DNA of 64,000 nt from an uncultured virus (IMG/VR IMGVR_UViG_3300027365_000012). Taxonomy: Duplodnaviria; Heunggongvirae; Uroviricota; Caudoviricetes. The stretch lies in IMG/VR virus record IMGVR_UViG_3300027365_000012; one strand, given 5' to 3'. A program made the position numbers and the translations under genes. The first letter of the stretch is position 1, and each line of letters starts with the position of its first letter. The notes below the pieces were generated by a model. It was not told the origin of the DNA and did not search any database. It saw only the letters and a list, made by a program, of their open reading frames with translations. Shown here one piece after another: positions 1-64,000 of this stretch.

Positions 1-121
1 CCATCAGGGCGAGTGGAAGCGTTTCGGCTTCGGCCTGTTCATCCTGATCCGTCGCGCCTAACCCCCTAACCCCACCCAAACACACAGCCTGCCGGCGAGA
101 GTCGGCGGGGAGGATTTGCAC

Positions 122-511
122 ATGATCGAAATGAAAACCAGTGAGCTGGAAGGCAAGGCGCTGGATTGGGCGGTGGCCATGTCAGAAGGCGCCACCAACC
201 TGCGCTTCGATACGGTGGCGTGCTGGTGGTTCACCCTCAACGGCAGGGACCGGGTACTGAGTAGCGGCTGGTCAGAGAAACAGAACTACTATCCGTCGAC
301 CGACTGGCGCCAGGGCGGGTCGCTGATCGAGCCGAACCGGATCAGCCTGATGTTGAGACACGACGGATGGTGGATCGCCTGCGTCTACAACATCAATGAC
401 GAGGCGGAGTACATGCAGCTGTCGGACTGCCCACTCGAAGCGGCCATGCGCTGCCTCGTTGCCAGCAAGCTGGGAGATACGGTGCAGGTACCAAAGGAGT
501 TGCTTCCATGA
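122..511 (+). CDS. NinX/DUF2591-family phage protein
   Basis: KTSELEGKALDWAVA...YYPSTDWRQGGSLIE...PLEAAMRCLVASKLG pattern typical of this family; GGAGG RBS upstream. Confidence 0.75.
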   Translation: MIEMKTSELEGKALDWAVAMSEGATNLRFDTVACWWFTLNGRDRVLSSGWSEKQNYYPSTDWRQGGSLIEPNRISLMLRHDGWWIACVYNINDEAEYMQLSDCPLEAAMRCLVASKLGDTVQVPKELLP

Positions 512-834
512 AACCCACCAAACCCAAGAAGTCAACCCGCAAGGACCTGGAGTACCAGGTCCTCGAGCTCAAGGCACAACTGGCCTTCCGCTACGCCTTC
601 GCATCCAGCGACGTCGAGAAGGCCAGCACCAAACACATGATGGGATCCGGCGTCCTGCTGCAGCTCACCGCGCTTGGCGGCCGGGAAATCATCAAGCCAG
701 TGGTCATCCGCGACGGCCTGAGTGACGAGACGATCGAGGCGCTGAAGAAGGACTTGGTCAGCAGCTACGAGCTGGCCACGATGCACAAGCCTACTGCGGA
801 CAAGGAACCTGTAAATACGGGAGGTGCGAAGTGA
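508..834 (+). CDS. hypothetical phage protein
   Basis: ORF coupled to neighbours (ATGA/GTGA overlaps), high GC3. Confidence 0.7.
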   Translation: MKPTKPKKSTRKDLEYQVLELKAQLAFRYAFASSDVEKASTKHMMGSGVLLQLTALGGREIIKPVVIRDGLSDETIEALKKDLVSSYELATMHKPTADKEPVNTGGAK

Positions 835-1118
835 GCGAGAACCAGAAGACGCTACTGCAACAGGCACTCGACATGTTGGAGGAACAGGCGCTGCACATTG
901 AGGCGCCGATGCTCCCCGCAGGAGAAGAGCTGCTGAAGCGTATCCGCGCTGCGATATCACAGCAGGTCGAGCCAGCCCCGGCGCAGTGCCCCGCTGACCT
1001 GCTACTCGGAGACAAGGTGCTCCGCTGGAACCGCCTGCAGATGACCCCGCCGATCGCCATCGGCCAGGAGTACTGGGTGGCCGAGTCGGTGATAAAACTG
1101 GCGAGAGGGGAAAGCTGA
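831..1118 (+). CDS. hypothetical phage protein
   Basis: GGAGG RBS, overlapping start/stop. Confidence 0.65.
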   Translation: MSENQKTLLQQALDMLEEQALHIEAPMLPAGEELLKRIRAAISQQVEPAPAQCPADLLLGDKVLRWNRLQMTPPIAIGQEYWVAESVIKLARGES

Positions 1119-1345
1119 TGAGCCTCATGGAGAACGTTTCCGACGTATACGAGCAGGAAGACGCCCAACGAGTAGAGGCCATTGCATCAACGCTGATGCA
1201 ACAGTTCTACGACCGCGTGCTGACCCAGGAAGCAGGAGAGAGAACCACACTTCGAGCACTAGCCCGCAGGGGTGAGCCACGAGCAGCTCGCTGCGTCCAG
1301 GCCGCTGCGGTGATCGTCAATTTCATGCGAGAGGAGCTGACGTGA
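1118..1345 (+). CDS. hypothetical phage protein
   Basis: TGATG coupling. Confidence 0.6.
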   Translation: MSLMENVSDVYEQEDAQRVEAIASTLMQQFYDRVLTQEAGERTTLRALARRGEPRAARCVQAAAVIVNFMREELT

Positions 1346-1575
1346 TGGCTGACGACTACATCTACGACGTGCACCACGTCGCCCGCGACTACGACCGCAG
1401 CCTGATTTGCCGCTGCCCACACTGCCAAGAGATCACCGGCTTAGATGGCGACGACGTGGAGGACGTCCAGGGCGAGCAGTACAAGTGCCGCTGCGGAGGC
1501 TGGTTCCAGATCGACAGCTGCGCCCGCCGCGTGAAGGGCGAGTTGCCGGCAAACAAGGGGATTCCCGATGAGTGA
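1342..1575 (+). CDS. small Zn-ribbon protein
   Basis: CPHC...CRCG cysteine pairs; GAGGAG RBS. Confidence 0.65.
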   Translation: MMADDYIYDVHHVARDYDRSLICRCPHCQEITGLDGDDVEDVQGEQYKCRCGGWFQIDSCARRVKGELPANKGIPDE

Positions 1576-1753
1576 GCCACGCCGATTCCTCGTCGGCCAG
1601 ATCGTCCGCTGCCCAGCCGACCGCGGCGACGCCGGCTACCAAGGCACCGTCGTCAGCGTAGGTGAGCCCCTGCAAGGCAAGGACTACCGGTGGATCGAGG
1701 TGCGCCACCCCAAAGGTACCAAACACGTCTGGCCGTCGAATCGGCTGGGCTGA
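1568..1753 (+). CDS. hypothetical small protein
   Basis: Coupled ORF, high GC3. Confidence 0.6.
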   Translation: MSEPRRFLVGQIVRCPADRGDAGYQGTVVSVGEPLQGKDYRWIEVRHPKGTKHVWPSNRLG

Positions 1754-1796
1754 CCCTGACCTGTAAATAAAGCAATAAGCATATAAGGAATTTCAC

Positions 1797-2279
1797 ATGG
1801 ACACCCGCAAACTGATCGTCACCAACCCCGACGGCATGACCGCCAAAGGCCCTGCCGATCGACTCGAGCACCTGCTTCTCAACCTCTGCGGAGGTGGCCG
1901 GAACGCCAACGAAACCGCCGAGGCCATGCGCCTCGGCCAGATCGTCCGCAGCGGTGGAACCGCCGAGAAGAAGGGCTGGAAACTGCGCCTGGAGACCCGC
2001 TACACCCTCGTGGTGGCTCCGGGCAACAGCCAATGCCGCCTCTACCTGATGCCCTACCCCATGCGTGATGGCCAGCACCCGATGCACCTGGCGCAGCGCT
2101 TCCAGGACGAGTGGGAAGAGGTAGGGATGCTCAACAGCCAGTTGAAGGTCGTGTGCCTGGACAAGCGCCTGCATCACCTGCACAGCGAGCTGGAAGGCTC
2201 GATGGGCGGCACCTACTTCGAGCTGGACGAGGACTTCCAATTCGTCGACGGACCGGCGCTGGCTGAAGGAGTAGCGTGA
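1797..2279 (+). CDS. hypothetical phage protein
   Basis: AAGGA RBS, strong codon bias. Confidence 0.7.
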   Translation: MDTRKLIVTNPDGMTAKGPADRLEHLLLNLCGGGRNANETAEAMRLGQIVRSGGTAEKKGWKLRLETRYTLVVAPGNSQCRLYLMPYPMRDGQHPMHLAQRFQDEWEEVGMLNSQLKVVCLDKRLHHLHSELEGSMGGTYFELDEDFQFVDGPALAEGVA

Positions 2280-2497
2280 TGACCACCCTCTACGTCGACG
2301 GCGTGCCACACACCGTGGTGCGCGAGATCCCCGGAACGATGGCCGACCACGGCTTCCAGCGCATCGTCCTGGCCAAAGAAGACGGCGTGCCCTACATGCA
2401 GATCAGCGTGCCGGCCCAGTGGTACCAGCGGCGCATGCGCGCCGGGGTAATCACCGGTGGAAGTCACCTCTCCTTCCGCGCCGGAGGTGGCCAATGA
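2276..2497 (+). CDS. hypothetical phage protein
   Basis: AAGGAG RBS, coupled ORF. Confidence 0.65.
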   Translation: MMTTLYVDGVPHTVVREIPGTMADHGFQRIVLAKEDGVPYMQISVPAQWYQRRMRAGVITGGSHLSFRAGGGQ

Positions 2498-2637
2498 CCT
2501 GGAAACCCCAACCGATGGGCGCCCGCGGCCTCGACCAGCGCCTCACCAATCGTTGCGACATCTGCGGCCGGCGCCGCGGCGGTGGCAACAAGATCGATCA
2601 CAGCAAATGTGCCCGCCTGCGGCAGAAGCGAGGTTGA
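2494..2637 (+). CDS. small basic Cys/His protein
   Basis: GGAGG RBS; CDICG...HSKC. Confidence 0.55.
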   Translation: MTWKPQPMGARGLDQRLTNRCDICGRRRGGGNKIDHSKCARLRQKRG

Positions 2638-2639
2638 CC

Positions 2640-3176
2640 ATGAAAATCCACACATTCACCACCGGCCGCGAATACACCAAGCACGGCCAGCGCGTCGCCT
2701 GGGCGCTCCTGCTGCGTGAAGTCGGTGGAGGCAATATCGTCGCCTTCGTCGACGCCGATCGCGGCGTCAGCAACGTGGTGCGCGTCGACGGGCACATGCT
2801 GCCGGACAACCTCGACGTGCTGAACCAGTACGACAAGTGCGCCTACCTGCGCAACTACCTGATCCCGGGTGACGTCGAGGATGCGCTGCGCGAGGCGGCA
2901 CTGAAGCATGTGGAAGGGTCATCGTGGTGTGCAGAAACCTCCAGCACAACCCATGACGGGCTTCCAGTATGTGAGAGCTGCGCGGATAACGGGGAATTGA
3001 CGCCCGCAACAAAGATGGTCCCATCCTCCCCGGACCAAGGAAAGACCGTTGCATTCTCGCCAGTATGCGCGGCGCACGCCGCCGGCTGGTGGGACGGAGC
3101 CGACTGGGACGGGAGGCACCTGGAGACCCCGCTCTCAGGTCAGACTGCCGCAGGGAACAGGAAGGAGTTCTGCTGA
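2640..3176 (+). CDS. hypothetical protein, possibly two fused modules
   Basis: GAGG RBS before ATG 2640; C-terminal Cys cluster. Confidence 0.6.
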   Translation: MKIHTFTTGREYTKHGQRVAWALLLREVGGGNIVAFVDADRGVSNVVRVDGHMLPDNLDVLNQYDKCAYLRNYLIPGDVEDALREAALKHVEGSSWCAETSSTTHDGLPVCESCADNGELTPATKMVPSSPDQGKTVAFSPVCAAHAAGWWDGADWDGRHLETPLSGQTAAGNRKEFC

Positions 3177-3802
3177 TGCCCGCCCTCAAACAATACCTCA
3201 TCTACACCTTCGACGAGCTCTCCGAGTCCGCGAAGGAAAAAGCCCGCGAGTGGTACCGAGACGGCCAGCTCGACTACGACTGGTGGGAGTTCGTCTACGA
3301 CGACGCCGACAAGATCGCCTCGATCATCGGCATCGACATTGACCGCAAAGGCAAGAACACGCCGGCTATCTACTTCAGCGGCTTCTGGAGCCAAGGCGAC
3401 GGCGCCTGCTTCGAGGGCTCGTACCGCTACAAGAAGGGATGGCGGAAAGAGCTGGCCGAATACGCACCGCGGATCGGGACCAACATCGAGGTCTGGCAAA
3501 TCGCCGAAGCGCTGCAGGCCGTCCAGGCGCGCCATTTCTACAAGCTGGAGGCAACCTGCCGGCAGCGCGGCCACTACCAGCACAGCGGCTGCATGAGCGT
3601 CGACGTGGAACACGCCGAGGATCGCTACCGAGACATCGGCGACGCCGAGGGCGAGATTCGAGACCAGCTCCGACTATTCGCCGACTGGATCTACGGCCGC
3701 CTCGAGCAGGAGCACGACTGGCTCACGAGCGACGAGCAGGTCGACGAGGCGATCCGCGCCAATGAGTACACGTTCAACGAAGATGGAGGGTGGGAAGGAT
3801 GA
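3176..3802 (+). CDS. acidic/aromatic conserved mobile-element protein (family often auto-annotated 'antitoxin of TA stability system')
   Basis: YTFDELSESAKEKAREWY...YFSGFWSQGDGACFEG...ANEYTF motif pattern. Confidence 0.65.
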   Translation: MPALKQYLIYTFDELSESAKEKAREWYRDGQLDYDWWEFVYDDADKIASIIGIDIDRKGKNTPAIYFSGFWSQGDGACFEGSYRYKKGWRKELAEYAPRIGTNIEVWQIAEALQAVQARHFYKLEATCRQRGHYQHSGCMSVDVEHAEDRYRDIGDAEGEIRDQLRLFADWIYGRLEQEHDWLTSDEQVDEAIRANEYTFNEDGGWEG

Positions 3803-4137
3803 GTACACATCAAGAAGGTGATCGGTCAGCCACCAGAATGTTCACCCTGTGCTACCTCGACACCTGTCTGCCCGACTACTTCCAGGGTTTCCGCGGCGAG
3901 GTGCTGGCCGTACCACTGAGCAGGCACCCACGCTGCGGAGAGGTCTTGAAAGACCTGCTGCACGAGATCGGTGCCCGCGAGTTTTTCATCGACGGCGAGT
4001 ACGCCCCTGACGATATCTACGAGCAGCTTCGAGAGTCTGCCCAGGAGATTTTCGCAACGCTGGACCGCCGCAAACGCTGGTCGGCTCAGGGTGACCTGAG
4101 CGAGTCGTATGCCTACTTCGGAATCATGGAGGTGTAA
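3799..4137 (+). CDS. hypothetical phage protein
   Basis: Coupled ORF. Confidence 0.6.
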   Translation: MSTHQEGDRSATRMFTLCYLDTCLPDYFQGFRGEVLAVPLSRHPRCGEVLKDLLHEIGAREFFIDGEYAPDDIYEQLRESAQEIFATLDRRKRWSAQGDLSESYAYFGIMEV

Positions 4138-4140
4138 CCG

Positions 4141-4716
4141 ATGAAGATTGAGCCCATGCGCTTCACCAACTACTACCGCCACTGCGACACCAATTGGCAG
4201 GACACCTGGTCCTGCCAGTGCAACGACGAATGCCCGGTCTGCGGCGCCGAGATCGAGCCGTATGAGTCGGAAGACCTACCGCGCGACTTCAAGGTGGTCT
4301 TCTACGCCGCCGGCGACGAGGAGATGGACGAGATGCACGAGTTCTACTGCCAGGCGGTCAGCGAGGAAGACGCCGAGGAGCAGTGCCTGGCTGCGAATCC
4401 TGGCTGCACGACCACCCATATTGAGGAGAGTGAGGGAGCTCTAATGGCCGTCCAGATCCCCGCCAAAGCCCCAATCCACCGCCTCGGCATCGACGTTGAG
4501 ACCCACTCCGCAAGCGCTCTGGTGCGCCGACTTGCTCAGTTGAAGACGACTTTCAACATCATCAAGGCTGGCTCCTACCACGAGGACCCCGGCTACACCC
4601 AGGTCTGGGTCGACACCCGCATGACCGAGGCGGAGCTGGAGGACTGGCTCTACCGCGCCAAGGGCATCGACTACGTCGGCGTCTGGCAGCGCCGCGAGGA
4701 TCAAGTCGCGGCCTGA
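4141..4716 (+). CDS. hypothetical protein with N-terminal Cys cluster
   Basis: WSCQCNDECPVCG; GGAGG RBS. Confidence 0.65.
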   Translation: MKIEPMRFTNYYRHCDTNWQDTWSCQCNDECPVCGAEIEPYESEDLPRDFKVVFYAAGDEEMDEMHEFYCQAVSEEDAEEQCLAANPGCTTTHIEESEGALMAVQIPAKAPIHRLGIDVETHSASALVRRLAQLKTTFNIIKAGSYHEDPGYTQVWVDTRMTEAELEDWLYRAKGIDYVGVWQRREDQVAA

Positions 4717-4743
4717 CCCCTGTAATTACAGGAGTAAGCATCT

Positions 4744-4887
4744 ATGGCCTGGCAGATCTTGTATCGCCGGAACGGGCACTGGCTGCCCGGGAAACCTCAC
4801 CAGCAAAAGAAGGACGCCACCGATCAAGCCGTTCGTGAATGGCAGCGACAGGCGTTTGAAGGATATCAACTGAAGGAATTGAAGTGA
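4744..4887 (+). CDS. small hypothetical protein (47 aa, below ORF-track cutoff)
   Basis: MAWQILYRRNGHWLPGKPHQQKKDATDQAVREWQRQAFEGYQLKELK; AGGAG RBS. Confidence 0.55.
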   Translation: MAWQILYRRNGHWLPGKPHQQKKDATDQAVREWQRQAFEGYQLKELK

Positions 4888-5099
4888 TGATCAACCAGAT
4901 TGAGTCGTATCGCGACGCCGGCCGTCGTGCAGCCAAGGCAATGAATGTACAGGACATCGCTCTATATGACCACGAGCATCGCTGGTATCGCCAGGCGCGC
5001 TCCCTGGAGCGCACAGAGGATCTGCCAGAGGTAGACGCCGCCTACCGGGCCGGTTGGGACGAAGTCCGCAACGCCCCCACGTTCACGCCATTTCGCTGA
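4884..5099 (+). CDS. hypothetical phage protein
   Basis: Coupled ORF. Confidence 0.6.
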   Translation: MMINQIESYRDAGRRAAKAMNVQDIALYDHEHRWYRQARSLERTEDLPEVDAAYRAGWDEVRNAPTFTPFR

Positions 5100-5109
5100 G
5101 GAGCAGGCT

Positions 5110-5340
5110 ATGCAAAGCATCAGAACCCTGGCCCGCCGAGCGTACAAGAATCGGTACGCGTTCGACCGGGTAACTGTAACCAAAACAGGTGAACTCAAAG
5201 GCATTTTTAATGGGTTCACCCCCATAAAGCTCGGCCACATCGACGACTGCCGAGCGGTACTCAACGAGCGGCGCACAGGCGTCCGTTTCTACAACCGGGA
5301 CTTTCTTGTCTTCACGTTCGGACCGGAGGTCGCATGCTAA
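5110..5340 (+). CDS. hypothetical phage protein
   Basis: GAGGAG RBS. Confidence 0.55.
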   Translation: MQSIRTLARRAYKNRYAFDRVTVTKTGELKGIFNGFTPIKLGHIDDCRAVLNERRTGVRFYNRDFLVFTFGPEVAC

Positions 5341-5972
5341 CCACCATCCCCTTCTCAGGCTTCTACAACAGCCTCCACGACAGCAGTCTCGACGACGCGC
5401 TGGACCAGATGTTCTCCGACCCCGCCACCGGCTGTTGGGTCAACCACAAGCTCCGCGACCGGGCCTTCGGCGCCTGCCAATGGGGGCTCGTGCACGGCAA
5501 CTACGCCGCGGCGTATGCCAAGGCGCTGGCTGACGAGTTCAAGATCGCCCTGACCTTCGAGTCGCTGAAATCGCCGCGCGAGTACAACTTCGACACCGAC
5601 CGGATCTTCTGTGAGATCGAGCTGGACGAAGTGAAGCGCATCCGCGCCGAGACCAGCGAGAAGGCGCTCCGCGACAAGGTGCGCGAGCGATTCACTCCCT
5701 GCGACGGCTTCATTCCCTTCTACTCGGCCAACCTCGATGAATGGGACGAGATAGAGACCTGGGACCACAACGAGGTCGGCACGCTGATCGCTGCCTACGT
5801 AGAGCAGGAGTCCGAGCAGCTGCGCGGCGACACGTTCGACCAGTTCGCCGAGCACGACCTCATGGAGTCGGCTCGCTGCAACGGAAGGCTGGATGAGTGG
5901 ATCATCCAGGCCACGCCTGACATCGGCCGGCTGCTCACCATTCACAACTACCTGCAGGAGCGCGCGGCATGA
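5334..5972 (+). CDS. acidic hypothetical phage protein
   Basis: TTIPFSGFY...SPREYNFDTDRIF motif; GGAGG RBS. Confidence 0.7.
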   Translation: MLTTIPFSGFYNSLHDSSLDDALDQMFSDPATGCWVNHKLRDRAFGACQWGLVHGNYAAAYAKALADEFKIALTFESLKSPREYNFDTDRIFCEIELDEVKRIRAETSEKALRDKVRERFTPCDGFIPFYSANLDEWDEIETWDHNEVGTLIAAYVEQESEQLRGDTFDQFAEHDLMESARCNGRLDEWIIQATPDIGRLLTIHNYLQERAA

Positions 5973-6166
5973 CCTGGAAATGCCCTAAGTGCAGAGGTGA
6001 CAACCTAACCGTAGTCGTCGAGGTTGAGGCCCGACTGTTCCAAGACGACGACGGTAACTTTGAGACAGAACCAACCCATCACCACGAGTGGGGCCGCACC
6101 TCGTCCATGAAGTGCCGTGAGTGCGACCACTGTGGAAATGCAGGGCAGTTCGAGGTGACGCCATGA
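5969..6166 (+). CDS. small Zn-finger protein
   Basis: CPKC...CRECDHC. Confidence 0.6.
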   Translation: MTWKCPKCRGDNLTVVVEVEARLFQDDDGNFETEPTHHHEWGRTSSMKCRECDHCGNAGQFEVTP

Positions 6167-6447
6167 ACCGCCCCGAACTCTGCGACATCTCCTTCGTGGT
6201 CGACGACGCGCTGGCCGAGCACCCGGTCTCTGCCATCAAGGACCGCCACGACGTGACCTACGTCGGCTACCAGGCCGGCTTCGAGATGCTCTTCGTGGCG
6301 GTGATCAGCTGCCTGCCAGGCTGCGTGGTCGAGCCTGACGAAGCCTGCGAGATCGCCACCGACCTGCTGCTCGAGAAGAAGTGGTTCGCCGACTGCAGCC
6401 AGACGGAGCCGTCGATCGTTTTCCCGCCGGTTCGGTCGGCGGCTTAG
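6163..6447 (+). CDS. hypothetical phage protein
   Basis: GAGG RBS, coupled ORF. Confidence 0.6.
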   Translation: MNRPELCDISFVVDDALAEHPVSAIKDRHDVTYVGYQAGFEMLFVAVISCLPGCVVEPDEACEIATDLLLEKKWFADCSQTEPSIVFPPVRSAA

Positions 6448-6471
6448 AACTGTAATTACAGGAGTAACACG

Positions 6472-6870
6472 ATGTCACTTCAAGCGGAAAAATTGGCCCT
6501 CGGCCTGATCCTGGGCAGCCTGCACAACATGGGCTGGGAACACTATGAGCTGGACGACGGCGAAGGCTGGGAGTTCGTCGGCGACAAGTCGATCGAGCAG
6601 GTCGTCGAAGACTGTGCCGCCGTAGACGACTGTAGCCTTCGCCTCCTCAAGGACGGCCGCAAGACCGCCGTTATGCTGATCGTCTGGGGCAACAGCCCGA
6701 GCGAGTTGATCGCCGACCACAGCTGCAGTAACGGCTTTGAAGAAGCTGTCGACGCCGCGCTGAAGGCACTCTGGCCGGCGTGGCCATTCGTGGATGAAGG
6801 CCATGAGACGGAAGGATACCTGCGGCTGCAGATTCACGGCCGACAGGTCGCGGCCGAGGCGGGGAACTGA
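6472..6870 (+). CDS. hypothetical phage protein
   Basis: AGGAG RBS. Confidence 0.65.
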   Translation: MSLQAEKLALGLILGSLHNMGWEHYELDDGEGWEFVGDKSIEQVVEDCAAVDDCSLRLLKDGRKTAVMLIVWGNSPSELIADHSCSNGFEEAVDAALKALWPAWPFVDEGHETEGYLRLQIHGRQVAAEAGN

Positions 6871-6873
6871 CCC

Positions 6874-7092
6874 ATGCCAACCAACATCTCAACGCCACTG
6901 CCCCTCTACGAACTCATCGTCGGCAACATCGGCACCGTCTACCTCGGCCCGCTCGAGACCACCGCCAGGATGGATTTCAACGAGTACGTCAGGCTCAGCA
7001 AAGCCGGCTACGGCCGAGTAGCAGGCGAACCGGTCACCCTGTTCAAGGACGGCGAGATCATCAAAGAACACGCCCCTGAACTCGTCGACTGA
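6874..7092 (+). CDS. hypothetical phage protein
   Basis: ORF with phage codon bias. Confidence 0.6.
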   Translation: MPTNISTPLPLYELIVGNIGTVYLGPLETTARMDFNEYVRLSKAGYGRVAGEPVTLFKDGEIIKEHAPELVD

Positions 7093-7121
7093 ACCGTATT
7101 TACAGCATTAAGGAGATAAGT

Positions 7122-7748
7122 ATGGAAACTATGCGCATCTACGTCGCATGCCTTGCCAGCTACAACAACGGCCGACTGCACGGAGCCTGGTTCGACCTCG
7201 ACGACTACGTCGATGCCGAGGATCTGAGCAAGGCCGTGAAGGAGCAGGTGCTCCTCACCAGCTCTTACCCGAACGTGATGGTCGAGTGCATTGCCTGCGG
7301 CGGTGACGGCATCAACCCCAACGAATCCGACAGCATCTGCAAGGCCTGCCACGGCACCGGTGAAGTCCCGTCCGCTGAAGAAACAGCGATTCATGATCAT
7401 GAAGGCTTCCCCGAGGGCAGCGTCGGCGAGTACACCAGCTTCGGCAAGCTCTACGAGATCCGCGACCGAATCGCCGAGGCCGAGGAAGAGTTCGGCGACG
7501 ACGGCCAGGAGATCCTGGAGGCGTTCGAACACTGTTTCGGTACCAACGACACGCCGATCAGCACCATCCGCGACGCCTACCGCGGCAAGTACGGCAGTGG
7601 TGCCGAGATGGAGCAGGAGTTCGCTATCGAAACCGGCCAGATCAAGGAAGACAGCCCCTATTTCCACTACATCGACTGGGAGCGGGTCTGGGCGGACGAC
7701 TGCGACATCAGCGAGCACAACGGCCACTTTTTCTGGAGCAACTGGTAA
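7122..7748 (+). CDS. ardA: antirestriction protein ArdA with inserted CxxCxGxG zinc-finger
   Basis: RIYVACLASYNNGRLHGAWFD N-terminus, EETAIHDHEGF, YIDWE C-terminus, strongly acidic. Confidence 0.85.
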   Translation: METMRIYVACLASYNNGRLHGAWFDLDDYVDAEDLSKAVKEQVLLTSSYPNVMVECIACGGDGINPNESDSICKACHGTGEVPSAEETAIHDHEGFPEGSVGEYTSFGKLYEIRDRIAEAEEEFGDDGQEILEAFEHCFGTNDTPISTIRDAYRGKYGSGAEMEQEFAIETGQIKEDSPYFHYIDWERVWADDCDISEHNGHFFWSNW

Positions 7749-7984
7749 TGAAATTCACAGGATTTAAGGTAGTTCCCTCGATCCGGGTTCGCTTCTTCGA
7801 CGAGAGTTGGAGGCAGCATGCTGATGACCCCACGCCGCGGTGACTACGTCCGCCGGGCCGACAACCACACCATCACCGGCATCATCCTCAAGGTGAACCG
7901 CAACGGCACGATGGACGTTCAAGGCCCATTCCGCCCTCTTATCAACGAAAAGATCAGTGACTGGCAGCTTGCCAGAGGTGAAGC

Positions 7985-8236
7985 ATGAACCGATTCGAAA
8001 CCGCAAAAATCGCCCAGGCCGGTGCCTGCAATCCCATCCCCCTCGCCCGTGGCCTGCAGCAGGCGATCTACGAGATCCGAGACGCCGGCGGCGACACCAA
8101 CGCGATACTCGAAGACCCCGCCTGCCGGCTGATCGTCCACCAGCTGGCCCACCTGTTCAACGTCCTTGACTTCCGTGACTACAGTGAGGCCTTTGGAAAG
8201 GTGGAGGCCGCATGCGCAGCCGGATCGAAGAGCTGA
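7985..8236 (+). CDS. hypothetical phage protein
   Basis: GAGG RBS, high GC3. Confidence 0.6.
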   Translation: MNRFETAKIAQAGACNPIPLARGLQQAIYEIRDAGGDTNAILEDPACRLIVHQLAHLFNVLDFRDYSEAFGKVEAACAAGSKS

Positions 8237-8403
8237 GGGAGGAGATCGATGAGCTCTACAAGAGGTGGGACCCGGCCGGGCTCAGTGCAGAGGAGTTCCA
8301 TCGACTCGACGACCGGATCTATGTGTTGGAAGAAGAGCTGATCCGCCTGCTCCAGGAGAACAGGTCATGCCAGAGAAATACGCCAAGATCGTCCACCAAC
8401 TAG
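8212..8403 (+). CDS. hypothetical coiled-coil protein
   Basis: GGAGG RBS. Confidence 0.45.
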   Translation: MRSRIEELREEIDELYKRWDPAGLSAEEFHRLDDRIYVLEEELIRLLQENRSCQRNTPRSSTN

Positions 8404-8723
8404 CCCACCACCAGTCGTCTATCTTCCCAGGTGCGTGGTGGCTCTCCAACCGGTACAGGGTTGTCGACGTCGAAGGCAGAGACCTCTTGGACCCGGCAGA
8501 ATGGCCAGCCTTCAAGAAGGTGGCCAGACGCCGCGCCGAAAGCCTCGGCTACAAGCTGGTCGGCGACGAGCTGCAGCGGGAGACGCGGAAGGTCGTCTAC
8601 CGGCGCGCGGCCGACTTCGACCTGGCCCTGTCGATAAAAAGGGCTTGCTGGAAGGAAGGTAATGAGTGCTTCGTGCACAAGCACGAGGACGGCTCATTCA
8701 GCACCTGGGAGGTCTGGTCATAG
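8367..8723 (+). CDS. hypothetical phage protein
   Basis: AGGAG RBS before ATG 8367. Confidence 0.6.
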   Translation: MPEKYAKIVHQLAHHQSSIFPGAWWLSNRYRVVDVEGRDLLDPAEWPAFKKVARRRAESLGYKLVGDELQRETRKVVYRRAADFDLALSIKRACWKEGNECFVHKHEDGSFSTWEVWS

Positions 8724-8778
8724 CCCCAGACCTGTATTACTGTATTTCCTTATTAAATTAGAAATTGGAGCTCACTAT

Positions 8779-9083
8779 ATGACCCTGACGAAAGAAGTCC
8801 GCAAAGACCTGGCCGCTAAGCTCACCGCCAAGGCGATCGAGAAGCACGCGCCGGCGTAGCCATGGGCGTTCCAGCGAGGTTCCTGGCCGGCTGGGTAATG
8901 GCCGCCTATACCACCGGCACCTGCCTCCAGCTGATGGCGCCGGTGGTAGCTGGGCCGCTTCCTGAGCCAGCCCCTCCGCACAACTGCCCAGACAAAGACG
9001 TCATCCACGGCGTCGGGTCTGACCTACGTAGCTACCAGCGAGTGGTGGACCTCTGCTCGCTCGAAGGCATGAAGCGCCGATAG
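8779..9083 (+). pseudogene. probable disrupted gene (26-aa ORF followed by an out-of-frame ORF)
   Basis: GGAG RBS and good codon usage, but stop at 8857-8859. Confidence 0.35.
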
Positions 9084-9119
9084 AGCGCACAGTAGAAGAA
9101 AAATTGAATATTGAAGGAA

Positions 9120-9350
9120 ATGAATATGCAAATCACAGCCAAACGCACACCACAAGGGCCCATCTACTTCCGAGACGGACAGCCGATCACCTGGAGGGAG
9201 GTGGCCGCTGAGACAGGCCTCGACCGCAGCCTATCCAGGCTACTGCTGAAAAAAGCCGCCGCATCCGGGGAGGAGATCCAAGACTTGCGGAGCTGGCGAG
9301 ACCGCAACGTGCTCATCTGGAAGCTCGAAAACGAGTTCATGTCCGCCTAG
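9120..9350 (+). CDS. hypothetical HTH-like protein
   Basis: ITWREVAAETGLDRSLSRLL; AAGGA RBS. Confidence 0.55.
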   Translation: MNMQITAKRTPQGPIYFRDGQPITWREVAAETGLDRSLSRLLLKKAAASGEEIQDLRSWRDRNVLIWKLENEFMSA

Positions 9351-9416
9351 CCGTATTCCTGTATTTACACAAATACGCAAAACCATTAGGATTACCAAGC
9401 TAGGACAAGCAAAGAC

Positions 9417-9620
9417 ATGGAGCCCACGGTGAGCGAAGCGGTGAAGATGGTCCTCGAGATGCTTGAGCAAACGCCGAGAGTCTCCGAGGACCGGCACGTT
9501 GAGGCAAGCCTGACGTTCGAACTACCCAACGCCCTCGGGTGCGGCTCCCCAGCCTTGCTGGCCAGGAAGATTGCACACGACGTGCGCCGATTAGAGATCA
9601 TGATGGAGGAGCAGACCTGA
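9417..9620 (+). CDS. hypothetical phage protein
   Basis: TGATG coupling to the xis-like gene. Confidence 0.55.
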   Translation: MEPTVSEAVKMVLEMLEQTPRVSEDRHVEASLTFELPNALGCGSPALLARKIAHDVRRLEIMMEEQT

Positions 9621-9817
9621 TGAGCGAGGTCGCCAAGAAGTTCATTTCCACCTCGGAGCTGTGCCAACGCTACGATAAGAGTTCAAGGACGATCTCCCGC
9701 TGGCCGGTCACCCGCGGCTTCCCGAAGCCGGCAATCGCCAACAACGGGTCCGAGAACCTCTACCTGATGGAAGAGGTGGAAGCCTGGGAAGAGCGGGAAA
9801 TGCGGAAAGGGGCCTAA
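9620..9817 (+). CDS. excisionase / AlpA-like recombination directionality factor
   Basis: ELCQRYDKSSRTISRW...GFPKP...YLMEEVEAW winged-HTH pattern, near the integrase. Confidence 0.75.
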   Translation: MSEVAKKFISTSELCQRYDKSSRTISRWPVTRGFPKPAIANNGSENLYLMEEVEAWEEREMRKGA

Positions 9818-9879
9818 GCCCCTTTCTTCATTAATCCATGGTAAAAAGCAAACGCCGGCAGAAGCCAAGGAGAGACATC

Positions 9880-10077
9880 GTGAGCAGCGACCGCAACGGG
9901 ATCATCAATCAGATCATCGACTACACCAAAACTGACCGAGAGCACGCCGAGCAGATCTACGAGCATCTGCGAGCCGACAACCGCATCTACTTCGACGATA
10001 GCGTCGGCCTGGACCGCCAGGGCCTCGTCATCAGGGACGACGTAGACCTGCTGGCGGTAGCAGTTGAGGTCAAGTAG
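9880..10077 (+). CDS. hypothetical phage protein
   Basis: AAGGAG RBS before GTG 9880. Confidence 0.55.
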   Translation: MSSDRNGIINQIIDYTKTDREHAEQIYEHLRADNRIYFDDSVGLDRQGLVIRDDVDLLAVAVEVK

Positions 10078-10080
10078 CCC

Positions 10081-11310
10081 TCACTTCGCCCGGCAAGGAG
10101 GGGTCGCAACGATCGACATGATCCGGTCCCACCACTTTTTATAGGCGGCAGCCTGTTCCTCTATATAGAGGTGGCGGTCGTACACGCCTTGCATCCCCTG
10201 CAGGGCGTGCCCGAGCATCACTTCAGCCACATGCACATCGGTCAGCGTCGAGAAGTTGGTCCTAGCTGTCTTGCGCAGATCGTACAGCGACCAGTGCTCC
10301 ATCTCGACGCCGTAGAGGCGTTTGACGTTCCGCATCACCGAAGCCGGCATGCTCAGCGTAGCGTTCACCTCGAGCGGCTTGGCTGCCTTTTCCTGCGTGA
10401 ATAGCAGGTGAGGGCTGCGAGAGTGGCGCCTGGCTTCATCGATCAAAGGCCTGACTTCAGCGATGATCGGCCGGCAGATGCTGCGCCGTACGCGTTTTCT
10501 GACCTTATTCTTATCAGGTGGAACGGTCCAGATGCCCGCTTCAAGGTCGAGGTCCGTCACGGGATCGAGAGACCTGAGCTCAACGCCCCTGCAGCCGAAG
10601 ACCAGCAGCAGCTTGAGGAATATCTTGGTGCCAGGCGTCATGCGAGAAGCCTCCACGCCGTACCAGAACTGCCTGATTTCCTCTTCGCTGAGTGCCCTGC
10701 CAGCAGGCTCCTTCTGGATCATCAGATCCTCCGCGACGGACACGTCAATCAACGGCTTCGTCTTCATCAGGCCGCGCCGGTGCGCCCACTTGTGCAGCTG
10801 CTTGGCCGTTTGGAGGATCCTCTCGGCGATCGACGGCGTGTTGTCTGCGACGGTTTCGATAAGGGTCAGCCATTGGTGTGCGGTCGTCTGGTCAGCCGGC
10901 AGCTTGCCCAGCTTCGGGAAGACGTGGATCTCGAAGCTGCGAAGGTAGTCTTCGGCCTGCTGCTTGTTCTCGAGGCAGTAGTTCGTGTGCCACTCCCGAT
11001 ACAGCTGCTCGTTGGTCCAGACCTGGGCGAACTCGTCCCGTTCAGCTGTGCGTACATGCCGGGGGTCACGGCCCTTCTCCAGTTCTGTACGCAGTCGCTG
11101 GTGTTCTGTACGCGCCTCCCTCAGCGAGAGCAGAGGGTATGTACCCAAGTCGAGCCGCGCCGGCTTGCCACCAAACCGGTAACGCATCTGGAAGACGATC
11201 TTGCCGGTGGCTGAAACCCGCACACCAAGGCCCTCTCCGTCCGCCTTCTCCATGGCCGCCTCATGCGGCTTCTTGTGATGGGCCTTCAGCCAGGAATCTG
11301 ACAAAGCCAT
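10081..11310 (-). CDS. int: tyrosine integrase, P4/IntA type with N-terminal arm-binding domain
   Basis: MALSDSWLK...DGEGLGVRVS...LGTYPLLSLREAR; catalytic GCR, YDLRK, MLGH, GVY; AGGAGG RBS. Confidence 0.92.
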   Translation of the reverse strand: MALSDSWLKAHHKKPHEAAMEKADGEGLGVRVSATGKIVFQMRYRFGGKPARLDLGTYPLLSLREARTEHQRLRTELEKGRDPRHVRTAERDEFAQVWTNEQLYREWHTNYCLENKQQAEDYLRSFEIHVFPKLGKLPADQTTAHQWLTLIETVADNTPSIAERILQTAKQLHKWAHRRGLMKTKPLIDVSVAEDLMIQKEPAGRALSEEEIRQFWYGVEASRMTPGTKIFLKLLLVFGCRGVELRSLDPVTDLDLEAGIWTVPPDKNKVRKRVRRSICRPIIAEVRPLIDEARRHSRSPHLLFTQEKAAKPLEVNATLSMPASVMRNVKRLYGVEMEHWSLYDLRKTARTNFSTLTDVHVAEVMLGHALQGMQGVYDRHLYIEEQAAAYKKWWDRIMSIVATPPCRAK

Positions 11311-11640
11311 GTGAATTGCCTCCTTCTGGGGTGTGTACATGCCCCGAAGGTCAATCGTGCCACAGACGCGAACCATGTACACAGCTGTGTACATGAAATC
11401 TGTGGCTAGGGTTGTTCTGGGTTGTCCGCGCATGACCTGGCCAATATCGCTGAAAGCCAGTATTCATCTATGTTTGAGGAGAGTTATTGACTGAGGTTGT
11501 CGCGGGGTGTCGGAGGGGTCAGTTATCGATGTGCGCGATGATGGAGAAATTCCGTATGTGCCCGAGATTGCTGGACTTTTTGATGTCAGACATCCACTCA
11601 AACCTGAACTATGTACGCTGCTATGTACGCATTTTCAAAA
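11311..11640. other. attP region: lepA-homologous core flanked by arm-type repeats
   Basis: Minus strand 11519-11593 encodes MSDIKKSSNLGHIRNFSIIAHIDN*; RTGTACRY repeats at 11333, 11375/11387 and 11611/11623. Confidence 0.8.
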
Positions 11641-11801
11641 GTGCCCCGTTTGGAGCGATCCGCCGGGCAGCTCTCTAATATACAGGAACCAGGGGAAACC
11701 TACTCAACGGAAAACGAATAGGGTGGTAGACCTGTATTTACATATTTACGGACCTGTATTACTGTATTGCCCAGCCAACACAGAACTTCCAAGGAAAAAG
11801 A

Positions 11802-12065
11802 ATGTCGTCTGCCGAACTACTCAACAGCCTGTCCCATCCTACCCGCCTGGACATCGTCCAACTGCTGCACGCCGAGCAAGGCCTCTGCGTGAACGATGTG
11901 GCGAACCGACTCCAGATCTCGCAGGCAAATGCTTCCCGCCACCTCTGCATCCTGAACCAGGGCGGGGCGGTGGTTTTCGAGCGACAGCTGAACAAGAAGA
12001 TCTACAAGGCCAAGCCGCTGGTGATTGAACTGATCAACACGGCAGAGGAAGTGGTGAAGCACTGA
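11802..12065 (+). CDS. ArsR/SmtB-family HTH transcriptional regulator
   Basis: LSHPTRLDIVQLL...LCVNDVANRLQISQANASRHLCILNQGGAV...IY. Confidence 0.85.
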   Translation: MSSAELLNSLSHPTRLDIVQLLHAEQGLCVNDVANRLQISQANASRHLCILNQGGAVVFERQLNKKIYKAKPLVIELINTAEEVVKH

Positions 12066-12110
12066 CCCAGCTTGACGCAGCCTGTCGCTTACTTGCAGGC
12101 TTGTGCGCCA

Positions 12111-12140
12111 GAAAAAGAAACGCCGGCGCTAGGCCGGCGT
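12111..12140 (-). terminator. intrinsic terminator-like hairpin (leftward), nested in a larger structure
   Basis: ACGCCGGC-gctag-GCCGGCGT preceded by GAAAAAGAA, which is a U-tract on the minus strand. Confidence 0.5.
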
Positions 12141-12199
12141 AAGAAGGAATTCACGCCTTCGATTCTAGTGGCGCGCAATGAAGCCTGCAAGGAGTCGTC

Positions 12200-12817
12200 A
12201 TGCTGCTGTACCTCACCGCCCTCTCCCTCCCCAAGCCAGGGACGTTCATCGCGCTCCACCGGCACAAGTCTGAGGTGCGGATGCGCTGGACAGAGGCGGA
12301 CAGGGTCAACTATCTGGACTTCCTTGCGCGGGTGGAGCAGCTCTACCGGAAAGGTCCAGCCGGCTTGAATCTCCCGCGCCCCCTTCTCGATGCTGTATAC
12401 GACAGCGAGCTCACCGCATCCATGGCCACCAATCGGATTCTGCCCTACTACCTCGCCTGCTCAAAGAGCAGCCTCGATCGGTCGTTTCTCATCTCGCCGG
12501 AAAAGCATGACATCGAGATGATAAGGCTGGCCGGCACCGAGGACGAGCCAAACGGCCTGCGGTTCGTCGTGATTGGGAGAAACTGTGACCAGCTGAAACT
12601 GAAGCCTCAGATCATCGCCGCGGCAGGCAGTGCCCCGGGCGACACCCTGGAGAGCAGGTCGAATCACGCACTGGTCAAGGCGGTGTCGGAGGCCCCGGAT
12701 GAGCCGGCCTGCGAGGGCTGCGCGAAAATAGTAGCCGTCCCCGCAGAGGCGAATGTCACTTTGGCTAGGGATAAACGAGGTGAGTTCGTACGAGAAGTGG
12801 CTAGAATATGGGCATGA
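12200..12817 (+). CDS. hypothetical protein
   Basis: AAGGAG RBS, 205-aa ORF. Confidence 0.65.
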   Translation: MLLYLTALSLPKPGTFIALHRHKSEVRMRWTEADRVNYLDFLARVEQLYRKGPAGLNLPRPLLDAVYDSELTASMATNRILPYYLACSKSSLDRSFLISPEKHDIEMIRLAGTEDEPNGLRFVVIGRNCDQLKLKPQIIAAAGSAPGDTLESRSNHALVKAVSEAPDEPACEGCAKIVAVPAEANVTLARDKRGEFVREVARIWA

Positions 12818-12861
12818 TGCCAAAATCGGTGTATTGAAGCCTTTATATACGCGAATCTGTA

Positions 12862-12890
12862 TTGACAGGTATACGGTGGCCAAATAGGAT
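12862..12890 (+). promoter_or_regulatory. sigma70 promoter overlapped by an operator array
   Basis: TTGACA-N17-TAGGAT. Confidence 0.7.
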
Positions 12891-12926
12891 TCAAATACAC
12901 CTAAATTGACATAAAGGATTTTGTAC

Positions 12927-13133
12927 ATGCCTAAAGCCCACCCACTGGGAACCTCCCTGCAGGCTTCCTACCTCCTGGCCCGCCAGGAGAAAAAATTCAC
13001 GATGGACATGCCAGAAGAGCTGCATGCCAAGCTAAAGCAGATCGCAGCGTTCAGCCGCAAGTCCGCCAAAGACCTGATGCTCGAAGGCCTGACCGACTAC
13101 ATCATCCCGAAGTACACCAAAATGCCAGAATGA
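12927..13133 (+). CDS. ParG/CopG-like ribbon-helix-helix DNA-binding protein
   Basis: KKFTMDMPEELHAKLKQIAAFSRKSAKDLMLEGL follows the RHH strand-helix-turn-helix pattern. Confidence 0.75.
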   Translation: MPKAHPLGTSLQASYLLARQEKKFTMDMPEELHAKLKQIAAFSRKSAKDLMLEGLTDYIIPKYTKMPE

Positions 13134-13142
13134 GGAGATTCC

Positions 13143-13451
13143 ATGAATAAAATCCTGGCGAGGCTGCGCCGGCTCTCTGTCGAACACGCTAGCACCGGCA
13201 CTGCGGAAAGCAGGGACTACGCTATCGGAATGTTCATCCAGGAGCTGACCGGAGTCGTCTGCGAGGAAGTAGTAGACGCAACCTCAGATGGGGTGCTTTA
13301 CACCCTCTACTCCGACTGGGTCGGTGCGGTCATTCGCGGAGAGGGGCCATCTGACCGGCGCTGCCGGCTGGTGAGTGCCATCACCGTATTCCCGAAAACA
13401 CAGCTCACCAGAGCAGCAGAGCAGAGCAACGTCGTCCAACTATATGGCTGA
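13143..13451 (+). CDS. hypothetical protein
   Basis: GAGGAG RBS. Confidence 0.6.
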   Translation: MNKILARLRRLSVEHASTGTAESRDYAIGMFIQELTGVVCEEVVDATSDGVLYTLYSDWVGAVIRGEGPSDRRCRLVSAITVFPKTQLTRAAEQSNVVQLYG

Positions 13452-13782
13452 CATCGACGAGAAGGTCGTCCAATACACCCTGCAGTTCAGCCGCCAATGC
13501 AAGCTGGACGTGGATGAGCACGCCCTGCGTGACAACATCTACAGGCATCTCCAGGTCGCCCGATCGGTAGTCACCGAAGCTACCCTGGAGCGTATCGGTC
13601 ATGTCCACCTATCCGTCATGATCAACACCGCCGCCCGGTACAACCTGTCCCTCGCCGAGGTGATGATGGAAGCCGTGCGTGCCGGCTCACAGCCCGTCGC
13701 CCCGCTGTGCGTGGCGGTAGAGGCCCGCAAGACCAGCGTCAAGCGCATACCCAAGCGCCCCTCCCTCCGCGTCGTAAAATGA
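13444..13782 (+). CDS. hypothetical protein
   Basis: Overlaps the previous stop, high GC3. Confidence 0.6.
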   Translation: MADIDEKVVQYTLQFSRQCKLDVDEHALRDNIYRHLQVARSVVTEATLERIGHVHLSVMINTAARYNLSLAEVMMEAVRAGSQPVAPLCVAVEARKTSVKRIPKRPSLRVVK

Positions 13783-13786
13783 GCCG

Positions 13787-13816
13787 TTGACGGTCGAAGA
13801 CCGCTGCCGGTAGCAT
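13787..13816 (+). promoter_or_regulatory. candidate sigma70 promoter for the replication operon
   Basis: TTGACG-N18-TAGCAT. Confidence 0.45.
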
Positions 13817-13904
13817 CGCCTCTTGCGCCAAACCTTATAAGAAGAAAACGTACTGCACAATAACCTGTATTTACAGGTACACAGCATTACATAAGGATAT
13901 TCAC

Positions 13905-15212
13905 ATGATCTTCAATTCAGACCAGAAAGCCGCCATCTCGAGGGCGGTCTCCGGGTTTCTTGAGCAAGACCTGGCCGGCCTCACCATCGTCGGCGAAGGC
14001 GGAACAGGAAAGACAACCTGCGTTATGGCCATTGCCGACCAGCTGCTCCAAGCCGGCCTGAAGGTGCTATTCACCGCGCCTACCAACAAGGCGGTAAAGC
14101 AACTTGAGAAGTCAGCAAAGCGGTACGGCCTCAACCTGAACAATGTCGCGTTCCAGACGCTGCACAGTGCGCTCGGGCTTGCCCTGCTCCCGTCAGAGGA
14201 GAACAAGTACGCCCACCGGCTGGGCCGCGGCGTGTTCCCGATCTTCGACGTCGTGGTGGTTGATGAGGCGTCGATGCTGAGCAAGCGAGTGCTGTACGAC
14301 TACCTGCTGCCGGACGCTGACGAGCACAGCTGCAAACTGCTGCTGATGGGCGACGACATGCAGCTGCCGCCGGTGAAGGAGAAGGAGTCGATGGCCTTCA
14401 AGGTGTTCGACACTGTTCGCCTGACCCAGGTTGAACGCCAGGCAGCTGACAGCAACATCCTCACCTTGAGCGGCCTTCTGCGCACGGCGATGAGCAGCAA
14501 CAAGCCGTTCGTCTCACCCCAGATCCAAGGCAACGGGGTTGAGGTGGTCAAGTCTGCCGACTTCATGAAGGTCGTTGTCTCGGCCTTCACAGAGGACACC
14601 AACCTCGATGAGCAGCGGGTCCTCGCCTGGTCGAACGCCAGGGTAGACGAGATCAACTCGGCCATTCGCCAGAAGCTCTACGGCCGCGCCGCACCGCGCT
14701 TCGTGGAAGGGGAGCGTGTCGTCACCGGCGCGCCGATCGGGGACGGCGAGGTGATCCAGCTCAGCACGGATGAAGAGTGCATCACCCACAGCGTGAGGGA
14801 GTCGACGCTGGATGATGACGAGACCGGCCAGTCCTATCGCACCTGGATGCTGGTGTTGAACCCGCTCCATGCCGAAGTCAAGCAGGTCTTTGCCCACGTC
14901 CTGCACGAGAGCGAGACCGACCGCTACTGGGACCGCCTCAACCACCTGGCCACCATGGCGAAGAAGCACCCGCAGGAAGCCAGGATGTTCTGGGCCAAGT
15001 ACCACAACTTCAAAGAGATGTTCGCCACCATCCGCTACTGCTACTGCATCACGGTCCACCGATCGCAGGGCAGCACCTACCGGAAGGTGTTCGTCGACCT
15101 GAACAACATCCTCAAGAACAACATCCGCGCCGAGCGGCAGCGACTCGCCTATGTGGCGTTCAGCCGGCCGAGCGAGGAGCTCCTTATCAACAAAGGCAAG
15201 TACGTCGCTTGA
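13905..15212 (+). CDS. Dda/RecD-like SF1B helicase
   Basis: GEGGTGKT, APTNKA, VVDEASM, GDDMQLPPV, TVHRSQGSTY, YVAFSR. Confidence 0.9.
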   Translation: MIFNSDQKAAISRAVSGFLEQDLAGLTIVGEGGTGKTTCVMAIADQLLQAGLKVLFTAPTNKAVKQLEKSAKRYGLNLNNVAFQTLHSALGLALLPSEENKYAHRLGRGVFPIFDVVVVDEASMLSKRVLYDYLLPDADEHSCKLLLMGDDMQLPPVKEKESMAFKVFDTVRLTQVERQAADSNILTLSGLLRTAMSSNKPFVSPQIQGNGVEVVKSADFMKVVVSAFTEDTNLDEQRVLAWSNARVDEINSAIRQKLYGRAAPRFVEGERVVTGAPIGDGEVIQLSTDEECITHSVRESTLDDDETGQSYRTWMLVLNPLHAEVKQVFAHVLHESETDRYWDRLNHLATMAKKHPQEARMFWAKYHNFKEMFATIRYCYCITVHRSQGSTYRKVFVDLNNILKNNIRAERQRLAYVAFSRPSEELLINKGKYVA

Positions 15213-15245
15213 CCGCAGGACCAAGAAAATTACGGGAGAGGCCCC

Positions 15246-15491
15246 ATGCAGATTCAACAAGTAGCCGAAACAGACGCGCCCGCCCCGGTAAAGAGGATCG
15301 ACTACGCGGCCCTCGCTGAGCATTACAACGCCCTGGAAGTGGGAAAAACGCTGAAGCTCGACCAGGTCTACAACATCACCCTTTTCCGCCAAGCACTCGT
15401 GCGCCGCGGCCTCGGAGACGAAGATGTCGAGGTCTACCAACGCAAGGGCAACTGCTTCATCACCAGAAAGACCGAAACCCTGATGGCGTGA
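15246..15491 (+). CDS. hypothetical protein
   Basis: GGAGAGG RBS. Confidence 0.6.
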   Translation: MQIQQVAETDAPAPVKRIDYAALAEHYNALEVGKTLKLDQVYNITLFRQALVRRGLGDEDVEVYQRKGNCFITRKTETLMA

Positions 15492-15498
15492 GGGTGCC

Positions 15499-18363
15499 AT
15501 GTACCATTTCCTGCAGTTCAAACCGAACGCGAAGGAACCGTGGCGCCTCTACGATGAGCGGCAGCTCTCAGGACTGGAGCAGCCGCCGGCCTTCATGACA
15601 GTCCTGTCCGTCGACCAGGACCCGGAGAACTTCGCCGAGAACGGCGAGGATCCGCTCGAGCACGTCAAGTACATGGGCCCCATGTACTTCGACTTCGACG
15701 GACCTGACCTTGATGCAGTGCTTGAGTCGGTGCGGAGCGTGCTGACCCAGCTGACCAAGAAGCTGGACATCGACAAATCGTTCATCCACTGCTGGCTATC
15801 CGGCAAGAAGGGTGTGCACGTAACGGTGCCGGCGAAGGTCTTCGGCCTGAAGGCGCCGATGAAGGCGCTTCCGCTGGTCTACCGGGAGATCGCCGAGACC
15901 TTGAAGGTAGAGCACCTGGACATGGTGGTCTACTCCGGCGGCCGGGGCCGCATGTGGCGCTGCGAGAATATCCAGAGGCCTACCGGCACCTTCAAGGTCG
16001 GAGTGACCTTCGACGAGTTGATGGGCATGGACAGCGAGCAGTACGCCACGCTGGTCGCCCAGCCGCGGCCGTCGATGGCGCTTAACGAGCCAGCTGACTC
16101 GGTGATCTTTCCGAAAGCAGAGGCGCTTTTCAAAGCGGCGAAGCTCAGGGCCCAGAAGCGTGTGCGGGCGATGAAGTCAGCCACAGTGGTGCCAAAGGAG
16201 AAGCTCCGCGCCCTGACGGCCGTCCCAGGCTGCATCGAAAAGCTGATCACCGAGGGTGACGCCCCTGAGTCGAACTGGAACCAGGCGGCCATGCAGGTTG
16301 CGGCCTACGTGGCTGCCAGGTACGAGAGAGACGAGGCTGACGAGTACAACGAGGACATCGTTGAACCCTTCGTGAAGAACGTCGACAGCAGCTCGAGGCC
16401 TTCGGTAAAGGAGCGCCGAAAGCACGTCGAGCACATGCTCAACCGCGCCTTCACAGGCCGGCTGAAATTCCTGCAGGGCCCTTTGATTGCCGCGATCGGC
16501 AAGCCGTGCGGACACTGTGTGATCTGCCGTGGCGACATGTCCGCTGAGCAGGCTGAGCAAGGCAAGGACGACGAAGACGACTTCGACCCTCGCACGGGGA
16601 TTCGGGCGACGGCCATCGGTTATTTCCTCGAAAACGAGGGTGCCGGCCGCAAGCTGACCACCTTCACGTTCTGGCCGCACACCGAGGTCTACGACCTGGA
16701 GGACGTCTCGTCCGAGCAGGTGCAGTTCAAGGAGTCACCTCGCCGGGCCTACATCGGCACGCTGATCGACGACCTTGGTCAGCCGAGCGAAGACTTGGAG
16801 ATGCCGGAAGACGCATGGTCGTCGAAGCGCTCGCTGATCCACGCGGTGAAGGGGCGCAACAACGCAACGGTTCAAGCATCTGACGCGGACATCCAGAACC
16901 TGCTCCGGGCAATCCAGGAGCTTGGGCGCCGCAAAGCAGACCAGCAAGGCAAGGAAATCGAGAAGATGGTTCGCACCCACCTCTGTGGGGTGCTGTTGGA
17001 TCGCCGGCGTGACAAGACAGCTGCCCACTATGTCGAGGACGCAGGATCATGCACCTCGTCCGGGAGGGTCAGCCGGTATTTCTACAGTGGTGACCCCAAA
17101 CAGTCCCCCAAGCTGTTGTCCGAGGACTACCCCTATGAGGACGACACCGAGCTGGAAGAGGCCATCTACCACCTCACCAAGGTGAACGAGCCTCACAGCG
17201 TCGGGGCCATCATCGGCTGGCACGTCGCCTGCCACTTCCGCGAGCACATCCAGTTCAACGAGGTGCAGTTTCCTTTGCTGAACATCAGCGGGAACGCCAG
17301 CGCCGGGAAGACCTCGCTGGCGATCCTGGCGAGCTTCCTGAACGGCATGGACTACGGCAAGGCCGACTTCATGAACGTCGAGGTCTCGACGATCTACCCG
17401 CTGGTCCGCTACGTGTCGAGCAGCAGCACCGTCCCGCGCCTGGTTGAGGAAGTCAACCCGGCCAACATCGGTGCGAGCACCTACGGAAAGATCCTCGGCA
17501 TCCTGAAGGCGGCCTGGAACAGGGCGCCTGTGCCGCGAGGAAAGCTGAACGACAAAGGTGTAGCGGTATCCGCCGACCGAGTCAGTTCTCCGATCGTCTA
17601 CACCAGCGAGCAGACCGCTACGGTACCGTCCCTGCGCAGTCGTACGGTCGAGGTCAAGCTCACCTCGAAGGCGCTGATCAAAGAGGAGTACCGCACCCAC
17701 TACGCCGAGGCGGCCAAACGGCGCCACGCGCTGTTCCGGATGGCCAAAGCGCTGGTCACCCAGGCTGTAAATATGGCCCCCGAGCAGGTGCTGGAGATCT
17801 TCGAGAGCACCTCCCACCTGGTTCCAGACAGCATCGGCCCGCGACCGAAGTGGGGATACCAGACAGCCCTCACAGGGCTGGCCCTACTGGCCAAGACGAT
17901 GGACGACTACCAGGTGCGCGGCCGGGAACACGTCGACGCCCTGTTCGACGCACTGGCCGGGTTCCTCAGCAACAACGCGGGAGAGATGGAGAAGGAGAAG
18001 TCGATCTCCGAGGTTGACCGTGTGCTGGGAACGCTGAACCAGATGGCGGAAGACCCGGAGGACCGCCAAACCGGCCTGCGCCCTGGCGACCACTATTGGC
18101 GCCAGGGCGACTCCTTGTTCCTGGTGATCTCGTCGTGCCTGCCGCGCTACTGCCGTTATGCCAAGACGCTGGGCGACATCCCGGTGATCCGGGAAACCAG
18201 GCAGATGACCAGCCTGCTCGAGGGCGAAGTGTATTTCGACCGGAAAGAGCAACACCCCCACAAAGAGGGCGTCGACGTCCACGTCATCAGCCTTTCGGCC
18301 GTGCGAGGCAAAGGCACCCCTCTAACCAACTTCCAAGATGAGACCGAGCCAGAGGAAGTCTGA
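15499..18363 (+). CDS. AEP primase fused to a P-loop helicase-like domain
   Basis: YFDFD and SGKKGVH AEP motifs; Cys cluster CGHCVIC; Walker A GNASAGKT. Confidence 0.8.
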   Translation: MYHFLQFKPNAKEPWRLYDERQLSGLEQPPAFMTVLSVDQDPENFAENGEDPLEHVKYMGPMYFDFDGPDLDAVLESVRSVLTQLTKKLDIDKSFIHCWLSGKKGVHVTVPAKVFGLKAPMKALPLVYREIAETLKVEHLDMVVYSGGRGRMWRCENIQRPTGTFKVGVTFDELMGMDSEQYATLVAQPRPSMALNEPADSVIFPKAEALFKAAKLRAQKRVRAMKSATVVPKEKLRALTAVPGCIEKLITEGDAPESNWNQAAMQVAAYVAARYERDEADEYNEDIVEPFVKNVDSSSRPSVKERRKHVEHMLNRAFTGRLKFLQGPLIAAIGKPCGHCVICRGDMSAEQAEQGKDDEDDFDPRTGIRATAIGYFLENEGAGRKLTTFTFWPHTEVYDLEDVSSEQVQFKESPRRAYIGTLIDDLGQPSEDLEMPEDAWSSKRSLIHAVKGRNNATVQASDADIQNLLRAIQELGRRKADQQGKEIEKMVRTHLCGVLLDRRRDKTAAHYVEDAGSCTSSGRVSRYFYSGDPKQSPKLLSEDYPYEDDTELEEAIYHLTKVNEPHSVGAIIGWHVACHFREHIQFNEVQFPLLNISGNASAGKTSLAILASFLNGMDYGKADFMNVEVSTIYPLVRYVSSSSTVPRLVEEVNPANIGASTYGKILGILKAAWNRAPVPRGKLNDKGVAVSADRVSSPIVYTSEQTATVPSLRSRTVEVKLTSKALIKEEYRTHYAEAAKRRHALFRMAKALVTQAVNMAPEQVLEIFESTSHLVPDSIGPRPKWGYQTALTGLALLAKTMDDYQVRGREHVDALFDALAGFLSNNAGEMEKEKSISEVDRVLGTLNQMAEDPEDRQTGLRPGDHYWRQGDSLFLVISSCLPRYCRYAKTLGDIPVIRETRQMTSLLEGEVYFDRKEQHPHKEGVDVHVISLSAVRGKGTPLTNFQDETEPEEV

Positions 18364-18408
18364 GCCGTCAAGAAGTAGCCGGGCGAGCGCCCGGCAGGAG
18401 TAAGAAAA

Positions 18409-18636
18409 ATGCGAAACGCTGACCCGGTTGACGAAGCCGCTGACGTTGCCGTTGAGAACCTCGAGCGCGACATCGAACGGGCCCTCATGAGCGCCCCTGC
18501 CCCGCTCCCGCCGAAGGGCTTCTGCTACTACTGCGACGAGTCACTGCCAGGCGGCCTGCGGTTCTGCGACGAATTCTGCCGCGGGGACTACGACTACCTC
18601 ATGACCCGGAGAAAGGTCAATGGCATCAAGCCTTAG
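18409..18636 (+). CDS. TraR/DksA-like C4 zinc-finger protein
   Basis: DPVDEA (DxxDxA) motif and CYYC...CDEFC. Confidence 0.65.
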   Translation: MRNADPVDEAADVAVENLERDIERALMSAPAPLPPKGFCYYCDESLPGGLRFCDEFCRGDYDYLMTRRKVNGIKP

Positions 18637-20254
18637 CGATCTGATGCTCGCCAGCGGGGTGACCAACTACCCCGTCTGGTTCGATAAGGTGCAGCTGCCG
18701 TTCTGGCCGATGCCGCACCAAATGGAACAGGTGAAGCTCTACGCACGGAACATGAGGTTCCTAGATGCCGGGGACCCGGGCGTCGGCAAAAGTTTTCCAG
18801 CGCAAATTCACGCGGTACTGATGGCGGCCTTGGGAAACAAGGTCGTCTTCTCGATGCCGCCGAAGCTGATCGTCCAGTTCTACGAGGAGCTGAAGGACTT
18901 CTTCGTCGGCATCGACAACCACCTGAAAGTCGCTCATCTGGATGTGCCGGCCACGCAGAAGAAGAAGCTGATCGATCAGTGGGATGCCACCGGTTGGCCT
19001 GACATCTTGATCATGTCCTACGACATCTACAGGGTGCTCAACGACCGATCCCCGACCAAGGCGATCGGCCAGAACCTCTGGTTCAGGGAAGACGGCAGCC
19101 CCTACTTCAAGGCCGCCGGAGAGCCATACGACCGAACGGCCAAGCCCTTTACAAAGGACGGCCGGGAGATCAATAAGCGCGGCCGCGCGCGAAACCTATT
19201 CCAGTTCAAGCTCAAGAGGTCAGGTTACAACGTGCTCTTCTTCGACGAGGCCCACGCGCTGTGCGGGACCGACTCGATCCTTTCGACCTCAGTCGCCGAG
19301 ATGAGCGCCCAGCTCGGCGACGAGGTGGCTGTCTACCTGATGACGGGTACCCCGGTCCCTACGCACCTCGAGGACGTCTACGGAATCATCCGTCTGATCA
19401 ACCCTGGTGCGTACAGGAACAAGGCCGCGTTTGAGCGCCAACACTGCGAGATCCAGACCTTCTCTGTGAAAAACGGCAAGAAGGAGGTCAAGGTCAAGAA
19501 GGTCGTCGGGTACCAGAACACCGAGAAGGTCTACCAGGCACTGTACAAGAATGCCCGCCGCGTCCAGAAGCGCGATGTGATCAACATGCCTGACCCCCTG
19601 GTCACCCAGCTCAAGGTCCACCTTTCGGGCGCCCACAGGAAGCTCTACAAGAAGATCATCAACGACCGGTTCGCCATCCTCGGAGACAAGGTCCTGATGC
19701 CTGACAACCAGAGCGCATTGCGGCACCTGGCCCTGCAGTTGATCAGCTGTCCGGATGAGTTCGATCAGAGCCTCAGCATGGAGAACGACCTGGCCAAGGC
19801 CTGCGACACGCTGCTGGACAGCATCAACCCTGACAACCACAAGGTCATCATCTTCGCTTACTACAAGCGGACGATCGACTTCCTGGCGAAGCGCTACGCG
19901 CACTGGAACCCTGCGGTGCTGTACGGCGGCTCCGATCGCGGCCAGGTGGAGAAGTTCAAGACAGATGCGAGCTGCCGGATCTTCGTCATCAACTGGATTG
20001 CTGGAGGTGCCGGCCTGAACCTGCAGTGCGCCTCCCACAGCATCTTCTACGAGTGTCCGACCTCGCCCAAGGACGCCAAGCAGGCCATTGCCCGCACCGA
20101 CCGCAAGGGCCAGGAGAACATCGTGAACGTCTACTTCCTGCGGGTCGTGGGAACCCTACTCGACAGGAACTTCAAGAACCTCCTCAAAAACGAGGAGGAA
20201 AACAACCAGATCGTGCGGGATCGGAAAGATCTGTTGCACGAGCTGCTCCACTGA
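18620..20254 (+). CDS. SNF2-like SF2 helicase
   Basis: DPGVGKS, FDEAH, MTGTP, GGAGLNLQ, QAIARTDRKGQ. Confidence 0.88.
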   Translation: MASSLSDLMLASGVTNYPVWFDKVQLPFWPMPHQMEQVKLYARNMRFLDAGDPGVGKSFPAQIHAVLMAALGNKVVFSMPPKLIVQFYEELKDFFVGIDNHLKVAHLDVPATQKKKLIDQWDATGWPDILIMSYDIYRVLNDRSPTKAIGQNLWFREDGSPYFKAAGEPYDRTAKPFTKDGREINKRGRARNLFQFKLKRSGYNVLFFDEAHALCGTDSILSTSVAEMSAQLGDEVAVYLMTGTPVPTHLEDVYGIIRLINPGAYRNKAAFERQHCEIQTFSVKNGKKEVKVKKVVGYQNTEKVYQALYKNARRVQKRDVINMPDPLVTQLKVHLSGAHRKLYKKIINDRFAILGDKVLMPDNQSALRHLALQLISCPDEFDQSLSMENDLAKACDTLLDSINPDNHKVIIFAYYKRTIDFLAKRYAHWNPAVLYGGSDRGQVEKFKTDASCRIFVINWIAGGAGLNLQCASHSIFYECPTSPKDAKQAIARTDRKGQENIVNVYFLRVVGTLLDRNFKNLLKNEEENNQIVRDRKDLLHELLH

Positions 20255-20270
20255 GGCGTCCGCCTCATTG

Positions 20271-20299
20271 TTGACGGCCTGGGAATCGGCCTGTATAAA
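20271..20299 (+). promoter_or_regulatory. sigma70 promoter overlapped by an operator array
   Basis: TTGACG-N17-TATAAA. Confidence 0.65.
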
Positions 20300-20375
20300 G
20301 CAAGGCCCGTATTGCTGTATTTATGTAGATACAGCACATCGGAACCCATACCGACACTGTAAAAGGATCCTGACC

Positions 20376-21200
20376 ATGGCACTCATGCGCCCCCAAGTTG
20401 CACAAACCGAAGTCAACACTGAAGCCCAGGAAGAAAAACTGAACCAGGCCGGTGTACAAGCCACAGCAGCCGAAGTCCCAGCCGAGGCAGAAACCGTATC
20501 CGCTGCCGCCGCGGTTGAAACCAGCGAGCCGATGACCGAGCAGGGTGTCGCCGCAACTCAGGCTGTGGCCGTCGCTGAACCCGCTGAGCAGAAGGCCGTG
20601 TCGGTCACTGAGCAGCGCACCAACGCAATGGCACAGTTCTCTCAGGAGCAGGCCGCGGCCGGCTTCGAGGGCCTCGACCTCACCGGCATGTCCTTCGACC
20701 GCGTCAAGATGCACGAAGGCAAGTTCCTGCTGGGTAGCGAGGAAGCTGAGCTTGGAACCGAGTTCGACTGCGTGATCCACAACACCCGCCGCCTGTACGT
20801 TGTTCGCCAGAGCACCGACCAGGACGCCGAGTCCTACTACTCCTACGACTCCACCGGTGCCACCTTCACCGACGGCAGCTCGGCTACCGAGAAGCTGCAG
20901 GAGTGGCTGGACGAGGGCTACGGCGGTGAAGACGCCCCGCTCGACATCAAGGAATACCTCGAGGCCATGGCCACGCTGGTCAACCGCGACGACGAGTACG
21001 ACCAGCAGATGGTCATGCTGAGCATCCCGCCGGCCTCCAAGGCCCGCCTCGCCGGCGCAGCTGCCCAGGCCTACACCAAGATGCGCGGCGCCCGCCTGGA
21101 CCAGGTGGTGACCCAGTGCCAGGTCGGCAAGAAGGTTGGCGAAGGCACCAAGGCGTTCCGCCCGTGGGTCTTCAAGATCACCAGCCGCTACGAAGGCTGA
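20376..21200 (+). CDS. hypothetical replication protein (possible ssDNA-binding protein)
   Basis: Strong codon bias, own promoter and terminator, acidic; function inferred from context only. Confidence 0.6.
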   Translation: MALMRPQVAQTEVNTEAQEEKLNQAGVQATAAEVPAEAETVSAAAAVETSEPMTEQGVAATQAVAVAEPAEQKAVSVTEQRTNAMAQFSQEQAAAGFEGLDLTGMSFDRVKMHEGKFLLGSEEAELGTEFDCVIHNTRRLYVVRQSTDQDAESYYSYDSTGATFTDGSSATEKLQEWLDEGYGGEDAPLDIKEYLEAMATLVNRDDEYDQQMVMLSIPPASKARLAGAAAQAYTKMRGARLDQVVTQCQVGKKVGEGTKAFRPWVFKITSRYEG

Positions 21201-21217
21201 TTGACCGGTCGTAGCTC

Positions 21218-21254
21218 AAAAGCCGCCGGGGCGTAAAAGCCCGGCGGCTTTTTT
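21218..21254 (+). terminator. intrinsic terminator (bidirectional-type)
   Basis: AAAAGCCGCCGGG-loop-CCCGGCGGCTTTTTT. Confidence 0.85.
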
Positions 21255-21295
21255 ACCAAGGCATAACCTGTATTTACAGGGATAAAGGAAAGAGC

Positions 21296-21526
21296 ATGGA
21301 CAATCAACACAAGAAGATTACCGGATACCGCGACCTCACCCAGTCAGAAATCGACGGTATGAATTCCATCAAGTCGCTGGAAGCCGACGTTGGCAACCTG
21401 TTCAAGCAGATTGGCGAAATCGAAGGCGTGGACCCACGACTCCTCTCGCTGGCCAAGACTAACTTGCAACAAGGCTTCATGTGGTTTGTTCGCTCAATCG
21501 CCAAACCTGCAGACCCCTTCGCATGA
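21296..21526 (+). CDS. acb2: Acb2 anti-CBASS cyclic-oligonucleotide sponge
   Basis: MDNQHKKITGYRDLTQSEID.MN..K...LAKTNLQQGFMWFVRSIAKP closely matches the Pseudomonas-phage Acb2 pattern. Confidence 0.85.
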   Translation: MDNQHKKITGYRDLTQSEIDGMNSIKSLEADVGNLFKQIGEIEGVDPRLLSLAKTNLQQGFMWFVRSIAKPADPFA

Positions 21527-21536
21527 GGTCGCGGGC

Positions 21537-22172
21537 ATGAAAGCCGAGTTCATCTCAAACATGGGCAGCGACGGCACCGTCTGTGATGCCGCCCGCGTCA
21601 GCTTCGACAAGGCCGCCAGCAACTACACGGCGGACCAAAACGCCCGCCTGATCAAGTACCTGGCCTCCCACGGCCACTTCACACCGTTCACCCACCCGCA
21701 GATCACGCTGCGCTACACCGTGCCGATCTTCGTGGCCAGGCAGGAGTTCAAGCACATCGTGGGGTTCACCCGTAACGAGGTGAGCCGCCGGTATGTAGAT
21801 GACGCCCCTGAGTTCTTCACTCCGGAGGTTTGGCGCAGCCGCCCCGAAGGCAGCGTGAAGCAGGGCAGCGGCGATGTTCATCCGAACAGCGATCAGTTCC
21901 ACCAGGAGTACCGCCACGCTCTGCACGCTTGCTTCGACTGCTACCAGTCGATGATCGAAGAAGGTGTTGCCCCAGAACTGGCTCGGATGGTCCTGCCGCA
22001 GTCGATGTACACCAGCTACTACGTCACCGGCAGCCTCGCGGCGTTTGCGCGCTTCTACAACCAGCGCAGCGACAGCCACGCCCAGGTCGAGATCCAGCAG
22101 TTGGCCGAGCAGGTCAACAAGATCATCGCCCCGTTGTATCCAGTTTCGTGGGCTGCTCTCACCGGCAAATGA
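21537..22172 (+). CDS. thyX: flavin-dependent thymidylate synthase
   Basis: AARVSF, HFTPFTH, PIFVARQ, NEVSRRY, APELARMVLP, HAQVEI. Confidence 0.93.
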   Translation: MKAEFISNMGSDGTVCDAARVSFDKAASNYTADQNARLIKYLASHGHFTPFTHPQITLRYTVPIFVARQEFKHIVGFTRNEVSRRYVDDAPEFFTPEVWRSRPEGSVKQGSGDVHPNSDQFHQEYRHALHACFDCYQSMIEEGVAPELARMVLPQSMYTSYYVTGSLAAFARFYNQRSDSHAQVEIQQLAEQVNKIIAPLYPVSWAALTGK

Positions 22173-22218
22173 ATCCCTCCTGGCACGAGGGGTGCCGGGA
22201 AAATAGAAGCGAAGAAAA

Positions 22219-23229
22219 ATGCCACTAAGTCAGATCGAAACCCCCACCGACTCATACGTTGCCCGGTACCCCTGGGCGACAGAGATGGCCATCGAACAGC
22301 AGTCGATCTTCTGGCCCGCCGAGGAGCTCGGCGTGGAGCGCGATGAGAACGACTTCCGCACCCTGCTCAACGAGGCCGAGCTACACGGCGTCCTGACTGC
22401 TCAGTCGATCCTGACGCAGTACGAGCTGATGATCGGAGGCGATGAGCTATGGGGCGGCAAGATTGCCCGGTTGTTCCCGCGGCCAGAAATCCAGCGGATG
22501 TGCGCCTGCTTCGCCAACGTCGAGCTGGGCAGCCACGCCCCGTTCTACGACCTGGCCAACAGGGTGCTCGGCAAGGCCACCGACGAGTTCTATGAGCAGT
22601 GGAAAACTGACCCAGTTCTGGCCGAGCGCATCGCATTCGTCAACGAGTGCACAGCCAGCGATGACGCCCTGGAGGTCACTGCAGCGTTGGCCTTCCTGGA
22701 GGGTTCCGTGCTGTTCAGCGCGTTCGGCTACTTCAAGGGCTTCAACAGCCGCGGCTTCAACATGATCTCGCACTTCGTCTCCGGCATCGACGGCAGTGCC
22801 AAGGACGAGAACTTCCACTCGATCGCATCGGCCCGCCTGTTTCGCCAGTGCAAAGCCGAGCGAATCGCCGCCGGCAACCACAGTCCTGAGCAGGACGCGA
22901 AGCTGCGAGAGAAGATCCTCTGGATGGCGAAGGTGGTTTGGGAGCATGAGCAGCTGATCACCCGCAAGCTGTTCAAGATCCCCGGCAACCGAGTCGTCAC
23001 CGAAGAAGAGCTGCTCTCCTTCAACCAGGACCGCATCGACATCGTCCTCACCCGGCTGGAGATGCCGCCGATGTTTGGCCACGAGAAAGGTGTGATTTCC
23101 GGTTGGTTCTACCAGCAGCTGTCGACCGTCAAGGTGCCGGACTTCTTCGCCAACACCCAGCTGCAGTACACCCGCAACTGGGCTCGACATCTCCTCACCT
23201 TCCGCCCGGAGCTAGCCCATGGCGTTTGA
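22219..23229 (+). CDS. nrdB: class I ribonucleotide reductase beta subunit
   Basis: FWPAEE, ELGSHAPFY, LEGSVLFSAF, DENFH, DFF...Y C-terminus. Confidence 0.88.
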   Translation: MPLSQIETPTDSYVARYPWATEMAIEQQSIFWPAEELGVERDENDFRTLLNEAELHGVLTAQSILTQYELMIGGDELWGGKIARLFPRPEIQRMCACFANVELGSHAPFYDLANRVLGKATDEFYEQWKTDPVLAERIAFVNECTASDDALEVTAALAFLEGSVLFSAFGYFKGFNSRGFNMISHFVSGIDGSAKDENFHSIASARLFRQCKAERIAAGNHSPEQDAKLREKILWMAKVVWEHEQLITRKLFKIPGNRVVTEEELLSFNQDRIDIVLTRLEMPPMFGHEKGVISGWFYQQLSTVKVPDFFANTQLQYTRNWARHLLTFRPELAHGV

Positions 23230-24949
23230 AATTACAGGCGGCGCGGACGACGCCACCATCCAGAAATTCGAGCAGCTCTCCCTAGAGCGCAAACAGCTGC
23301 AAGAGCGGGGACTGCTGCCAAGCTGGTACACCACCCAGGCCTGGCAGATGTTCAAGCAGAAATACGCCGTACCTGGTGAGGACGCCGTCCGCGGCCGGCA
23401 CCGCACGATCGCCAAGACGCTGGCCCGTCACATGAAAGGCCGAGAGGCCGAGTGGGAAGAGCTGTTCTTCAGCGAGATGTGGGACGGCATCCTCTCCCCC
23501 TCCAGTCCGGCGCTGGCGAATACCGGCACTGACCGCGGCATGATGGTCGCCTGTTCAGGTCAGGTGATAGATGACAGCGTGGACGGCTTCTACACCGCCA
23601 TGCGAGAAACCGCATTGCTGTCGAAGTGGGGTTTCGGTACCAGCGCTGACTTCAGCGGCATCCGGCCGCGCGGCACGCCGATCAGCAAAGGTGGCAAGGC
23701 CAGCGGCGCCGTGGAGGTCATCAACGACTTCTTCACCACCGCCGGCAAGATCAGCCAAGGAGGCGCCCGCCGCGGCTCCATCGGCGCCTACCTCGACATC
23801 GAGCACGGCGATTGGGACGAGGCGTGCGACTCGCTAGCCGCTGAGCCCAACGGCAAGAATTACGGCTGGATCATTCGTGACAGCTTCGTCGAGAAGCTGA
23901 AGGCCGGCGATGAAGACGCCAACCGACGCTGGACCAAGGCGCTCTACACCAAGCTGATTACCGGCAAGGGTTACGTCTTCTGCATCGACAAAGCGAACCG
24001 CCATCGCCCGCAGATGTACAAGGACTGGGGTCTCGACATCAAGGCCACCAACCTGTGCAACGAGATCATGCTGCACAGCTCGGACGATCTGACCTACAGC
24101 TGCATCCTGGCTTCGCTGAACCTGGTGCATTGGGACCGTATCAAGAACAGCGAGTCGGTCTTCATCGCTACCGTGTTCCTCGACTGCCTGTGCCAGGAGT
24201 TCATCGAGAAGAGTGCCGGCGTAGCAGGCCTGGAGAAGGTGCGCGAGTTCACCATCCGGGGCCGCGCCATCGGCCTGGGCGTCATGGGCTTCCACACCTA
24301 CCTGCAGTCGCAGGGCATCCCGTACATCGGCCTGGAGGCGCAGTTCCTCTCGACCGAGATCGCCAAACACCTGCATGACGAGTCACTGCGCGCTAGCCAG
24401 TGGCTGGCCCAGGAGTATGGCGAGCCGATGTGGTGCGAGGGCTACGGTGTCCGCAACACCCACCGCACAGCCTACGCACCGACCAAGACCACCAGCCTGC
24501 TCATGGGCGGCGTCAGCGAGTCCTGGTTCCCGGACCCTGGCATGGTCTTCGACGCTGGATCGTCCGTAGGCGAACTTCGCCGCATCCCGCCGGTGTTCTA
24601 CGAGCTGATGAAGGCCAAGGGCGTCTACAGTGAGCAGACCATCCAGGACATCATCGATCACCTGGGCAGCGTCCAGCACGTTGACTGGCTGACCGATGAG
24701 GAAAAGCTGGTGTACCTCAACGCTTTCGAGATGGACCAGCGAATCCTGCTGCGCCATGCGAGCCAGCGCCAAAAGCACACCTGCCAAGGCCAAAGCCTGA
24801 ACTTCTATGTTCCGGAAGACGGCTCCGAGGATCTGATCGCCGAGCTGATGACCATGGTCCTGCTCGATGAAAACATCCTCAGCCAGTATTACATCTACTC
24901 CCGCTCTGGGATCGTAGTTAAAGACGAGTGCGTGGCCTGCGCGGCCTAA
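23219..24949 (+). CDS. nrdA: class I ribonucleotide reductase alpha subunit (short, no obvious ATP cone)
   Basis: SPALAN, TNLCNEI, IGLGVMG, APT, C-terminal CVAC. Confidence 0.9.
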   Translation: MAFEITGGADDATIQKFEQLSLERKQLQERGLLPSWYTTQAWQMFKQKYAVPGEDAVRGRHRTIAKTLARHMKGREAEWEELFFSEMWDGILSPSSPALANTGTDRGMMVACSGQVIDDSVDGFYTAMRETALLSKWGFGTSADFSGIRPRGTPISKGGKASGAVEVINDFFTTAGKISQGGARRGSIGAYLDIEHGDWDEACDSLAAEPNGKNYGWIIRDSFVEKLKAGDEDANRRWTKALYTKLITGKGYVFCIDKANRHRPQMYKDWGLDIKATNLCNEIMLHSSDDLTYSCILASLNLVHWDRIKNSESVFIATVFLDCLCQEFIEKSAGVAGLEKVREFTIRGRAIGLGVMGFHTYLQSQGIPYIGLEAQFLSTEIAKHLHDESLRASQWLAQEYGEPMWCEGYGVRNTHRTAYAPTKTTSLLMGGVSESWFPDPGMVFDAGSSVGELRRIPPVFYELMKAKGVYSEQTIQDIIDHLGSVQHVDWLTDEEKLVYLNAFEMDQRILLRHASQRQKHTCQGQSLNFYVPEDGSEDLIAELMTMVLLDENILSQYYIYSRSGIVVKDECVACAA

Positions 24950-25010
24950 TTTCAACGCACCTTAACCTGTAATTACGGGCCGGGAATCGCCTGTATTTGA
25001 GGAGTTCACT

Positions 25011-28000
25011 ATGGAAGACAACACTTCCTACGCCATTCTCGACTTCCGCGCCGTGGTCAAGCATGCCTACTACGGCGCGTCTGATCCCGAAGCGATTTTC
25101 TGCGAGGAAACAGGCCGCCGCTTTCCTACCTGGCAGTGCGCAGCTCAAGGGCTGATCAGCCGCTACATCGAGCCGATAATTCAGCAGGGTGGCAGCCCCC
25201 GCACGCTGATCGTCGCCCAGGACATGGGGCGCGACTACCGCTCCGCGATCTTTCCGGAGTACAAGGCGCAGCGCGCCAACGTCGTCAAAAGCCCGATCGA
25301 GGTCGAGCAGTGCAACCTGCTGTTCGACTGGGCCAAGAAGTTCTTTGCGGCGCTGGGCGCCACCCAGATCGGCGTCAAGGGTGTCGAGGCGGACGACGTT
25401 ATTGCCTGGCTGTGCCAGCGCATCACCTACCCGAAGGCGGTATACACGGTCGACGCCGACCTGCTGCAGCTGTGCAACGACTCCACCATCGTATACCTGA
25501 AGAACGAGCCACACTTCGGCGACGGCGAGCACAAGGGCATCCCTTACAAGCTCACCAGCATCGCCAAGTCGATCCTGGGCGACTCCAGCGACAACTACGG
25601 CGGCGTCAAAGGCCTCGGCGAGGCCAAGTTCGCAGCGCTGCTGGAGAACTACGGCGTGGATGGCGTCGAGGAGCTGCGCGACATCGTCGACTCCGGCCGC
25701 ACCGAGCTGCTGGACCAGGTCATCGAGGCCACTGGCGACAAGACCCTGATCAAGCTGCGCGAGCAGTTCGGCGAGTGGCGCACCATGTGGCGCCTGGCCA
25801 ACCTGCACCCCGAATTGTGCTGGAAACCGCGAGCCAAGAAGCTGATCACCCCGCTGATCCACAAGCGCATCCCGAACGCCCAGCAGCTGTTCGGACTGCT
25901 GAAAGCCGTCGGCGCCGAGGACTTGTGGGACACCGTCTTCGCCTCGGTAATGCCAAGCCAGATCCAGATCACTAGCCTCAACTGGCCGGAGATGCGCACT
26001 GCAATTCTGGCCGAGATCGAGGCCGGTGACGTCACCACCTTCGACTACGAGTCGTCCAACAAGGACCCGATCCCAGAGTTCGCCCAGGCTTCCACTCAGG
26101 GCGACAAGTTCGTTGACGTGCTCAGCCAGGAGCTGACCGGTGCCTCGTTCCAGTTCGGCCGGCACCTGGAGAACGTGATCTACATCCCGGTCGACCACAA
26201 GGACAGCCCGAACCTCCCGAAGGCGGTCATCGCCGAGATCCTCGAACACGCCGCTGCCCACACCCAGCTGGTTGCGCACAACGCCAACTTCGAAGGCGTG
26301 GTCAGCCAGACCAACCTGAACTTGCAGCTCAAGAACGTCCACGACACTCGGCTGATGCAGCGGTATGTCAACGAGAACATGGAAGCCGGCCTCAAGTCGC
26401 TATCGCTCAACTACCTGAACTACGAGCAGGCGACCTACGAGGAAACCTTGGCTGCCGGCAACGGCGGCAAGGGCGCAGCCAACATGAGCGAGCTGACCCT
26501 GGACGAGGTGTTCAGCTATGGCGCCGACGACGCCCAGGTCACCGGCTCGCTGTACGACCTGCTGAAGCTCTTGCTGCAGCTCGACGAGCAATGGGAGTTC
26601 TACCAGCGTTGGGCGGTCAACCCGACCGTCGTCCTGCAGCATGCCTACATCAAGGGCGTGGACATCAACTGGCCGCTGCAGAAGCGCCTGCATGAGCGCG
26701 ACCTGAAGCAGGTCGAGGAAGGGATGGCCGAACTGCGCGCCATCCTGCAGGAGAACGTCACTGGCAACATCACCGAGGGCTGCAAGTCGTTCATCGAAGC
26801 CGAGAAGGACTTCATCTACCGGTCTGCCAAGAAGAAGGCCGACGGCGACACCGAGGTGGCCAAGCAGAAGCTGTATGAGTGGCAGCTCAAGCAGGAGCAG
26901 GCCTGCCAATACGTCCCGTACCGCGAGGAGCGGGTGATGCCGGCGTTCGCGCTGACTGCCAAACAGCTCTCCGCAGCGGCGTTGGCGATCGGCTTACCAG
27001 AGGTCACCAAGGTCACAGCTTCCGGCCTCTCCGAGTACCTGGAGCAGTGTGGTCTGGACGGCGCCGGGGCTGACATGCCGGCGGACCCTCGCCAGGCTGA
27101 GTTCCTGTCGGCGCTGGTCAAGGCCATGGAGCGCGGCGCCCTGAAGCTGAAGCTGCTGGAAACCAAAGCAGAGGACCATAACAGCGACGAGAAAGCCGCC
27201 AAGTCTGCCGAGCAGGCCCGCAAGGCATTCGACCAGTTGGGCGAGGTTGTGCAGCGTCTGGCCGGCGTCGAAGCCAAGGTGATCAAGGTCGGCGACGAGC
27301 TCAACACCGGATCCCCGGTGCAGATGCAGCAGCTGCTCTACTGCAAGATCGGCGTCCCGGTTCGCCTGCGAGGTAAGTCCGCCGGCAAGGGCCGGCTGAT
27401 GGTTGGCATCACCGAGGCTGGCCCGTCCACCGACGAGACCGCCATCGAGACGGCGATCGCCAACGACATCGAGGCGGGCAGCTGGCAGCACAACGCGCTG
27501 CGCGCCCTGCTGAAGGTCAAGTCGGCCAGCACCCGCATCAGCCTGTACCACGACAAGTACCCACTATGGAAACACCGGGACGGCAAGCTGCACCCGTCGT
27601 TCACCGACGCCGGCACCGACACCCGCCGCCCGACCGGCTCCGCGCCGAACGTGTTGCAGGTGTCGAAGAAGGACAAGTCGATGCGCAGCATGTTCGTGCC
27701 GCCGTCGCCTGACCACGTCGTGGTGGCCATCGACTACAACGGTCAGGAGCTGCGCCTGCTGGCTTGCGAGTCGGGCGATCCGGTGATGATCGATGCCTAC
27801 GACCCGGCGGATGAAAAGGACCTGCACAGTGTTACCGGCTCCGGTATCGCCAAGCTGAAAGCCACCAAGCCCGGCGACCAGAAGGAAGACCTGGCGGCAC
27901 TCAGCGAGTTCCAGGCGTTCAACGAGGCTCGCAGTCTCGATGATCACCCGCTGAACAAGCTGGCCTCTGGCATCCGCAAGTCGGCCAAGGGCGTCAACTT

Positions 28001-28631
28001 CGGCCTGGCCTACGGCGCCGGCCCTGCCACCCTCTCCCGCAACCTGATCGTCCCGATCGATGAGGCGAAGGAACTGCTGGATGGCGCGATGACGCTGTAC
28101 GCCCGAATCCCGCAGTGGCAAGAGGAAACCGCGCGGTTCATGGAGAAGAACGGCTTCACGCTGACTGCCTTCGGCACCAAGCGCCACGCCACCGAGGACA
28201 TCTTCGCCAAGGATCACGGCAAGGTCAGCCGCCAGCACCGCCAGGGCACCAACGCGACGATCCAGGGCACTGCCGCAGAGATGCTGCGCATCGTCCTGAC
28301 CAAGATCGTCGAGCGCGGTCTGCTCGACCGCCTGGACATGGTCTTCTTTGCGCCGATCTACGACGAGACGGTCGCCTTCGTCCACAAGGACGACGTCGCC
28401 GAATACTGCCGCGAGATGAACGAGATCATGAGCAGCGCGACACCGCCAGGGCACGCCGTTCCGCAGTGCCCGGAATTCTCCATCGGGCCGACCTGGGGCG
28501 ATGTTCACGAACTTGGCCGGTACCCGGGCGACGAGAAAATCATGGAGGCCGTGGAGCGCAGCCTCGAAGAAGCCAAAGAAATCTGGGCCGAGATCCGCGG
28601 CGCAGAGATGGAAGAGAAGGAGGCTGCATGA
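25011..28631 (+). CDS. polA: family A DNA polymerase with 5'-3' and 3'-5' exonuclease domains
   Basis: EADDVIA and GDSSDNYGGVKGLG (5' nuclease); DYE, HNANFE, YGADD (3' exo); DYNGQELR, RKSAKGVNFGLAYG, YDE (polymerase). Confidence 0.92.
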   Translation: MEDNTSYAILDFRAVVKHAYYGASDPEAIFCEETGRRFPTWQCAAQGLISRYIEPIIQQGGSPRTLIVAQDMGRDYRSAIFPEYKAQRANVVKSPIEVEQCNLLFDWAKKFFAALGATQIGVKGVEADDVIAWLCQRITYPKAVYTVDADLLQLCNDSTIVYLKNEPHFGDGEHKGIPYKLTSIAKSILGDSSDNYGGVKGLGEAKFAALLENYGVDGVEELRDIVDSGRTELLDQVIEATGDKTLIKLREQFGEWRTMWRLANLHPELCWKPRAKKLITPLIHKRIPNAQQLFGLLKAVGAEDLWDTVFASVMPSQIQITSLNWPEMRTAILAEIEAGDVTTFDYESSNKDPIPEFAQASTQGDKFVDVLSQELTGASFQFGRHLENVIYIPVDHKDSPNLPKAVIAEILEHAAAHTQLVAHNANFEGVVSQTNLNLQLKNVHDTRLMQRYVNENMEAGLKSLSLNYLNYEQATYEETLAAGNGGKGAANMSELTLDEVFSYGADDAQVTGSLYDLLKLLLQLDEQWEFYQRWAVNPTVVLQHAYIKGVDINWPLQKRLHERDLKQVEEGMAELRAILQENVTGNITEGCKSFIEAEKDFIYRSAKKKADGDTEVAKQKLYEWQLKQEQACQYVPYREERVMPAFALTAKQLSAAALAIGLPEVTKVTASGLSEYLEQCGLDGAGADMPADPRQAEFLSALVKAMERGALKLKLLETKAEDHNSDEKAAKSAEQARKAFDQLGEVVQRLAGVEAKVIKVGDELNTGSPVQMQQLLYCKIGVPVRLRGKSAGKGRLMVGITEAGPSTDETAIETAIANDIEAGSWQHNALRALLKVKSASTRISLYHDKYPLWKHRDGKLHPSFTDAGTDTRRPTGSAPNVLQVSKKDKSMRSMFVPPSPDHVVVAIDYNGQELRLLACESGDPVMIDAYDPADEKDLHSVTGSGIAKLKATKPGDQKEDLAALSEFQAFNEARSLDDHPLNKLASGIRKSAKGVNFGLAYGAGPATLSRNLIVPIDEAKELLDGAMTLYARIPQWQEETARFMEKNGFTLTAFGTKRHATEDIFAKDHGKVSRQHRQGTNATIQGTAAEMLRIVLTKIVERGLLDRLDMVFFAPIYDETVAFVHKDDVAEYCREMNEIMSSATPPGHAVPQCPEFSIGPTWGDVHELGRYPGDEKIMEAVERSLEEAKEIWAEIRGAEMEEKEAA

Positions 28632-28906
28632 TCAAGCAAATCGCAAGCCGCTTGAGGGATATCAGGGGGCCTGGACTGGCCAAAGACCACCTTCGGCTAA
28701 CCGAGGCCCTTGAGAGGGTTCACGCCCTCGAGCAGGAGCTGGCTCAGGCCCGATCCAACCTCAAGCTGGCGTCCGCAGCGCAGGGCGCGCTGCATCGCCG
28801 CTCCGAGGCGCTGAAGAAGGACTGGCCTGACCTGTGGAAGCGGTACTTCACTCGCCAAGGCGAGGCAGATCGCGTCCTGCAGGCTCACAAGAAGAGGGCG
28901 TGGTAA
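28628..28906 (+). CDS. hypothetical coiled-coil protein
   Basis: AGGAGG RBS, ATGA coupling. Confidence 0.6.
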   Translation: MIKQIASRLRDIRGPGLAKDHLRLTEALERVHALEQELAQARSNLKLASAAQGALHRRSEALKKDWPDLWKRYFTRQGEADRVLQAHKKRAW

Positions 28907-29613
28907 TGCTGGTCTTCGCCCACGACTATGAAACCACCGGGGTGAACACAGCCAAGTGCGGGGTCGTGCAAGCGGCCCTGTGCTTCGCCACGCTTCACGA
29001 GGACGGTCGCTACAGCATCCTGGAAAAGGATGTGCAGCTGCTCCACCCGGGCGAGCCTATCCCAGCCGGCGCCAGTGGGGTGCACGGCATCTACGACCAC
29101 CACGTCGAAGATAAACCGCACTGGGAAAGCTACCTGGCTGAACAGTTCGAGCTGGTCAACGACACCGCCATCCAGGCTGTGCTCGGCTACAACAGCGCCG
29201 CTTTCGACGACAAGCTGGCCCGTCGCTGCGGCCTTGCCGAGTTCCCGTCGATCGACCTGATGGTGGCCACCCGCCGCTTCAAGAACGCAGGTCTCTTACC
29301 GAAGGCCAACCTTGGCACTGCCTACGAGGTGCTCACCGGCCGGAAGGCTGAGAATGCCCACGACGCCTTCGCCGACATCGTGATGACGCTGGATCTGATC
29401 CAGCCATCGATCGAGAAAGCCAACTGCAGCTCGCTCAGCGAGTTCATCGCGTGGATGCGCGAGCCGTGGGCGACGACGTCGATGGAGATGCCCTACGGCA
29501 AGCACAAGGGCGTGAAGCTGTGCAACCTGCCTAAGTCCTACGTCCGCTGGGCGCTGGAGAACATGGACAACCTGAGTCCGGATCTGCAGCTGGGCCTGGA
29601 GATGGTTCGATGA
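28906..29613 (+). CDS. DEDDh 3'-5' exonuclease (ExoX/DnaQ-like)
   Basis: DYETTG, YNSAAFD, AHDAFAD; C-terminal MPYGKHKG. Confidence 0.85.
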   Translation: MLVFAHDYETTGVNTAKCGVVQAALCFATLHEDGRYSILEKDVQLLHPGEPIPAGASGVHGIYDHHVEDKPHWESYLAEQFELVNDTAIQAVLGYNSAAFDDKLARRCGLAEFPSIDLMVATRRFKNAGLLPKANLGTAYEVLTGRKAENAHDAFADIVMTLDLIQPSIEKANCSSLSEFIAWMREPWATTSMEMPYGKHKGVKLCNLPKSYVRWALENMDNLSPDLQLGLEMVR

Positions 29614-30149
29614 ACGGGCCCAAGAAGCTGATCGGCCTTGTAGGACGCGCCAGAGTAGGCAAGGACACTGCAGCTACGTTTCTGGAGGATCGCCACCTCC
29701 TTGAGCAGTTCGCGTTTGCCAACCCGCTGAAGGACATGCTGACCAGTGTATTCGGTGACCTGTTCTACGACGGCGACCGAGAGAAGCCTATCGAGTGGCT
29801 CGGAAAGAGCCCTAGGCAACTGATGCAGACGATCGGCACAGAGTGGGGTAGGCAGTGTGTTCACCCGGACCTGTGGGTGCTCCTAGCCCACCAGGAGTGG
29901 CTCACCTGCCAGCGCGGGCTCTCCAACGGAATGGTCATCAGCGACGTCCGCTTCGACAACGAGGCGCGGTGGATCAAGGAACAGGGCGGTACCCTGATCG
30001 AGATTCGGCGGCAGCACACCGAGACAGTTGAAGCGCACGTCAGCGAAGCCGGAATTACTGTCTCGGCCGACCACGTCATCCACAACGACGGCACGTTGGA
30101 CGACCTCTACGACGCTCTCGACGAGGTGATGAATTGTCTACCGACATAG
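29610..30149 (+). CDS. deoxynucleoside monophosphate kinase
   Basis: GRARVGKDT, SPRQLMQTIGTEWGR, SDVRFDNE, HVSE. Confidence 0.9.
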   Translation: MNGPKKLIGLVGRARVGKDTAATFLEDRHLLEQFAFANPLKDMLTSVFGDLFYDGDREKPIEWLGKSPRQLMQTIGTEWGRQCVHPDLWVLLAHQEWLTCQRGLSNGMVISDVRFDNEARWIKEQGGTLIEIRRQHTETVEAHVSEAGITVSADHVIHNDGTLDDLYDALDEVMNCLPT

Positions 30150-30652
30150 GCAAGATCTTCGAGAAGGAGATCCAGAAGGTGTTCCGCGCCCTGCGCGAGA
30201 GCCACCTTCTGGGTTGGCATCGCCTGGCCGACACCGGTTCCGCCGGCGGATCCATCGTCGCTGCTCAGCCGAGTGACTACCTGCTGGCCTTGCCGGCGGG
30301 CGCCCGCTCACCGCTGGCCGGGCAGCGGCTGTTCTTCTGCGAGGTGAAGGCCAGCGAGAAGAACTCGACGCTGACCAAGCAGGCGATGCAGCCGGCCCAG
30401 CGCGGCGCCATCTCGTTCTACCGAGAGCTGCTCAAGCTCCCCTACCTGGTCCTGTTCTACGACGCGGAGCGCGGCGTGATTCAGGTCTGGGACGGCGCCG
30501 CAGTGGTGCAGGAGGAGCGGATCAGCAAGGGCTACCTGCTGGCCTCCATCGAGAATGCAGGCCACGGCATAAAGCTGAACGCGGACGTCGTCAGTCGAGG
30601 GCTGGTGGACTACTTCGCACTGCCCACGATGGCTGCTACTCTTGCAGGCTAA
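30134..30652 (+). CDS. PD-(D/E)XK nuclease, RecU-like Holliday junction resolvase
   Basis: GKIFEKEI...PSDY...EVK. Confidence 0.65.
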   Translation: MSTDIGKIFEKEIQKVFRALRESHLLGWHRLADTGSAGGSIVAAQPSDYLLALPAGARSPLAGQRLFFCEVKASEKNSTLTKQAMQPAQRGAISFYRELLKLPYLVLFYDAERGVIQVWDGAAVVQEERISKGYLLASIENAGHGIKLNADVVSRGLVDYFALPTMAATLAG

Positions 30653-30698
30653 CCTGTATTGCTGTAAATACAGCAACCCGTAACAACGGAAGCACAAC

Positions 30699-31820
30699 AT
30701 GAAAGTATTGAAGGAAGTCACGCTCTTCAAGAACCACGGCGGAAAGACCGGGGACTGGAAGATTCAGGCGGTTGTCGCTGAAACACGGGAGCTGAACCCG
30801 CCAGCCCATCTCGTCATCTCGCACACCAAGGTCATCGGCGGAGCAGCCGTGACCAAGGAAGTGCCGGTGGAAGGCAAGAACATCGGCCGTGCCAACCAAA
30901 CCACCCCTGCGCAGCAGGCGGTGATGGAGCTGGACAGCCGCGTCAACAAGCAGCTCGACAAGGGCTACGTCCGCACACTCGAGGAAGCGAGCGCGCCGGC
31001 CACCAACGCATTGGGCCTGGAAAAGCCGATGCTGGCCCACCCGATCGACAAGGTGAAACCGGAAGCCATCGACTGGGACAACGCTTTCGCTCAACCAAAG
31101 GTCGACGGGCACCGTTGCCTAGCAAACGGCATTCTTTACAGCAGAAACGGCAAGGAAATCCTTCTGCCGCACATCCGGGACTTCCTCGGAGACTGTGGGC
31201 TGCTGGACAAGAGATTGGACGGAGAACTGTACGTCCACGGGATGATGTTGCAGGACATCGGCAGCCTGGTGAAGAAGCCTCGTGAAGAGTCCTTGCAGCT
31301 GCAGTACCACGTCTACGACATCATGCGGCCAGCCCCCTACGCCGAACGCCGGAGTGAGTTGGACGAGCTTCTCGGCAAGGTTGCTGTTGGCGACTCCCCT
31401 ATCCGATTGCTGACTACCGAACGGGTTCGGGATCGCTCCGCCCTCAACGACCTCCACGCCAGTTGGCTCGCCACAGGTTACGAAGGCTCCATCCTCCGCC
31501 ACGGCCTGGCCCCTTACGAGACCGACAAGCGCTCGAGCAGCCTGCTCAAACTCAAGGACATGGAAGATTCTGAAGCCATCGTCATCGCGGTGGAGCGCGG
31601 CACGCCCAACGGCGAGTTCGAGGTGCCGGTCTGGACCTTGCAGATGCCCTGCGGACGGACGTTCAAGGCCACTGCCCACGGCAATGCGCAGCAGAAGCAC
31701 GCCCAGTGGGAGATGCGCCACACCTACATGGGTCGCCCACTGACCTACCAGCACTTCGGCCACAGCAAGGACGGTATCCCGCTGCTGCCGGTGGCCCTGC
31801 GCTGGAGGGAAGACGTATGA
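30699..31820 (+). CDS. ATP-dependent DNA ligase
   Basis: KPMLA, QPKVDGHR (KxDG), LDGELY, YEGSILR, LLKLK. Confidence 0.92.
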   Translation: MKVLKEVTLFKNHGGKTGDWKIQAVVAETRELNPPAHLVISHTKVIGGAAVTKEVPVEGKNIGRANQTTPAQQAVMELDSRVNKQLDKGYVRTLEEASAPATNALGLEKPMLAHPIDKVKPEAIDWDNAFAQPKVDGHRCLANGILYSRNGKEILLPHIRDFLGDCGLLDKRLDGELYVHGMMLQDIGSLVKKPREESLQLQYHVYDIMRPAPYAERRSELDELLGKVAVGDSPIRLLTTERVRDRSALNDLHASWLATGYEGSILRHGLAPYETDKRSSSLLKLKDMEDSEAIVIAVERGTPNGEFEVPVWTLQMPCGRTFKATAHGNAQQKHAQWEMRHTYMGRPLTYQHFGHSKDGIPLLPVALRWREDV

Positions 31821-31966
31821 GCCCGAGCATGAAACGAGGCCTGCGCAGCCTTGCTGACGGAATTGGCTCAGCAGTCGGAAAGGCAGTGTTGGTGACCTCA
31901 GTCGGCCTCCTATTCGGCTACGGCGCCACCCTCGGATTCATCTTGGCGCTTCGGGTAGTGCTGTGA
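31817..31966 (+). CDS. small membrane protein
   Basis: Hydrophobic C-terminus, coupled ORF. Confidence 0.5.
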   Translation: MSPSMKRGLRSLADGIGSAVGKAVLVTSVGLLFGYGATLGFILALRVVL

Positions 31967-32057
31967 CCCGCCGCGCCCTCCGCCACTTCGCCGTCACCCT
32001 CCTCGCCGCGCAAGCGGCGGGGTGGGCTCTTAGTGCCGTAATTACAGGAAGCCTGTT

Positions 32058-33092
32058 ATGACGACGTATACGCTCTTCACTGATCCGCACCTGGGAACCA
32101 GGCGCGCGGCCCACACAACCAGAGACTCCTCGAAAAAGCTGACCCTCGCCTTGTTCAAACAGGCATGGGACATCATCGAGGACGCTGAAAACCCGGTATG
32201 CCTCGGGGACTTGTTCGACCGCAGCCAGAATTCAGAGGACGTCCTCGTTCAGGGCTACGAGATCGCCAGCAATTGCCGCTGGGTGCTGGCGGGGAACCAT
32301 GATTGCGCAAATAGAGAGGGGGTGGTCACTTCATTGGACGCGCTCCAGGAAATGGGCTGCCCTGTCATCTCGTCCCCTAGCCTGTCGGCGCCATACTTCT
32401 TTGCGGACGGCCCCATGTATTTCGTCCCGCACCACGCGAGCCAACAGTTGTTCGAGCAGGCGATGCTGGACGCGGCAGAGCATGCGGCCCGCGAGCGCGC
32501 CGGGCGAGCCAGCGTCCTGATGCTGCACTGCAACTACGACCAGCCCTTCGCCACCGAGGACGACACCCTCAACCTGTCGCCGGCGGTAGCCAACCTGATG
32601 TTGGAGTCGTTCGACTACATCTTCCTCGGCCACGAGCACAAGCCGTCCACCCACTTCGACGGCCGCGTGGTGATCCTCGGAAACTCCCACGTCACTTCCT
32701 ACGCTGACATCTCCGACAAGTTCTCCTACCAGTTGGAGATCACCGACGACAGCATTGATCTCGCCAAAACCCGCATCTGGTCCAAGGACGAGCGCTTCGC
32801 GTCAGTCATGTTCGGGCAGGAGCTGCCGGACCTGAGTGGCGTGCAGTTCATCGACGTGATCGGCGCTGCAGACGAGGCCGTCGCTGTCGCCGATTTCATG
32901 CAGCAGGTGTGGGAGAACGCCCCGGACGCATTGGCAGTTCGCAACAGCGTCTCGGTTGCCGGCGTGAACGTGGTCGACGACGAGGCGGAGAAGCCGGTTG
33001 TCGAGGATCTGCGCACCCGCATCAGCCGCGAGCTGGACGGCACTGACCTGGCTGACCTGTTCAGCGAGCTGGCGAAGGAGGTGGCGGTATGA
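32058..33092 (+). CDS. SbcD/Mre11-like metallophosphoesterase nuclease
   Basis: DPHLG, GDLFD, GNHD, GHEH. Confidence 0.85.
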   Translation: MTTYTLFTDPHLGTRRAAHTTRDSSKKLTLALFKQAWDIIEDAENPVCLGDLFDRSQNSEDVLVQGYEIASNCRWVLAGNHDCANREGVVTSLDALQEMGCPVISSPSLSAPYFFADGPMYFVPHHASQQLFEQAMLDAAEHAARERAGRASVLMLHCNYDQPFATEDDTLNLSPAVANLMLESFDYIFLGHEHKPSTHFDGRVVILGNSHVTSYADISDKFSYQLEITDDSIDLAKTRIWSKDERFASVMFGQELPDLSGVQFIDVIGAADEAVAVADFMQQVWENAPDALAVRNSVSVAGVNVVDDEAEKPVVEDLRTRISRELDGTDLADLFSELAKEVAV

Positions 33093-33421
33093 GTCATCAG
33101 TTTGAGATAGGAACCAAGGTCCTGATCACCACCGACTATTTCTTCTTCGCGCCTGACGGAAGGCAATACCGAGCTGCCTACGGCACAGTCCACGGCGTCC
33201 ACAGCGATGAGAAGACACTGGGCATTCGAACCAACGCACGCTCGACCAATTGGTACGTGCAGGTCGGTGATCTGGTTATTGCCGGCTGCCAGGTCCACTA
33301 CGCGGTTCGCACCGACAAGTGCCACCTCGGCTCAGCGATGGACTGGAAGGAGGAGAACGGCGAGGTCATTGAGTTCCGCCGCCCTGCGTGTATCTACGAC
33401 GCCGACGGAGGTCAGCCATGA
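33089..33421 (+). CDS. hypothetical phage protein
   Basis: AGGAGG RBS. Confidence 0.65.
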   Translation: MSHQFEIGTKVLITTDYFFFAPDGRQYRAAYGTVHGVHSDEKTLGIRTNARSTNWYVQVGDLVIAGCQVHYAVRTDKCHLGSAMDWKEENGEVIEFRRPACIYDADGGQP

Positions 33422-33563
33422 AACCAGCTCCACGCCCTTCCAGTGGCCTCGGCCCGCGCCTCGAGCAGCTGCTCCGCACTGAAGCTAGGTACGCCCCTCG
33501 CCTCTGCCTCAAGACCCTGCGTCTCCGGCTCTCCATTCGCCAAGCGATCAAGGAACTCACCGT

Positions 33564-33839
33564 ATGAAACTCGAAATCATCCGCGGCCCGGCGATGTCCG
33601 GGAAGACAACAAAACTGCGCAAGATCCTGCGGAACGCAGGCGACAAGGGCGCATCGATCATGGCTGGGATTTGGAGCCCCGGCAGTCTCGCACGCTCGGT
33701 TGAGCGCATCGCCGGCGGCTCGCTGGTCACCACCATCACCATCGACGACTGCAGCGAACCGCAGCTGAAAGCGCTGGAGAAGATCTGCCGCGAGAGCCGC
33801 TGGCCGGGCGTGACGATCTATGCGGTGGAGGCGGCGTAA
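33564..33839 (+). CDS. small protein with a Walker-A-like motif
   Basis: GPAMSGKT...TIDD. Confidence 0.55.
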   Translation: MKLEIIRGPAMSGKTTKLRKILRNAGDKGASIMAGIWSPGSLARSVERIAGGSLVTTITIDDCSEPQLKALEKICRESRWPGVTIYAVEAA

Positions 33840-33865
33840 GCCTCAGCCAACACAAGGAATTCACG

Positions 33866-36070
33866 ATGAAACTGATCAAGCTCGTTACCACCAACTTCAA
33901 GCGCCTGGGCACCTTCACCGCCAACTTCACCGACGGCCTGAACGTGATCTGCGGCGAGAACGCCCGCGGCAAGTCGACCCTGATCCAGGCAATCGAGGCC
34001 GCACTGTTCGGCGTGACCGTCGTACCTGGTAAGAAAGAGCACATCCCGACCTGGGGTCAGACGACGTTCGGGTTGGAGCTGCATTTCGAGGTCGACAACG
34101 CCCGATACATCCTGACCCGCAGCAAGTCGACGGCCAAGTTGGTCGAGCGTGCCAGCGGCGGGGATGCCCTCGTTGCCAACGGCAACACCCCGGTGACCGC
34201 CTACGTCGAAGAGCTGCTCGGCCTCACCGCCAAGGACTTCGCGCTGTTCCTGAACTCGAAGCAGCATCAGACCGCAGGACTTCTGAGCTTCGGCACGACC
34301 GCGCTGAACCAGAAGGTCGAAGAGTTCGCCGGCATCGCACTGATCGACAGCATCATGACCCGCGCCCGGGCCATGGCTACCGCGGAGAAAGCTGCAGCCG
34401 ACGCTTGCAGCGTGTCAGACGAGGAGCTGGCCGTTGCTCGCGCAGCACTTGACGCTGCCACCACCTGCTCCGAGGAAGCAGTCGTCGACCGGCAGAAGGC
34501 CGAGACCGACCTCGACAACTTCCCTCCGCTGGCCGCTACGCCGCCTGCTGTGAGCTCTTCTGCCCTTCAGGCGACCCAACGTATTGCCCAGCGTGCGGAA
34601 AGCGCCCTGCGCGAAGCTGAGGCCGCTCTGGAGCATAAGAGAGAGGCCGTCGTCACGGCTGAGCAGGCGCTGGCAGAATGCGGTGAGCTGGTGGACATCG
34701 ACAGCGTCGTCGCAGCCTCCGCCGAGAAAGGCGCCGTGCTTCGCCAGAAGCGTGCCCGTCTGGCTGACGTGAAGGAACAGCTGGCCAGCGCAATCCGCGC
34801 AGAGGCTGAGCATGAGCAGGCTCAGACGGAGCTGGCGGCGATTGAGCCGGTGCCTGCCGAGGAGTTTGAGCACGCCGAGAAAACCCACGCCCACTACGCC
34901 GGCGAGGCCGCTCTCCACCGCGAGCTGATCGCCGTCGACAAATCCAAGCTGGCCGCGCTGCGCAAGCTCGAGAAGGACGCCACCTGCCCAACCTGCGGCA
35001 CAGCGCTGGCCGAGCATGACCCTGAGCAGCTGGCCGAGGAAATCGCCGCGCTCGAGAAGCAGATCTCCGACCTCGGCGTGGCGCTGTCGCTGGCCACCGC
35101 CGGCGAGGCCGAAGGGACCAAGCAGCTGGCCACCATGCGAAAGCGCATCGATCAGCGCGCTGCCAAGCAGGCCGAGGTTGAGAAGTGGGCCGCCAAGCTG
35201 GTCGACGCCAGTGTGGTCAATGACCTGCGCGGCGAGGCGAGCAGCCTGGAGTCGGTGATCGAAGAACTGCAGGGCGAGGTTGCCGGCCTCAAAGCCAAGG
35301 CTGACGCCGGCGCAGAGGCAAACGAGCGGCGCGCTGCGGCGGAACGCCGGCTGAACCAGGCCCACAAGAACGTCGCACGCGCTGAGGACGCCGTGGTTGA
35401 AGCGCGCCAGGCACTGGTGATCGACGCCCCGACTGATGAACAGATCGCTGCAGCTCGCGCGGCTGAGGACGCCTATACCCAGGCCAAGGCTGAATGGGAC
35501 CGCAGCTACCAGGCGGCGCAGCACGCTGTGGATATGGCGGTGCGTGACGATGCCGTCGCAGCCAAGGCCCTAGCTGACGCCCAGCACCGCGTCGAGGTGC
35601 TGGAAAGCACTCTGCAGAAGGTGAAGGGCCATGAGATCGCCGCAGACCGCGCTGGCCGGCTGGCCCGCTTCCTGGCTGATCGCCGGGTCCAGTACCTGCG
35701 AGACGTATGGGAAACCGTCATGGCCGTGGCTTCACGGCAGGTCAAGGCAGCGACCCGCGGCGAGATCACCCGCATCACCAACGAAGACGGCGACTTCTGC
35801 TACGAGGAGGGCGGCGTGGTTGCACCGGTCGCCTGTGCTTCCGGCGCGCAGAAGGCGTTCATCGGCTCAGCTGTTCGTATCGGCCTGGCCCGGGCGTTGT
35901 ATGGCTCGGACAGCCTGCTGATCTTCGACGAGCCCACTGAATCCATGAGCGAGCACAACGCGACGGGACTGGCCGCGTCGCTGGCGGGAAGCGCCAAGCA
36001 GCTGTTGCTCATCACCCACCGCGAACAGGATCAAGCCCTGGCCGCGAACATCATTGAAGTTGGAGTTTGA
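33866..36070 (+). CDS. SbcC/Rad50-like ATPase
   Basis: GENARGKST, coiled coils, CPTCG zinc hook, ASGAQ, IFDEP, ITH. Confidence 0.9.
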   Translation: MKLIKLVTTNFKRLGTFTANFTDGLNVICGENARGKSTLIQAIEAALFGVTVVPGKKEHIPTWGQTTFGLELHFEVDNARYILTRSKSTAKLVERASGGDALVANGNTPVTAYVEELLGLTAKDFALFLNSKQHQTAGLLSFGTTALNQKVEEFAGIALIDSIMTRARAMATAEKAAADACSVSDEELAVARAALDAATTCSEEAVVDRQKAETDLDNFPPLAATPPAVSSSALQATQRIAQRAESALREAEAALEHKREAVVTAEQALAECGELVDIDSVVAASAEKGAVLRQKRARLADVKEQLASAIRAEAEHEQAQTELAAIEPVPAEEFEHAEKTHAHYAGEAALHRELIAVDKSKLAALRKLEKDATCPTCGTALAEHDPEQLAEEIAALEKQISDLGVALSLATAGEAEGTKQLATMRKRIDQRAAKQAEVEKWAAKLVDASVVNDLRGEASSLESVIEELQGEVAGLKAKADAGAEANERRAAAERRLNQAHKNVARAEDAVVEARQALVIDAPTDEQIAAARAAEDAYTQAKAEWDRSYQAAQHAVDMAVRDDAVAAKALADAQHRVEVLESTLQKVKGHEIAADRAGRLARFLADRRVQYLRDVWETVMAVASRQVKAATRGEITRITNEDGDFCYEEGGVVAPVACASGAQKAFIGSAVRIGLARALYGSDSLLIFDEPTESMSEHNATGLAASLAGSAKQLLLITHREQDQALAANIIEVGV

Positions 36071-36072
36071 CG

Positions 36073-36519
36073 ATGGACAACATCACCATGAAGGTCAAGA
36101 AACTGGACCCGCAGGCCATGCTGCCACGATACGGCACAGAGCATGCCGCCTGCTTTGACCTGCATGCCCTGCTGTCGGAGGGCGGACTGCTGCTTCAGCC
36201 AGGCCATACCGCGTTGATCCGCACCGGCCTTTCCTTCGAAATCCCTGTTTGCTGGACGATGGAGATTTACTCCCGCAGCGGTCACGGCTTCAAGAACGGT
36301 GTCAGGCTGGCCAACTGCGTCGGGATCATCGACGCTGACTACCGCGGTGAAGTGATGGTCAAGCTGGTCAACGAAGGTACCGAGCCTCTGCCGATCCTGC
36401 ACGGAGACCGCATCGCCCAGGCTAAATTGTCGCAGGTGCCAATGGTCGAGTTCTTCGAGGTCGAGGAGTTGAGCACTACGGTGCGCGGCGAAGGTGGCCT
36501 CGGGAGCACCGGTCGGTGA
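36073..36519 (+). CDS. dut: trimeric dUTPase
   Basis: AACFDL, SRSG, GIIDADYRGE, RIAQ, RGEGGLGSTG. Confidence 0.95.
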   Translation: MDNITMKVKKLDPQAMLPRYGTEHAACFDLHALLSEGGLLLQPGHTALIRTGLSFEIPVCWTMEIYSRSGHGFKNGVRLANCVGIIDADYRGEVMVKLVNEGTEPLPILHGDRIAQAKLSQVPMVEFFEVEELSTTVRGEGGLGSTGR

Positions 36520-36722
36520 TCTGCGAAAGCTGCCGCGGCGGGGTTCATCTGAACCCCGCCGACCACCTCGCCCCGGTCAACTGCCCGTTGGTCATCGAGG
36601 TCAATGGCGAGCTCGTCCGCGCGGAACGCACGGGGTTCGTCGAGCAGCGTGACAGGCAGATGGAGTACCAGTTGGTAGACGGATCTCGAATCCTCGGCCG
36701 ATACCGGTGGACCTACCCCTAG
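36516..36722 (+). CDS. hypothetical phage protein
   Basis: GTGA coupling; ends convergent with the lysis genes. Confidence 0.55.
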   Translation: MICESCRGGVHLNPADHLAPVNCPLVIEVNGELVRAERTGFVEQRDRQMEYQLVDGSRILGRYRWTYP

Positions 36723-37054
36723 TCCCCTTCCTTCGGTGGTTGACCCGCCTTCAACAACATCGGGATGGTGTTCTTCGCCACGGAGAGCACCACCTCGAAC
36801 CCCTTCAAACCGGTGGCGCCGATCAGCAGGACCACCGCGTCTCTATTCGCCCAGTCTGGCGAGACAATCCCCCCAAACAGCATCCCCAAGTAGAACCCCA
36901 CCACGGTTGTGGAGAGCAGGGTCAGCAGCGCCACAGGCTGCCCTCCCTTCCTCGCCACCTGCCACAAACAGCCGACCAGGGCTGCAAACGCCCCGAGCGT
37001 GCCGAAGTAGAGGTAATCCTTGGCCTTATCGAACCACTCAGGCGGAATCTTCAA
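36719..37054 (-). CDS. putative holin (3 TM)
   Basis: TTG start after AAGGA; three hydrophobic segments, charged C-tail. Confidence 0.6.
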   Translation of the reverse strand: MKIPPEWFDKAKDYLYFGTLGAFAALVGCLWQVARKGGQPVALLTLLSTTVVGFYLGMLFGGIVSPDWANRDAVVLLIGATGLKGFEVVLSVAKNTIPMLLKAGQPPKEGD

Positions 37055-37065
37055 TGGGTGGTTCC

Positions 37066-37380
37066 TTACTCGCAGGCGTCTTTGGTGATCAGGTCCAGGA
37101 CGAGCCAGTAGGCTGCGCAATTGCTGAGCACGAACATCTGGAAAACTCGAAGCGAAAGGAACGTTTTGCCGTACACCTCGAGCGCGTACGCATTGGCTGC
37201 CATGAAGGTCAGCGTGCACACGGTCAGCAGCAGCAGGACAGCTGCCAGGCGGGTCTCCCTGCACCGGTCTTCCATAGCCCTGACCCGTCTCCAGGCCGAG
37301 TAGAGTTTGAACAGCAGCGCGCCATACAAGAGGAACGGCACGGCGTTCACCAGCAGGTTTGACCACTGCTCAGCGCTCAT
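37066..37380 (-). CDS. membrane protein (holin/antiholin-like)
   Basis: About three hydrophobic segments within the lysis cassette. Confidence 0.55.
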   Translation of the reverse strand: MSAEQWSNLLVNAVPFLLYGALLFKLYSAWRRVRAMEDRCRETRLAAVLLLLTVCTLTFMAANAYALEVYGKTFLSLRVFQMFVLSNCAAYWLVLDLITKDACE

Positions 37381-37838
37381 GCCGGGTACTCCTTGCGGTC
37401 CAGTTCGAAGTGCGGGCCGTCAATGAACGCATCCCGCCCGACTACCTTGCGAGACTGCACGTAGTCGGCGACTGCCTTCTTCGTGTCGTGCAGCAGGTTG
37501 AGCCGCTTGTCCCATACGCCGCCCCATACGATCGGGATGCCGAGCTCTACAGCTGCGTCCCGCATCGCTTCGGCGAGGGTGTAGTAGTGTTCCCAGTCCC
37601 AGGAGACTTGGCCACCGACATAGGCGCCGAGGTCGACGGCGTGGCCAGTGATGTGCCGACCATCCAAGGTCTTCGACTTGCCTTGGGCGACCAGCTGCTT
37701 CTGCCTGGTCGCGCTCCGCAGGCCCTCCAGGACAGTGAAATCGATCTTCGATCTGCGGATGGCCAGGCGGACCACTTTCTGCAGGTCTGGGTGGACCTCG
37801 GACAGCCGCTGTTCGCTGCGGCTACTCAGGTTGAACAT
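37377..37838 (-). CDS. endolysin, M15 L-Ala-D-Glu peptidase
   Basis: EGLRS..RQ..L...G.S, HITGHAVD, WGGVW, DGPHFEL. Confidence 0.9.
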   Translation of the reverse strand: MFNLSSRSEQRLSEVHPDLQKVVRLAIRRSKIDFTVLEGLRSATRQKQLVAQGKSKTLDGRHITGHAVDLGAYVGGQVSWDWEHYYTLAEAMRDAAVELGIPIVWGGVWDKRLNLLHDTKKAVADYVQSRKVVGRDAFIDGPHFELDRKEYPA

Positions 37839-38136
37839 TCGGCGTCTCTTCGGTTGGGGTTATGGCCCACGCCCGCCATCCGTTGTCACGCTCAACGAGC
37901 ATGCGCAGGATGACTTTCAGGTCAGCCAGGCCTTGTTCGGACAAAGCGGCCTTCGCGGCGGGGTCTGATGGGTGGATGAAACGAGGAAGTGATTCAGGGG
38001 CGTAGGGTGAGATCAGCCAGGTCGGTGCAGCCCGCTCTACCTGGACTGGGACCAGGACCTCGACGGGCCGGTCAACGTACTCGGTGGTCGTGCACCCTGA
38101 GAGAATCAGTGCGAGGAGAACAGCGACTCTAGCCAC
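37822..38136 (-). CDS. o-spanin lipoprotein
   Basis: Lipobox ILSGC, Pro-rich. Confidence 0.75.
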   Translation of the reverse strand: MARVAVLLALILSGCTTTEYVDRPVEVLVPVQVERAAPTWLISPYAPESLPRFIHPSDPAAKAALSEQGLADLKVILRMLVERDNGWRAWAITPTEETPNVQPE

Positions 38137-38447
38137 TTGTTCATCTCCTCCGGTGCGGTGCCTGCGGCACGGTCCTGTTGGATCTTGCGCGGAATTGCCT
38201 GCTGGACCGTAGCGGCTCTTGCGGCGGCTGCGGTTGCAGATGCCTCTGCGCTAATGCGGAGCAAGCTGACCGCTTCGTTCTGGCGGCTGATGCTGTTGCG
38301 CAGGTTGCTGTTTGCCGTCACAAGTTTGGTGTTTGCGGCTAAGGCCTGATCCCGCTCCCGCTCGGCATCGCCCTTCTGCATCCAGAAGTTCCAGCACAGA
38401 AGCGCGCAGATCGCTGCGAGTGCGTAAGGTTTCCAGTCGAAAGACAT
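38106..38447 (-). CDS. i-spanin
   Basis: N-terminal TM followed by Ala-rich coiled coil, overlaps the o-spanin. Confidence 0.75.
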   Translation of the reverse strand: MSFDWKPYALAAICALLCWNFWMQKGDAERERDQALAANTKLVTANSNLRNSISRQNEAVSLLRISAEASATAAAARAATVQQAIPRKIQQDRAAGTAPEEMNKWLESLFSSH

Positions 38448-38509
38448 GATAGGTACCGGCCTGAGTTGGATGAATCCTAACCTCAGGCCGTATTTATGGG
38501 AACCCTTAT

Positions 38510-38659
38510 TTACAGGTCTTCAGGTAAATGCTCGCGCGCCAGTTCGCCCAGGTACGCCAGCTGGCAGTGCCGCAGCTCGCCCAGGCGGTCGCGCCAGAAC
38601 AGCGCATTGATCAGGCCTACCAGACGAGTGAAGTGCCGCTGTTTCTGTCCAAGTGTCAT
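38510..38659 (-). pseudogene. chimeric 49-aa remnant (M15-endolysin-like N-terminus fused to C-terminus of a tail-linked small protein)
   Basis: MTLGQKQRHFTRLVGL|INALFWRDRLGELRHCQLAYLGELAREHLPEDL. Confidence 0.55.
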
Positions 38660-38732
38660 TGGATAACCCCCCTTGTTGATGAACGAGAGGATTATCCAAT
38701 GTTGGCTGGAGTTACACTAATTTGATTCATTC

Positions 38733-38766
38733 AAATAAAAAGCCCACCGAAGTGGGCTTGTTTGTT
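38733..38766 (-). terminator. intrinsic terminator
   Basis: On minus strand AAGCCCAC-TTCG-GTGGGCTT followed by TTTATTT. Confidence 0.8.
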
Positions 38767-38795
38767 TATATCTTACTTAGGCGATGACTGTGGTG

Positions 38796-39102
38796 TCATT
38801 GCGTAAATCCGCTTACTAAATGGGAGCGAGTCCTTTCGCTCTCGTAGGCCTGGAAACAATGATCCGGCTGCCAGAAAAACAGCCTATTGATCCAGGTGTG
38901 TGCGAATACCCAACGGCGCTTAGGCGATTGATCCAATACCCCCGCACCGGTAGGCACGACTGGACAATGTTTCATCAGGAGTACCTGCCAATATCGTATT
39001 GATCAACTGATCAACAGCTATTAGTATTGCTTCAAGTTTACTGAGTTCCATCTGAATTCTCCGGCCAAGCCATTTTAGGCAGCATGATGAGTAGTTCTTC
39101 AT
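38796..39102 (-). pseudogene. small tail-fibre-linked phage protein with +1 frameshift
   Basis: IAVDQLINTILAGTPDETLSSRAYR continues as ...WINRLFFWQPDHCFQAYESE after removing one base of the C5 run at 38939-38943. Confidence 0.7.
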
Positions 39103-39275
39103 CTGATTTCACCATAAACCCCTGCTAAAGCCGCCGCATATATGGCACGGCTATGCTCTTCTACATCATCAGGACACGCAGTGAAAGGCAGCCACCCGAA
39201 AGTAGCATGCTCAACTTCACAATCAATAGTCCCCCGTTCATTATAAGAAACATTCCGTACATTATAAACAGTCAT
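39099..39275 (-). CDS. small tail-fibre-associated protein (58 aa, below ORF-track cutoff)
   Basis: MTVYNVRNVSYNERGTIDCEVEHATFGWLPFTACPDDVEEHSRAIYAAALAGVYGEIR; TAATG and ATGA coupling. Confidence 0.7.
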   Translation of the reverse strand: MTVYNVRNVSYNERGTIDCEVEHATFGWLPFTACPDDVEEHSRAIYAAALAGVYGEIR

Positions 39276-41026
39276 TAGCTAATCCTCAGCCACAATGTAG
39301 CATAACCATTACCTGAAGTGTCAAAGTGACCCATAGCTTGCCATGTCCCTGTTAGGAATGAAGAATTTCTAGCAATACCACCTGTAGATGTTATGCAAGC
39401 AAATTGCAAGCTACTACCGGCTATTTGATTGCTGGCATTAGGGGCATTGACTGCGTACGCAAACGCATATGTCCCTACTCCGCCGCGTGCTGTAGGTGGT
39501 GAAGTATTAACTGTTTTCCATGTTCTATCACCTGCAAGGAATGTAGAAGAACTAGCTGTGCCAGAACCTAGAGCAGCGGTTGGAACAGCCGCTGTAGTAG
39601 TACCTGTCAAGGATCCTGCCGTAGTAGCACTAGTAGCATTTCCTGCAAGATTACCGTTAAAGGTAGCTGCAGTTACATTTGCATAAGCAGTGCCACCTTG
39701 TCCGTAGAATCTGAAATCACTCGCTCCACGAAGCTGTAATGAGCTTGCCCACAGGCCTGGCTGGTGAAAACCTATTGTTGGAAATACCGTATTAGCAGTC
39801 CCATTACCTCTTGCCTCAAGACCACCTACATGGTAATCATTACCCGTGCCCGTGAATATACCGCGAGTACCTTCTAGAGTACCTGTTAACGTACCACCAG
39901 TTAATGGAAGCTTAGTCGCATCTGCAACGGTGATGTTGGAGCCGACGTTCGCTGCCACACCGTTAATGGTTATATTGGAGGTAAGCGCCTCTGCGTAGCG
40001 GGCACGGTCAACGCGAACCCCATAGGTGTTGGTTCCGTTCCAACCCATTAGCGTTGGATAGGTGCCCGCCCAAGCGACCTCAGGATTTGTGTTGTTAACA
40101 GCCTTCCCTGAAGGCGACACGCTGTTGGATGCGTCAAAAATGACGTGAGAGCCATTGCCTACTCCCTGTCCGCCACCATAATTGGTCCAGTTCAGTACGC
40201 CTGCGCGGTTTGCTGTTCCAGAGTTGCCGCTTATGCTGATGCCGTAGGTTCCGCTGAGACGCGCACTCGGGACGGTGCCGGCCAGATTGCCCGCATCCAG
40301 GTAGTAGGCACTGTCCCTGCCCGTTGAGCAGGAGGGCGTTGGCGTTGGCGTTGAGCACGGCTCGTTGAAGGCACTGAGACCGGTTTCGTCCTGGATGACG
40401 GTGATCGACCAGCCGTTGCCCCAGTCGAGCTCGACGTTCGAGAATCCGGCCAGCATCTCCTCGATGATCACCTTCGGGTAGTTCCACGTCGAAGCGGTGT
40501 TGCCCAGCAGGATGCAGGCGTTGGTACCGTCGAAGGCGAAACGCACGGAGCTGAACGGGACGGACGTTCCCATGGTAGAAGCGGAAGTGTTGACCCAGCT
40601 GCCGCTGCCGTAGTTGTAGCCGCCGAGGGACAGTTCCCACGCGCCCACGACGTTGTAGTTGAAGCCCTTCAGCTTCAGAGACATCATGGTGCTCGTCCAC
40701 CCGAACGGGAGGGTGATCTTCATGGTGCCCGTCACCGTCGCAGCACTGTTGGTGTAAACAGCCAGGTTGCGGTAGGTGGTAACGCCAGCAGCGCCGGCCA
40801 GGAACTGGTGGACCAGTGCCCCGGTCATCTTGCCGCCGGAGAGCGGGAGCTTGGTCGAGTCCGCTACGGTAATATTCGCCGTACCATCGAACGCAGTACC
40901 GTTGATGGTTCGAGCGGTTTGCAGCTTGGTCGCAGATCCGGCGTTACCCGTTACAGTGCCGGTGATGCCCCCGGTGACATGCAAGTCACCGTAGACTTTA
41001 GTTGGTCCAAGATCAGCCATTGACAA
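39275..41026 (-). CDS. tail fibre protein (mosaic)
   Basis: ATKLQTARTING.FDGTANI and KLPLTGG fibre repeats, G/T/N-rich. Confidence 0.85.
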   Translation of the reverse strand: MSMADLGPTKVYGDLHVTGGITGTVTGNAGSATKLQTARTINGTAFDGTANITVADSTKLPLSGGKMTGALVHQFLAGAAGVTTYRNLAVYTNSAATVTGTMKITLPFGWTSTMMSLKLKGFNYNVVGAWELSLGGYNYGSGSWVNTSASTMGTSVPFSSVRFAFDGTNACILLGNTASTWNYPKVIIEEMLAGFSNVELDWGNGWSITVIQDETGLSAFNEPCSTPTPTPSCSTGRDSAYYLDAGNLAGTVPSARLSGTYGISISGNSGTANRAGVLNWTNYGGGQGVGNGSHVIFDASNSVSPSGKAVNNTNPEVAWAGTYPTLMGWNGTNTYGVRVDRARYAEALTSNITINGVAANVGSNITVADATKLPLTGGTLTGTLEGTRGIFTGTGNDYHVGGLEARGNGTANTVFPTIGFHQPGLWASSLQLRGASDFRFYGQGGTAYANVTAATFNGNLAGNATSATTAGSLTGTTTAAVPTAALGSGTASSSTFLAGDRTWKTVNTSPPTARGGVGTYAFAYAVNAPNASNQIAGSSLQFACITSTGGIARNSSFLTGTWQAMGHFDTSGNGYATLWLRIS

Positions 41027-41303
41027 CTACCTCTTCAGTGGCAGGCTCTTCCGTAACAGGCTCTTCGACTTCTTCTACAGGCGGCGTAATCAGCTCCAGA
41101 TAGAAGTCTCGCAACAGGTTGTACACCGCATGCGACGTAGGATCGTCAGGGTCATAGACGACTTTCAGTTCGCCAATGGGCTGACGAATGATCTCGCCAT
41201 TGACCTCAGCCACTCGCTCCTGCTGGAACGTGCAAGTAGGCTGCCCATCCAAGGGGTTGTCGATGTGGATCGAGAAAGCGCGCTGATAAACATTGGTAGT
41301 CAT
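41013..41303 (-). CDS. hypothetical tail-associated protein
   Basis: Coupled ORF between fibre genes. Confidence 0.65.
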   Translation of the reverse strand: MTTNVYQRAFSIHIDNPLDGQPTCTFQQERVAEVNGEIIRQPIGELKVVYDPDDPTSHAVYNLLRDFYLELITPPVEEVEEPVTEEPATEEVVVNG

Positions 41304-43774
41304 ACTTCTTTAAACTCCCCTTGGATATAGGTTACGCCTTGGTGCTGAGTCATTTTGGTGGGGCCGGTACGTTTGTACTCGACGGCGATTTCTTGGGCGG
41401 TGAGGGCGCGGTTGAAGATTTTGAGAGCGCTCAAATCGCCTATGTACGGCGCGGATGGGCCGGAATAGCGCCCTCCGATAGTCATGTGCGGATACATGGG
41501 TGTGCCCGCCGCCAACCCACCGGTCTCAGCGGAGACGTACACTTCCACCCCGTTTACAAACAGCTTTCGAGAGGTCGTCGAATGGGTGTAGGCGATCATG
41601 GTCCACTCGCCTGTTACGACGGGTGAGCCAGGAGCTGTCCTCCAAGCCCAAGGGGCCGACGCATACTTCAAGGTCGATGACGGGCCACTATTGTTTATTG
41701 CTATCTCGAACGTGTTTTCGACTGTGACAAGGTTTTGATCCGAAGCGGAAAGCGGCTGCTTCGGCCTGATCCAGAACAGGAAGGTGGCCTCTGGGTATGC
41801 CCAGGAACCTGCGTTGATACCAGTGCCTGTCGCTCGTATGTAGTCATCAACGCCGTCAAACGTGTAGGCGCCCTTGCCGTCAAAGCCTCCACCTACAACC
41901 GTCGCCCCTGTCACAACCCCATGCAGGCCATTGCCTGAATAGTCCTTGGCGTCCTTGTTCAGCGGGTAGTAGGCGATCAGGCCGTTGGTGATGCCGACTT
42001 CGGATACTTGCGAACTAAGTTGACCGGCCTTCGTGACTTGGAACTTGGTTGCGCCCTTCTCATTGATCAGCTGAGCGTAGAAATTCCCCTGTGAATCCAG
42101 GCTCGCTCGCTGCTGGTACAGCTCTTTCACTTGGTCGGCTGCGAGTGCGGTTGCGTATATACGGACGTCCGATATTGGGCCGCTGAATGGAAAGTAAGTG
42201 GTCGTACTGGTGTAGCTGTAGGACATCTTTCCGATGACAGTTCGGTTGTTCGCCTGGCTGTAATCAATGGTTCTGGCAGGTCCGGTTGCAGTAAGCACAC
42301 CGTCGACGTACAGACGGGCGCCGTTGACCATGTCGTGCGTGAAAACAATATGCCGCCAGACGCCCACCAGGCTGATACCCGCGCTGAGCACCCCATTCCC
42401 CTGCGCGCCGCCGCCGTACCGGGCTTGGATGTCACCCGAGACGGTGCTGATACTAACCCCGTACTTGTCGTAGTCACGCCCCGACGACACGATGAACTTG
42501 TAAGCGTGACCTTCGGTACTGTCTTGCTTCGCCCAGCAGCTGTAGGTCAGCGTGCTGCCTAGGTCGATCAGCTCACGGTCTATGCGCTTAGTAGCGTCGT
42601 TGGTGAACAGGTAGCTACCGCGACCTGTCGGGGATTCTTCAATCCACTTAGGTGCGGTTGCCAGCGCGAGCGGCGCATCAGCACCTTGGCCGGAAGTGTC
42701 AACGACCCTGGCCGAGCGAATGCTGTCGGTATACGGCGTTACATGAGGCTTGTGCTCGACTTGCGCTTCGTACAGCGTTACGGATGTGCCTGAGCCAATC
42801 GTAATATCAAGAAAGTTGTAGGTGGCGTCGTAGGTCGCCTTGGCCGCAGTGCCATAAAGCACGCCCTCGGCAGCGGACGAGGATGGCAAGCCCGCAATTC
42901 CAACATCGCACCAGTCGATTCCCACATAGCCGGTGTTGTCCTTGAACTTGACTTGGCAGGCATAAGTGGCGCCGTTAACCAGCCGGTCAAGTGGGCAGCG
43001 CAGCCGGATATTAGAATTACCTGTCCCGTTGTTTACGAACCTGTATTCGCCATTACCCAGGTAGGTTTTGGTCGACTTCCCGTATAAGTCCGGCGCGGTG
43101 TCGAGGCGAACGCTCAGCAGGTTTTCAGTAGGCTCCTGGAAATCTAGCATTGGGTAATGCACGGCCAGCCCTTGAGCCAAATCCCGGATCTCGCGCAAGG
43201 ACAGGGCGTGGTCGTAGATGCGAACGTCATCGAGTAGGCCACCTGCTTGCGAGTTTGCTTGCCCACTGTAGTTTGATATGAACAAATCGGAAGGCTGCAA
43301 GTTCAGCCACCCTCTGGCGACTCTGCCCGCTATCGCCACCCCGTTAACATATATCGTCTGCGTGTTCTTTGTGCGATCACCTACGCAAGCGACGTGCATC
43401 CACTCGCCAACTGAGACAACGTGGTTGGTGTTCAAGTCGTTTGAGTAGAACGCGAAGCTAAGCGTGCCATTCGGGCGCACTACGATATGCAGCAGCCTGT
43501 TCAGCTCGTTGGCGTTGCGGTAGCTGATCAACCCTCTGGTAAGGTTGGAAAGTGGATCGGCCAAGTACCAAAATGCGAAAGAGAAGCTGTTGTTCAGCGA
43601 TTGGCAAATTTTGCCAGATCCATCCGGGACAGTAATAACCTGAGTGTTGGTAGAGAAAACACCTGCCTGCCCCAGCTTTCCCGCCGCCCAGGTCACATTG
43701 CTCGCCACGCCGTTGAACTTGCCAAAGACGTCGTCTGCGTTCCCATCAAGTCGGTAATGTGCGATCAATCCCAT
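41300..43774 (-). CDS. tail protein with three LamG/concanavalin-A-like domains
   Basis: Three repeats GL(I/A)xxY(R/P)...(D/A)(V/L)(R/K)I(Y/F)xxALxxxE/Q. Confidence 0.8.
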   Translation of the reverse strand: MGLIAHYRLDGNADDVFGKFNGVASNVTWAAGKLGQAGVFSTNTQVITVPDGSGKICQSLNNSFSFAFWYLADPLSNLTRGLISYRNANELNRLLHIVVRPNGTLSFAFYSNDLNTNHVVSVGEWMHVACVGDRTKNTQTIYVNGVAIAGRVARGWLNLQPSDLFISNYSGQANSQAGGLLDDVRIYDHALSLREIRDLAQGLAVHYPMLDFQEPTENLLSVRLDTAPDLYGKSTKTYLGNGEYRFVNNGTGNSNIRLRCPLDRLVNGATYACQVKFKDNTGYVGIDWCDVGIAGLPSSSAAEGVLYGTAAKATYDATYNFLDITIGSGTSVTLYEAQVEHKPHVTPYTDSIRSARVVDTSGQGADAPLALATAPKWIEESPTGRGSYLFTNDATKRIDRELIDLGSTLTYSCWAKQDSTEGHAYKFIVSSGRDYDKYGVSISTVSGDIQARYGGGAQGNGVLSAGISLVGVWRHIVFTHDMVNGARLYVDGVLTATGPARTIDYSQANNRTVIGKMSYSYTSTTTYFPFSGPISDVRIYATALAADQVKELYQQRASLDSQGNFYAQLINEKGATKFQVTKAGQLSSQVSEVGITNGLIAYYPLNKDAKDYSGNGLHGVVTGATVVGGGFDGKGAYTFDGVDDYIRATGTGINAGSWAYPEATFLFWIRPKQPLSASDQNLVTVENTFEIAINNSGPSSTLKYASAPWAWRTAPGSPVVTGEWTMIAYTHSTTSRKLFVNGVEVYVSAETGGLAAGTPMYPHMTIGGRYSGPSAPYIGDLSALKIFNRALTAQEIAVEYKRTGPTKMTQHQGVTYIQGEFKEV

Positions 43775-43782
43775 GACTCACC

Positions 43783-45804
43783 TCACGCAAAGTTGAAATC
43801 AAGGGATTCAGTGGCGGCGTTGTACTCCATGACGAACCGGCCAGAGCCGAATCCGGTCGCATGTAGCTTGCCGTCGTAGTTGGTGCGCGTGGTGTTATCG
43901 GGATCAGTCGTGCCGGCGTAGAAGCGCCCCGCAGCCTTGCTTGTGCCGGTGACCGCTAGAGCCGTCGAGAAGGTCTTGACGCCTGCTACGCTCTGATCGC
44001 CGGTGAGGCTGACTTTGCTGTCGAGCGCAGTCTGGAGGCCGGTGACGTTGGCTAGGGCTAGGCTGGTAAGGCCGGAGCCGTTGCCGGAAATCACGCCTCT
44101 GAAAGCGACGTTATTACTGTCGTGCGAATAGCTGAACACCACCTCGTTGACGCCAGCGCTACGGCGATAGAACGAAACGCGGTCAGCTGCTTCCCCTGTG
44201 GCAAACGCCGGGGTGCCGTCGCCGTTGTAGAACACGCCGCCGCCATGGCTCCGTTCTTGCCCCACGTACAGATAGCCTGTGCCTTGAATGCCGCCGTGCG
44301 CTAGGAATCCAGCGTTGTAGCCGTCAGCGGCCAGGACCTTTACGGTGGTGTCAGCGGCGCGCGTGGTGGCTCCGACAACAAGGTCACCTGACAACGTACC
44401 GCCGGTCAGCGGCAGCTTGGTCGAGTCAGCAACGGTGATGTTGGCCGTGCCGTCAAAAGCAACACCGTTGATGGTACGAGCGGCTGCTAGCTTGGTGGCA
44501 GATGCCGCATTCCCTGTTGACGGCAGTGCGCCTACATCGGCGGGTGTGAGTGACACCGTCCCGGTCTTTCCATTGACAGACGAAACGCTTTCGGTGTTGT
44601 CGATCTTGTAGAACTGCCCCAGGTTCTTCGAGTAGACCAGGGTGTCGCCCACGCCGTAGTCAACGCCGCCAACGGTGCCGCCAACGGTAACTTTCCAGAA
44701 GCCGGCTGAGGTCGGCGTGGTCGGGTATGCACCGGAAGACAGATCGACTGAGCCAAGTTCGGACAGGGTGCCCGTTAGGCTGGAGGCAGCTGTAACAGCT
44801 TCGTCACGCGCCGCCTCTGCCGCAGTCTTGGCCAACTGCGCCGCCGTGTTGGCATTCGCAGCGTTGGTGGCACTGGTGGCCGCCTCAGAAGCCTTGGTGG
44901 TAGCGGTGGCAGCCGAGTTCGCAGCGTTGGTGGCGCTGGTAGCAGCCTCACCCGCTTTGGTCGTTGCTGTGCCTGCAGATGTCGAAGCCGAGCTTTGCGA
45001 GGCGGCGGCGGCCGATGCGCTGGCAGCTGCCTTGATTGCATGGTGCTTGGCGCTGTACTTGCCCGTTTCGACAGCCACGTTCTCGGCGTTTTCAGCCCAC
45101 TGCCCTGCTTTGGTGGACGAAGTGGATGCGGAGGTCGCGGAGTTCGAGGCTTCAGTGGCTTTGACACCCGCTGTGGTCGCTGAAGTCGAGGCTTCAGTTG
45201 CCTTAGTAGTGGCGGTCGAAGCCGACGCGGCCGCGTTCGTGGCAGACGTACTGGCTTCGGACGCTTTGGTCGTAGCGGTAGTAGCCGAGTTCGCAGCGTT
45301 GGTTGCAGAAGTAGCCGCTTCACCGGCCTTTGTACTGGCTGTGTTAGCGGAGGCGGCGGCCTCACCGGCTTTGGATGAGGCAACTCCCGCCGAGCTCGCG
45401 GAGCTAGCAGCTGAGGTAGAGGCTTCGCCCGCTTTGGTGGTGGCGGTGGTGGCGCTTGCGGAGGCGCTGGAGGCCGACGCAGCGGCTTTAATCGCGTGGT
45501 GCTTGGCGCTGTATTTGCCAGCCTCCACAGCTTCCCCTTCGTTGGCCTCGGCCCACTGGCCAGCTTTGGTAGCTGATGCAGAGGCAGAATCCTTCGAGGA
45601 GGTTGCTGACGCTGCGCTAGACGCCGCCGCGGCCTTACTAGCCGCCGCCTCAGTCGCATAGGCAGACGCTTCAGCCGCCTTGTCGACCGCAACCTGGACG
45701 TTCGCAACCGACTGCATCTCAGCTACGTCGCCGAGTAGGGCAGAGACCTTGGTGGTCAGCTCGGTGACGGCGGCGTTGAATTCAGGGAAGTTGGTGGCTG
45801 TCAT
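43783..45804 (-). CDS. side tail fibre-like protein
   Basis: Ala/Ser/Thr-rich 14-aa repeats, VSSVNGKTG, ARTINGVAFDGTANI. Confidence 0.85.
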   Translation of the reverse strand: MTATNFPEFNAAVTELTTKVSALLGDVAEMQSVANVQVAVDKAAEASAYATEAAASKAAAASSAASATSSKDSASASATKAGQWAEANEGEAVEAGKYSAKHHAIKAAASASSASASATTATTKAGEASTSAASSASSAGVASSKAGEAAASANTASTKAGEAATSATNAANSATTATTKASEASTSATNAAASASTATTKATEASTSATTAGVKATEASNSATSASTSSTKAGQWAENAENVAVETGKYSAKHHAIKAAASASAAAASQSSASTSAGTATTKAGEAATSATNAANSAATATTKASEAATSATNAANANTAAQLAKTAAEAARDEAVTAASSLTGTLSELGSVDLSSGAYPTTPTSAGFWKVTVGGTVGGVDYGVGDTLVYSKNLGQFYKIDNTESVSSVNGKTGTVSLTPADVGALPSTGNAASATKLAAARTINGVAFDGTANITVADSTKLPLTGGTLSGDLVVGATTRAADTTVKVLAADGYNAGFLAHGGIQGTGYLYVGQERSHGGGVFYNGDGTPAFATGEAADRVSFYRRSAGVNEVVFSYSHDSNNVAFRGVISGNGSGLTSLALANVTGLQTALDSKVSLTGDQSVAGVKTFSTALAVTGTSKAAGRFYAGTTDPDNTTRTNYDGKLHATGFGSGRFVMEYNAATESLDFNFA

Positions 45805-46096
45805 GGCTAACCGTATTTACAGGTTTATGGGTCGAATGGTAGCAGGGAGTGCTAGCTGCTACTAGCCCGTCCGTCAACCAATCTCCAGACGTAGCGACCC
45901 TGGCATTTGAACGCCTCGAGCTTCTCCATCCGCGGCGTGCCGGCACGAGTAGCGAGCTAAAAGCCTGTTACGTCTACCACGATGTACCGGGAGGTGTTTC
46001 CGTTGCTCTGATTGCAGTCCCAGTTGGTCACAACACCTTGCCCTCCAGAACGAAGCCGGACCCAGACTGCCTGATCTACATGGGCCTCGCCGACAG

Positions 46097-46294
46097 TTAT
46101 GGCTGAACCGGCGCGCTGGAAATTTGCTTTTTAGGGAACTCCTCTTTTACCTCTTTTACCGCCTCATAGAATTCTTTGGCAACGGAGATCTCCCCTTTGT
46201 CCATCGCGTGCCACAGCATGTCCAGCTGGTCATGTATTGATGGATAAGCTGAGGCCCTTCTCTTCTTGTAGTTGGAAGTATGGTTAATCTCCAT
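46097..46294 (-). CDS. small tail-associated protein
   Basis: RASAYPSIHDQLDMLW...VKEEFPK pattern. Confidence 0.65.
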   Translation of the reverse strand: MEINHTSNYKKRRASAYPSIHDQLDMLWHAMDKGEISVAKEFYEAVKEVKEEFPKKQISSAPVQP

Positions 46295-46646
46295 TGGACA
46301 ACTCCACCTCTGAGTCCAGGTATGGCCAGCAGCAGAACCTCACCAAGTAGCTCCCAGGGTAGTCGAACGAGAAAGTAACGGAAGTCTCCTGCCCCAGTTC
46401 GTAGGTGGCGTCCTCCACAGTAACCGAGCTGCCGGCGGGAAATCCGGTCACGGTCAACTGGTCAACCATCAGCGGCATAACTGGGCGTTTGGTTACCTCA
46501 CCGTCCAGGACATAGTCGAACCTGAAGTCACACATCTGGTTGACGACCGCCTGGCCAGGTTCAGGAACAACCTGGATGTACGGCCCGCCGTAGTGGTAAG
46601 AGGTAATTCGTCCGGTTGCTTCCTCGTAAACGGTGTGGGGCGTCAT
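46284..46646 (-). CDS. tail-associated hypothetical protein
   Basis: Coupled ORF downstream of the J-like gene. Confidence 0.65.
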   Translation of the reverse strand: MTPHTVYEEATGRITSYHYGGPYIQVVPEPGQAVVNQMCDFRFDYVLDGEVTKRPVMPLMVDQLTVTGFPAGSSVTVEDATYELGQETSVTFSFDYPGSYLVRFCCWPYLDSEVELSNGD

Positions 46647-49600
46647 TTCATTGCTCCTATAACCATAATTTGGACGATTTCTCCTGGTGGGGCCATGGCT
46701 CCAAACCTGTACGAACCAGGCATAAGCCGGACAGACGTGAAACCAGTCCCCCCATAGTAATAAGAAATGTTATCACCAACACCAGTCGTCCGTACAAGGC
46801 CCAGCGGGCCAATAGAAAGTTCATGAATAATTCCGGTACCGGTAGGCGCGAGAATAAAGAACTGCATGTTACGGTCGTCCGCTATCGCACTCACGGTGGC
46901 GAAAATAGAAACCGTAGTAGGCTCGTATACGGTGTATATCACTGACGCTTTCATATCTGAGTAGGGGGCGGGAAACGAGACGTTACCCAGCACAGCCGAG
47001 TAGGGTATGGTTACGGCGTTGTCCTTGATCTTCAGGGTATCTACAGCCAGGTCAGCGATCTTGGCGCTGGTGATCTGCGCGTCAGCGATCTTGGCGCTGG
47101 TGATCTGCGCGTCAGCGATCTTGGCGCTGGTGATCTGCGCGTCAGCGATCTTGGCGCTGGTGATCTGCGCGTCAGCGATCTTGGCGCTGGTGATCTGCGC
47201 GTTGCCAATCTTTGCTGTGGTGATAGACGCATCGCCGATCTTGGCTGTGTTGATCGAGCCGTCTCGGATCAGCGCGTCCTGAATCACTGTCTGGCCGTTG
47301 ACTACGGCGAACGCCAGGGTGTACGTGCCGCCAGCCGGGTTGTAGATGTAGAAGCGGTCTGCGATGGCCCCGATTTCTGCCACCGTGCCGTCCACCGAGA
47401 TGCCGAACACAGCTTTCTTTCCATTCACCGTGGCGGTGGTCACCGCCCGGGCCACTGCCCCATCGGTGTAGGACGTCTGGGCAGTGAACTGCTGGTAAAC
47501 CGAGGCGAACTGGTCGTTGGTGGATGACGTCAGGGTGTCGATACGAGTGGACAGAGCGCCGTCGGCGTCTGCCCTGGCCGTCGCCTCAGAGGCGATGGCT
47601 GCGGTGATGTCGTTGTCGACCGTTGCCTTAAGTTGAGTGATCTGGGTAGCCAGTGCAGAGTCTGCGTCTGCCCTGGCCGTCGCCTCAGAGGCGATGGCTG
47701 CGGTGATGTCGTTGTCGACCGTTGCCTTAAGTTGAGTGATCTGGGTAGCCAGCGCGCTATCTGCATCAGCGCGAGCTGCTGCCTCTGAGGTAATCTGCGC
47801 CTGGATATCGTCACCCACCTGGACCTCAAGGGTGTCGATCCGAGTAGCGATGGCTTGGTCAGCGCTGGCCAGCGTAGTCAGCTCCTGTGTCACCGTTGCT
47901 TTGTTGGTGTCGAACTCCGACTGCAGGGTGGTGATACGGGTGGCCAGAGCGCTGTCCTCGTCCGCTCGGGTCGCCTCCTCCGTGGTCGCGCGGGCTGAGT
48001 TGCCTTCGTGCAGGGCGACGGTCGCCAGGTACCGCACGGTCTCCATCTCGTTCATCATCTCGAGATTGGTGACACCCACGGCGAGGTTGTCGACGGCCCC
48101 GTCGAGCAGCGTCATTTCGGCCTTTGCTCCGGCTAGGTCCGTGCGAATCACATCCAGGTCGGCCTGAACAATGGCAGCTACCTCGTCAGCTACCACTTCG
48201 GCTACAGACGCCTTGGACGCCTCCACCATCTCCTCAAACAGTCCGCCGGGCTTGCGGATGTCGGTGTCTACGGCGTCGAGGATGTCGTCGAAATCTTCAA
48301 GCGTGGTCGCCTGCACCGGGTACCAGGCTGACAGGCCGTAGGCGTTCGAGCCGCGGACGTAGTAGAAATACTGGGTTCCGGAGCGAAGCCCTGCATCCAC
48401 CAGGTCAGTGGAGACGCTGAGACGCACCGCGTTGCTTTCGATCTGCGCGTCGGTAAGTGCCGTGGCGGATCTCCAGAACTCGTAGACCGCACCCGGGTAG
48501 GCGCTTCGCGGGTACAAGGCAACGCTGAACGTCGCCACGCTCACATCTACGCTGTCCGGCGGAGTGGGCAGCAGAAGGTTGGATATTTGAATGGTTCTGG
48601 AGACCCACGGCGAGGAGCGGCCGGTGGAAGTCACCGCCTTCAGTCTGAACATCCACTGGCCAGCGCCGGCGTCCGACTCGTCGAAAGAGGTGCCTGCGCC
48701 GACGTACAGCGTGCGGAACGAAACGTCAGTAGGGCCTTGGGCCTCTAGGATGTACTCAGTGACCCGGACATCCTTGCTCGGTGTCCAGCCGATGGTGATC
48801 CGCTGGTGTTCGACCCCGCCTGCCAGGTACTTGTTGGCGACTGCCGTGATGTCCATTGGCGAGGCCACCGGGCCGCTGGGAAGGTAGCTGTTCTGCGTCT
48901 CTGGTATTTGCAGCCCTAGCTCAACCTTCGAATACTTGTTCGGGTCGTGCTCAGTGGCGGTCACCGTGTAGACGGGCTCGTCCGGGTCCTCGTCGACGGA
49001 TACCACACGGTACAGTGGCAGCGTCACAGATAAGCTGGCCAGGACCCACACGGCGCCGGCCAGCGGGGCTACACTCAGCGGCTCGAGCAGGGTCACCTGA
49101 TCGCCTGCAAACGACTTGACCTGCTTACACTCGATGGATCCTGACGGAAGGACAACAGAGAGGAACCAAGTGTCGCTGGACACCTGCTCTGGCACCTTGT
49201 CCAGGGTAAGCTCTGAAGTTCCAGGAATCGTCACCCTCCCGCCCATCCTGGCGCCGGCGCGATCCGGATCTGCGACCTGGATGAACTCACCAGGGCGCAG
49301 GTCTGCGTGGTCTGCTGATGCTCGGTAGGTAAGGGTTTGGGTCTCCATTCGCTCGGAATAGAGGATCCACATACCAAGGCGCCGTGCCTGTCCCCGTGAG
49401 GTGCACCCAAGGGCGGTAACCTGCGTCTCCCGCCAGCCGAACAGCTCGATGCTGTCCGGGTCCTCGACGAATTCTGGCTTCTGCTTGTAATTGTCGTCAG
49501 GGTCGTTCCACATGACGATCGCTACGGAGTGGCGCTCACGCAGCGATGTGCCGGAGTATTCGAAGTCGCCGTCTATCGCGTTCGCCGGGGTGACCAACTT

Positions 49601-50725
49601 GACCGGGTCTGCGGGCATGTCGGCCACCGGCACGATGCTGTCTGACCCCCAGTACGACATCCCGCGAAACACCGACGCGAGGTTGGACAGGACGGTGTTC
49701 GCCTCCTCGCGGGTGTTGAAGATGGTGTTGACGGTAAACCGCGGCTCCATGCCGCCATAGCCGTCAGGGACTAGCTCGTCGCAGTATTTTCCGATGGCAT
49801 AGAGGGCCCACTTATCGACGTTCTTTACGTTGGCGCCGATGACAGGGTGTGTGGCCAAGTCGTAAAAAACCCAGGCGGGGTTGTCGGTCCAGGCCTGCTT
49901 GAAGGAGCCGTCCCAGATGCCGGTATATTCCCTGGTTTCTGGGTCGTAGTTGCTTGGGACGCTGATGATGCTGAGCTTGACGTCGTAAGTCCGGGACGGC
50001 AGCTGCGAGCCGAACAGAGAGGCATCGACCTCGATCCCTACCAGCGCGCTGTCCGGGTAGCTCAGCTTGGCGTCAACCACCTCCACCATGGTGGCCCAGC
50101 TCATCTGATCGCGGATGTATTGGCTGGTTGACTCCTTGGAGGTGCGGCGCACGCGGATATCGAACGGCCCGTTTCCATCCAGCGGCACTCTGTAGGACCG
50201 TTGATACGGGGAGGTTGTCTTACCTATGACCGTATCGGATACCGCAGTGCGCCAGGCCCCTCCGGCTGCCTGCACGTCGATGGCTACCGGCACCGAGTAG
50301 CCATTCATATCCCCGCTGCTTGCGCTGGACTCGCTGAGCGCAGAGAGCTGAACGGTCACGACCACGGCATCAGCCTCGTCGTTCGATACTCGGCGGACGA
50401 CGGGAGTGTCGTACTTGACCTCCGTGTTGATCTCAATAGAGTTCTCTACGGCCGGGAACCCAGGAACGTAGTCCTGGTCAGGGTATCCCTCTCTGGTATG
50501 TACCGTTACTCCTGAGAAGTTGAACGAACCGTCTGCGTTCTGCAGCGGCGTGTCGTCCAGCTCGACGGACTGCAGCCCGTTCACCAAGCCGACGATCGGA
50601 CCGTGCGCGATAAGGTCAAGGATGCGTCCCTGGGTTTTGCTACGGAGCGTGTTAGGGGCTTCGACCGGCGTACGCTGCTTCTTTGACCCGCCTCCGCCGC
50701 CGGCGCCGTGAATGGCCTGGATCAC
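46643..50725 (-). CDS. central tail fibre / host specificity protein J (TipJ)
   Basis: GPIVGL, YPDSALVG, AWTDNPAW, GCTSRGQARRLG; FN3-like and coiled-coil regions. Confidence 0.92.
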   Translation of the reverse strand: MIQAIHGAGGGGGSKKQRTPVEAPNTLRSKTQGRILDLIAHGPIVGLVNGLQSVELDDTPLQNADGSFNFSGVTVHTREGYPDQDYVPGFPAVENSIEINTEVKYDTPVVRRVSNDEADAVVVTVQLSALSESSASSGDMNGYSVPVAIDVQAAGGAWRTAVSDTVIGKTTSPYQRSYRVPLDGNGPFDIRVRRTSKESTSQYIRDQMSWATMVEVVDAKLSYPDSALVGIEVDASLFGSQLPSRTYDVKLSIISVPSNYDPETREYTGIWDGSFKQAWTDNPAWVFYDLATHPVIGANVKNVDKWALYAIGKYCDELVPDGYGGMEPRFTVNTIFNTREEANTVLSNLASVFRGMSYWGSDSIVPVADMPADPVKLVTPANAIDGDFEYSGTSLRERHSVAIVMWNDPDDNYKQKPEFVEDPDSIELFGWRETQVTALGCTSRGQARRLGMWILYSERMETQTLTYRASADHADLRPGEFIQVADPDRAGARMGGRVTIPGTSELTLDKVPEQVSSDTWFLSVVLPSGSIECKQVKSFAGDQVTLLEPLSVAPLAGAVWVLASLSVTLPLYRVVSVDEDPDEPVYTVTATEHDPNKYSKVELGLQIPETQNSYLPSGPVASPMDITAVANKYLAGGVEHQRITIGWTPSKDVRVTEYILEAQGPTDVSFRTLYVGAGTSFDESDAGAGQWMFRLKAVTSTGRSSPWVSRTIQISNLLLPTPPDSVDVSVATFSVALYPRSAYPGAVYEFWRSATALTDAQIESNAVRLSVSTDLVDAGLRSGTQYFYYVRGSNAYGLSAWYPVQATTLEDFDDILDAVDTDIRKPGGLFEEMVEASKASVAEVVADEVAAIVQADLDVIRTDLAGAKAEMTLLDGAVDNLAVGVTNLEMMNEMETVRYLATVALHEGNSARATTEEATRADEDSALATRITTLQSEFDTNKATVTQELTTLASADQAIATRIDTLEVQVGDDIQAQITSEAAARADADSALATQITQLKATVDNDITAAIASEATARADADSALATQITQLKATVDNDITAAIASEATARADADGALSTRIDTLTSSTNDQFASVYQQFTAQTSYTDGAVARAVTTATVNGKKAVFGISVDGTVAEIGAIADRFYIYNPAGGTYTLAFAVVNGQTVIQDALIRDGSINTAKIGDASITTAKIGNAQITSAKIADAQITSAKIADAQITSAKIADAQITSAKIADAQITSAKIADLAVDTLKIKDNAVTIPYSAVLGNVSFPAPYSDMKASVIYTVYEPTTVSIFATVSAIADDRNMQFFILAPTGTGIIHELSIGPLGLVRTTGVGDNISYYYGGTGFTSVRLMPGSYRFGAMAPPGEIVQIMVIGAMK
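47051..47200. repeat. five perfect tandem copies of a 30-bp unit (AQITSAKIAD)
   Basis: GTCAGCGATCTTGGCGCTGGTGATCTGCGC x5. Confidence 0.97.
47565..47752. repeat. 89-bp identical direct repeat, 99-bp period
   Basis: 47565-47653 equals 47664-47752. Confidence 0.9.
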
Positions 50726-51282
50726 AGGGGGACCTCCTCGGCGAACAGTCCGGCACTGATGACGATGCTGCCTACCTTGAGGCGGCCGTATCCGCGCGGA
50801 ACAGCTCCTCCCTGCTTCGACCTATTCGAGGGTCCGTTGAACAGGTAGGAGGCTCGCTCATCGACTCCCTGCATTTCGTCCATATCCACTCCAGGCATTG
50901 CCGTGGTCAGCTGGACGATCCCCCCTACGGTCATTCCAACGCCCATTCCGACAAGGGCCGCATTACCTGTCATGACGCCGGCCACAACCAGGACAGCTCC
51001 AACGATCGTACTGACCCACCCGCTGTTGGCCCCTTCGATGGCCGGGATGAAGTGAATCTCGCCGTACGTGCCGAGGGTCACCTCCAAGCTCTTCTCGTCG
51101 ACTTCGTCTCGACCCTCGAGGGGGCCACGAACGATGTGCCAGTTACCAGCCCTGATAACCTGGGAGAACCCTGGAAGCTGTACGGCCAAGGCCCGTGCGG
51201 CTTCCTGTGGGGTGTCGACGTCGAGGCGGAATGACGCCCCGAACCGCTCACCGAGGTGGCCGTGGAGGTAGACCGTCCTCAC
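50722..51282 (-). CDS. tail assembly protein I-like
   Basis: VYLHGHLGERFG...SYLFNGP...VPRGYG...GSIVISAG. Confidence 0.88.
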   Translation of the reverse strand: MRTVYLHGHLGERFGASFRLDVDTPQEAARALAVQLPGFSQVIRAGNWHIVRGPLEGRDEVDEKSLEVTLGTYGEIHFIPAIEGANSGWVSTIVGAVLVVAGVMTGNAALVGMGVGMTVGGIVQLTTAMPGVDMDEMQGVDERASYLFNGPSNRSKQGGAVPRGYGRLKVGSIVISAGLFAEEVPL

Positions 51283-51995
51283 CCTGCGTACCTCAGCCAG
51301 TGGGTTATGTGGCGCCGGTAGCGGAAGACTGGCTCACGGACCGACAGTTTCGATAGCTCTACGGGCACCTTGCCGCCCGGCTGATGGAGGATGAGTTCGT
51401 CCTCGAGCAATATCCCGCCGTGGTTCGGCGTGTCGCTCCTGATCTGTGCAAGCCAAACGTCGCCAGGCCTCGCGTCGTCCTCGTCGATGCGGACGAAGCC
51501 AGCCCTCGGGAAGCCATCCACGAAGTGGGTCTCGCCGGCCTCCCACCAGAGCCAATCCCTCGGAAACTCCTGCAGCGTTACCCCTCGCTTGAGGCGGTAG
51601 TAGTCCCGGATGAGGGAATAGCAGTCGGCCGTTCCGTGCCTGAATCCTCGGCCAATTAACGGCTGCATCTCTACGCCAGGGCCCCACCACACGCTGTCGG
51701 AGCAGACCACTCCGTCTGTGGCTACGATGCCCCACGGTACTGCCGTGTTGATCTGGCCCTGCATATCAGCAGCGGAAGGAGCTGCGATGTTGCTCGGGTG
51801 ACTGTGCACCACAGCCAGCAGACCGGCGGACATCGCGCGCCGGGCACCGGCTTCAGAGATAGAGAAGAAGTTCTCCGGGTCTTCGTGGACGTTCTCTACT
51901 TGCTGGCAACCGCCTTTGGTGATCAACCACACCGCCTCTCGCGGAAACGCTTCGATCGCCTGTGCCTTGATCTGGTCAAAATGCGCGTCGAACAT
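51279..51995 (-). CDS. tail assembly protein K-like (JAB + NlpC/P60)
   Basis: PRE, HSHP, PSAAD, DCYSLIRDYY, PNHGG. Confidence 0.9.
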   Translation of the reverse strand: MFDAHFDQIKAQAIEAFPREAVWLITKGGCQQVENVHEDPENFFSISEAGARRAMSAGLLAVVHSHPSNIAAPSAADMQGQINTAVPWGIVATDGVVCSDSVWWGPGVEMQPLIGRGFRHGTADCYSLIRDYYRLKRGVTLQEFPRDWLWWEAGETHFVDGFPRAGFVRIDEDDARPGDVWLAQIRSDTPNHGGILLEDELILHQPGGKVPVELSKLSVREPVFRYRRHITHWLRYAG

Positions 51996-51996
51996 G

Positions 51997-52701
51997 CTAG
52001 AACCTGTCCACTCCAGGAAAGCCGTAGAACGGCAGCACTGCGTTGTCGCCGAAGTGGCGTTTGCAGTCAGATATGCGCTTACCGCACTTCGCCTGGCTGG
52101 GGTCTGAGGTGCTCTCCCCGTTGACCTTGAACATGGCAGAGCCGGTGTAGGGGCATGTGACGCCGTCGTAATTCCACCGACCGTTGGCCCAGAAACGGAA
52201 ACGGTGCGTGCACGAGTCCCGCAGTACCTGCCTGTTCGGGATCATCCGCCCCTGCTGGTCCATCGGGGCGGACAGCTCGAACTGAATCTGCCGGCGCTTC
52301 TGCAGAACCTTCCTCTCAATCACGTAGTTGTCAGGAAGGAACATGGCCTCCGGGTTGGGCGTCTTCCCGTCGTCCAGGTACTTTCGATAGGTGCGGATTC
52401 GCGTCACTGGGCAGCCGATGAGGTCGTCTGCGTTGATCACCAGGCTAAGGAACACCAGGTCCTTGGCAGCGAGGGTCAGGGTGGGCCTGGGCATAGGGCC
52501 GTTACCCTTCCAGGTAAACCCCTCTGCCTTTATCGGGAGCGGCTGATACACATACCCGTTGAAAGAGATCGGCTGCCCGTCCACGGAGCTGTTGGAAAAC
52601 CGAAGGATTCCGTCGCCAAATTTCCTCGCGTCAAGCTCGAACATCTGGACGATCGCGTCCTGCTCGAGCAGCTGTCTGTCGGTGGCGATGAGATCGGACA
52701 T
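51997..52701 (-). CDS. minor tail protein L-like
   Basis: PRPTLT, RTYRKYLD, C...C...CGKRISDC, FYGFPG. Confidence 0.9.
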   Translation of the reverse strand: MSDLIATDRQLLEQDAIVQMFELDARKFGDGILRFSNSSVDGQPISFNGYVYQPLPIKAEGFTWKGNGPMPRPTLTLAAKDLVFLSLVINADDLIGCPVTRIRTYRKYLDDGKTPNPEAMFLPDNYVIERKVLQKRRQIQFELSAPMDQQGRMIPNRQVLRDSCTHRFRFWANGRWNYDGVTCPYTGSAMFKVNGESTSDPSQAKCGKRISDCKRHFGDNAVLPFYGFPGVDRF

Positions 52702-52763
52702 ATCGTTCAGGGTGGTTGCGGTGGCCCAACCTTAGCCGAAACCTGTATTTCTGTAAATACAGG

Positions 52764-53105
52764 TCAGGGGTTGAAATCCTGAACGAAAGACGCCGAGAGA
52801 ACATCGTCGTTGTAGTTGTTCCTAACCAGGCTGACTGACTTGCAGACGACCTTCACCTGTCTCCCGTCTGGGTGGTTCCACAGGAACGCTGTCAAGTCCT
52901 TCCTCTGCTTCAGCCAGTCATAGGTGCTCAATGCCTCCTCGTGGGTGAGGAACGACCAGACTGGGTCCCATTTGTCACGAAGGTGGTTGATTCCGTTGGC
53001 CTGACGCAGCTCGTATCCGTCCCCGAAAGAAATCTTGGTGACTGACGCATCTACGTCCTCGGTCAACCCCCAGTCTGGGGTTCCGATATCCGGGAAAGTG
53101 TCCAT
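52764..53105 (-). CDS. minor tail protein M-like
   Basis: FGDGYELRQANGIN, AFLWNHP. Confidence 0.88.
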   Translation of the reverse strand: MDTFPDIGTPDWGLTEDVDASVTKISFGDGYELRQANGINHLRDKWDPVWSFLTHEEALSTYDWLKQRKDLTAFLWNHPDGRQVKVVCKSVSLVRNNYNDDVLSASFVQDFNP

Positions 53106-56100
53106 TACGCCCTCCGTTGATTCCTGATCCAAATGTCCAGTGCCCCGTTCGGGCGGGTCTGCTCCTGCAGGGTGTCCATCACGGTCTTGCGGACCGCGGC
53201 AGTGAGGTCACGAGCCTGCCTGTTCGCATCTCCCCCGGAGCCGCCGTCTGCAGTCTGTACGGTGATCTGCGGGGCCAGGGTGATGTTGTATTCCGCGCCG
53301 GAGCCTGCCAGCCGCTTGGCGGACTTCTCTCTGGACGTCACGTTGGCCGGGCCGTGCACGATCTCCGGTCCGTACTCGCCGACGATTCCGTAGGAGTTGT
53401 AGGGGATGAATCCGCCGTCGTCATAGGCGCCGGCGTAAGACCCGCTGCCAGAGTTGCCGCTCTTTCCGGCGAGCTGTCCGATGGACAACGCTGCCACCAG
53501 CCCGGCAGATGCGTAGCCCTGGGCTGTGATGAAGGAAGCCAGCGGGATACCCATCACCTTCATCGGGTCGCCGGGGATGGTCATGGCTTGGGCCGCTGCA
53601 AGGTGCGTGTACATCAGGATCTGGGCGATAGCCAGCGCCTTCTGCGCGACAAACGCGGCCTTCTGGGCAGCTGTCGCGTCCTCACCGACGCTTGCGAACA
53701 TACCGAGGATGTTCTCGGCGCTGCCGAGCATGGAAATCAAGGCCATCTGGCCCATTTGCTCGGCGTACTGTACCCGGGCCGTGTCTATGGCCCGGCTCTG
53801 ATCCGCGAAGGTTTGCTGGGCCTGCAACAGGGCCGAACTTTTTTCCTCCTCGAGCTGCTTTAGCCGCTCGGCGTGCTCTGACTCCTGCAGGAACTCGGCG
53901 TCCAGAGCCGCCTGCCTTGCCTCGAACTCCTTCTGGATGCGGTCAACGTCGTTTCCATATCCGGTAGACAGGTCGCCCTGCCGCTTGCCGTACTGCGACA
54001 ACCCCTGGGCCCGCTCGATCTCCACTCCCATCCAGTCGCTGAACGGCGTGGAGGAGGCTTCCCCAAGTTGGAGGTTGGCCGACGGTAGTCCGTTTGTTGC
54101 GCTTTCTGCCGCCTTTCGCCCGATCGACTCCTTGATACGCTGGTATTCCTCCAGGGAGACGTTGTTCTCCCTGAGCAGCCGATTCAGCTCGATCATGTCT
54201 GCCAGCGATTCCGAGAACGGCGAGTCCAGGTAGGACTCTCGCAGCTTCTCGAGCGACTGGTAGTTGGCGTTCTGCTCGATGGCCAGCTCGTAGTGGGCCT
54301 TACGCAGCTGCCAGATGGCCTTGGCCTTCTGCTCGGCTGTGATCTTTCCGTGCTTGTGTAGCAGGGTCAGTTGGGCCGTCTTCTCGTTGACCTCATCCAG
54401 CGACGCGCTGAGAGGATCTGCCTGCTTGCGCAGTGCGTCGTAGCTAGACTGCGCCTGCTTTAGGTCCTTCTCGAGCTGGCTATCGACCGAGGCCTTCTTG
54501 GCCGGCTTGCTGAGCTTTTCCTCGAGCGACGCAATGGCTTGCCGCAGCTGCAGCTCTTTCTTCAGGCGCTCAGCCTCAGCCACTGATGCTTCGGCGCCGA
54601 GCTGTCCGCCCTCGGCAATCAGCTGGTTGTTGATGACCCGCATCAGCATTACGTCGGCGAGGTCTTCTTTTAGTACGGCCAGGTTCTCTGCGTCGCTACG
54701 GTAGAAGTCCTCAAGGGCGCGGCGGGCGTCTGAAAGCGCTTGGGCTTCGGTGTCAGCTTCAGCCTGCAGTTCGGCCACCTTTTTGACGACCTCATCCCTG
54801 CGAGAGCTCAGCCTGTTGTACGTGTCTTGGCCGGGGCGTTGGCCGCCTGAGTCAATCGCTGCCTGGTCCTGCTTGGCCAGCGCGGCTATTTCGTTATCGA
54901 TGCGCAGCAGTTCGCCGCGGGCCGTGACCAGCTTCTGTGTGGCGCTGGCGCTGGCCTCTAGCTGCTTGGCCAGGGCCTCCTGGCCCTGCCTGGCGGCGTC
55001 CGCAGCAGCTATTTCTCCTAGAGACACCAGGTTCTCGCGTACTTCCACCACCTTGGTATTGGCCTGTGCGGCGGCGGCAAGCGCATCCTTCCAGGCCCTC
55101 TCCGCCGACGCAAGTGTTTCCATGTCGGCTGCAGAGACCGTCCCGGCTGCTGCCCTTGCGTCAAGGGAGGCCTTTGCCTCGGCGAAGCGCTCGTATGTCT
55201 CGACTACCTTCTGCGCCGCGGCAATCTGCGCGTCCTGGCTTTTCACCGCGTCCATGGCAGTGCTGCCCATCTCGGCCAGCTTTTTGCTGGTGGCCTCGAT
55301 ATGCTTTTCGAATTGCGTGATCTGGTAGTTGTTGGCCTCGATCATGGCCTGAAGAGAGGATCTGGTCGAGTCGTCAAGCCCAGCCCCCTTGGCATCGAGG
55401 CTTGACTGTATGCCGGAGTTCCTCTGCCGAAGCTCTTCGATGCTCTTTTGGTCGGCCTGGATATTGCCACGAAGCGCTTCCTTCTCCTTCTCCAAGGAGA
55501 CCTGCTTCATCTGGTCCTTGAGTTGTTCGTAGCTGGACTTGAGATTGTCGACCTCGCTGCGCTGGTCGATCAGGTCCTGGCGAGCATCAGAGCCGAAGGC
55601 TGCTTTACCGGCCTCGTAGATGCCCCAGATGAGGCCTACCCAGCCGAGCGCCCTGGACACGGCAGTCATGGCTACTGACAACCCTCCGAGGGCAGCTACA
55701 GCGCCCCTGGCGGTGCTGCTGACCACTGACAGGCTGGCTGCCAGTGGCTGGTTTGCTGCGTACTGCAGCCGAGCCGATGCTGCGGCCCTGGCTGCCGCCA
55801 GGTCAAATGCTTTGACGCTGGCAGCAGCAGTCCCGGCCTTGACCTTTAGCACGTCGTAGACGGTGCTGAGCTTGCCGAGGTCGCCCGCCAGCGCCCCTAC
55901 CAGGTTTCCCCCGACGGAGGCGGCCTTGAAGGCGATGAGTCCCGCTCCGACCATCCCAATGACCTTGGCAAGGCTCTCTGCTCGCTGAAGGATCATGTCG
56001 AGCTGGGAAATCGTGGATCCGTCAGCCAGGGTCTCGATCGGCTCGGTGAGCTGGACGAGCCACTGGGCCAGCCGCATAGACCCCTCGCGCATCTTCATCT

Positions 56101-58378
56101 CGTAGGCGTCGAAGGCCGTCAGCTGCACTTCCTGGAACGCCGAGACGACCTGGTTCCAGTCCTTGGACATGGTGTCCTCGATCTTCTCGCGCATGCGCTC
56201 AGCAGCGCCGGCCACGTTGTCGAGCTGGTTGCGCAGGTTCACCAGGTTGTCAGCCTGGTCGACCAGCGCAGCCACCGGCGAGGTAGCGTAGACGCCTACC
56301 AGGTCTTGGATCGCGCCAAGGCGCTCGGCGCCTGATAAGTTGCTCAACGCCTTGCTGAGCTGGGTCACGATGTCCACGAGGCCGCGGGTCTTGCCCTCGG
56401 CGTCCAGTACGGAGATCCCGTACTGCTCCAACATCGCCGCGCCCTTCTTGGTCGGGTTCACCAAGCTGACGAACAGCCGGCGCAGCGCGGTACCGGAGCG
56501 CGATGATTTGATGCCGGAGTTGGCCATGGCTTCGATGGCCGCGACCGTATCGCGCATCGAGATGCCTGCGGTCTGTGCGGCAGGGCCAGCGTAGGTCAGG
56601 GAGTTCGCCAGCTGCTCGATTGTGGTGTTGGAGTTGGTGACCGCGGTCGCCATCACGTCCACCACTTCAGTCAGCTCCTCCGCTGTCTTGCCGAACGTCA
56701 TCATCACGTTGGTGGCGATGTCAGCGGACTGGCCCATGCTGATGTTGCCGATCATGGCCAGGTCGAGCGCCGGGCGCAGTGCCAGCACGGCATCACCGGC
56801 TGACAGGCCTGCCATCCCGAGTTCGCCGAGGCCCTCTGCTACCTGAGACGCCGTGTATGCAGTGCTCTGGCCCAGGGCCCTGACTTGCACCTCCATCGCC
56901 GCCATGCTGCCGTTGTCAGACATCCACGCCGGCCTGGAGGTGGACATAATGGCGTCGGCCCGCGCCATGGTTGCGGAGAACTCGGTGCCGACGGTGATGG
57001 CGCTGCGCAAGCCGGCGGCAATAGCATAGGTGGACGACGCCGCCACGATGGTGGCACTGGTGTACATGCCGATGCTGGTGTGCAAGCCCGCGAGGCCGGC
57101 GCGCAGCATCGCTGCCGATTGCGATCCAGTTGCTTGGGCGAGAGACAGCCTCCGCTGGGCATTGGTGAGCCCCAGCAATTCGGCAGTTGTCATGGCCAGC
57201 AGTCGGTTGTACCGCTCCTGCTCGGCGATCTGCCGGCGGGTCTGGGCGAGGTCCCGCCCATAGGTCCCGCTCAATAGGTCGCGCTGTACCTTCAAACGCT
57301 CTAGCTTGTCGATCTCCGACTGCTTGGCCCGGTTCAGCTCAAGCTGGGCCTTGCTCATGCCGTGGGCCGCGCGGGCCTCGTCCAGCAGGGAGTCAGTGGT
57401 GCGCTTGTTGGCTGCTCGCAGAGCTTCCGCCTTGGCGACGGCCTCGGCCTCCGCGCGGGTCATGCGATGCAGGCCGTTCGCCACCTCCTGCATAACCTGA
57501 TTCTTGGCCTTCAGCGAGGCAGCTTGGCGGGCCATCTGGGCGTTCTGCTCTGCCTGGGCCTGTGTCAACGCTGATATCGACTGGCGGGCCTTGTCGTCGC
57601 CGAGGATCTGCTTGCGCCGCTCAGCGATCTGCCGCTGCAGCAGGACGATGTCCTGCTCCACTCCGCCGTGCAGACTGGCGTACTGGCGCTCCAGTTCATT
57701 CAGCTTCTCGCGGCGTCGCTCGTCCTCGGAGATTGCCCGGCGATTGGCTGCCAGCCGTACCTGGGCGCTGGCCAGAGCCCTCCCTTCCGCCGAGTCAAGG
57801 CTCTGGATGGCATGCTCAAGCTCGATGGTCTTGAGCTTTCTGGCCTCTTCTGAGTTCAGGATGCGCTGGTTTGTTGCCAGCTTCGCCTTCAGTCGCTGGT
57901 TGTACTGCCCCTCGGCGGTAAGAGCCGCCTGGATGGCTTTCACCAGGTACCGGTTCTGGTTGCTGAGTTCGGCCGTGATGTTGTTGGTACGCTCTGCCCA
58001 CTTGACGAAACTGCTCTTGGCGCCGGTGTCCTTGAGCAGCCGCTCCAGCTCTTTCAGCTCGCCGTTGTACGCGCGGGCGCGCGTCGTCAGGGTCAGGTTG
58101 TCGGCGGCTAGCTTGGAAAATAGCCCCTGGGCGGTGTCTCTAGACCGCTTTACCGCTGCCCCTGCTGCCTCTGCGTCTACCCCAACTCGCTCCAGCGCCT
58201 TCTCCAGCTCGCTGAAGTGTTGGTGCATTTCCTTCATGAGCTTGCCGGCTGCACCCGCCGGGGCCTTTGCTGCCTGCTGGACCTTATCCAGCGATTCTCC
58301 AAGTCCGCGTGTCTTTGCCTGGAACTCCGCCAGCTGCCGAAGCGCTTCGGAAAAGTCGATCTCGAACTTGTTGCTCAT
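53105..58378 (-). CDS. tape measure protein
   Basis: 1757 aa, Ala-rich helical, TP901-like core (YTASQVAEG...GIKSSRSGT). Confidence 0.92.
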   Translation of the reverse strand: MSNKFEIDFSEALRQLAEFQAKTRGLGESLDKVQQAAKAPAGAAGKLMKEMHQHFSELEKALERVGVDAEAAGAAVKRSRDTAQGLFSKLAADNLTLTTRARAYNGELKELERLLKDTGAKSSFVKWAERTNNITAELSNQNRYLVKAIQAALTAEGQYNQRLKAKLATNQRILNSEEARKLKTIELEHAIQSLDSAEGRALASAQVRLAANRRAISEDERRREKLNELERQYASLHGGVEQDIVLLQRQIAERRKQILGDDKARQSISALTQAQAEQNAQMARQAASLKAKNQVMQEVANGLHRMTRAEAEAVAKAEALRAANKRTTDSLLDEARAAHGMSKAQLELNRAKQSEIDKLERLKVQRDLLSGTYGRDLAQTRRQIAEQERYNRLLAMTTAELLGLTNAQRRLSLAQATGSQSAAMLRAGLAGLHTSIGMYTSATIVAASSTYAIAAGLRSAITVGTEFSATMARADAIMSTSRPAWMSDNGSMAAMEVQVRALGQSTAYTASQVAEGLGELGMAGLSAGDAVLALRPALDLAMIGNISMGQSADIATNVMMTFGKTAEELTEVVDVMATAVTNSNTTIEQLANSLTYAGPAAQTAGISMRDTVAAIEAMANSGIKSSRSGTALRRLFVSLVNPTKKGAAMLEQYGISVLDAEGKTRGLVDIVTQLSKALSNLSGAERLGAIQDLVGVYATSPVAALVDQADNLVNLRNQLDNVAGAAERMREKIEDTMSKDWNQVVSAFQEVQLTAFDAYEMKMREGSMRLAQWLVQLTEPIETLADGSTISQLDMILQRAESLAKVIGMVGAGLIAFKAASVGGNLVGALAGDLGKLSTVYDVLKVKAGTAAASVKAFDLAAARAAASARLQYAANQPLAASLSVVSSTARGAVAALGGLSVAMTAVSRALGWVGLIWGIYEAGKAAFGSDARQDLIDQRSEVDNLKSSYEQLKDQMKQVSLEKEKEALRGNIQADQKSIEELRQRNSGIQSSLDAKGAGLDDSTRSSLQAMIEANNYQITQFEKHIEATSKKLAEMGSTAMDAVKSQDAQIAAAQKVVETYERFAEAKASLDARAAAGTVSAADMETLASAERAWKDALAAAAQANTKVVEVRENLVSLGEIAAADAARQGQEALAKQLEASASATQKLVTARGELLRIDNEIAALAKQDQAAIDSGGQRPGQDTYNRLSSRRDEVVKKVAELQAEADTEAQALSDARRALEDFYRSDAENLAVLKEDLADVMLMRVINNQLIAEGGQLGAEASVAEAERLKKELQLRQAIASLEEKLSKPAKKASVDSQLEKDLKQAQSSYDALRKQADPLSASLDEVNEKTAQLTLLHKHGKITAEQKAKAIWQLRKAHYELAIEQNANYQSLEKLRESYLDSPFSESLADMIELNRLLRENNVSLEEYQRIKESIGRKAAESATNGLPSANLQLGEASSTPFSDWMGVEIERAQGLSQYGKRQGDLSTGYGNDVDRIQKEFEARQAALDAEFLQESEHAERLKQLEEEKSSALLQAQQTFADQSRAIDTARVQYAEQMGQMALISMLGSAENILGMFASVGEDATAAQKAAFVAQKALAIAQILMYTHLAAAQAMTIPGDPMKVMGIPLASFITAQGYASAGLVAALSIGQLAGKSGNSGSGSYAGAYDDGGFIPYNSYGIVGEYGPEIVHGPANVTSREKSAKRLAGSGAEYNITLAPQITVQTADGGSGGDANRQARDLTAAVRKTVMDTLQEQTRPNGALDIWIRNQRRA

Positions 58379-58384
58379 GCGTGG

Positions 58385-58765
58385 TTACCTGCGAGGCGGC
58401 CGGCGGGGTTTTTTCTGGCCGGGGGGCTGATCAACGCTGCCTTTGGCCTTTGCGTAGTGGTCGTACAGAACGCCGTTATCGGTCTCTTCCATCGTCCGGA
58501 AAAACAGCGGTCTAAGGTCTTGCTCCAAGTTCAGGACGTGGTCCGCAAACTGGGACATCTCCTGGTACTGCAGCGGCTGGTAGCCGTGTTCGGCATGCTG
58601 CCGCCTCCTGTGCAGGCGGAAGAACGCATCTACCAGCCACCGCATACCCGGCGGTGGCTCGACGAACCCCTCGAGGGCGGGATGTTTTCTCCCGAACTTC
58701 TCCTCGAGGGCCTTCATCGCCTGCAGCCCTTTCGCCCCGTGCGTGATCAGGAAGCGGCAGAATCC
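58385..58765 (-). CDS. tail assembly chaperone T-like part (reached by -1 frameshift)
   Basis: Open in the -1 frame from GGTAAAG at 58771-58765. Confidence 0.65.
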   Translation of the reverse strand, partial: GFCRFLITHGAKGLQAMKALEEKFGRKHPALEGFVEPPPGMRWLVDAFFRLHRRRQHAEHGYQPLQYQEMSQFADHVLNLEQDLRPLFFRTMEETDNGVLYDHYAKAKGSVDQPPGQKKPRRPPRR

Positions 58766-59169
58766 TTTACCGACTCAGCCGCTTGCTCCTCGGCCTTCTC
58801 CCGGTAATTGCCACGGTTCATGGAGAATCGTTCGATGAACTGCAGGAGGTCGCGGAACCGAGGGTCCAGGAGGTAGTCCAGTCCGACTTTCGGGGTGTAC
58901 TTCAGCGGTTTTCCGCCTTTGGCTACACCTTCCCAGTCCAGTAGCACGGTCTCGGCCAGGACCTTGGCGTTGATCTCATTTGCTACCCGATCGCTTTCTT
59001 CGGTGCCGGCTGTAACTTCGTCCCAGCGCTCCAGGGTCAGCTTGGCCCGCAGCGCGTCAGCCTTGTTCGTGTTGTGGCGGGCGATCTTGAATCGCGCACC
59101 CATGAAGTTGGCCCATACCCCCTCTTCCGCCGCGGTCGGGTCCACTGCCAAGCTATCGATATCGAGCAT
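58747..59169 (-). CDS. tail assembly chaperone G-like
   Basis: Lies between tail tube and TMP; EEGVW...LLDWEGV. Confidence 0.8.
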   Translation of the reverse strand: MLDIDSLAVDPTAAEEGVWANFMGARFKIARHNTNKADALRAKLTLERWDEVTAGTEESDRVANEINAKVLAETVLLDWEGVAKGGKPLKYTPKVGLDYLLDPRFRDLLQFIERFSMNRGNYREKAEEQAAESVKDSAAS

Positions 59170-59254
59170 GTGATTTCCTTGATTGGTTTCTGTATGAAGA
59201 TGGCCGCCATCCTAATGGATGCGCGGCCATATTTACAGCTTTACAGGTTTGCGC

Positions 59255-60289
59255 TTACGGCTTCGCCACGTAGACGACGGCGATCGCGCAGGTGCGCGTA
59301 ACAGCGCCGACGGTGACCTCACCTTTCTCCGCGGTCAGCGTCAGCGAGGTCTTGTAGTCCTGGTTCTCGCCGTCGGCGCTGTTGGAGGGGCTCTGCGACA
59401 CCAGGTTCGGCAGGTAGATGGTGAAGGTGCCGTCAGCGGTCTCGATCGTCATCTCGGCGGAGAGGCGCTTGTTCTTCATGTGCGCGTCGAGCATGGTCTG
59501 GTCGAAGAAGTAGATCTCGCCGGACAGCGACACCCCGACCTTGCCCATGCCGACGCCGGCGGCGAACTCATGGCCGAGGCCGGGCTGCTCGCGCACGTTG
59601 TTCTGCACCTGCAACGAGGCGTCGGAGAACACAACTTCCAGCGGGGTGCCGCTGGGGTCCTTGATCACCAGGTTCTTCAGGTTGCTCGAGCTGTCGGCGA
59701 TCTCGTAGTCGGCGGGCACCAACTTGGCGGTTGCCAGACTGCCGCCGAGGCCGTTGGCCCCCGCTGCTGCACTGCTGTAGTCGGCGAACATCGAGATCGT
59801 GTTCAGCGCCATCGTGATCAGTTCACCGTCACCGAACTCCAAGGTGAAGTCGTTCACCATGGTTCCGTAGTAACGCTCATGGAACAGCAGGTCGGTCTCT
59901 GCTGGTCCACTCTTTACGGTTTTCTCGACCGCCATGAACTTCTTGATGTCGCTGTCGGTGATGAAGACGCCCTTGCTGGTGTCCAGATCGTCCACCGGCG
60001 CCCATTCAGCCATCAGTCCGAGCGAAAGCATGTCCTGGATGAATGGAGTTGCGCCGAATTCAGTCGTCACCGCGCCGGACGCACTGCCTTTCGTGTTTTT
60101 GGAGTTGCTCTGGCGGCGGTCATTGGTGATGGCCGTAGAGGTCTTTGCCTCTTTCGCCATGTTGAACCCCTCGGTGGTGAAGGGAATAAGGTTGAAAGTG
60201 ACGCCTGCGAAATCACCCGCGGCGACCCCGTCGCCGATCGCGTATGCCAGCGAAACGGCGGAAGTATCAGTGAAGCTCTTGACTGGCAT
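59255..60289 (-). CDS. major tail tube protein
   Basis: Position upstream of chaperones and TMP; beta-rich composition, strong codon bias. Confidence 0.8.
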   Translation of the reverse strand: MPVKSFTDTSAVSLAYAIGDGVAAGDFAGVTFNLIPFTTEGFNMAKEAKTSTAITNDRRQSNSKNTKGSASGAVTTEFGATPFIQDMLSLGLMAEWAPVDDLDTSKGVFITDSDIKKFMAVEKTVKSGPAETDLLFHERYYGTMVNDFTLEFGDGELITMALNTISMFADYSSAAAGANGLGGSLATAKLVPADYEIADSSSNLKNLVIKDPSGTPLEVVFSDASLQVQNNVREQPGLGHEFAAGVGMGKVGVSLSGEIYFFDQTMLDAHMKNKRLSAEMTIETADGTFTIYLPNLVSQSPSNSADGENQDYKTSLTLTAEKGEVTVGAVTRTCAIAVVYVAKP

Positions 60290-60293
60290 AGGC

Positions 60294-60728
60294 CTACCCT
60301 CTCGAGATGTCGAAGTCAAAGTTGAGCACGCCGCTGTACGACGTGAATCCCATCACCTTCGTCGTGCTCAACGGGGTGAAGGTGCGAAACCGGATACCCC
60401 GGATCGTCTTTTCAGCAAACCAGTTGGAGACTCCCTCCAGCCGGCGCCTGTTTGGTATCTCCTGCAGGCTGTCCTTGGTCAGCAAGCTGACCACCAACTC
60501 CCCTCCGCAGCGGGTCGGGGAGACTGCGCTGACACCGGCTCGCTTGGTGTCTACAAGCTCTGCCTCGAACAGAAAAAACTCCTCGTTCTGGTCGAACAGG
60601 GGCCCGGCCTGCAGGTCTCCGACGTCCGCATCGTCGGTGAAACTGAACGCGAATCGCGTTCCTGGCGTGACCTGTTCAAACACGATCTCGCGGATGAACG
60701 CGAGCGAATCAGTCATGGACTGCAGCAT
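60294..60728 (-). CDS. putative tail terminator/completion protein
   Basis: Synteny. Confidence 0.55.
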   Translation of the reverse strand: MLQSMTDSLAFIREIVFEQVTPGTRFAFSFTDDADVGDLQAGPLFDQNEEFFLFEAELVDTKRAGVSAVSPTRCGGELVVSLLTKDSLQEIPNRRRLEGVSNWFAEKTIRGIRFRTFTPLSTTKVMGFTSYSGVLNFDFDISRG

Positions 60729-61246
60729 CAGAGCGGTACCTTTCTCGTGTTGCCGGCGATGATCCGGCGGGCCGCGGCGGCGAGTGTCCGATTCACGGCT
60801 TCGGTCCCGGCCGCCTCGATACGCGCGTTGGCGGAATACTCGTCTTCTCCGCCGACTGCGTTGTAGAAGTAGAACTTGAACTCAGGCCGCCGGCCGGACA
60901 CCAGGTCTTCCAGGACCTCTTTAAGCTCTCGCTCGCGGACGAATCGCACGGTGGTCGGCAGGTTGATCCCGCCGTCACGCCGGTAACCGACAGGGGGGAC
61001 TGGAGCCCTCCCGCCTTTGGTGCCGCGCAAGTCTCGCACCTTGCCAAGTTTGCGCTGCCATGGGCGGCTCTTCCCCTCTCCGGCAAGCATCCAGTGCGCC
61101 GCCGCGTTGGACGAGTCGTGTTTCGTTGCCTTTACCGCGGCTTCCAGGCCTTCTAGTAGCGCTGAGCGGATAGCTCTGTTGAACAACTGCCCAACAAAAT
61201 CGGCCATTTGGTTCGCCTGGGCGGTGAACTTCTTACTGCCGGCCAT
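60728..61246 (-). CDS. putative neck/tail completion protein
   Basis: Synteny; HDSSNAAAHW resembles the gp10-like DTG..R..W motif. Confidence 0.55.
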   Translation of the reverse strand: MAGSKKFTAQANQMADFVGQLFNRAIRSALLEGLEAAVKATKHDSSNAAAHWMLAGEGKSRPWQRKLGKVRDLRGTKGGRAPVPPVGYRRDGGINLPTTVRFVRERELKEVLEDLVSGRRPEFKFYFYNAVGGEDEYSANARIEAAGTEAVNRTLAAAARRIIAGNTRKVPL

Positions 61247-62148
61247 CACTGGCACCTCAAAATGTACTGCCTCTCGCCGGGTTGCGTTGACACCTGGCGG
61301 ATAACGCGACGTCGTCCATCGATCTCGAGGGCCATCGTCGACGGCGCCGGTTTGAAACCTATGTGCTTGCTGTCGATCACCACCTCGAAGTAGTTCTCCG
61401 AGTCGGTGGCCCACAGTGCAAAGTCGCGGTATTTGGTGAGCACGCCGGTGACGTTGTAGGCCGTGCTGGTCGCGTCGTATGCGTGGGTTGCCCTGTTGTA
61501 GGCCTTGCCTCCCTCGACGTGCAGGACGAAGTTCAGCCGGTGGTCAGGCTCCTCGTCCACACGCAGGCCTGCCAGCCCACTATCCGGAAACGTGTCTACG
61601 ACGCGGTAGCGCTTTCCGTGAAGCTCGAGAAAATCCCACTCTTCGCACCGGATATGCGCCGGAAGGAAGGCGAAGAAATTCTCCACCTTGACTTCATAGG
61701 TGTCCGCCTCGTTGGCGCTTGTGCGGAACTCCAGGTCGACGAACGCCCTGGCTACCTGCTGCTCCACCAGCCAGCCTGGATTGTCTGCCGGGCCCGCCGG
61801 AGACTTACGGTAAATGGTGGCCAGCCCGGCGCTTCCGTTCGGTTCGTCGGTGGCCAGGTGGCACACCGTCAGGTCAACGTATGGCTGGCCGTCAAGCGCG
61901 TCCGATCGGGTCTGGCCAAGCAGGTAAACCTGACCAGTGCCAGGGTGCCGGAACGTACGGCTAGCCGGAAAGGTGGTGCCGAACTCGGTGTAGAGCATCC
62001 GCCGGCGTAGTGGCTTGTTGAAGTTCGACAGGAAGCGGTCGGTCAGATCAATGCGGCCGATGAACCCAGGGACGAACGATTCAGTGGTCTCGTCCCAGGC
62101 CTCCATTGGCTCGGTGATCTTCCTCGCTGCGATCTTGTTAAGAAACAT
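61246..62148 (-). CDS. putative head-tail joining protein
   Basis: Synteny, coupled ORF. Confidence 0.55.
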   Translation of the reverse strand: MFLNKIAARKITEPMEAWDETTESFVPGFIGRIDLTDRFLSNFNKPLRRRMLYTEFGTTFPASRTFRHPGTGQVYLLGQTRSDALDGQPYVDLTVCHLATDEPNGSAGLATIYRKSPAGPADNPGWLVEQQVARAFVDLEFRTSANEADTYEVKVENFFAFLPAHIRCEEWDFLELHGKRYRVVDTFPDSGLAGLRVDEEPDHRLNFVLHVEGGKAYNRATHAYDATSTAYNVTGVLTKYRDFALWATDSENYFEVVIDSKHIGFKPAPSTMALEIDGRRRVIRQVSTQPGERQYILRCQ

Positions 62149-62626
62149 CGCTGCGGGCCTCGGTGACTGGGTCACGCGCAGGGGTTACGCGAGAGATCAC
62201 GGTCATTACTGCAGCTGACTGCTGAGAGCCGAGGACCTCGAGCAGCTGTTCCCGGAAGCCTGCAGCCTTGGCCAGCATCGATTTCTGCAACCAGAGGAAG
62301 CCCTCTTGGTCGCTGCGCTGGCCCTCGTTGGATCCGTCCGTGCTCTTGGTCAGCACGAACACAGGCGCCGTGGCAGCTACCGCCGCGGCGCAGAAATACT
62401 TGGAGAACAGGCGAAGCAGCCGGTACTTCTTAAAATCCTCTGCCGCTGCCTGCTCTGCCTGGCCTGCCGTGATCATGGCCTGCCAATCTCCTGCCCACCC
62501 GTCCAGCTCAACCGCCAGGTCGTCGTCCAGTCCGTACGACGCCATGGTTTCGTCAGGCAGGTCTGCCTGTGACACCGTCAGGACTCCGCGGATCTGGTCG
62601 AACGTGGTCAGGCTGAACAGGGGCAT
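62138..62626 (-). CDS. putative head-tail connector/adaptor
   Basis: Synteny downstream of the capsid gene. Confidence 0.55.
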   Translation of the reverse strand: MPLFSLTTFDQIRGVLTVSQADLPDETMASYGLDDDLAVELDGWAGDWQAMITAGQAEQAAAEDFKKYRLLRLFSKYFCAAAVAATAPVFVLTKSTDGSNEGQRSDQEGFLWLQKSMLAKAAGFREQLLEVLGSQQSAAVMTVISRVTPARDPVTEARSDVS

Positions 62627-62627
62627 G

Positions 62628-62942
62628 TCAGACTCGCTTCAGCAGGCGGGCTTTGAGCTGGTTAGCCAGCCAGCCGTCGTTCAGCAGTGCCTTCTCGGCC
62701 TTCGGGCCGATGGACAAGCCGGACGAGTGTTGGTACAGGGTCGAGTGGGTCAGGTTGACCACCTTGACCAGTGCCTGGGCAGGAGTTTCCTTCACCTCGG
62801 GCACTTCCGGCTCCGGCGCGGGCTCTTCCTTCACTTCCGGCTCCGGCGTGGGCTCTTCCTTCACCGCTGCGGCTTTTGCCTCGGCGTCCAGGGCTGCTTC
62901 CGCCTTGGCCAGCTCAGCTGCTTCATTCTTCTTCAAAGCCAT
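62628..62942 (-). CDS. hypothetical virion-associated protein
   Basis: AGGAG RBS; EP-rich linker with a 30-bp duplication. Confidence 0.6.
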   Translation of the reverse strand: MALKKNEAAELAKAEAALDAEAKAAAVKEEPTPEPEVKEEPAPEPEVPEVKETPAQALVKVVNLTHSTLYQHSSGLSIGPKAEKALLNDGWLANQLKARLLKRV

Positions 62943-62987
62943 AACTGCTCTCCTGTAGATGGGCCGGCATGGCCGGCCCCTGCTCCA

Positions 62988-64000
62988 TTACGCCTCGAGG
63001 CTGACCACCGACCAGGCCTCGTCGTAGAGACGGGTCGACATCTCGCCGAAGTCGACGCGGAAGCCGGTCGCCTTGCGCATCACGTACTCTTCGATCGCAT
63101 CGTAGGAAGCCGACACGTTGACGAAGCGCTGGATGGCGTAGCGCGGGTCAAGGCCAACCAGGTGCGCGGCGCCGAACACGTCAGCGTCCACCGGCACGAT
63201 GCGAGGCTGGGTGATACCCAGGTTCAGACCGCCCCACGGTGCGACGATCTTGGACGAGTCGGTACCGGTGACCTTCGGCAGCAGGGCGTCATCGATGTTG
63301 ATGGCGGTGTCGATGTCGGTCAGCACCTGGCTCAGGTTGCAGACCTTCTGCTTGCTGTGCAGCCACTTGATGAAGGCGCGCTTGGTGATCACACCGTTGG
63401 TGGTGATCGAGCTGTCGAACTCGCTGATCTTGGTCACCGGCAGGGCGCTGATGCCGGCATCTACGTCTCCCTGGACCATGGACTTCAACTGCTCCATGGC
63501 GCGGCGGATGCGATCGCCGCGGGACTGCGCTTCCATCACCGTACGAACCAGGTCGATAGTGGTGGCGGCCATGGCCTCGTCGGAAATCATCAGACCAATA
63601 GAGTTGGTCGGGATGCGGTACGACTTGTCGCCGGTGGTGATGGAGATCATGGTCTCCGGCTCCGCCAGCTGGGCGATACGACCGCTGCGGCTGCCTTCCG
63701 GTGCAGTGGTGTCGATGATCGGCTGGTCGGCCTTGGTGCCGTTGATGTTGCGGCTGACACCGATCAGGCTTTCCCAGACCGCCAGAATGTCGCTGCCGTC
63801 GTCACGCAGGGCATCGGCCTGCATGGTTTCCAGGATCAGCTGCGGGTACAGCAGGCGGGCGCCCAGGCTGTTGTCGCTGCCATCGGGGCGGCGGAAGCCG
63901 TCGGCCAGCTGGGCCTTGGCGATGTCCTGCAGGGTCATTGCCGGCATGCCGAACTTCTGGCCGTCCAGCAGGCCGGAGTTGGCGTACATCTGGTCGAGCG
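62988..64000 (-). CDS. major capsid protein (5' end outside the window)
   Basis: Frame open to the window edge, strong codon bias, position upstream of head-tail genes. Confidence 0.65.
   Translation of the reverse strand, partial: LDQMYANSGLLDGQKFGMPAMTLQDIAKAQLADGFRRPDGSDNSLGARLLYPQLILETMQADALRDDGSDILAVWESLIGVSRNINGTKADQPIIDTTAPEGSRSGRIAQLAEPETMISITTGDKSYRIPTNSIGLMISDEAMAATTIDLVRTVMEAQSRGDRIRRAMEQLKSMVQGDVDAGISALPVTKISEFDSSITTNGVITKRAFIKWLHSKQKVCNLSQVLTDIDTAINIDDALLPKVTGTDSSKIVAPWGGLNLGITQPRIVPVDADVFGAAHLVGLDPRYAIQRFVNVSASYDAIEEYVMRKATGFRVDFGEMSTRLYDEAWSVVSLEA

Follow-up and report, generated by a model that had tools for sequence, protein, structure and literature searches.

The phage in the window (the whole 64,000-nt stretch of DNA that was analysed) is a temperate siphophage of the Stutzerimonas type and has lepA as its integration site. 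Its gene junctions carry arrays of short boxes in 8-bp phase, and sequence comparisons make it probable that these arrays are operators bound by the phage's own ribbon-helix-helix (RHH) protein. With moderate confidence, we favour a fuller reading in which RHH would bind these operators cooperatively, covering promoters and roadblocking transcription to hold lysogeny. For most temperate phages in which no CI can be recognised, the mechanism of immunity is not known; in this phage both the sites and a 68-aa candidate binder have been identified, and a virulent sister clade provides a natural comparison.

Phased box arrays at gene junctions

The sites, with their phase and positions, were computed directly. 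The core motif CYGTAWWTACRG has 20 matches in the window at one mismatch or fewer, where 0.53 are expected and where the largest count in 100 dinucleotide shuffles of the window was 3; the enrichment originally predicted for about 20 loci is thus borne out. Seventeen of the matches are intergenic, compared with 8.8% of all 12-mers (home-made gene caller), in agreement with the predicted placement at gene junctions. Sixteen lie wholly inside intergenic DNA, which when base-shuffled 500 times gave a mean of 0.17 and never more than 2, and the three in coding DNA are at 809 (the last codons of a gene), 17765 and 42153. Half-sites flanking the core lie at multiples of 8 bp from it in 13 of 30 cases in the window (13.3% expected, p = 5e-5), confirming the proposed periodicity. 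The same phase is seen in the relatives G003 (16/33), G004 (22/39) and G005 (9/11), whose counts come from orthologous sites and hence are not independent of the window.

When a half-site matrix built from G003 and G004 alone is run on the window, it finds 22 arrays, against 0–4 in each of 10 shuffles. Nineteen of these are distinct junction loci; the others are one overlapping duplicate and two weak matches (39643 and 42733). The six arrays quoted as examples in the original prediction, its outer limits of 809 and 59246 and its placing of the RHH gene at 12927–13133 are all correct. Its picture of tetramer boxes with AT-rich spacers holds for the central spacer, AWWT, but the constant half-site is a longer 5–6-mer, CYGTA(W), and the outer spacers are frequently not AT-rich. 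Arrays span 2–6 box positions, the longest in the window having 5–6, and the core includes a near −35 hexamer. The circular relative G002 (79 kb, with ends that overlap by 212 bp) has 30 core matches. From left to right, the sites in the window are:

809..820: two-box site, inverted pair; in the final codons of gene 508–834, with the next start 10 nt on
1761..1788: inverted pair plus weak in-phase boxes; extends into the RBS of gene 1797
4720..4731: two-box site; stop 3 nt before, start 12 nt after
6450..6461: two-box site; stop 2 nt before, start 10 nt after
7094..7105: two-box site; precedes the anti-restriction gene 7122–7748
8732..8751: three boxes, direct repeats; beyond the gene end at 8723
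9351..9378: four-box array; covers the −35 (TTTACA at 9364) of a predicted promoter of the 9417–xis operon
11732..11769: two arrays, three boxes and then two boxes 22 bp on; upstream of the ArsR gene
12841..12876: five-position array whose boxes are imperfect; covers TTGACA at 12862, the −35 of the promoter predicted for the RHH gene itself
13865..13892: four-box array; in the leader of the Dda helicase–primase operon, about 50 bp past the predicted promoter 13787–13816
20291..20334: array; on and just past the predicted promoter TTGACG-17-TATAAA (20271) of gene 20376
21268..21287: site after a terminator-like hairpin and before the Acb2/Tad1-family gene 21296–21526
24967..24998: inverted pair with an additional box 24 bp farther along; precedes DNA polymerase
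30654..30689: five-position array; precedes DNA ligase
32036..32047: two-box site; precedes an SbcD-like gene
38488..38515: four boxes that form two imperfect pairs with 16 bp between them; upstream of minus-strand lysis genes
45811..45830: three-box array; 6 nt ahead of the start of tail gene 43783–45804
52743..52762: three-box array; separates two minor tail genes
59227..59246: three-box array; between tail gene 59255–60289 and a tail chaperone gene

As proposed, sites lie over predicted promoters and at junctions of the early, replication, lysis and tail modules; around half have no scored promoter close by. Between 8600 and 14000, all three promoter-like sites are on an array or at most 50 bp away from one, their number being at chance level (1.9 ± 1.3). 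G002, G003 and G004 also carry the predicted promoters of RHH and xis and the one at 20271, and the RHH promoter is among the best sigma-70 matches in the window. Upstream of the ArsR gene, the arrays cover a promoter-like TTTACA-17-TACTGT, recognized by eye and below the scan thresholds; because the arrays at 11732 and 11754 are 22 bp apart, they are mutually out of phase.

The RHH protein and its probable link to the boxes

The candidate binder, its neighbours and the integration functions are:

9126..9350, plus strand: 74-aa gene, temperate clade only; HTH-like by eye, Pfam only at E = 0.06; rival binder
9620..9817, plus strand: excisionase-like gene (HTH_17, E = 0.02)
10081..11310, minus strand: tyrosine integrase gene
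11519..11593 (approximate limits), minus strand: attP region, with a replacement 5' end of host lepA reading toward the integrase
11802..12065, plus strand: winged-HTH gene of the ArsR family, confined to the temperate clade; rival binder or possible induction sensor
12200..12817, plus strand: g205 (205 aa), temperate clade only; no usable family or fold
12927..13133, plus strand: RHH protein, 68 aa; ribbon KKFTMDMP, with K23, T25 and D27 predicted to face the DNA; proposed binder and repressor
13143..13782, plus strand: g102 (102 aa) and then g112 (112 aa), behind the RHH gene

The RHH identity first assigned to the 12927–13133 product is supported by its modelled fold and dimer. None of the 10 top Foldseek matches is significant alone, and nine of them are proteins that we take to be RHH members; a ParD match has E = 5e-4. 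The dimer model scores 0.75, against 0.00 for the best control, with pLDDT values of 81–82 and at least 93% of contacts shared among runs. Among solved pairs, 20 of 30 attain the score mark, as does 1 of 23 single chains, and the RHH dimer probably passes it through likeness to solved RHH dimers. K23 and T25 are invariant in all 21 RHH homologues; the ArsR recognition helix is variable among phages that carry the motif. The model of the RHH monomer contains no strand.

On sequence grounds, the strongest link of the boxes to the window RHH is an independent parA–RHH locus in the phage G026. A three-box DNA pattern compared with IMG/VR gave 12 matches: ten in this clade, one at chance level (G025) and one in G026, a phage of 39% GC that lacks any match to the polymerase of the window phage. 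Within 1.6 kb of G026, 40 of 50 half-sites share one 8-bp register, and boxes lie inside and upstream of an operon of parA (E = 1e-39) plus an RHH adaptor. This adaptor matches the window RHH family (E = 2e-8; hhalign 95.8%), and when the two proteins are aligned, K, T and D coincide at positions 2, 4 and 6 of the ribbon, which are described as base-reading positions (PMC3413123).

A survey of WTACAG repeated three times at an 8-bp period found an RHH gene within 2.5 kb at 6 of 80 loci, against 0 of 119 loci in a 10-bp control (p = 0.004); the six represent about four independent types, and several control loci resemble 30-bp coding repeats. The ribbons of RHH genes beside these arrays are K-T-D, R-Q-N, S-T-R and R-T-M, and because they differ there is no one-to-one code between ribbon and box. 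With the clade co-occurrence described below, the survey and the G026 locus uphold the original choice of the RHH protein as the most likely binder. In G005 the half-site moves toward GCCGTA, with C before GTA in 15 of 18 half-sites (window 12/42, G003 14/52, G004 5/42, L053 8/16), and the RHH ribbon is K-T-L. This covariation fails to single out a binder because the ArsR helix also changes and L053 is intermediate.

Clade distribution was likewise computed directly. The exact core occurs in all 12 records of the integrase-bearing clade and in none of the 11 records of an integrase-less sister clade (23 in total). Among the core-bearing records, 11 have RHH, the twelfth beginning downstream of the RHH gene, and eight have integrase, the other four being 37–69% complete; core, RHH and integrase are all missing from the 11 sister records. 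The motif and the RHH gene are thus co-conserved, which was one of the checks originally proposed. This match counts as one contrast, since ArsR, Xis, g205, g112 and the 74-aa gene show the same distribution as RHH. PMBT3, which belongs to the sister clade, gives no match to the core; its published description is of a virulent phage with neither an integrase nor a repressor (PMC8421299). At nine of ten sister-clade loci, dda is preceded by a separate YATAA array in 8-bp phase (of two boxes in one case), and no orthologue of the window RHH is detectable; phased arrays in this phage family therefore do not depend on that RHH. An RHH-like ORF of G016 is unrelated, and a search of other sister sequences did not find it there.

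The non-CI character originally suggested is in keeping with profile searches of five records (including circular G002), which gave no S24 domain and no HTH_3 above cut-off, with one sub-threshold HTH_3 match in G010. PHROG comparison of 83 window and 28 G002 ORFs gave no match to a Stoperator-domain repressor, and a LexA-type box is absent from the predicted control points. The regulator genes all run in the same direction, with no lambda-like switch from which roles would follow. Family and fold comparisons of g205, g112, g102 and the 81-aa gene after dda gave nothing usable; g112 is restricted to the temperate clade and is all-helical, without a fold match. GTDB genome scans gave no prophage of the integrase-bearing clade, the INPHARED collection no relative of the 68-aa RHH or of g112, and the host sequence flanking L050 no core match, although at about 7.7 kb it is not long enough to be informative. 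Neither motif nor clade is described in the open-access literature searched.

The regulator block of a relative, L061, is partly present in 21 sequencing runs, always as assembled contigs. Four of the 21 runs were examined. Two RNA-labelled runs, both from one study, have the ArsR-to-g112 block on a separate contig (236–2414 and 375–2237) that ends ahead of the array at 2429, with a depth of 149 and 163 compared with about 25 for the next contig; in the other two runs the sequence continues across this point at flat depth. These contigs are a lead only, because contig depth cannot rank genes and a single study with possible DNA carry-over is involved.

Proposed regulation and alternatives

We infer binding, repression, roadblocking and a lysogeny role along the following lines. 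One RHH dimer would occupy each 8-bp unit, the minimal site would be two dimers on the inverted pair CYGT-AWWT-ACRG, and extra in-phase boxes would recruit further dimers cooperatively. In the lepA prophage, the end block ArsR-g205-RHH-g102-g112 would be transcribed. RHH would cap its own level via the imperfect array over its −35, shut the promoters of the xis operon and the replication genes, and act as a roadblock at junctions within the early, replication, lysis and tail operons. By silencing promoters and junctions it would thereby fill the job of a CI or stoperator repressor, no CI being detectable.

The alternative that survives best, an unlikely one in our estimation, accepts RHH as the binder and assigns it to lytic growth or establishment, as a Cro-like or Reg576-like timer, with lysogeny held by another protein such as ArsR. 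Early and anti-defence genes would then fire on entry until RHH accumulates. Sites do precede the anti-restriction gene and the Acb2/Tad1 gene, an arrangement that the RHH protein Reg576 is described as using for plasmid establishment genes (PMC6294495), and both the high rank of the RHH promoter and the shared distribution of ArsR and RHH would fit. However, sites are also found at the lysis and tail genes and at the xis promoter, which a pure lytic timer need not silence, and the integrase-less sister clade grows lytically without dispersed sites. A separate ArsR operator was not seen.

Less probable again is that the arrays have another reader: ArsR, the product of the 74-aa gene 9126–9350, g102, g112, g205, the 81-aa gene or a host factor. 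Five of these candidates have the distribution of RHH, the ArsR gene is itself preceded by arrays, and the sister phages retain a related phased array before dda. Present in both clades, g102 has a weak profile match to the repressor MogR (E = 0.03), but it diverges quickly among motif-bearing phages (72, 39, 35 and 30% identity); the 81-aa gene is absent from G005, although G005 retains arrays. As for host factors, the box spacing does not match that of LexA or TyrR/PhhR boxes. The host LexA box is CTGT-N8-ACAG, and a LexA regulon was rejected: the core spacing is N4, and an N8 match occurs once in the window (at 40746) and once each in G004 and G005, G002 and G003 having none. Against all other readers stand the same boxes at the unrelated G026 locus, with the same K-T-D ribbon, and an 8-bp period used in either orientation, which is a pattern described for RHH proteins (PMC3130281, PMC3413123).

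The original prediction had also offered a centromere-like scaffold, in which dispersed sites coated with RHH would segregate or compact the phage DNA, and this we consider very improbable. The geometry is that of parH/OF (PMC3130281), and the best independent analogue, G026, is itself a parA–RHH partition locus with the same boxes; that locus, however, has dozens of box positions, compared with at most 5–6 per array here. For parH, arrays of 4–6 boxes are described as retaining about half of the activity (PMC3130281), and those in the window have 2–6 positions. ParA (AAA_31) is above cut-off in none of the five records, including circular G002, the weak matches being the Walker A of Dda. In addition, the phage integrates, and its sites follow promoters and RBSs at uneven gaps of 0.6–6.9 kb.

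We give hardly any credence to the motif acting as RNA (a 4–5-bp hairpin covering the RBS) or as a linker through which genes are swapped by recombination: many sites are wedged between a stop codon and an RBS, and sense-orientation U-G-compatible variants outnumber C-A mismatches by 10 to 4 (with orthologous sites recounted), but direct-repeat arrays and arrays over −35 elements cannot form such hairpins, C-A and C-C mismatches are present, and the core centre has no orientation bias (ATTT 25, AAAT 21). Gene swapping at the sites was rejected, alignment breakpoints with relatives being found at 7 of 19 site junctions and 24 of 66 others (p = 1.0).

Relation to known systems

The ParG-like geometry recognised at the outset stands. 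TP228 ParG is described as an RHH protein with an N-terminal extension that binds tetramer boxes of 8-bp period, direct or inverted, with a box pair as the smallest site and an operator over its own promoter (PMC3130281, PMC3413123). The window RHH likewise has an N-terminal extension, and its candidate sites show this layout. The window phage differs in having genome-wide sites and neither a ParA/ParF partner nor a long centromere array: the longest array has 5–6 positions, whereas ParG/parH would call for 8–12 or more boxes beside the operon. Box and ribbon are ACRG and K-T-D, compared with ACTC and R-N-N as described for ParG. We suggest, tentatively, that a plasmid-type centromere-binding RHH adaptor lost its ParA partner and, along with its 8-bp boxes, was recruited to be master lysogeny repressor in a lineage of proteobacterial phages that lack CI. 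In this lineage, mini-centromeres of 2–6 boxes, dispersed across promoters and gene junctions, may serve as graded operators and roadblocks with strength set by box number. Partition hardware would in that case have been turned into a lysis–lysogeny regulator.

The RHH protein F55 of the archaeal fusellovirus SSV1 is described as a small dimer that maintains the carrier state in place of CI and whose targets are tandem repeats of early promoters and of the F55 promoter itself (PMC5569661, PMC9608457); for the window phage the dimer and such sites are predicted, and the maintenance role is proposed. By that description, F55 controls four promoters that all lie within a small region, compared with about 19 loci over 64 kb in a bacterial siphophage that has another word and intercistronic, lysis and tail sites. 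If RHH does hold lysogeny, it would be a bacterial counterpart of F55 at stoperator scale.

L5 and cluster A phages are also temperate, with about 20 sites in promoters and short intergenic gaps that are proposed to stop both initiation and elongation (PMC9283540). Each L5 site is described as an asymmetric 13-mer that follows the direction of transcription, and its binder as an HTH protein that has two domains and is monomeric (PMC9283540); the window sites, by contrast, have symmetry and phase, and their probable binders are RHH dimers. The stoperator likeness drawn in the original prediction thus holds as a functional parallel and fails for symmetry and orientation.

Reg576 of plasmid p576 is described as an autoregulated RHH protein with two dimers bound cooperatively per operator, and operators of differing build precede several establishment genes, including anti-restriction genes (PMC6294495). 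It differs in belonging to a conjugative plasmid, with four promoters and a dual heptamer operator, and lysogeny and late genes form no part of that description. SPbeta MrpR parallels the proposed role of RHH, being a non-CI master repressor that was recruited from another protein family and acts at a repeated intergenic element, SPBRE; it has a recombinase fold, a 15-bp element and about ten promoters, with no phased arrays in the published description (PMC10516654). Because dispersed operators are already known from L5 and SPbeta, the surprise is limited.

MetJ uses a cofactor. It is described as a host metabolic repressor of the RHH class that binds tandem 8-bp Met boxes, which differ from the window boxes in being palindromic (PMC3413123). 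Its ribbon, KKITVSIP, has the same K and T at positions 2 and 4, and its core ACGT has AC in common with ACRG (PMC3413123).

Phased box arrays at gene junctions

The core pattern CYGTAWWTACRG has 20 matches in the window with at most one mismatch, compared with 0.53 expected. Seventeen of these are intergenic, where the background in home-made gene calls is 8.8%, a value that is inflated because the caller overlooks a few genes. Half-sites flanking the cores fall in 8-bp phase in 13 of 30 cases (p = 5e-5), and the same phase is seen in the relatives G003, G004 and G005. A matrix trained outside the window identifies 22 arrays, 19 of them distinct junction loci, compared with 0–4 in shuffled sequences. 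Core matches are also abundant in the relatives G002 (30, 28 of them intergenic), G003 (27, 26), G004 (22, 22) and G005 (9, 6), with 1–3 for reversed-pattern controls. The arrays are real and clade-specific, and the original prediction of phased CTGT/ACAG boxes at about 20 loci, with an 8-bp period and enrichment at gene junctions, is borne out.

The sites adopt two types of placement. The first is on or downstream of predicted sigma-70 promoters. Promoter-like matches are no more numerous than chance would give, and the core itself includes a near −35 hexamer; the promoter assignments are supported by their recurrence in relatives rather than by match number. Sites of the second type fit tightly into the gap from a stop codon to the following RBS, with 1–17 nt on one side, and others of this type lie upstream of lysis and tail genes.

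Signals associated with array sites in the window
9364, predicted sigma-70 promoter of the xis operon (promoter scan)
12862, predicted sigma-70 promoter of the RHH gene (promoter scan)
13787, predicted sigma-70 promoter of the dda operon, array 50 bp downstream (promoter scan)
20271, predicted sigma-70 promoter of gene 20376 (promoter scan)
ArsR gene, promoter-like site with the array over it (read by eye)
4720, 6450, 7094, 24967, 30662 and 52751, sites between stop codon and RBS

There is no orientation bias in the site centre, and gene gain or loss is not concentrated at sites (7/19 site junctions versus 24/66 junctions without a site). The simplest reading of the arrays is a double-stranded DNA site. 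Two genes immediately behind sites encode an Acb2/Tad1-family cyclic-nucleotide sponge (21296–21526, E = 6e-19), where relatives carry different genes behind the same site, and an anti-restriction protein of phrog_2059 (7122–7748).

Candidate readers of the arrays

The 68-residue product of 12927–13133 is a ribbon-helix-helix (RHH) protein, as indicated by an Arc-like PHROG match (E = 1e-5), a ParD profile match, weak Foldseek matches headed by CopA, Arc, CopG, AmrZ and omega, and a predicted dimer in which residues 20–30 pair around T25, with a score of 0.75 against 0.00 for the best control. The mark for this score is reached by 20/30 solved pairs and 1/23 single chains, and the RHH dimer probably passes by likeness to solved RHH dimers. 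RHH dimers read tetramer boxes with the ribbon residues at positions 2, 4 and 6, and they assemble where such boxes recur at a regular spacing, which is 8 bp for ParG and MetJ (PMC3413123, PMC3130281). The corresponding residues here are K23, T25 and D27, of which K23 and T25 are invariant in 21/21 homologues. We consider it probable that the arrays are bound by this protein.

Among 23 IMG/VR records retrieved via the Dda helicase, 12 contain the exact core. The RHH gene is present in 11 of these (G011 begins downstream of the gene) and in none of the 11 core-less records. The window's integrase follows the same division (8/12, the remaining four being fragments, and 0/11). The match of core, RHH and integrase amounts to one contrast, drawn between two clades; G023 and PMBT3, a phage described as virulent (PMC8421299), are counted as one. 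Found only in the motif-bearing clade are xis, integrase, ArsR, g205, RHH, g112 and the 74-aa gene at 9126. On distribution, which they share with the RHH, the ArsR protein or the product of the 74-aa gene, HTH-like by eye, could also read the arrays. The neighbouring gene g102 is common to both clades, and the 81-aa gene after dda is missing from G005. Contigs from RNA-labelled runs would fit a transcribed ArsR–g112 block that stops at the dda array, yet they do not count as evidence.

The strongest evidence for the RHH as reader comes from a scan that used a DNA pattern only. This three-box pattern gave 12 IMG/VR matches: ten from this clade, one at chance level and one in G026, an unrelated phage of 39% GC. 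G026 has four boxes ahead of a parA gene. Behind parA comes an adaptor gene whose repetitive coding region is filled by a long array (40/50 half-sites in register), and the adaptor's C-terminal RHH can be aligned to the window's RHH family so that K, T and D coincide. Within this parA–RHH locus (G026:C1:38062–39624, also L116), the dozens of 8-bp-phased boxes encode the adaptor's own 8-residue repeats, and a second small RHH gene lies downstream. In another scan, for WTACAG repeated three times in direct orientation, an RHH gene lies within 2.5 kb at 6/80 loci of 8-bp period versus 0/119 for the 10-bp control, and a ParA-type Walker A at 5/80 versus 1/119; 81 and 119 matches were reported, with flanks taken for 80 each. 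The six RHH loci represent about four independent types with differing ribbons, and speak more for an RHH operator than for a code of ribbon residues. Apart from the G026 locus, viral WTACAG arrays lie beside RHH genes at L119, L153, L138, L155 and L157, three with a ParA-type Walker A, with ribbons R-Q-N, S-T-R, R-T-M and K-T-E.

The integrase-less sister clade counts against the RHH as reader. A single 8-bp-phased YATAA array precedes dda in 9/10 of its loci and lies 6.6 kb upstream in the tenth (L046:3383). No orthologue of the window's RHH was seen in the sister clade. In the nine (L021–L025, L043–L045 and L048), 2–5 copies occupy the leader of the replication operon. Whole-genome checks indicate that this array is local, not dispersed; it would be read either by another protein or by an older shared reader.

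A possible lysogeny system without CI

With binding by the RHH as the preferred reading, we lean slightly towards this protein being a lysogeny repressor that acts with roadblocks. One dimer would occupy each 8-bp unit, with the inverted pair as the minimal site and affinity set by the number and quality of boxes; the RHH level would be set by the imperfect array on its own promoter. Occupancy would keep transcription from starting at the promoters of xis and of replication genes and from running through internal junctions, lysis and tail genes included, and the prophage would thus be kept silent without CI. There is no S24 domain, and no LexA-type box lies at these positions; G002, whose ends overlap, has no S24, ParA or HTH_3 match above cut-off. 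Candidates for induction are the ArsR protein and an antirepressor-like gene of G002 (a weak match, E = 0.005, two genes downstream of a site). LexA-type CTGT-N8-ACAG boxes occur once each in G004 (C1:58772) and G005 (C1:24096), and in neither G002 nor G003.

The closest likeness in protein type and proposed role is F55 of SSV1 (PMC5569661, PMC9608457). The suggested resemblance to L5 stoperators extends to site number and placement (PMC9283540), but the window sites lack the defining oriented asymmetry. Likewise, the geometry resembles ParG/parH (PMC3130281), but the defining ParA and long array are missing. Reg576 (PMC6294495) and MrpR/SPBRE (PMC10516654) are further precedents. Our literature search found no account of the motif or the clade, nor of any bacterial phage whose master repressor is an RHH protein acting on phased arrays throughout the genome. 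Other systems for comparison include P1 C1 operators and omega heptads.

Integration in lepA and other features

The window is a partial siphophage genome of 60.6% GC. Small early genes are followed by xis and a tyrosine integrase and then by a replication block (Dda helicase, primase, RNR, DNA polymerase, ligase, SbcCD), with lysis, tail and head genes on the opposite strand. Among named phages, PMBT3, Lana and UAntarctica are closest (primase identity 51–52%), and RHH homologues at 88–89% identity carry the source label Stutzerimonas stutzeri. A replacement 5′ end of lepA is situated between the integrase and ArsR genes. The related proviruses G003, G005 and L050 have their junctions in host lepA. 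Hence lepA is the integration site of the clade, and the window represents the attP form.

Other features of the window and of G002
11490–11710, minus strand, attP with the replacement lepA 5′ end and a promoter-like site at 11707; in the prophage this site would transcribe lepA, whereas in the free phage it would face the integrase
8779–8859, 26-codon remnant of a gene that is 265 codons long in G002 and has distant relatives among the sister phages; the window is missing about 700 bp between short direct repeats
47051–47255, tandem 30-bp repeats within the tail fibre gene (staggered matches to G001)
38500–39330, lower-GC stretch without a core site and not in G002, probably a moron; 39268 (minus strand) is the best-scoring sigma-70 match of the whole window
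L026:11656–11937 (G002), gene close to the terminase genes and common to most sister phages; it encodes a DNA-binding protein of phrog_379, HU-like by eye
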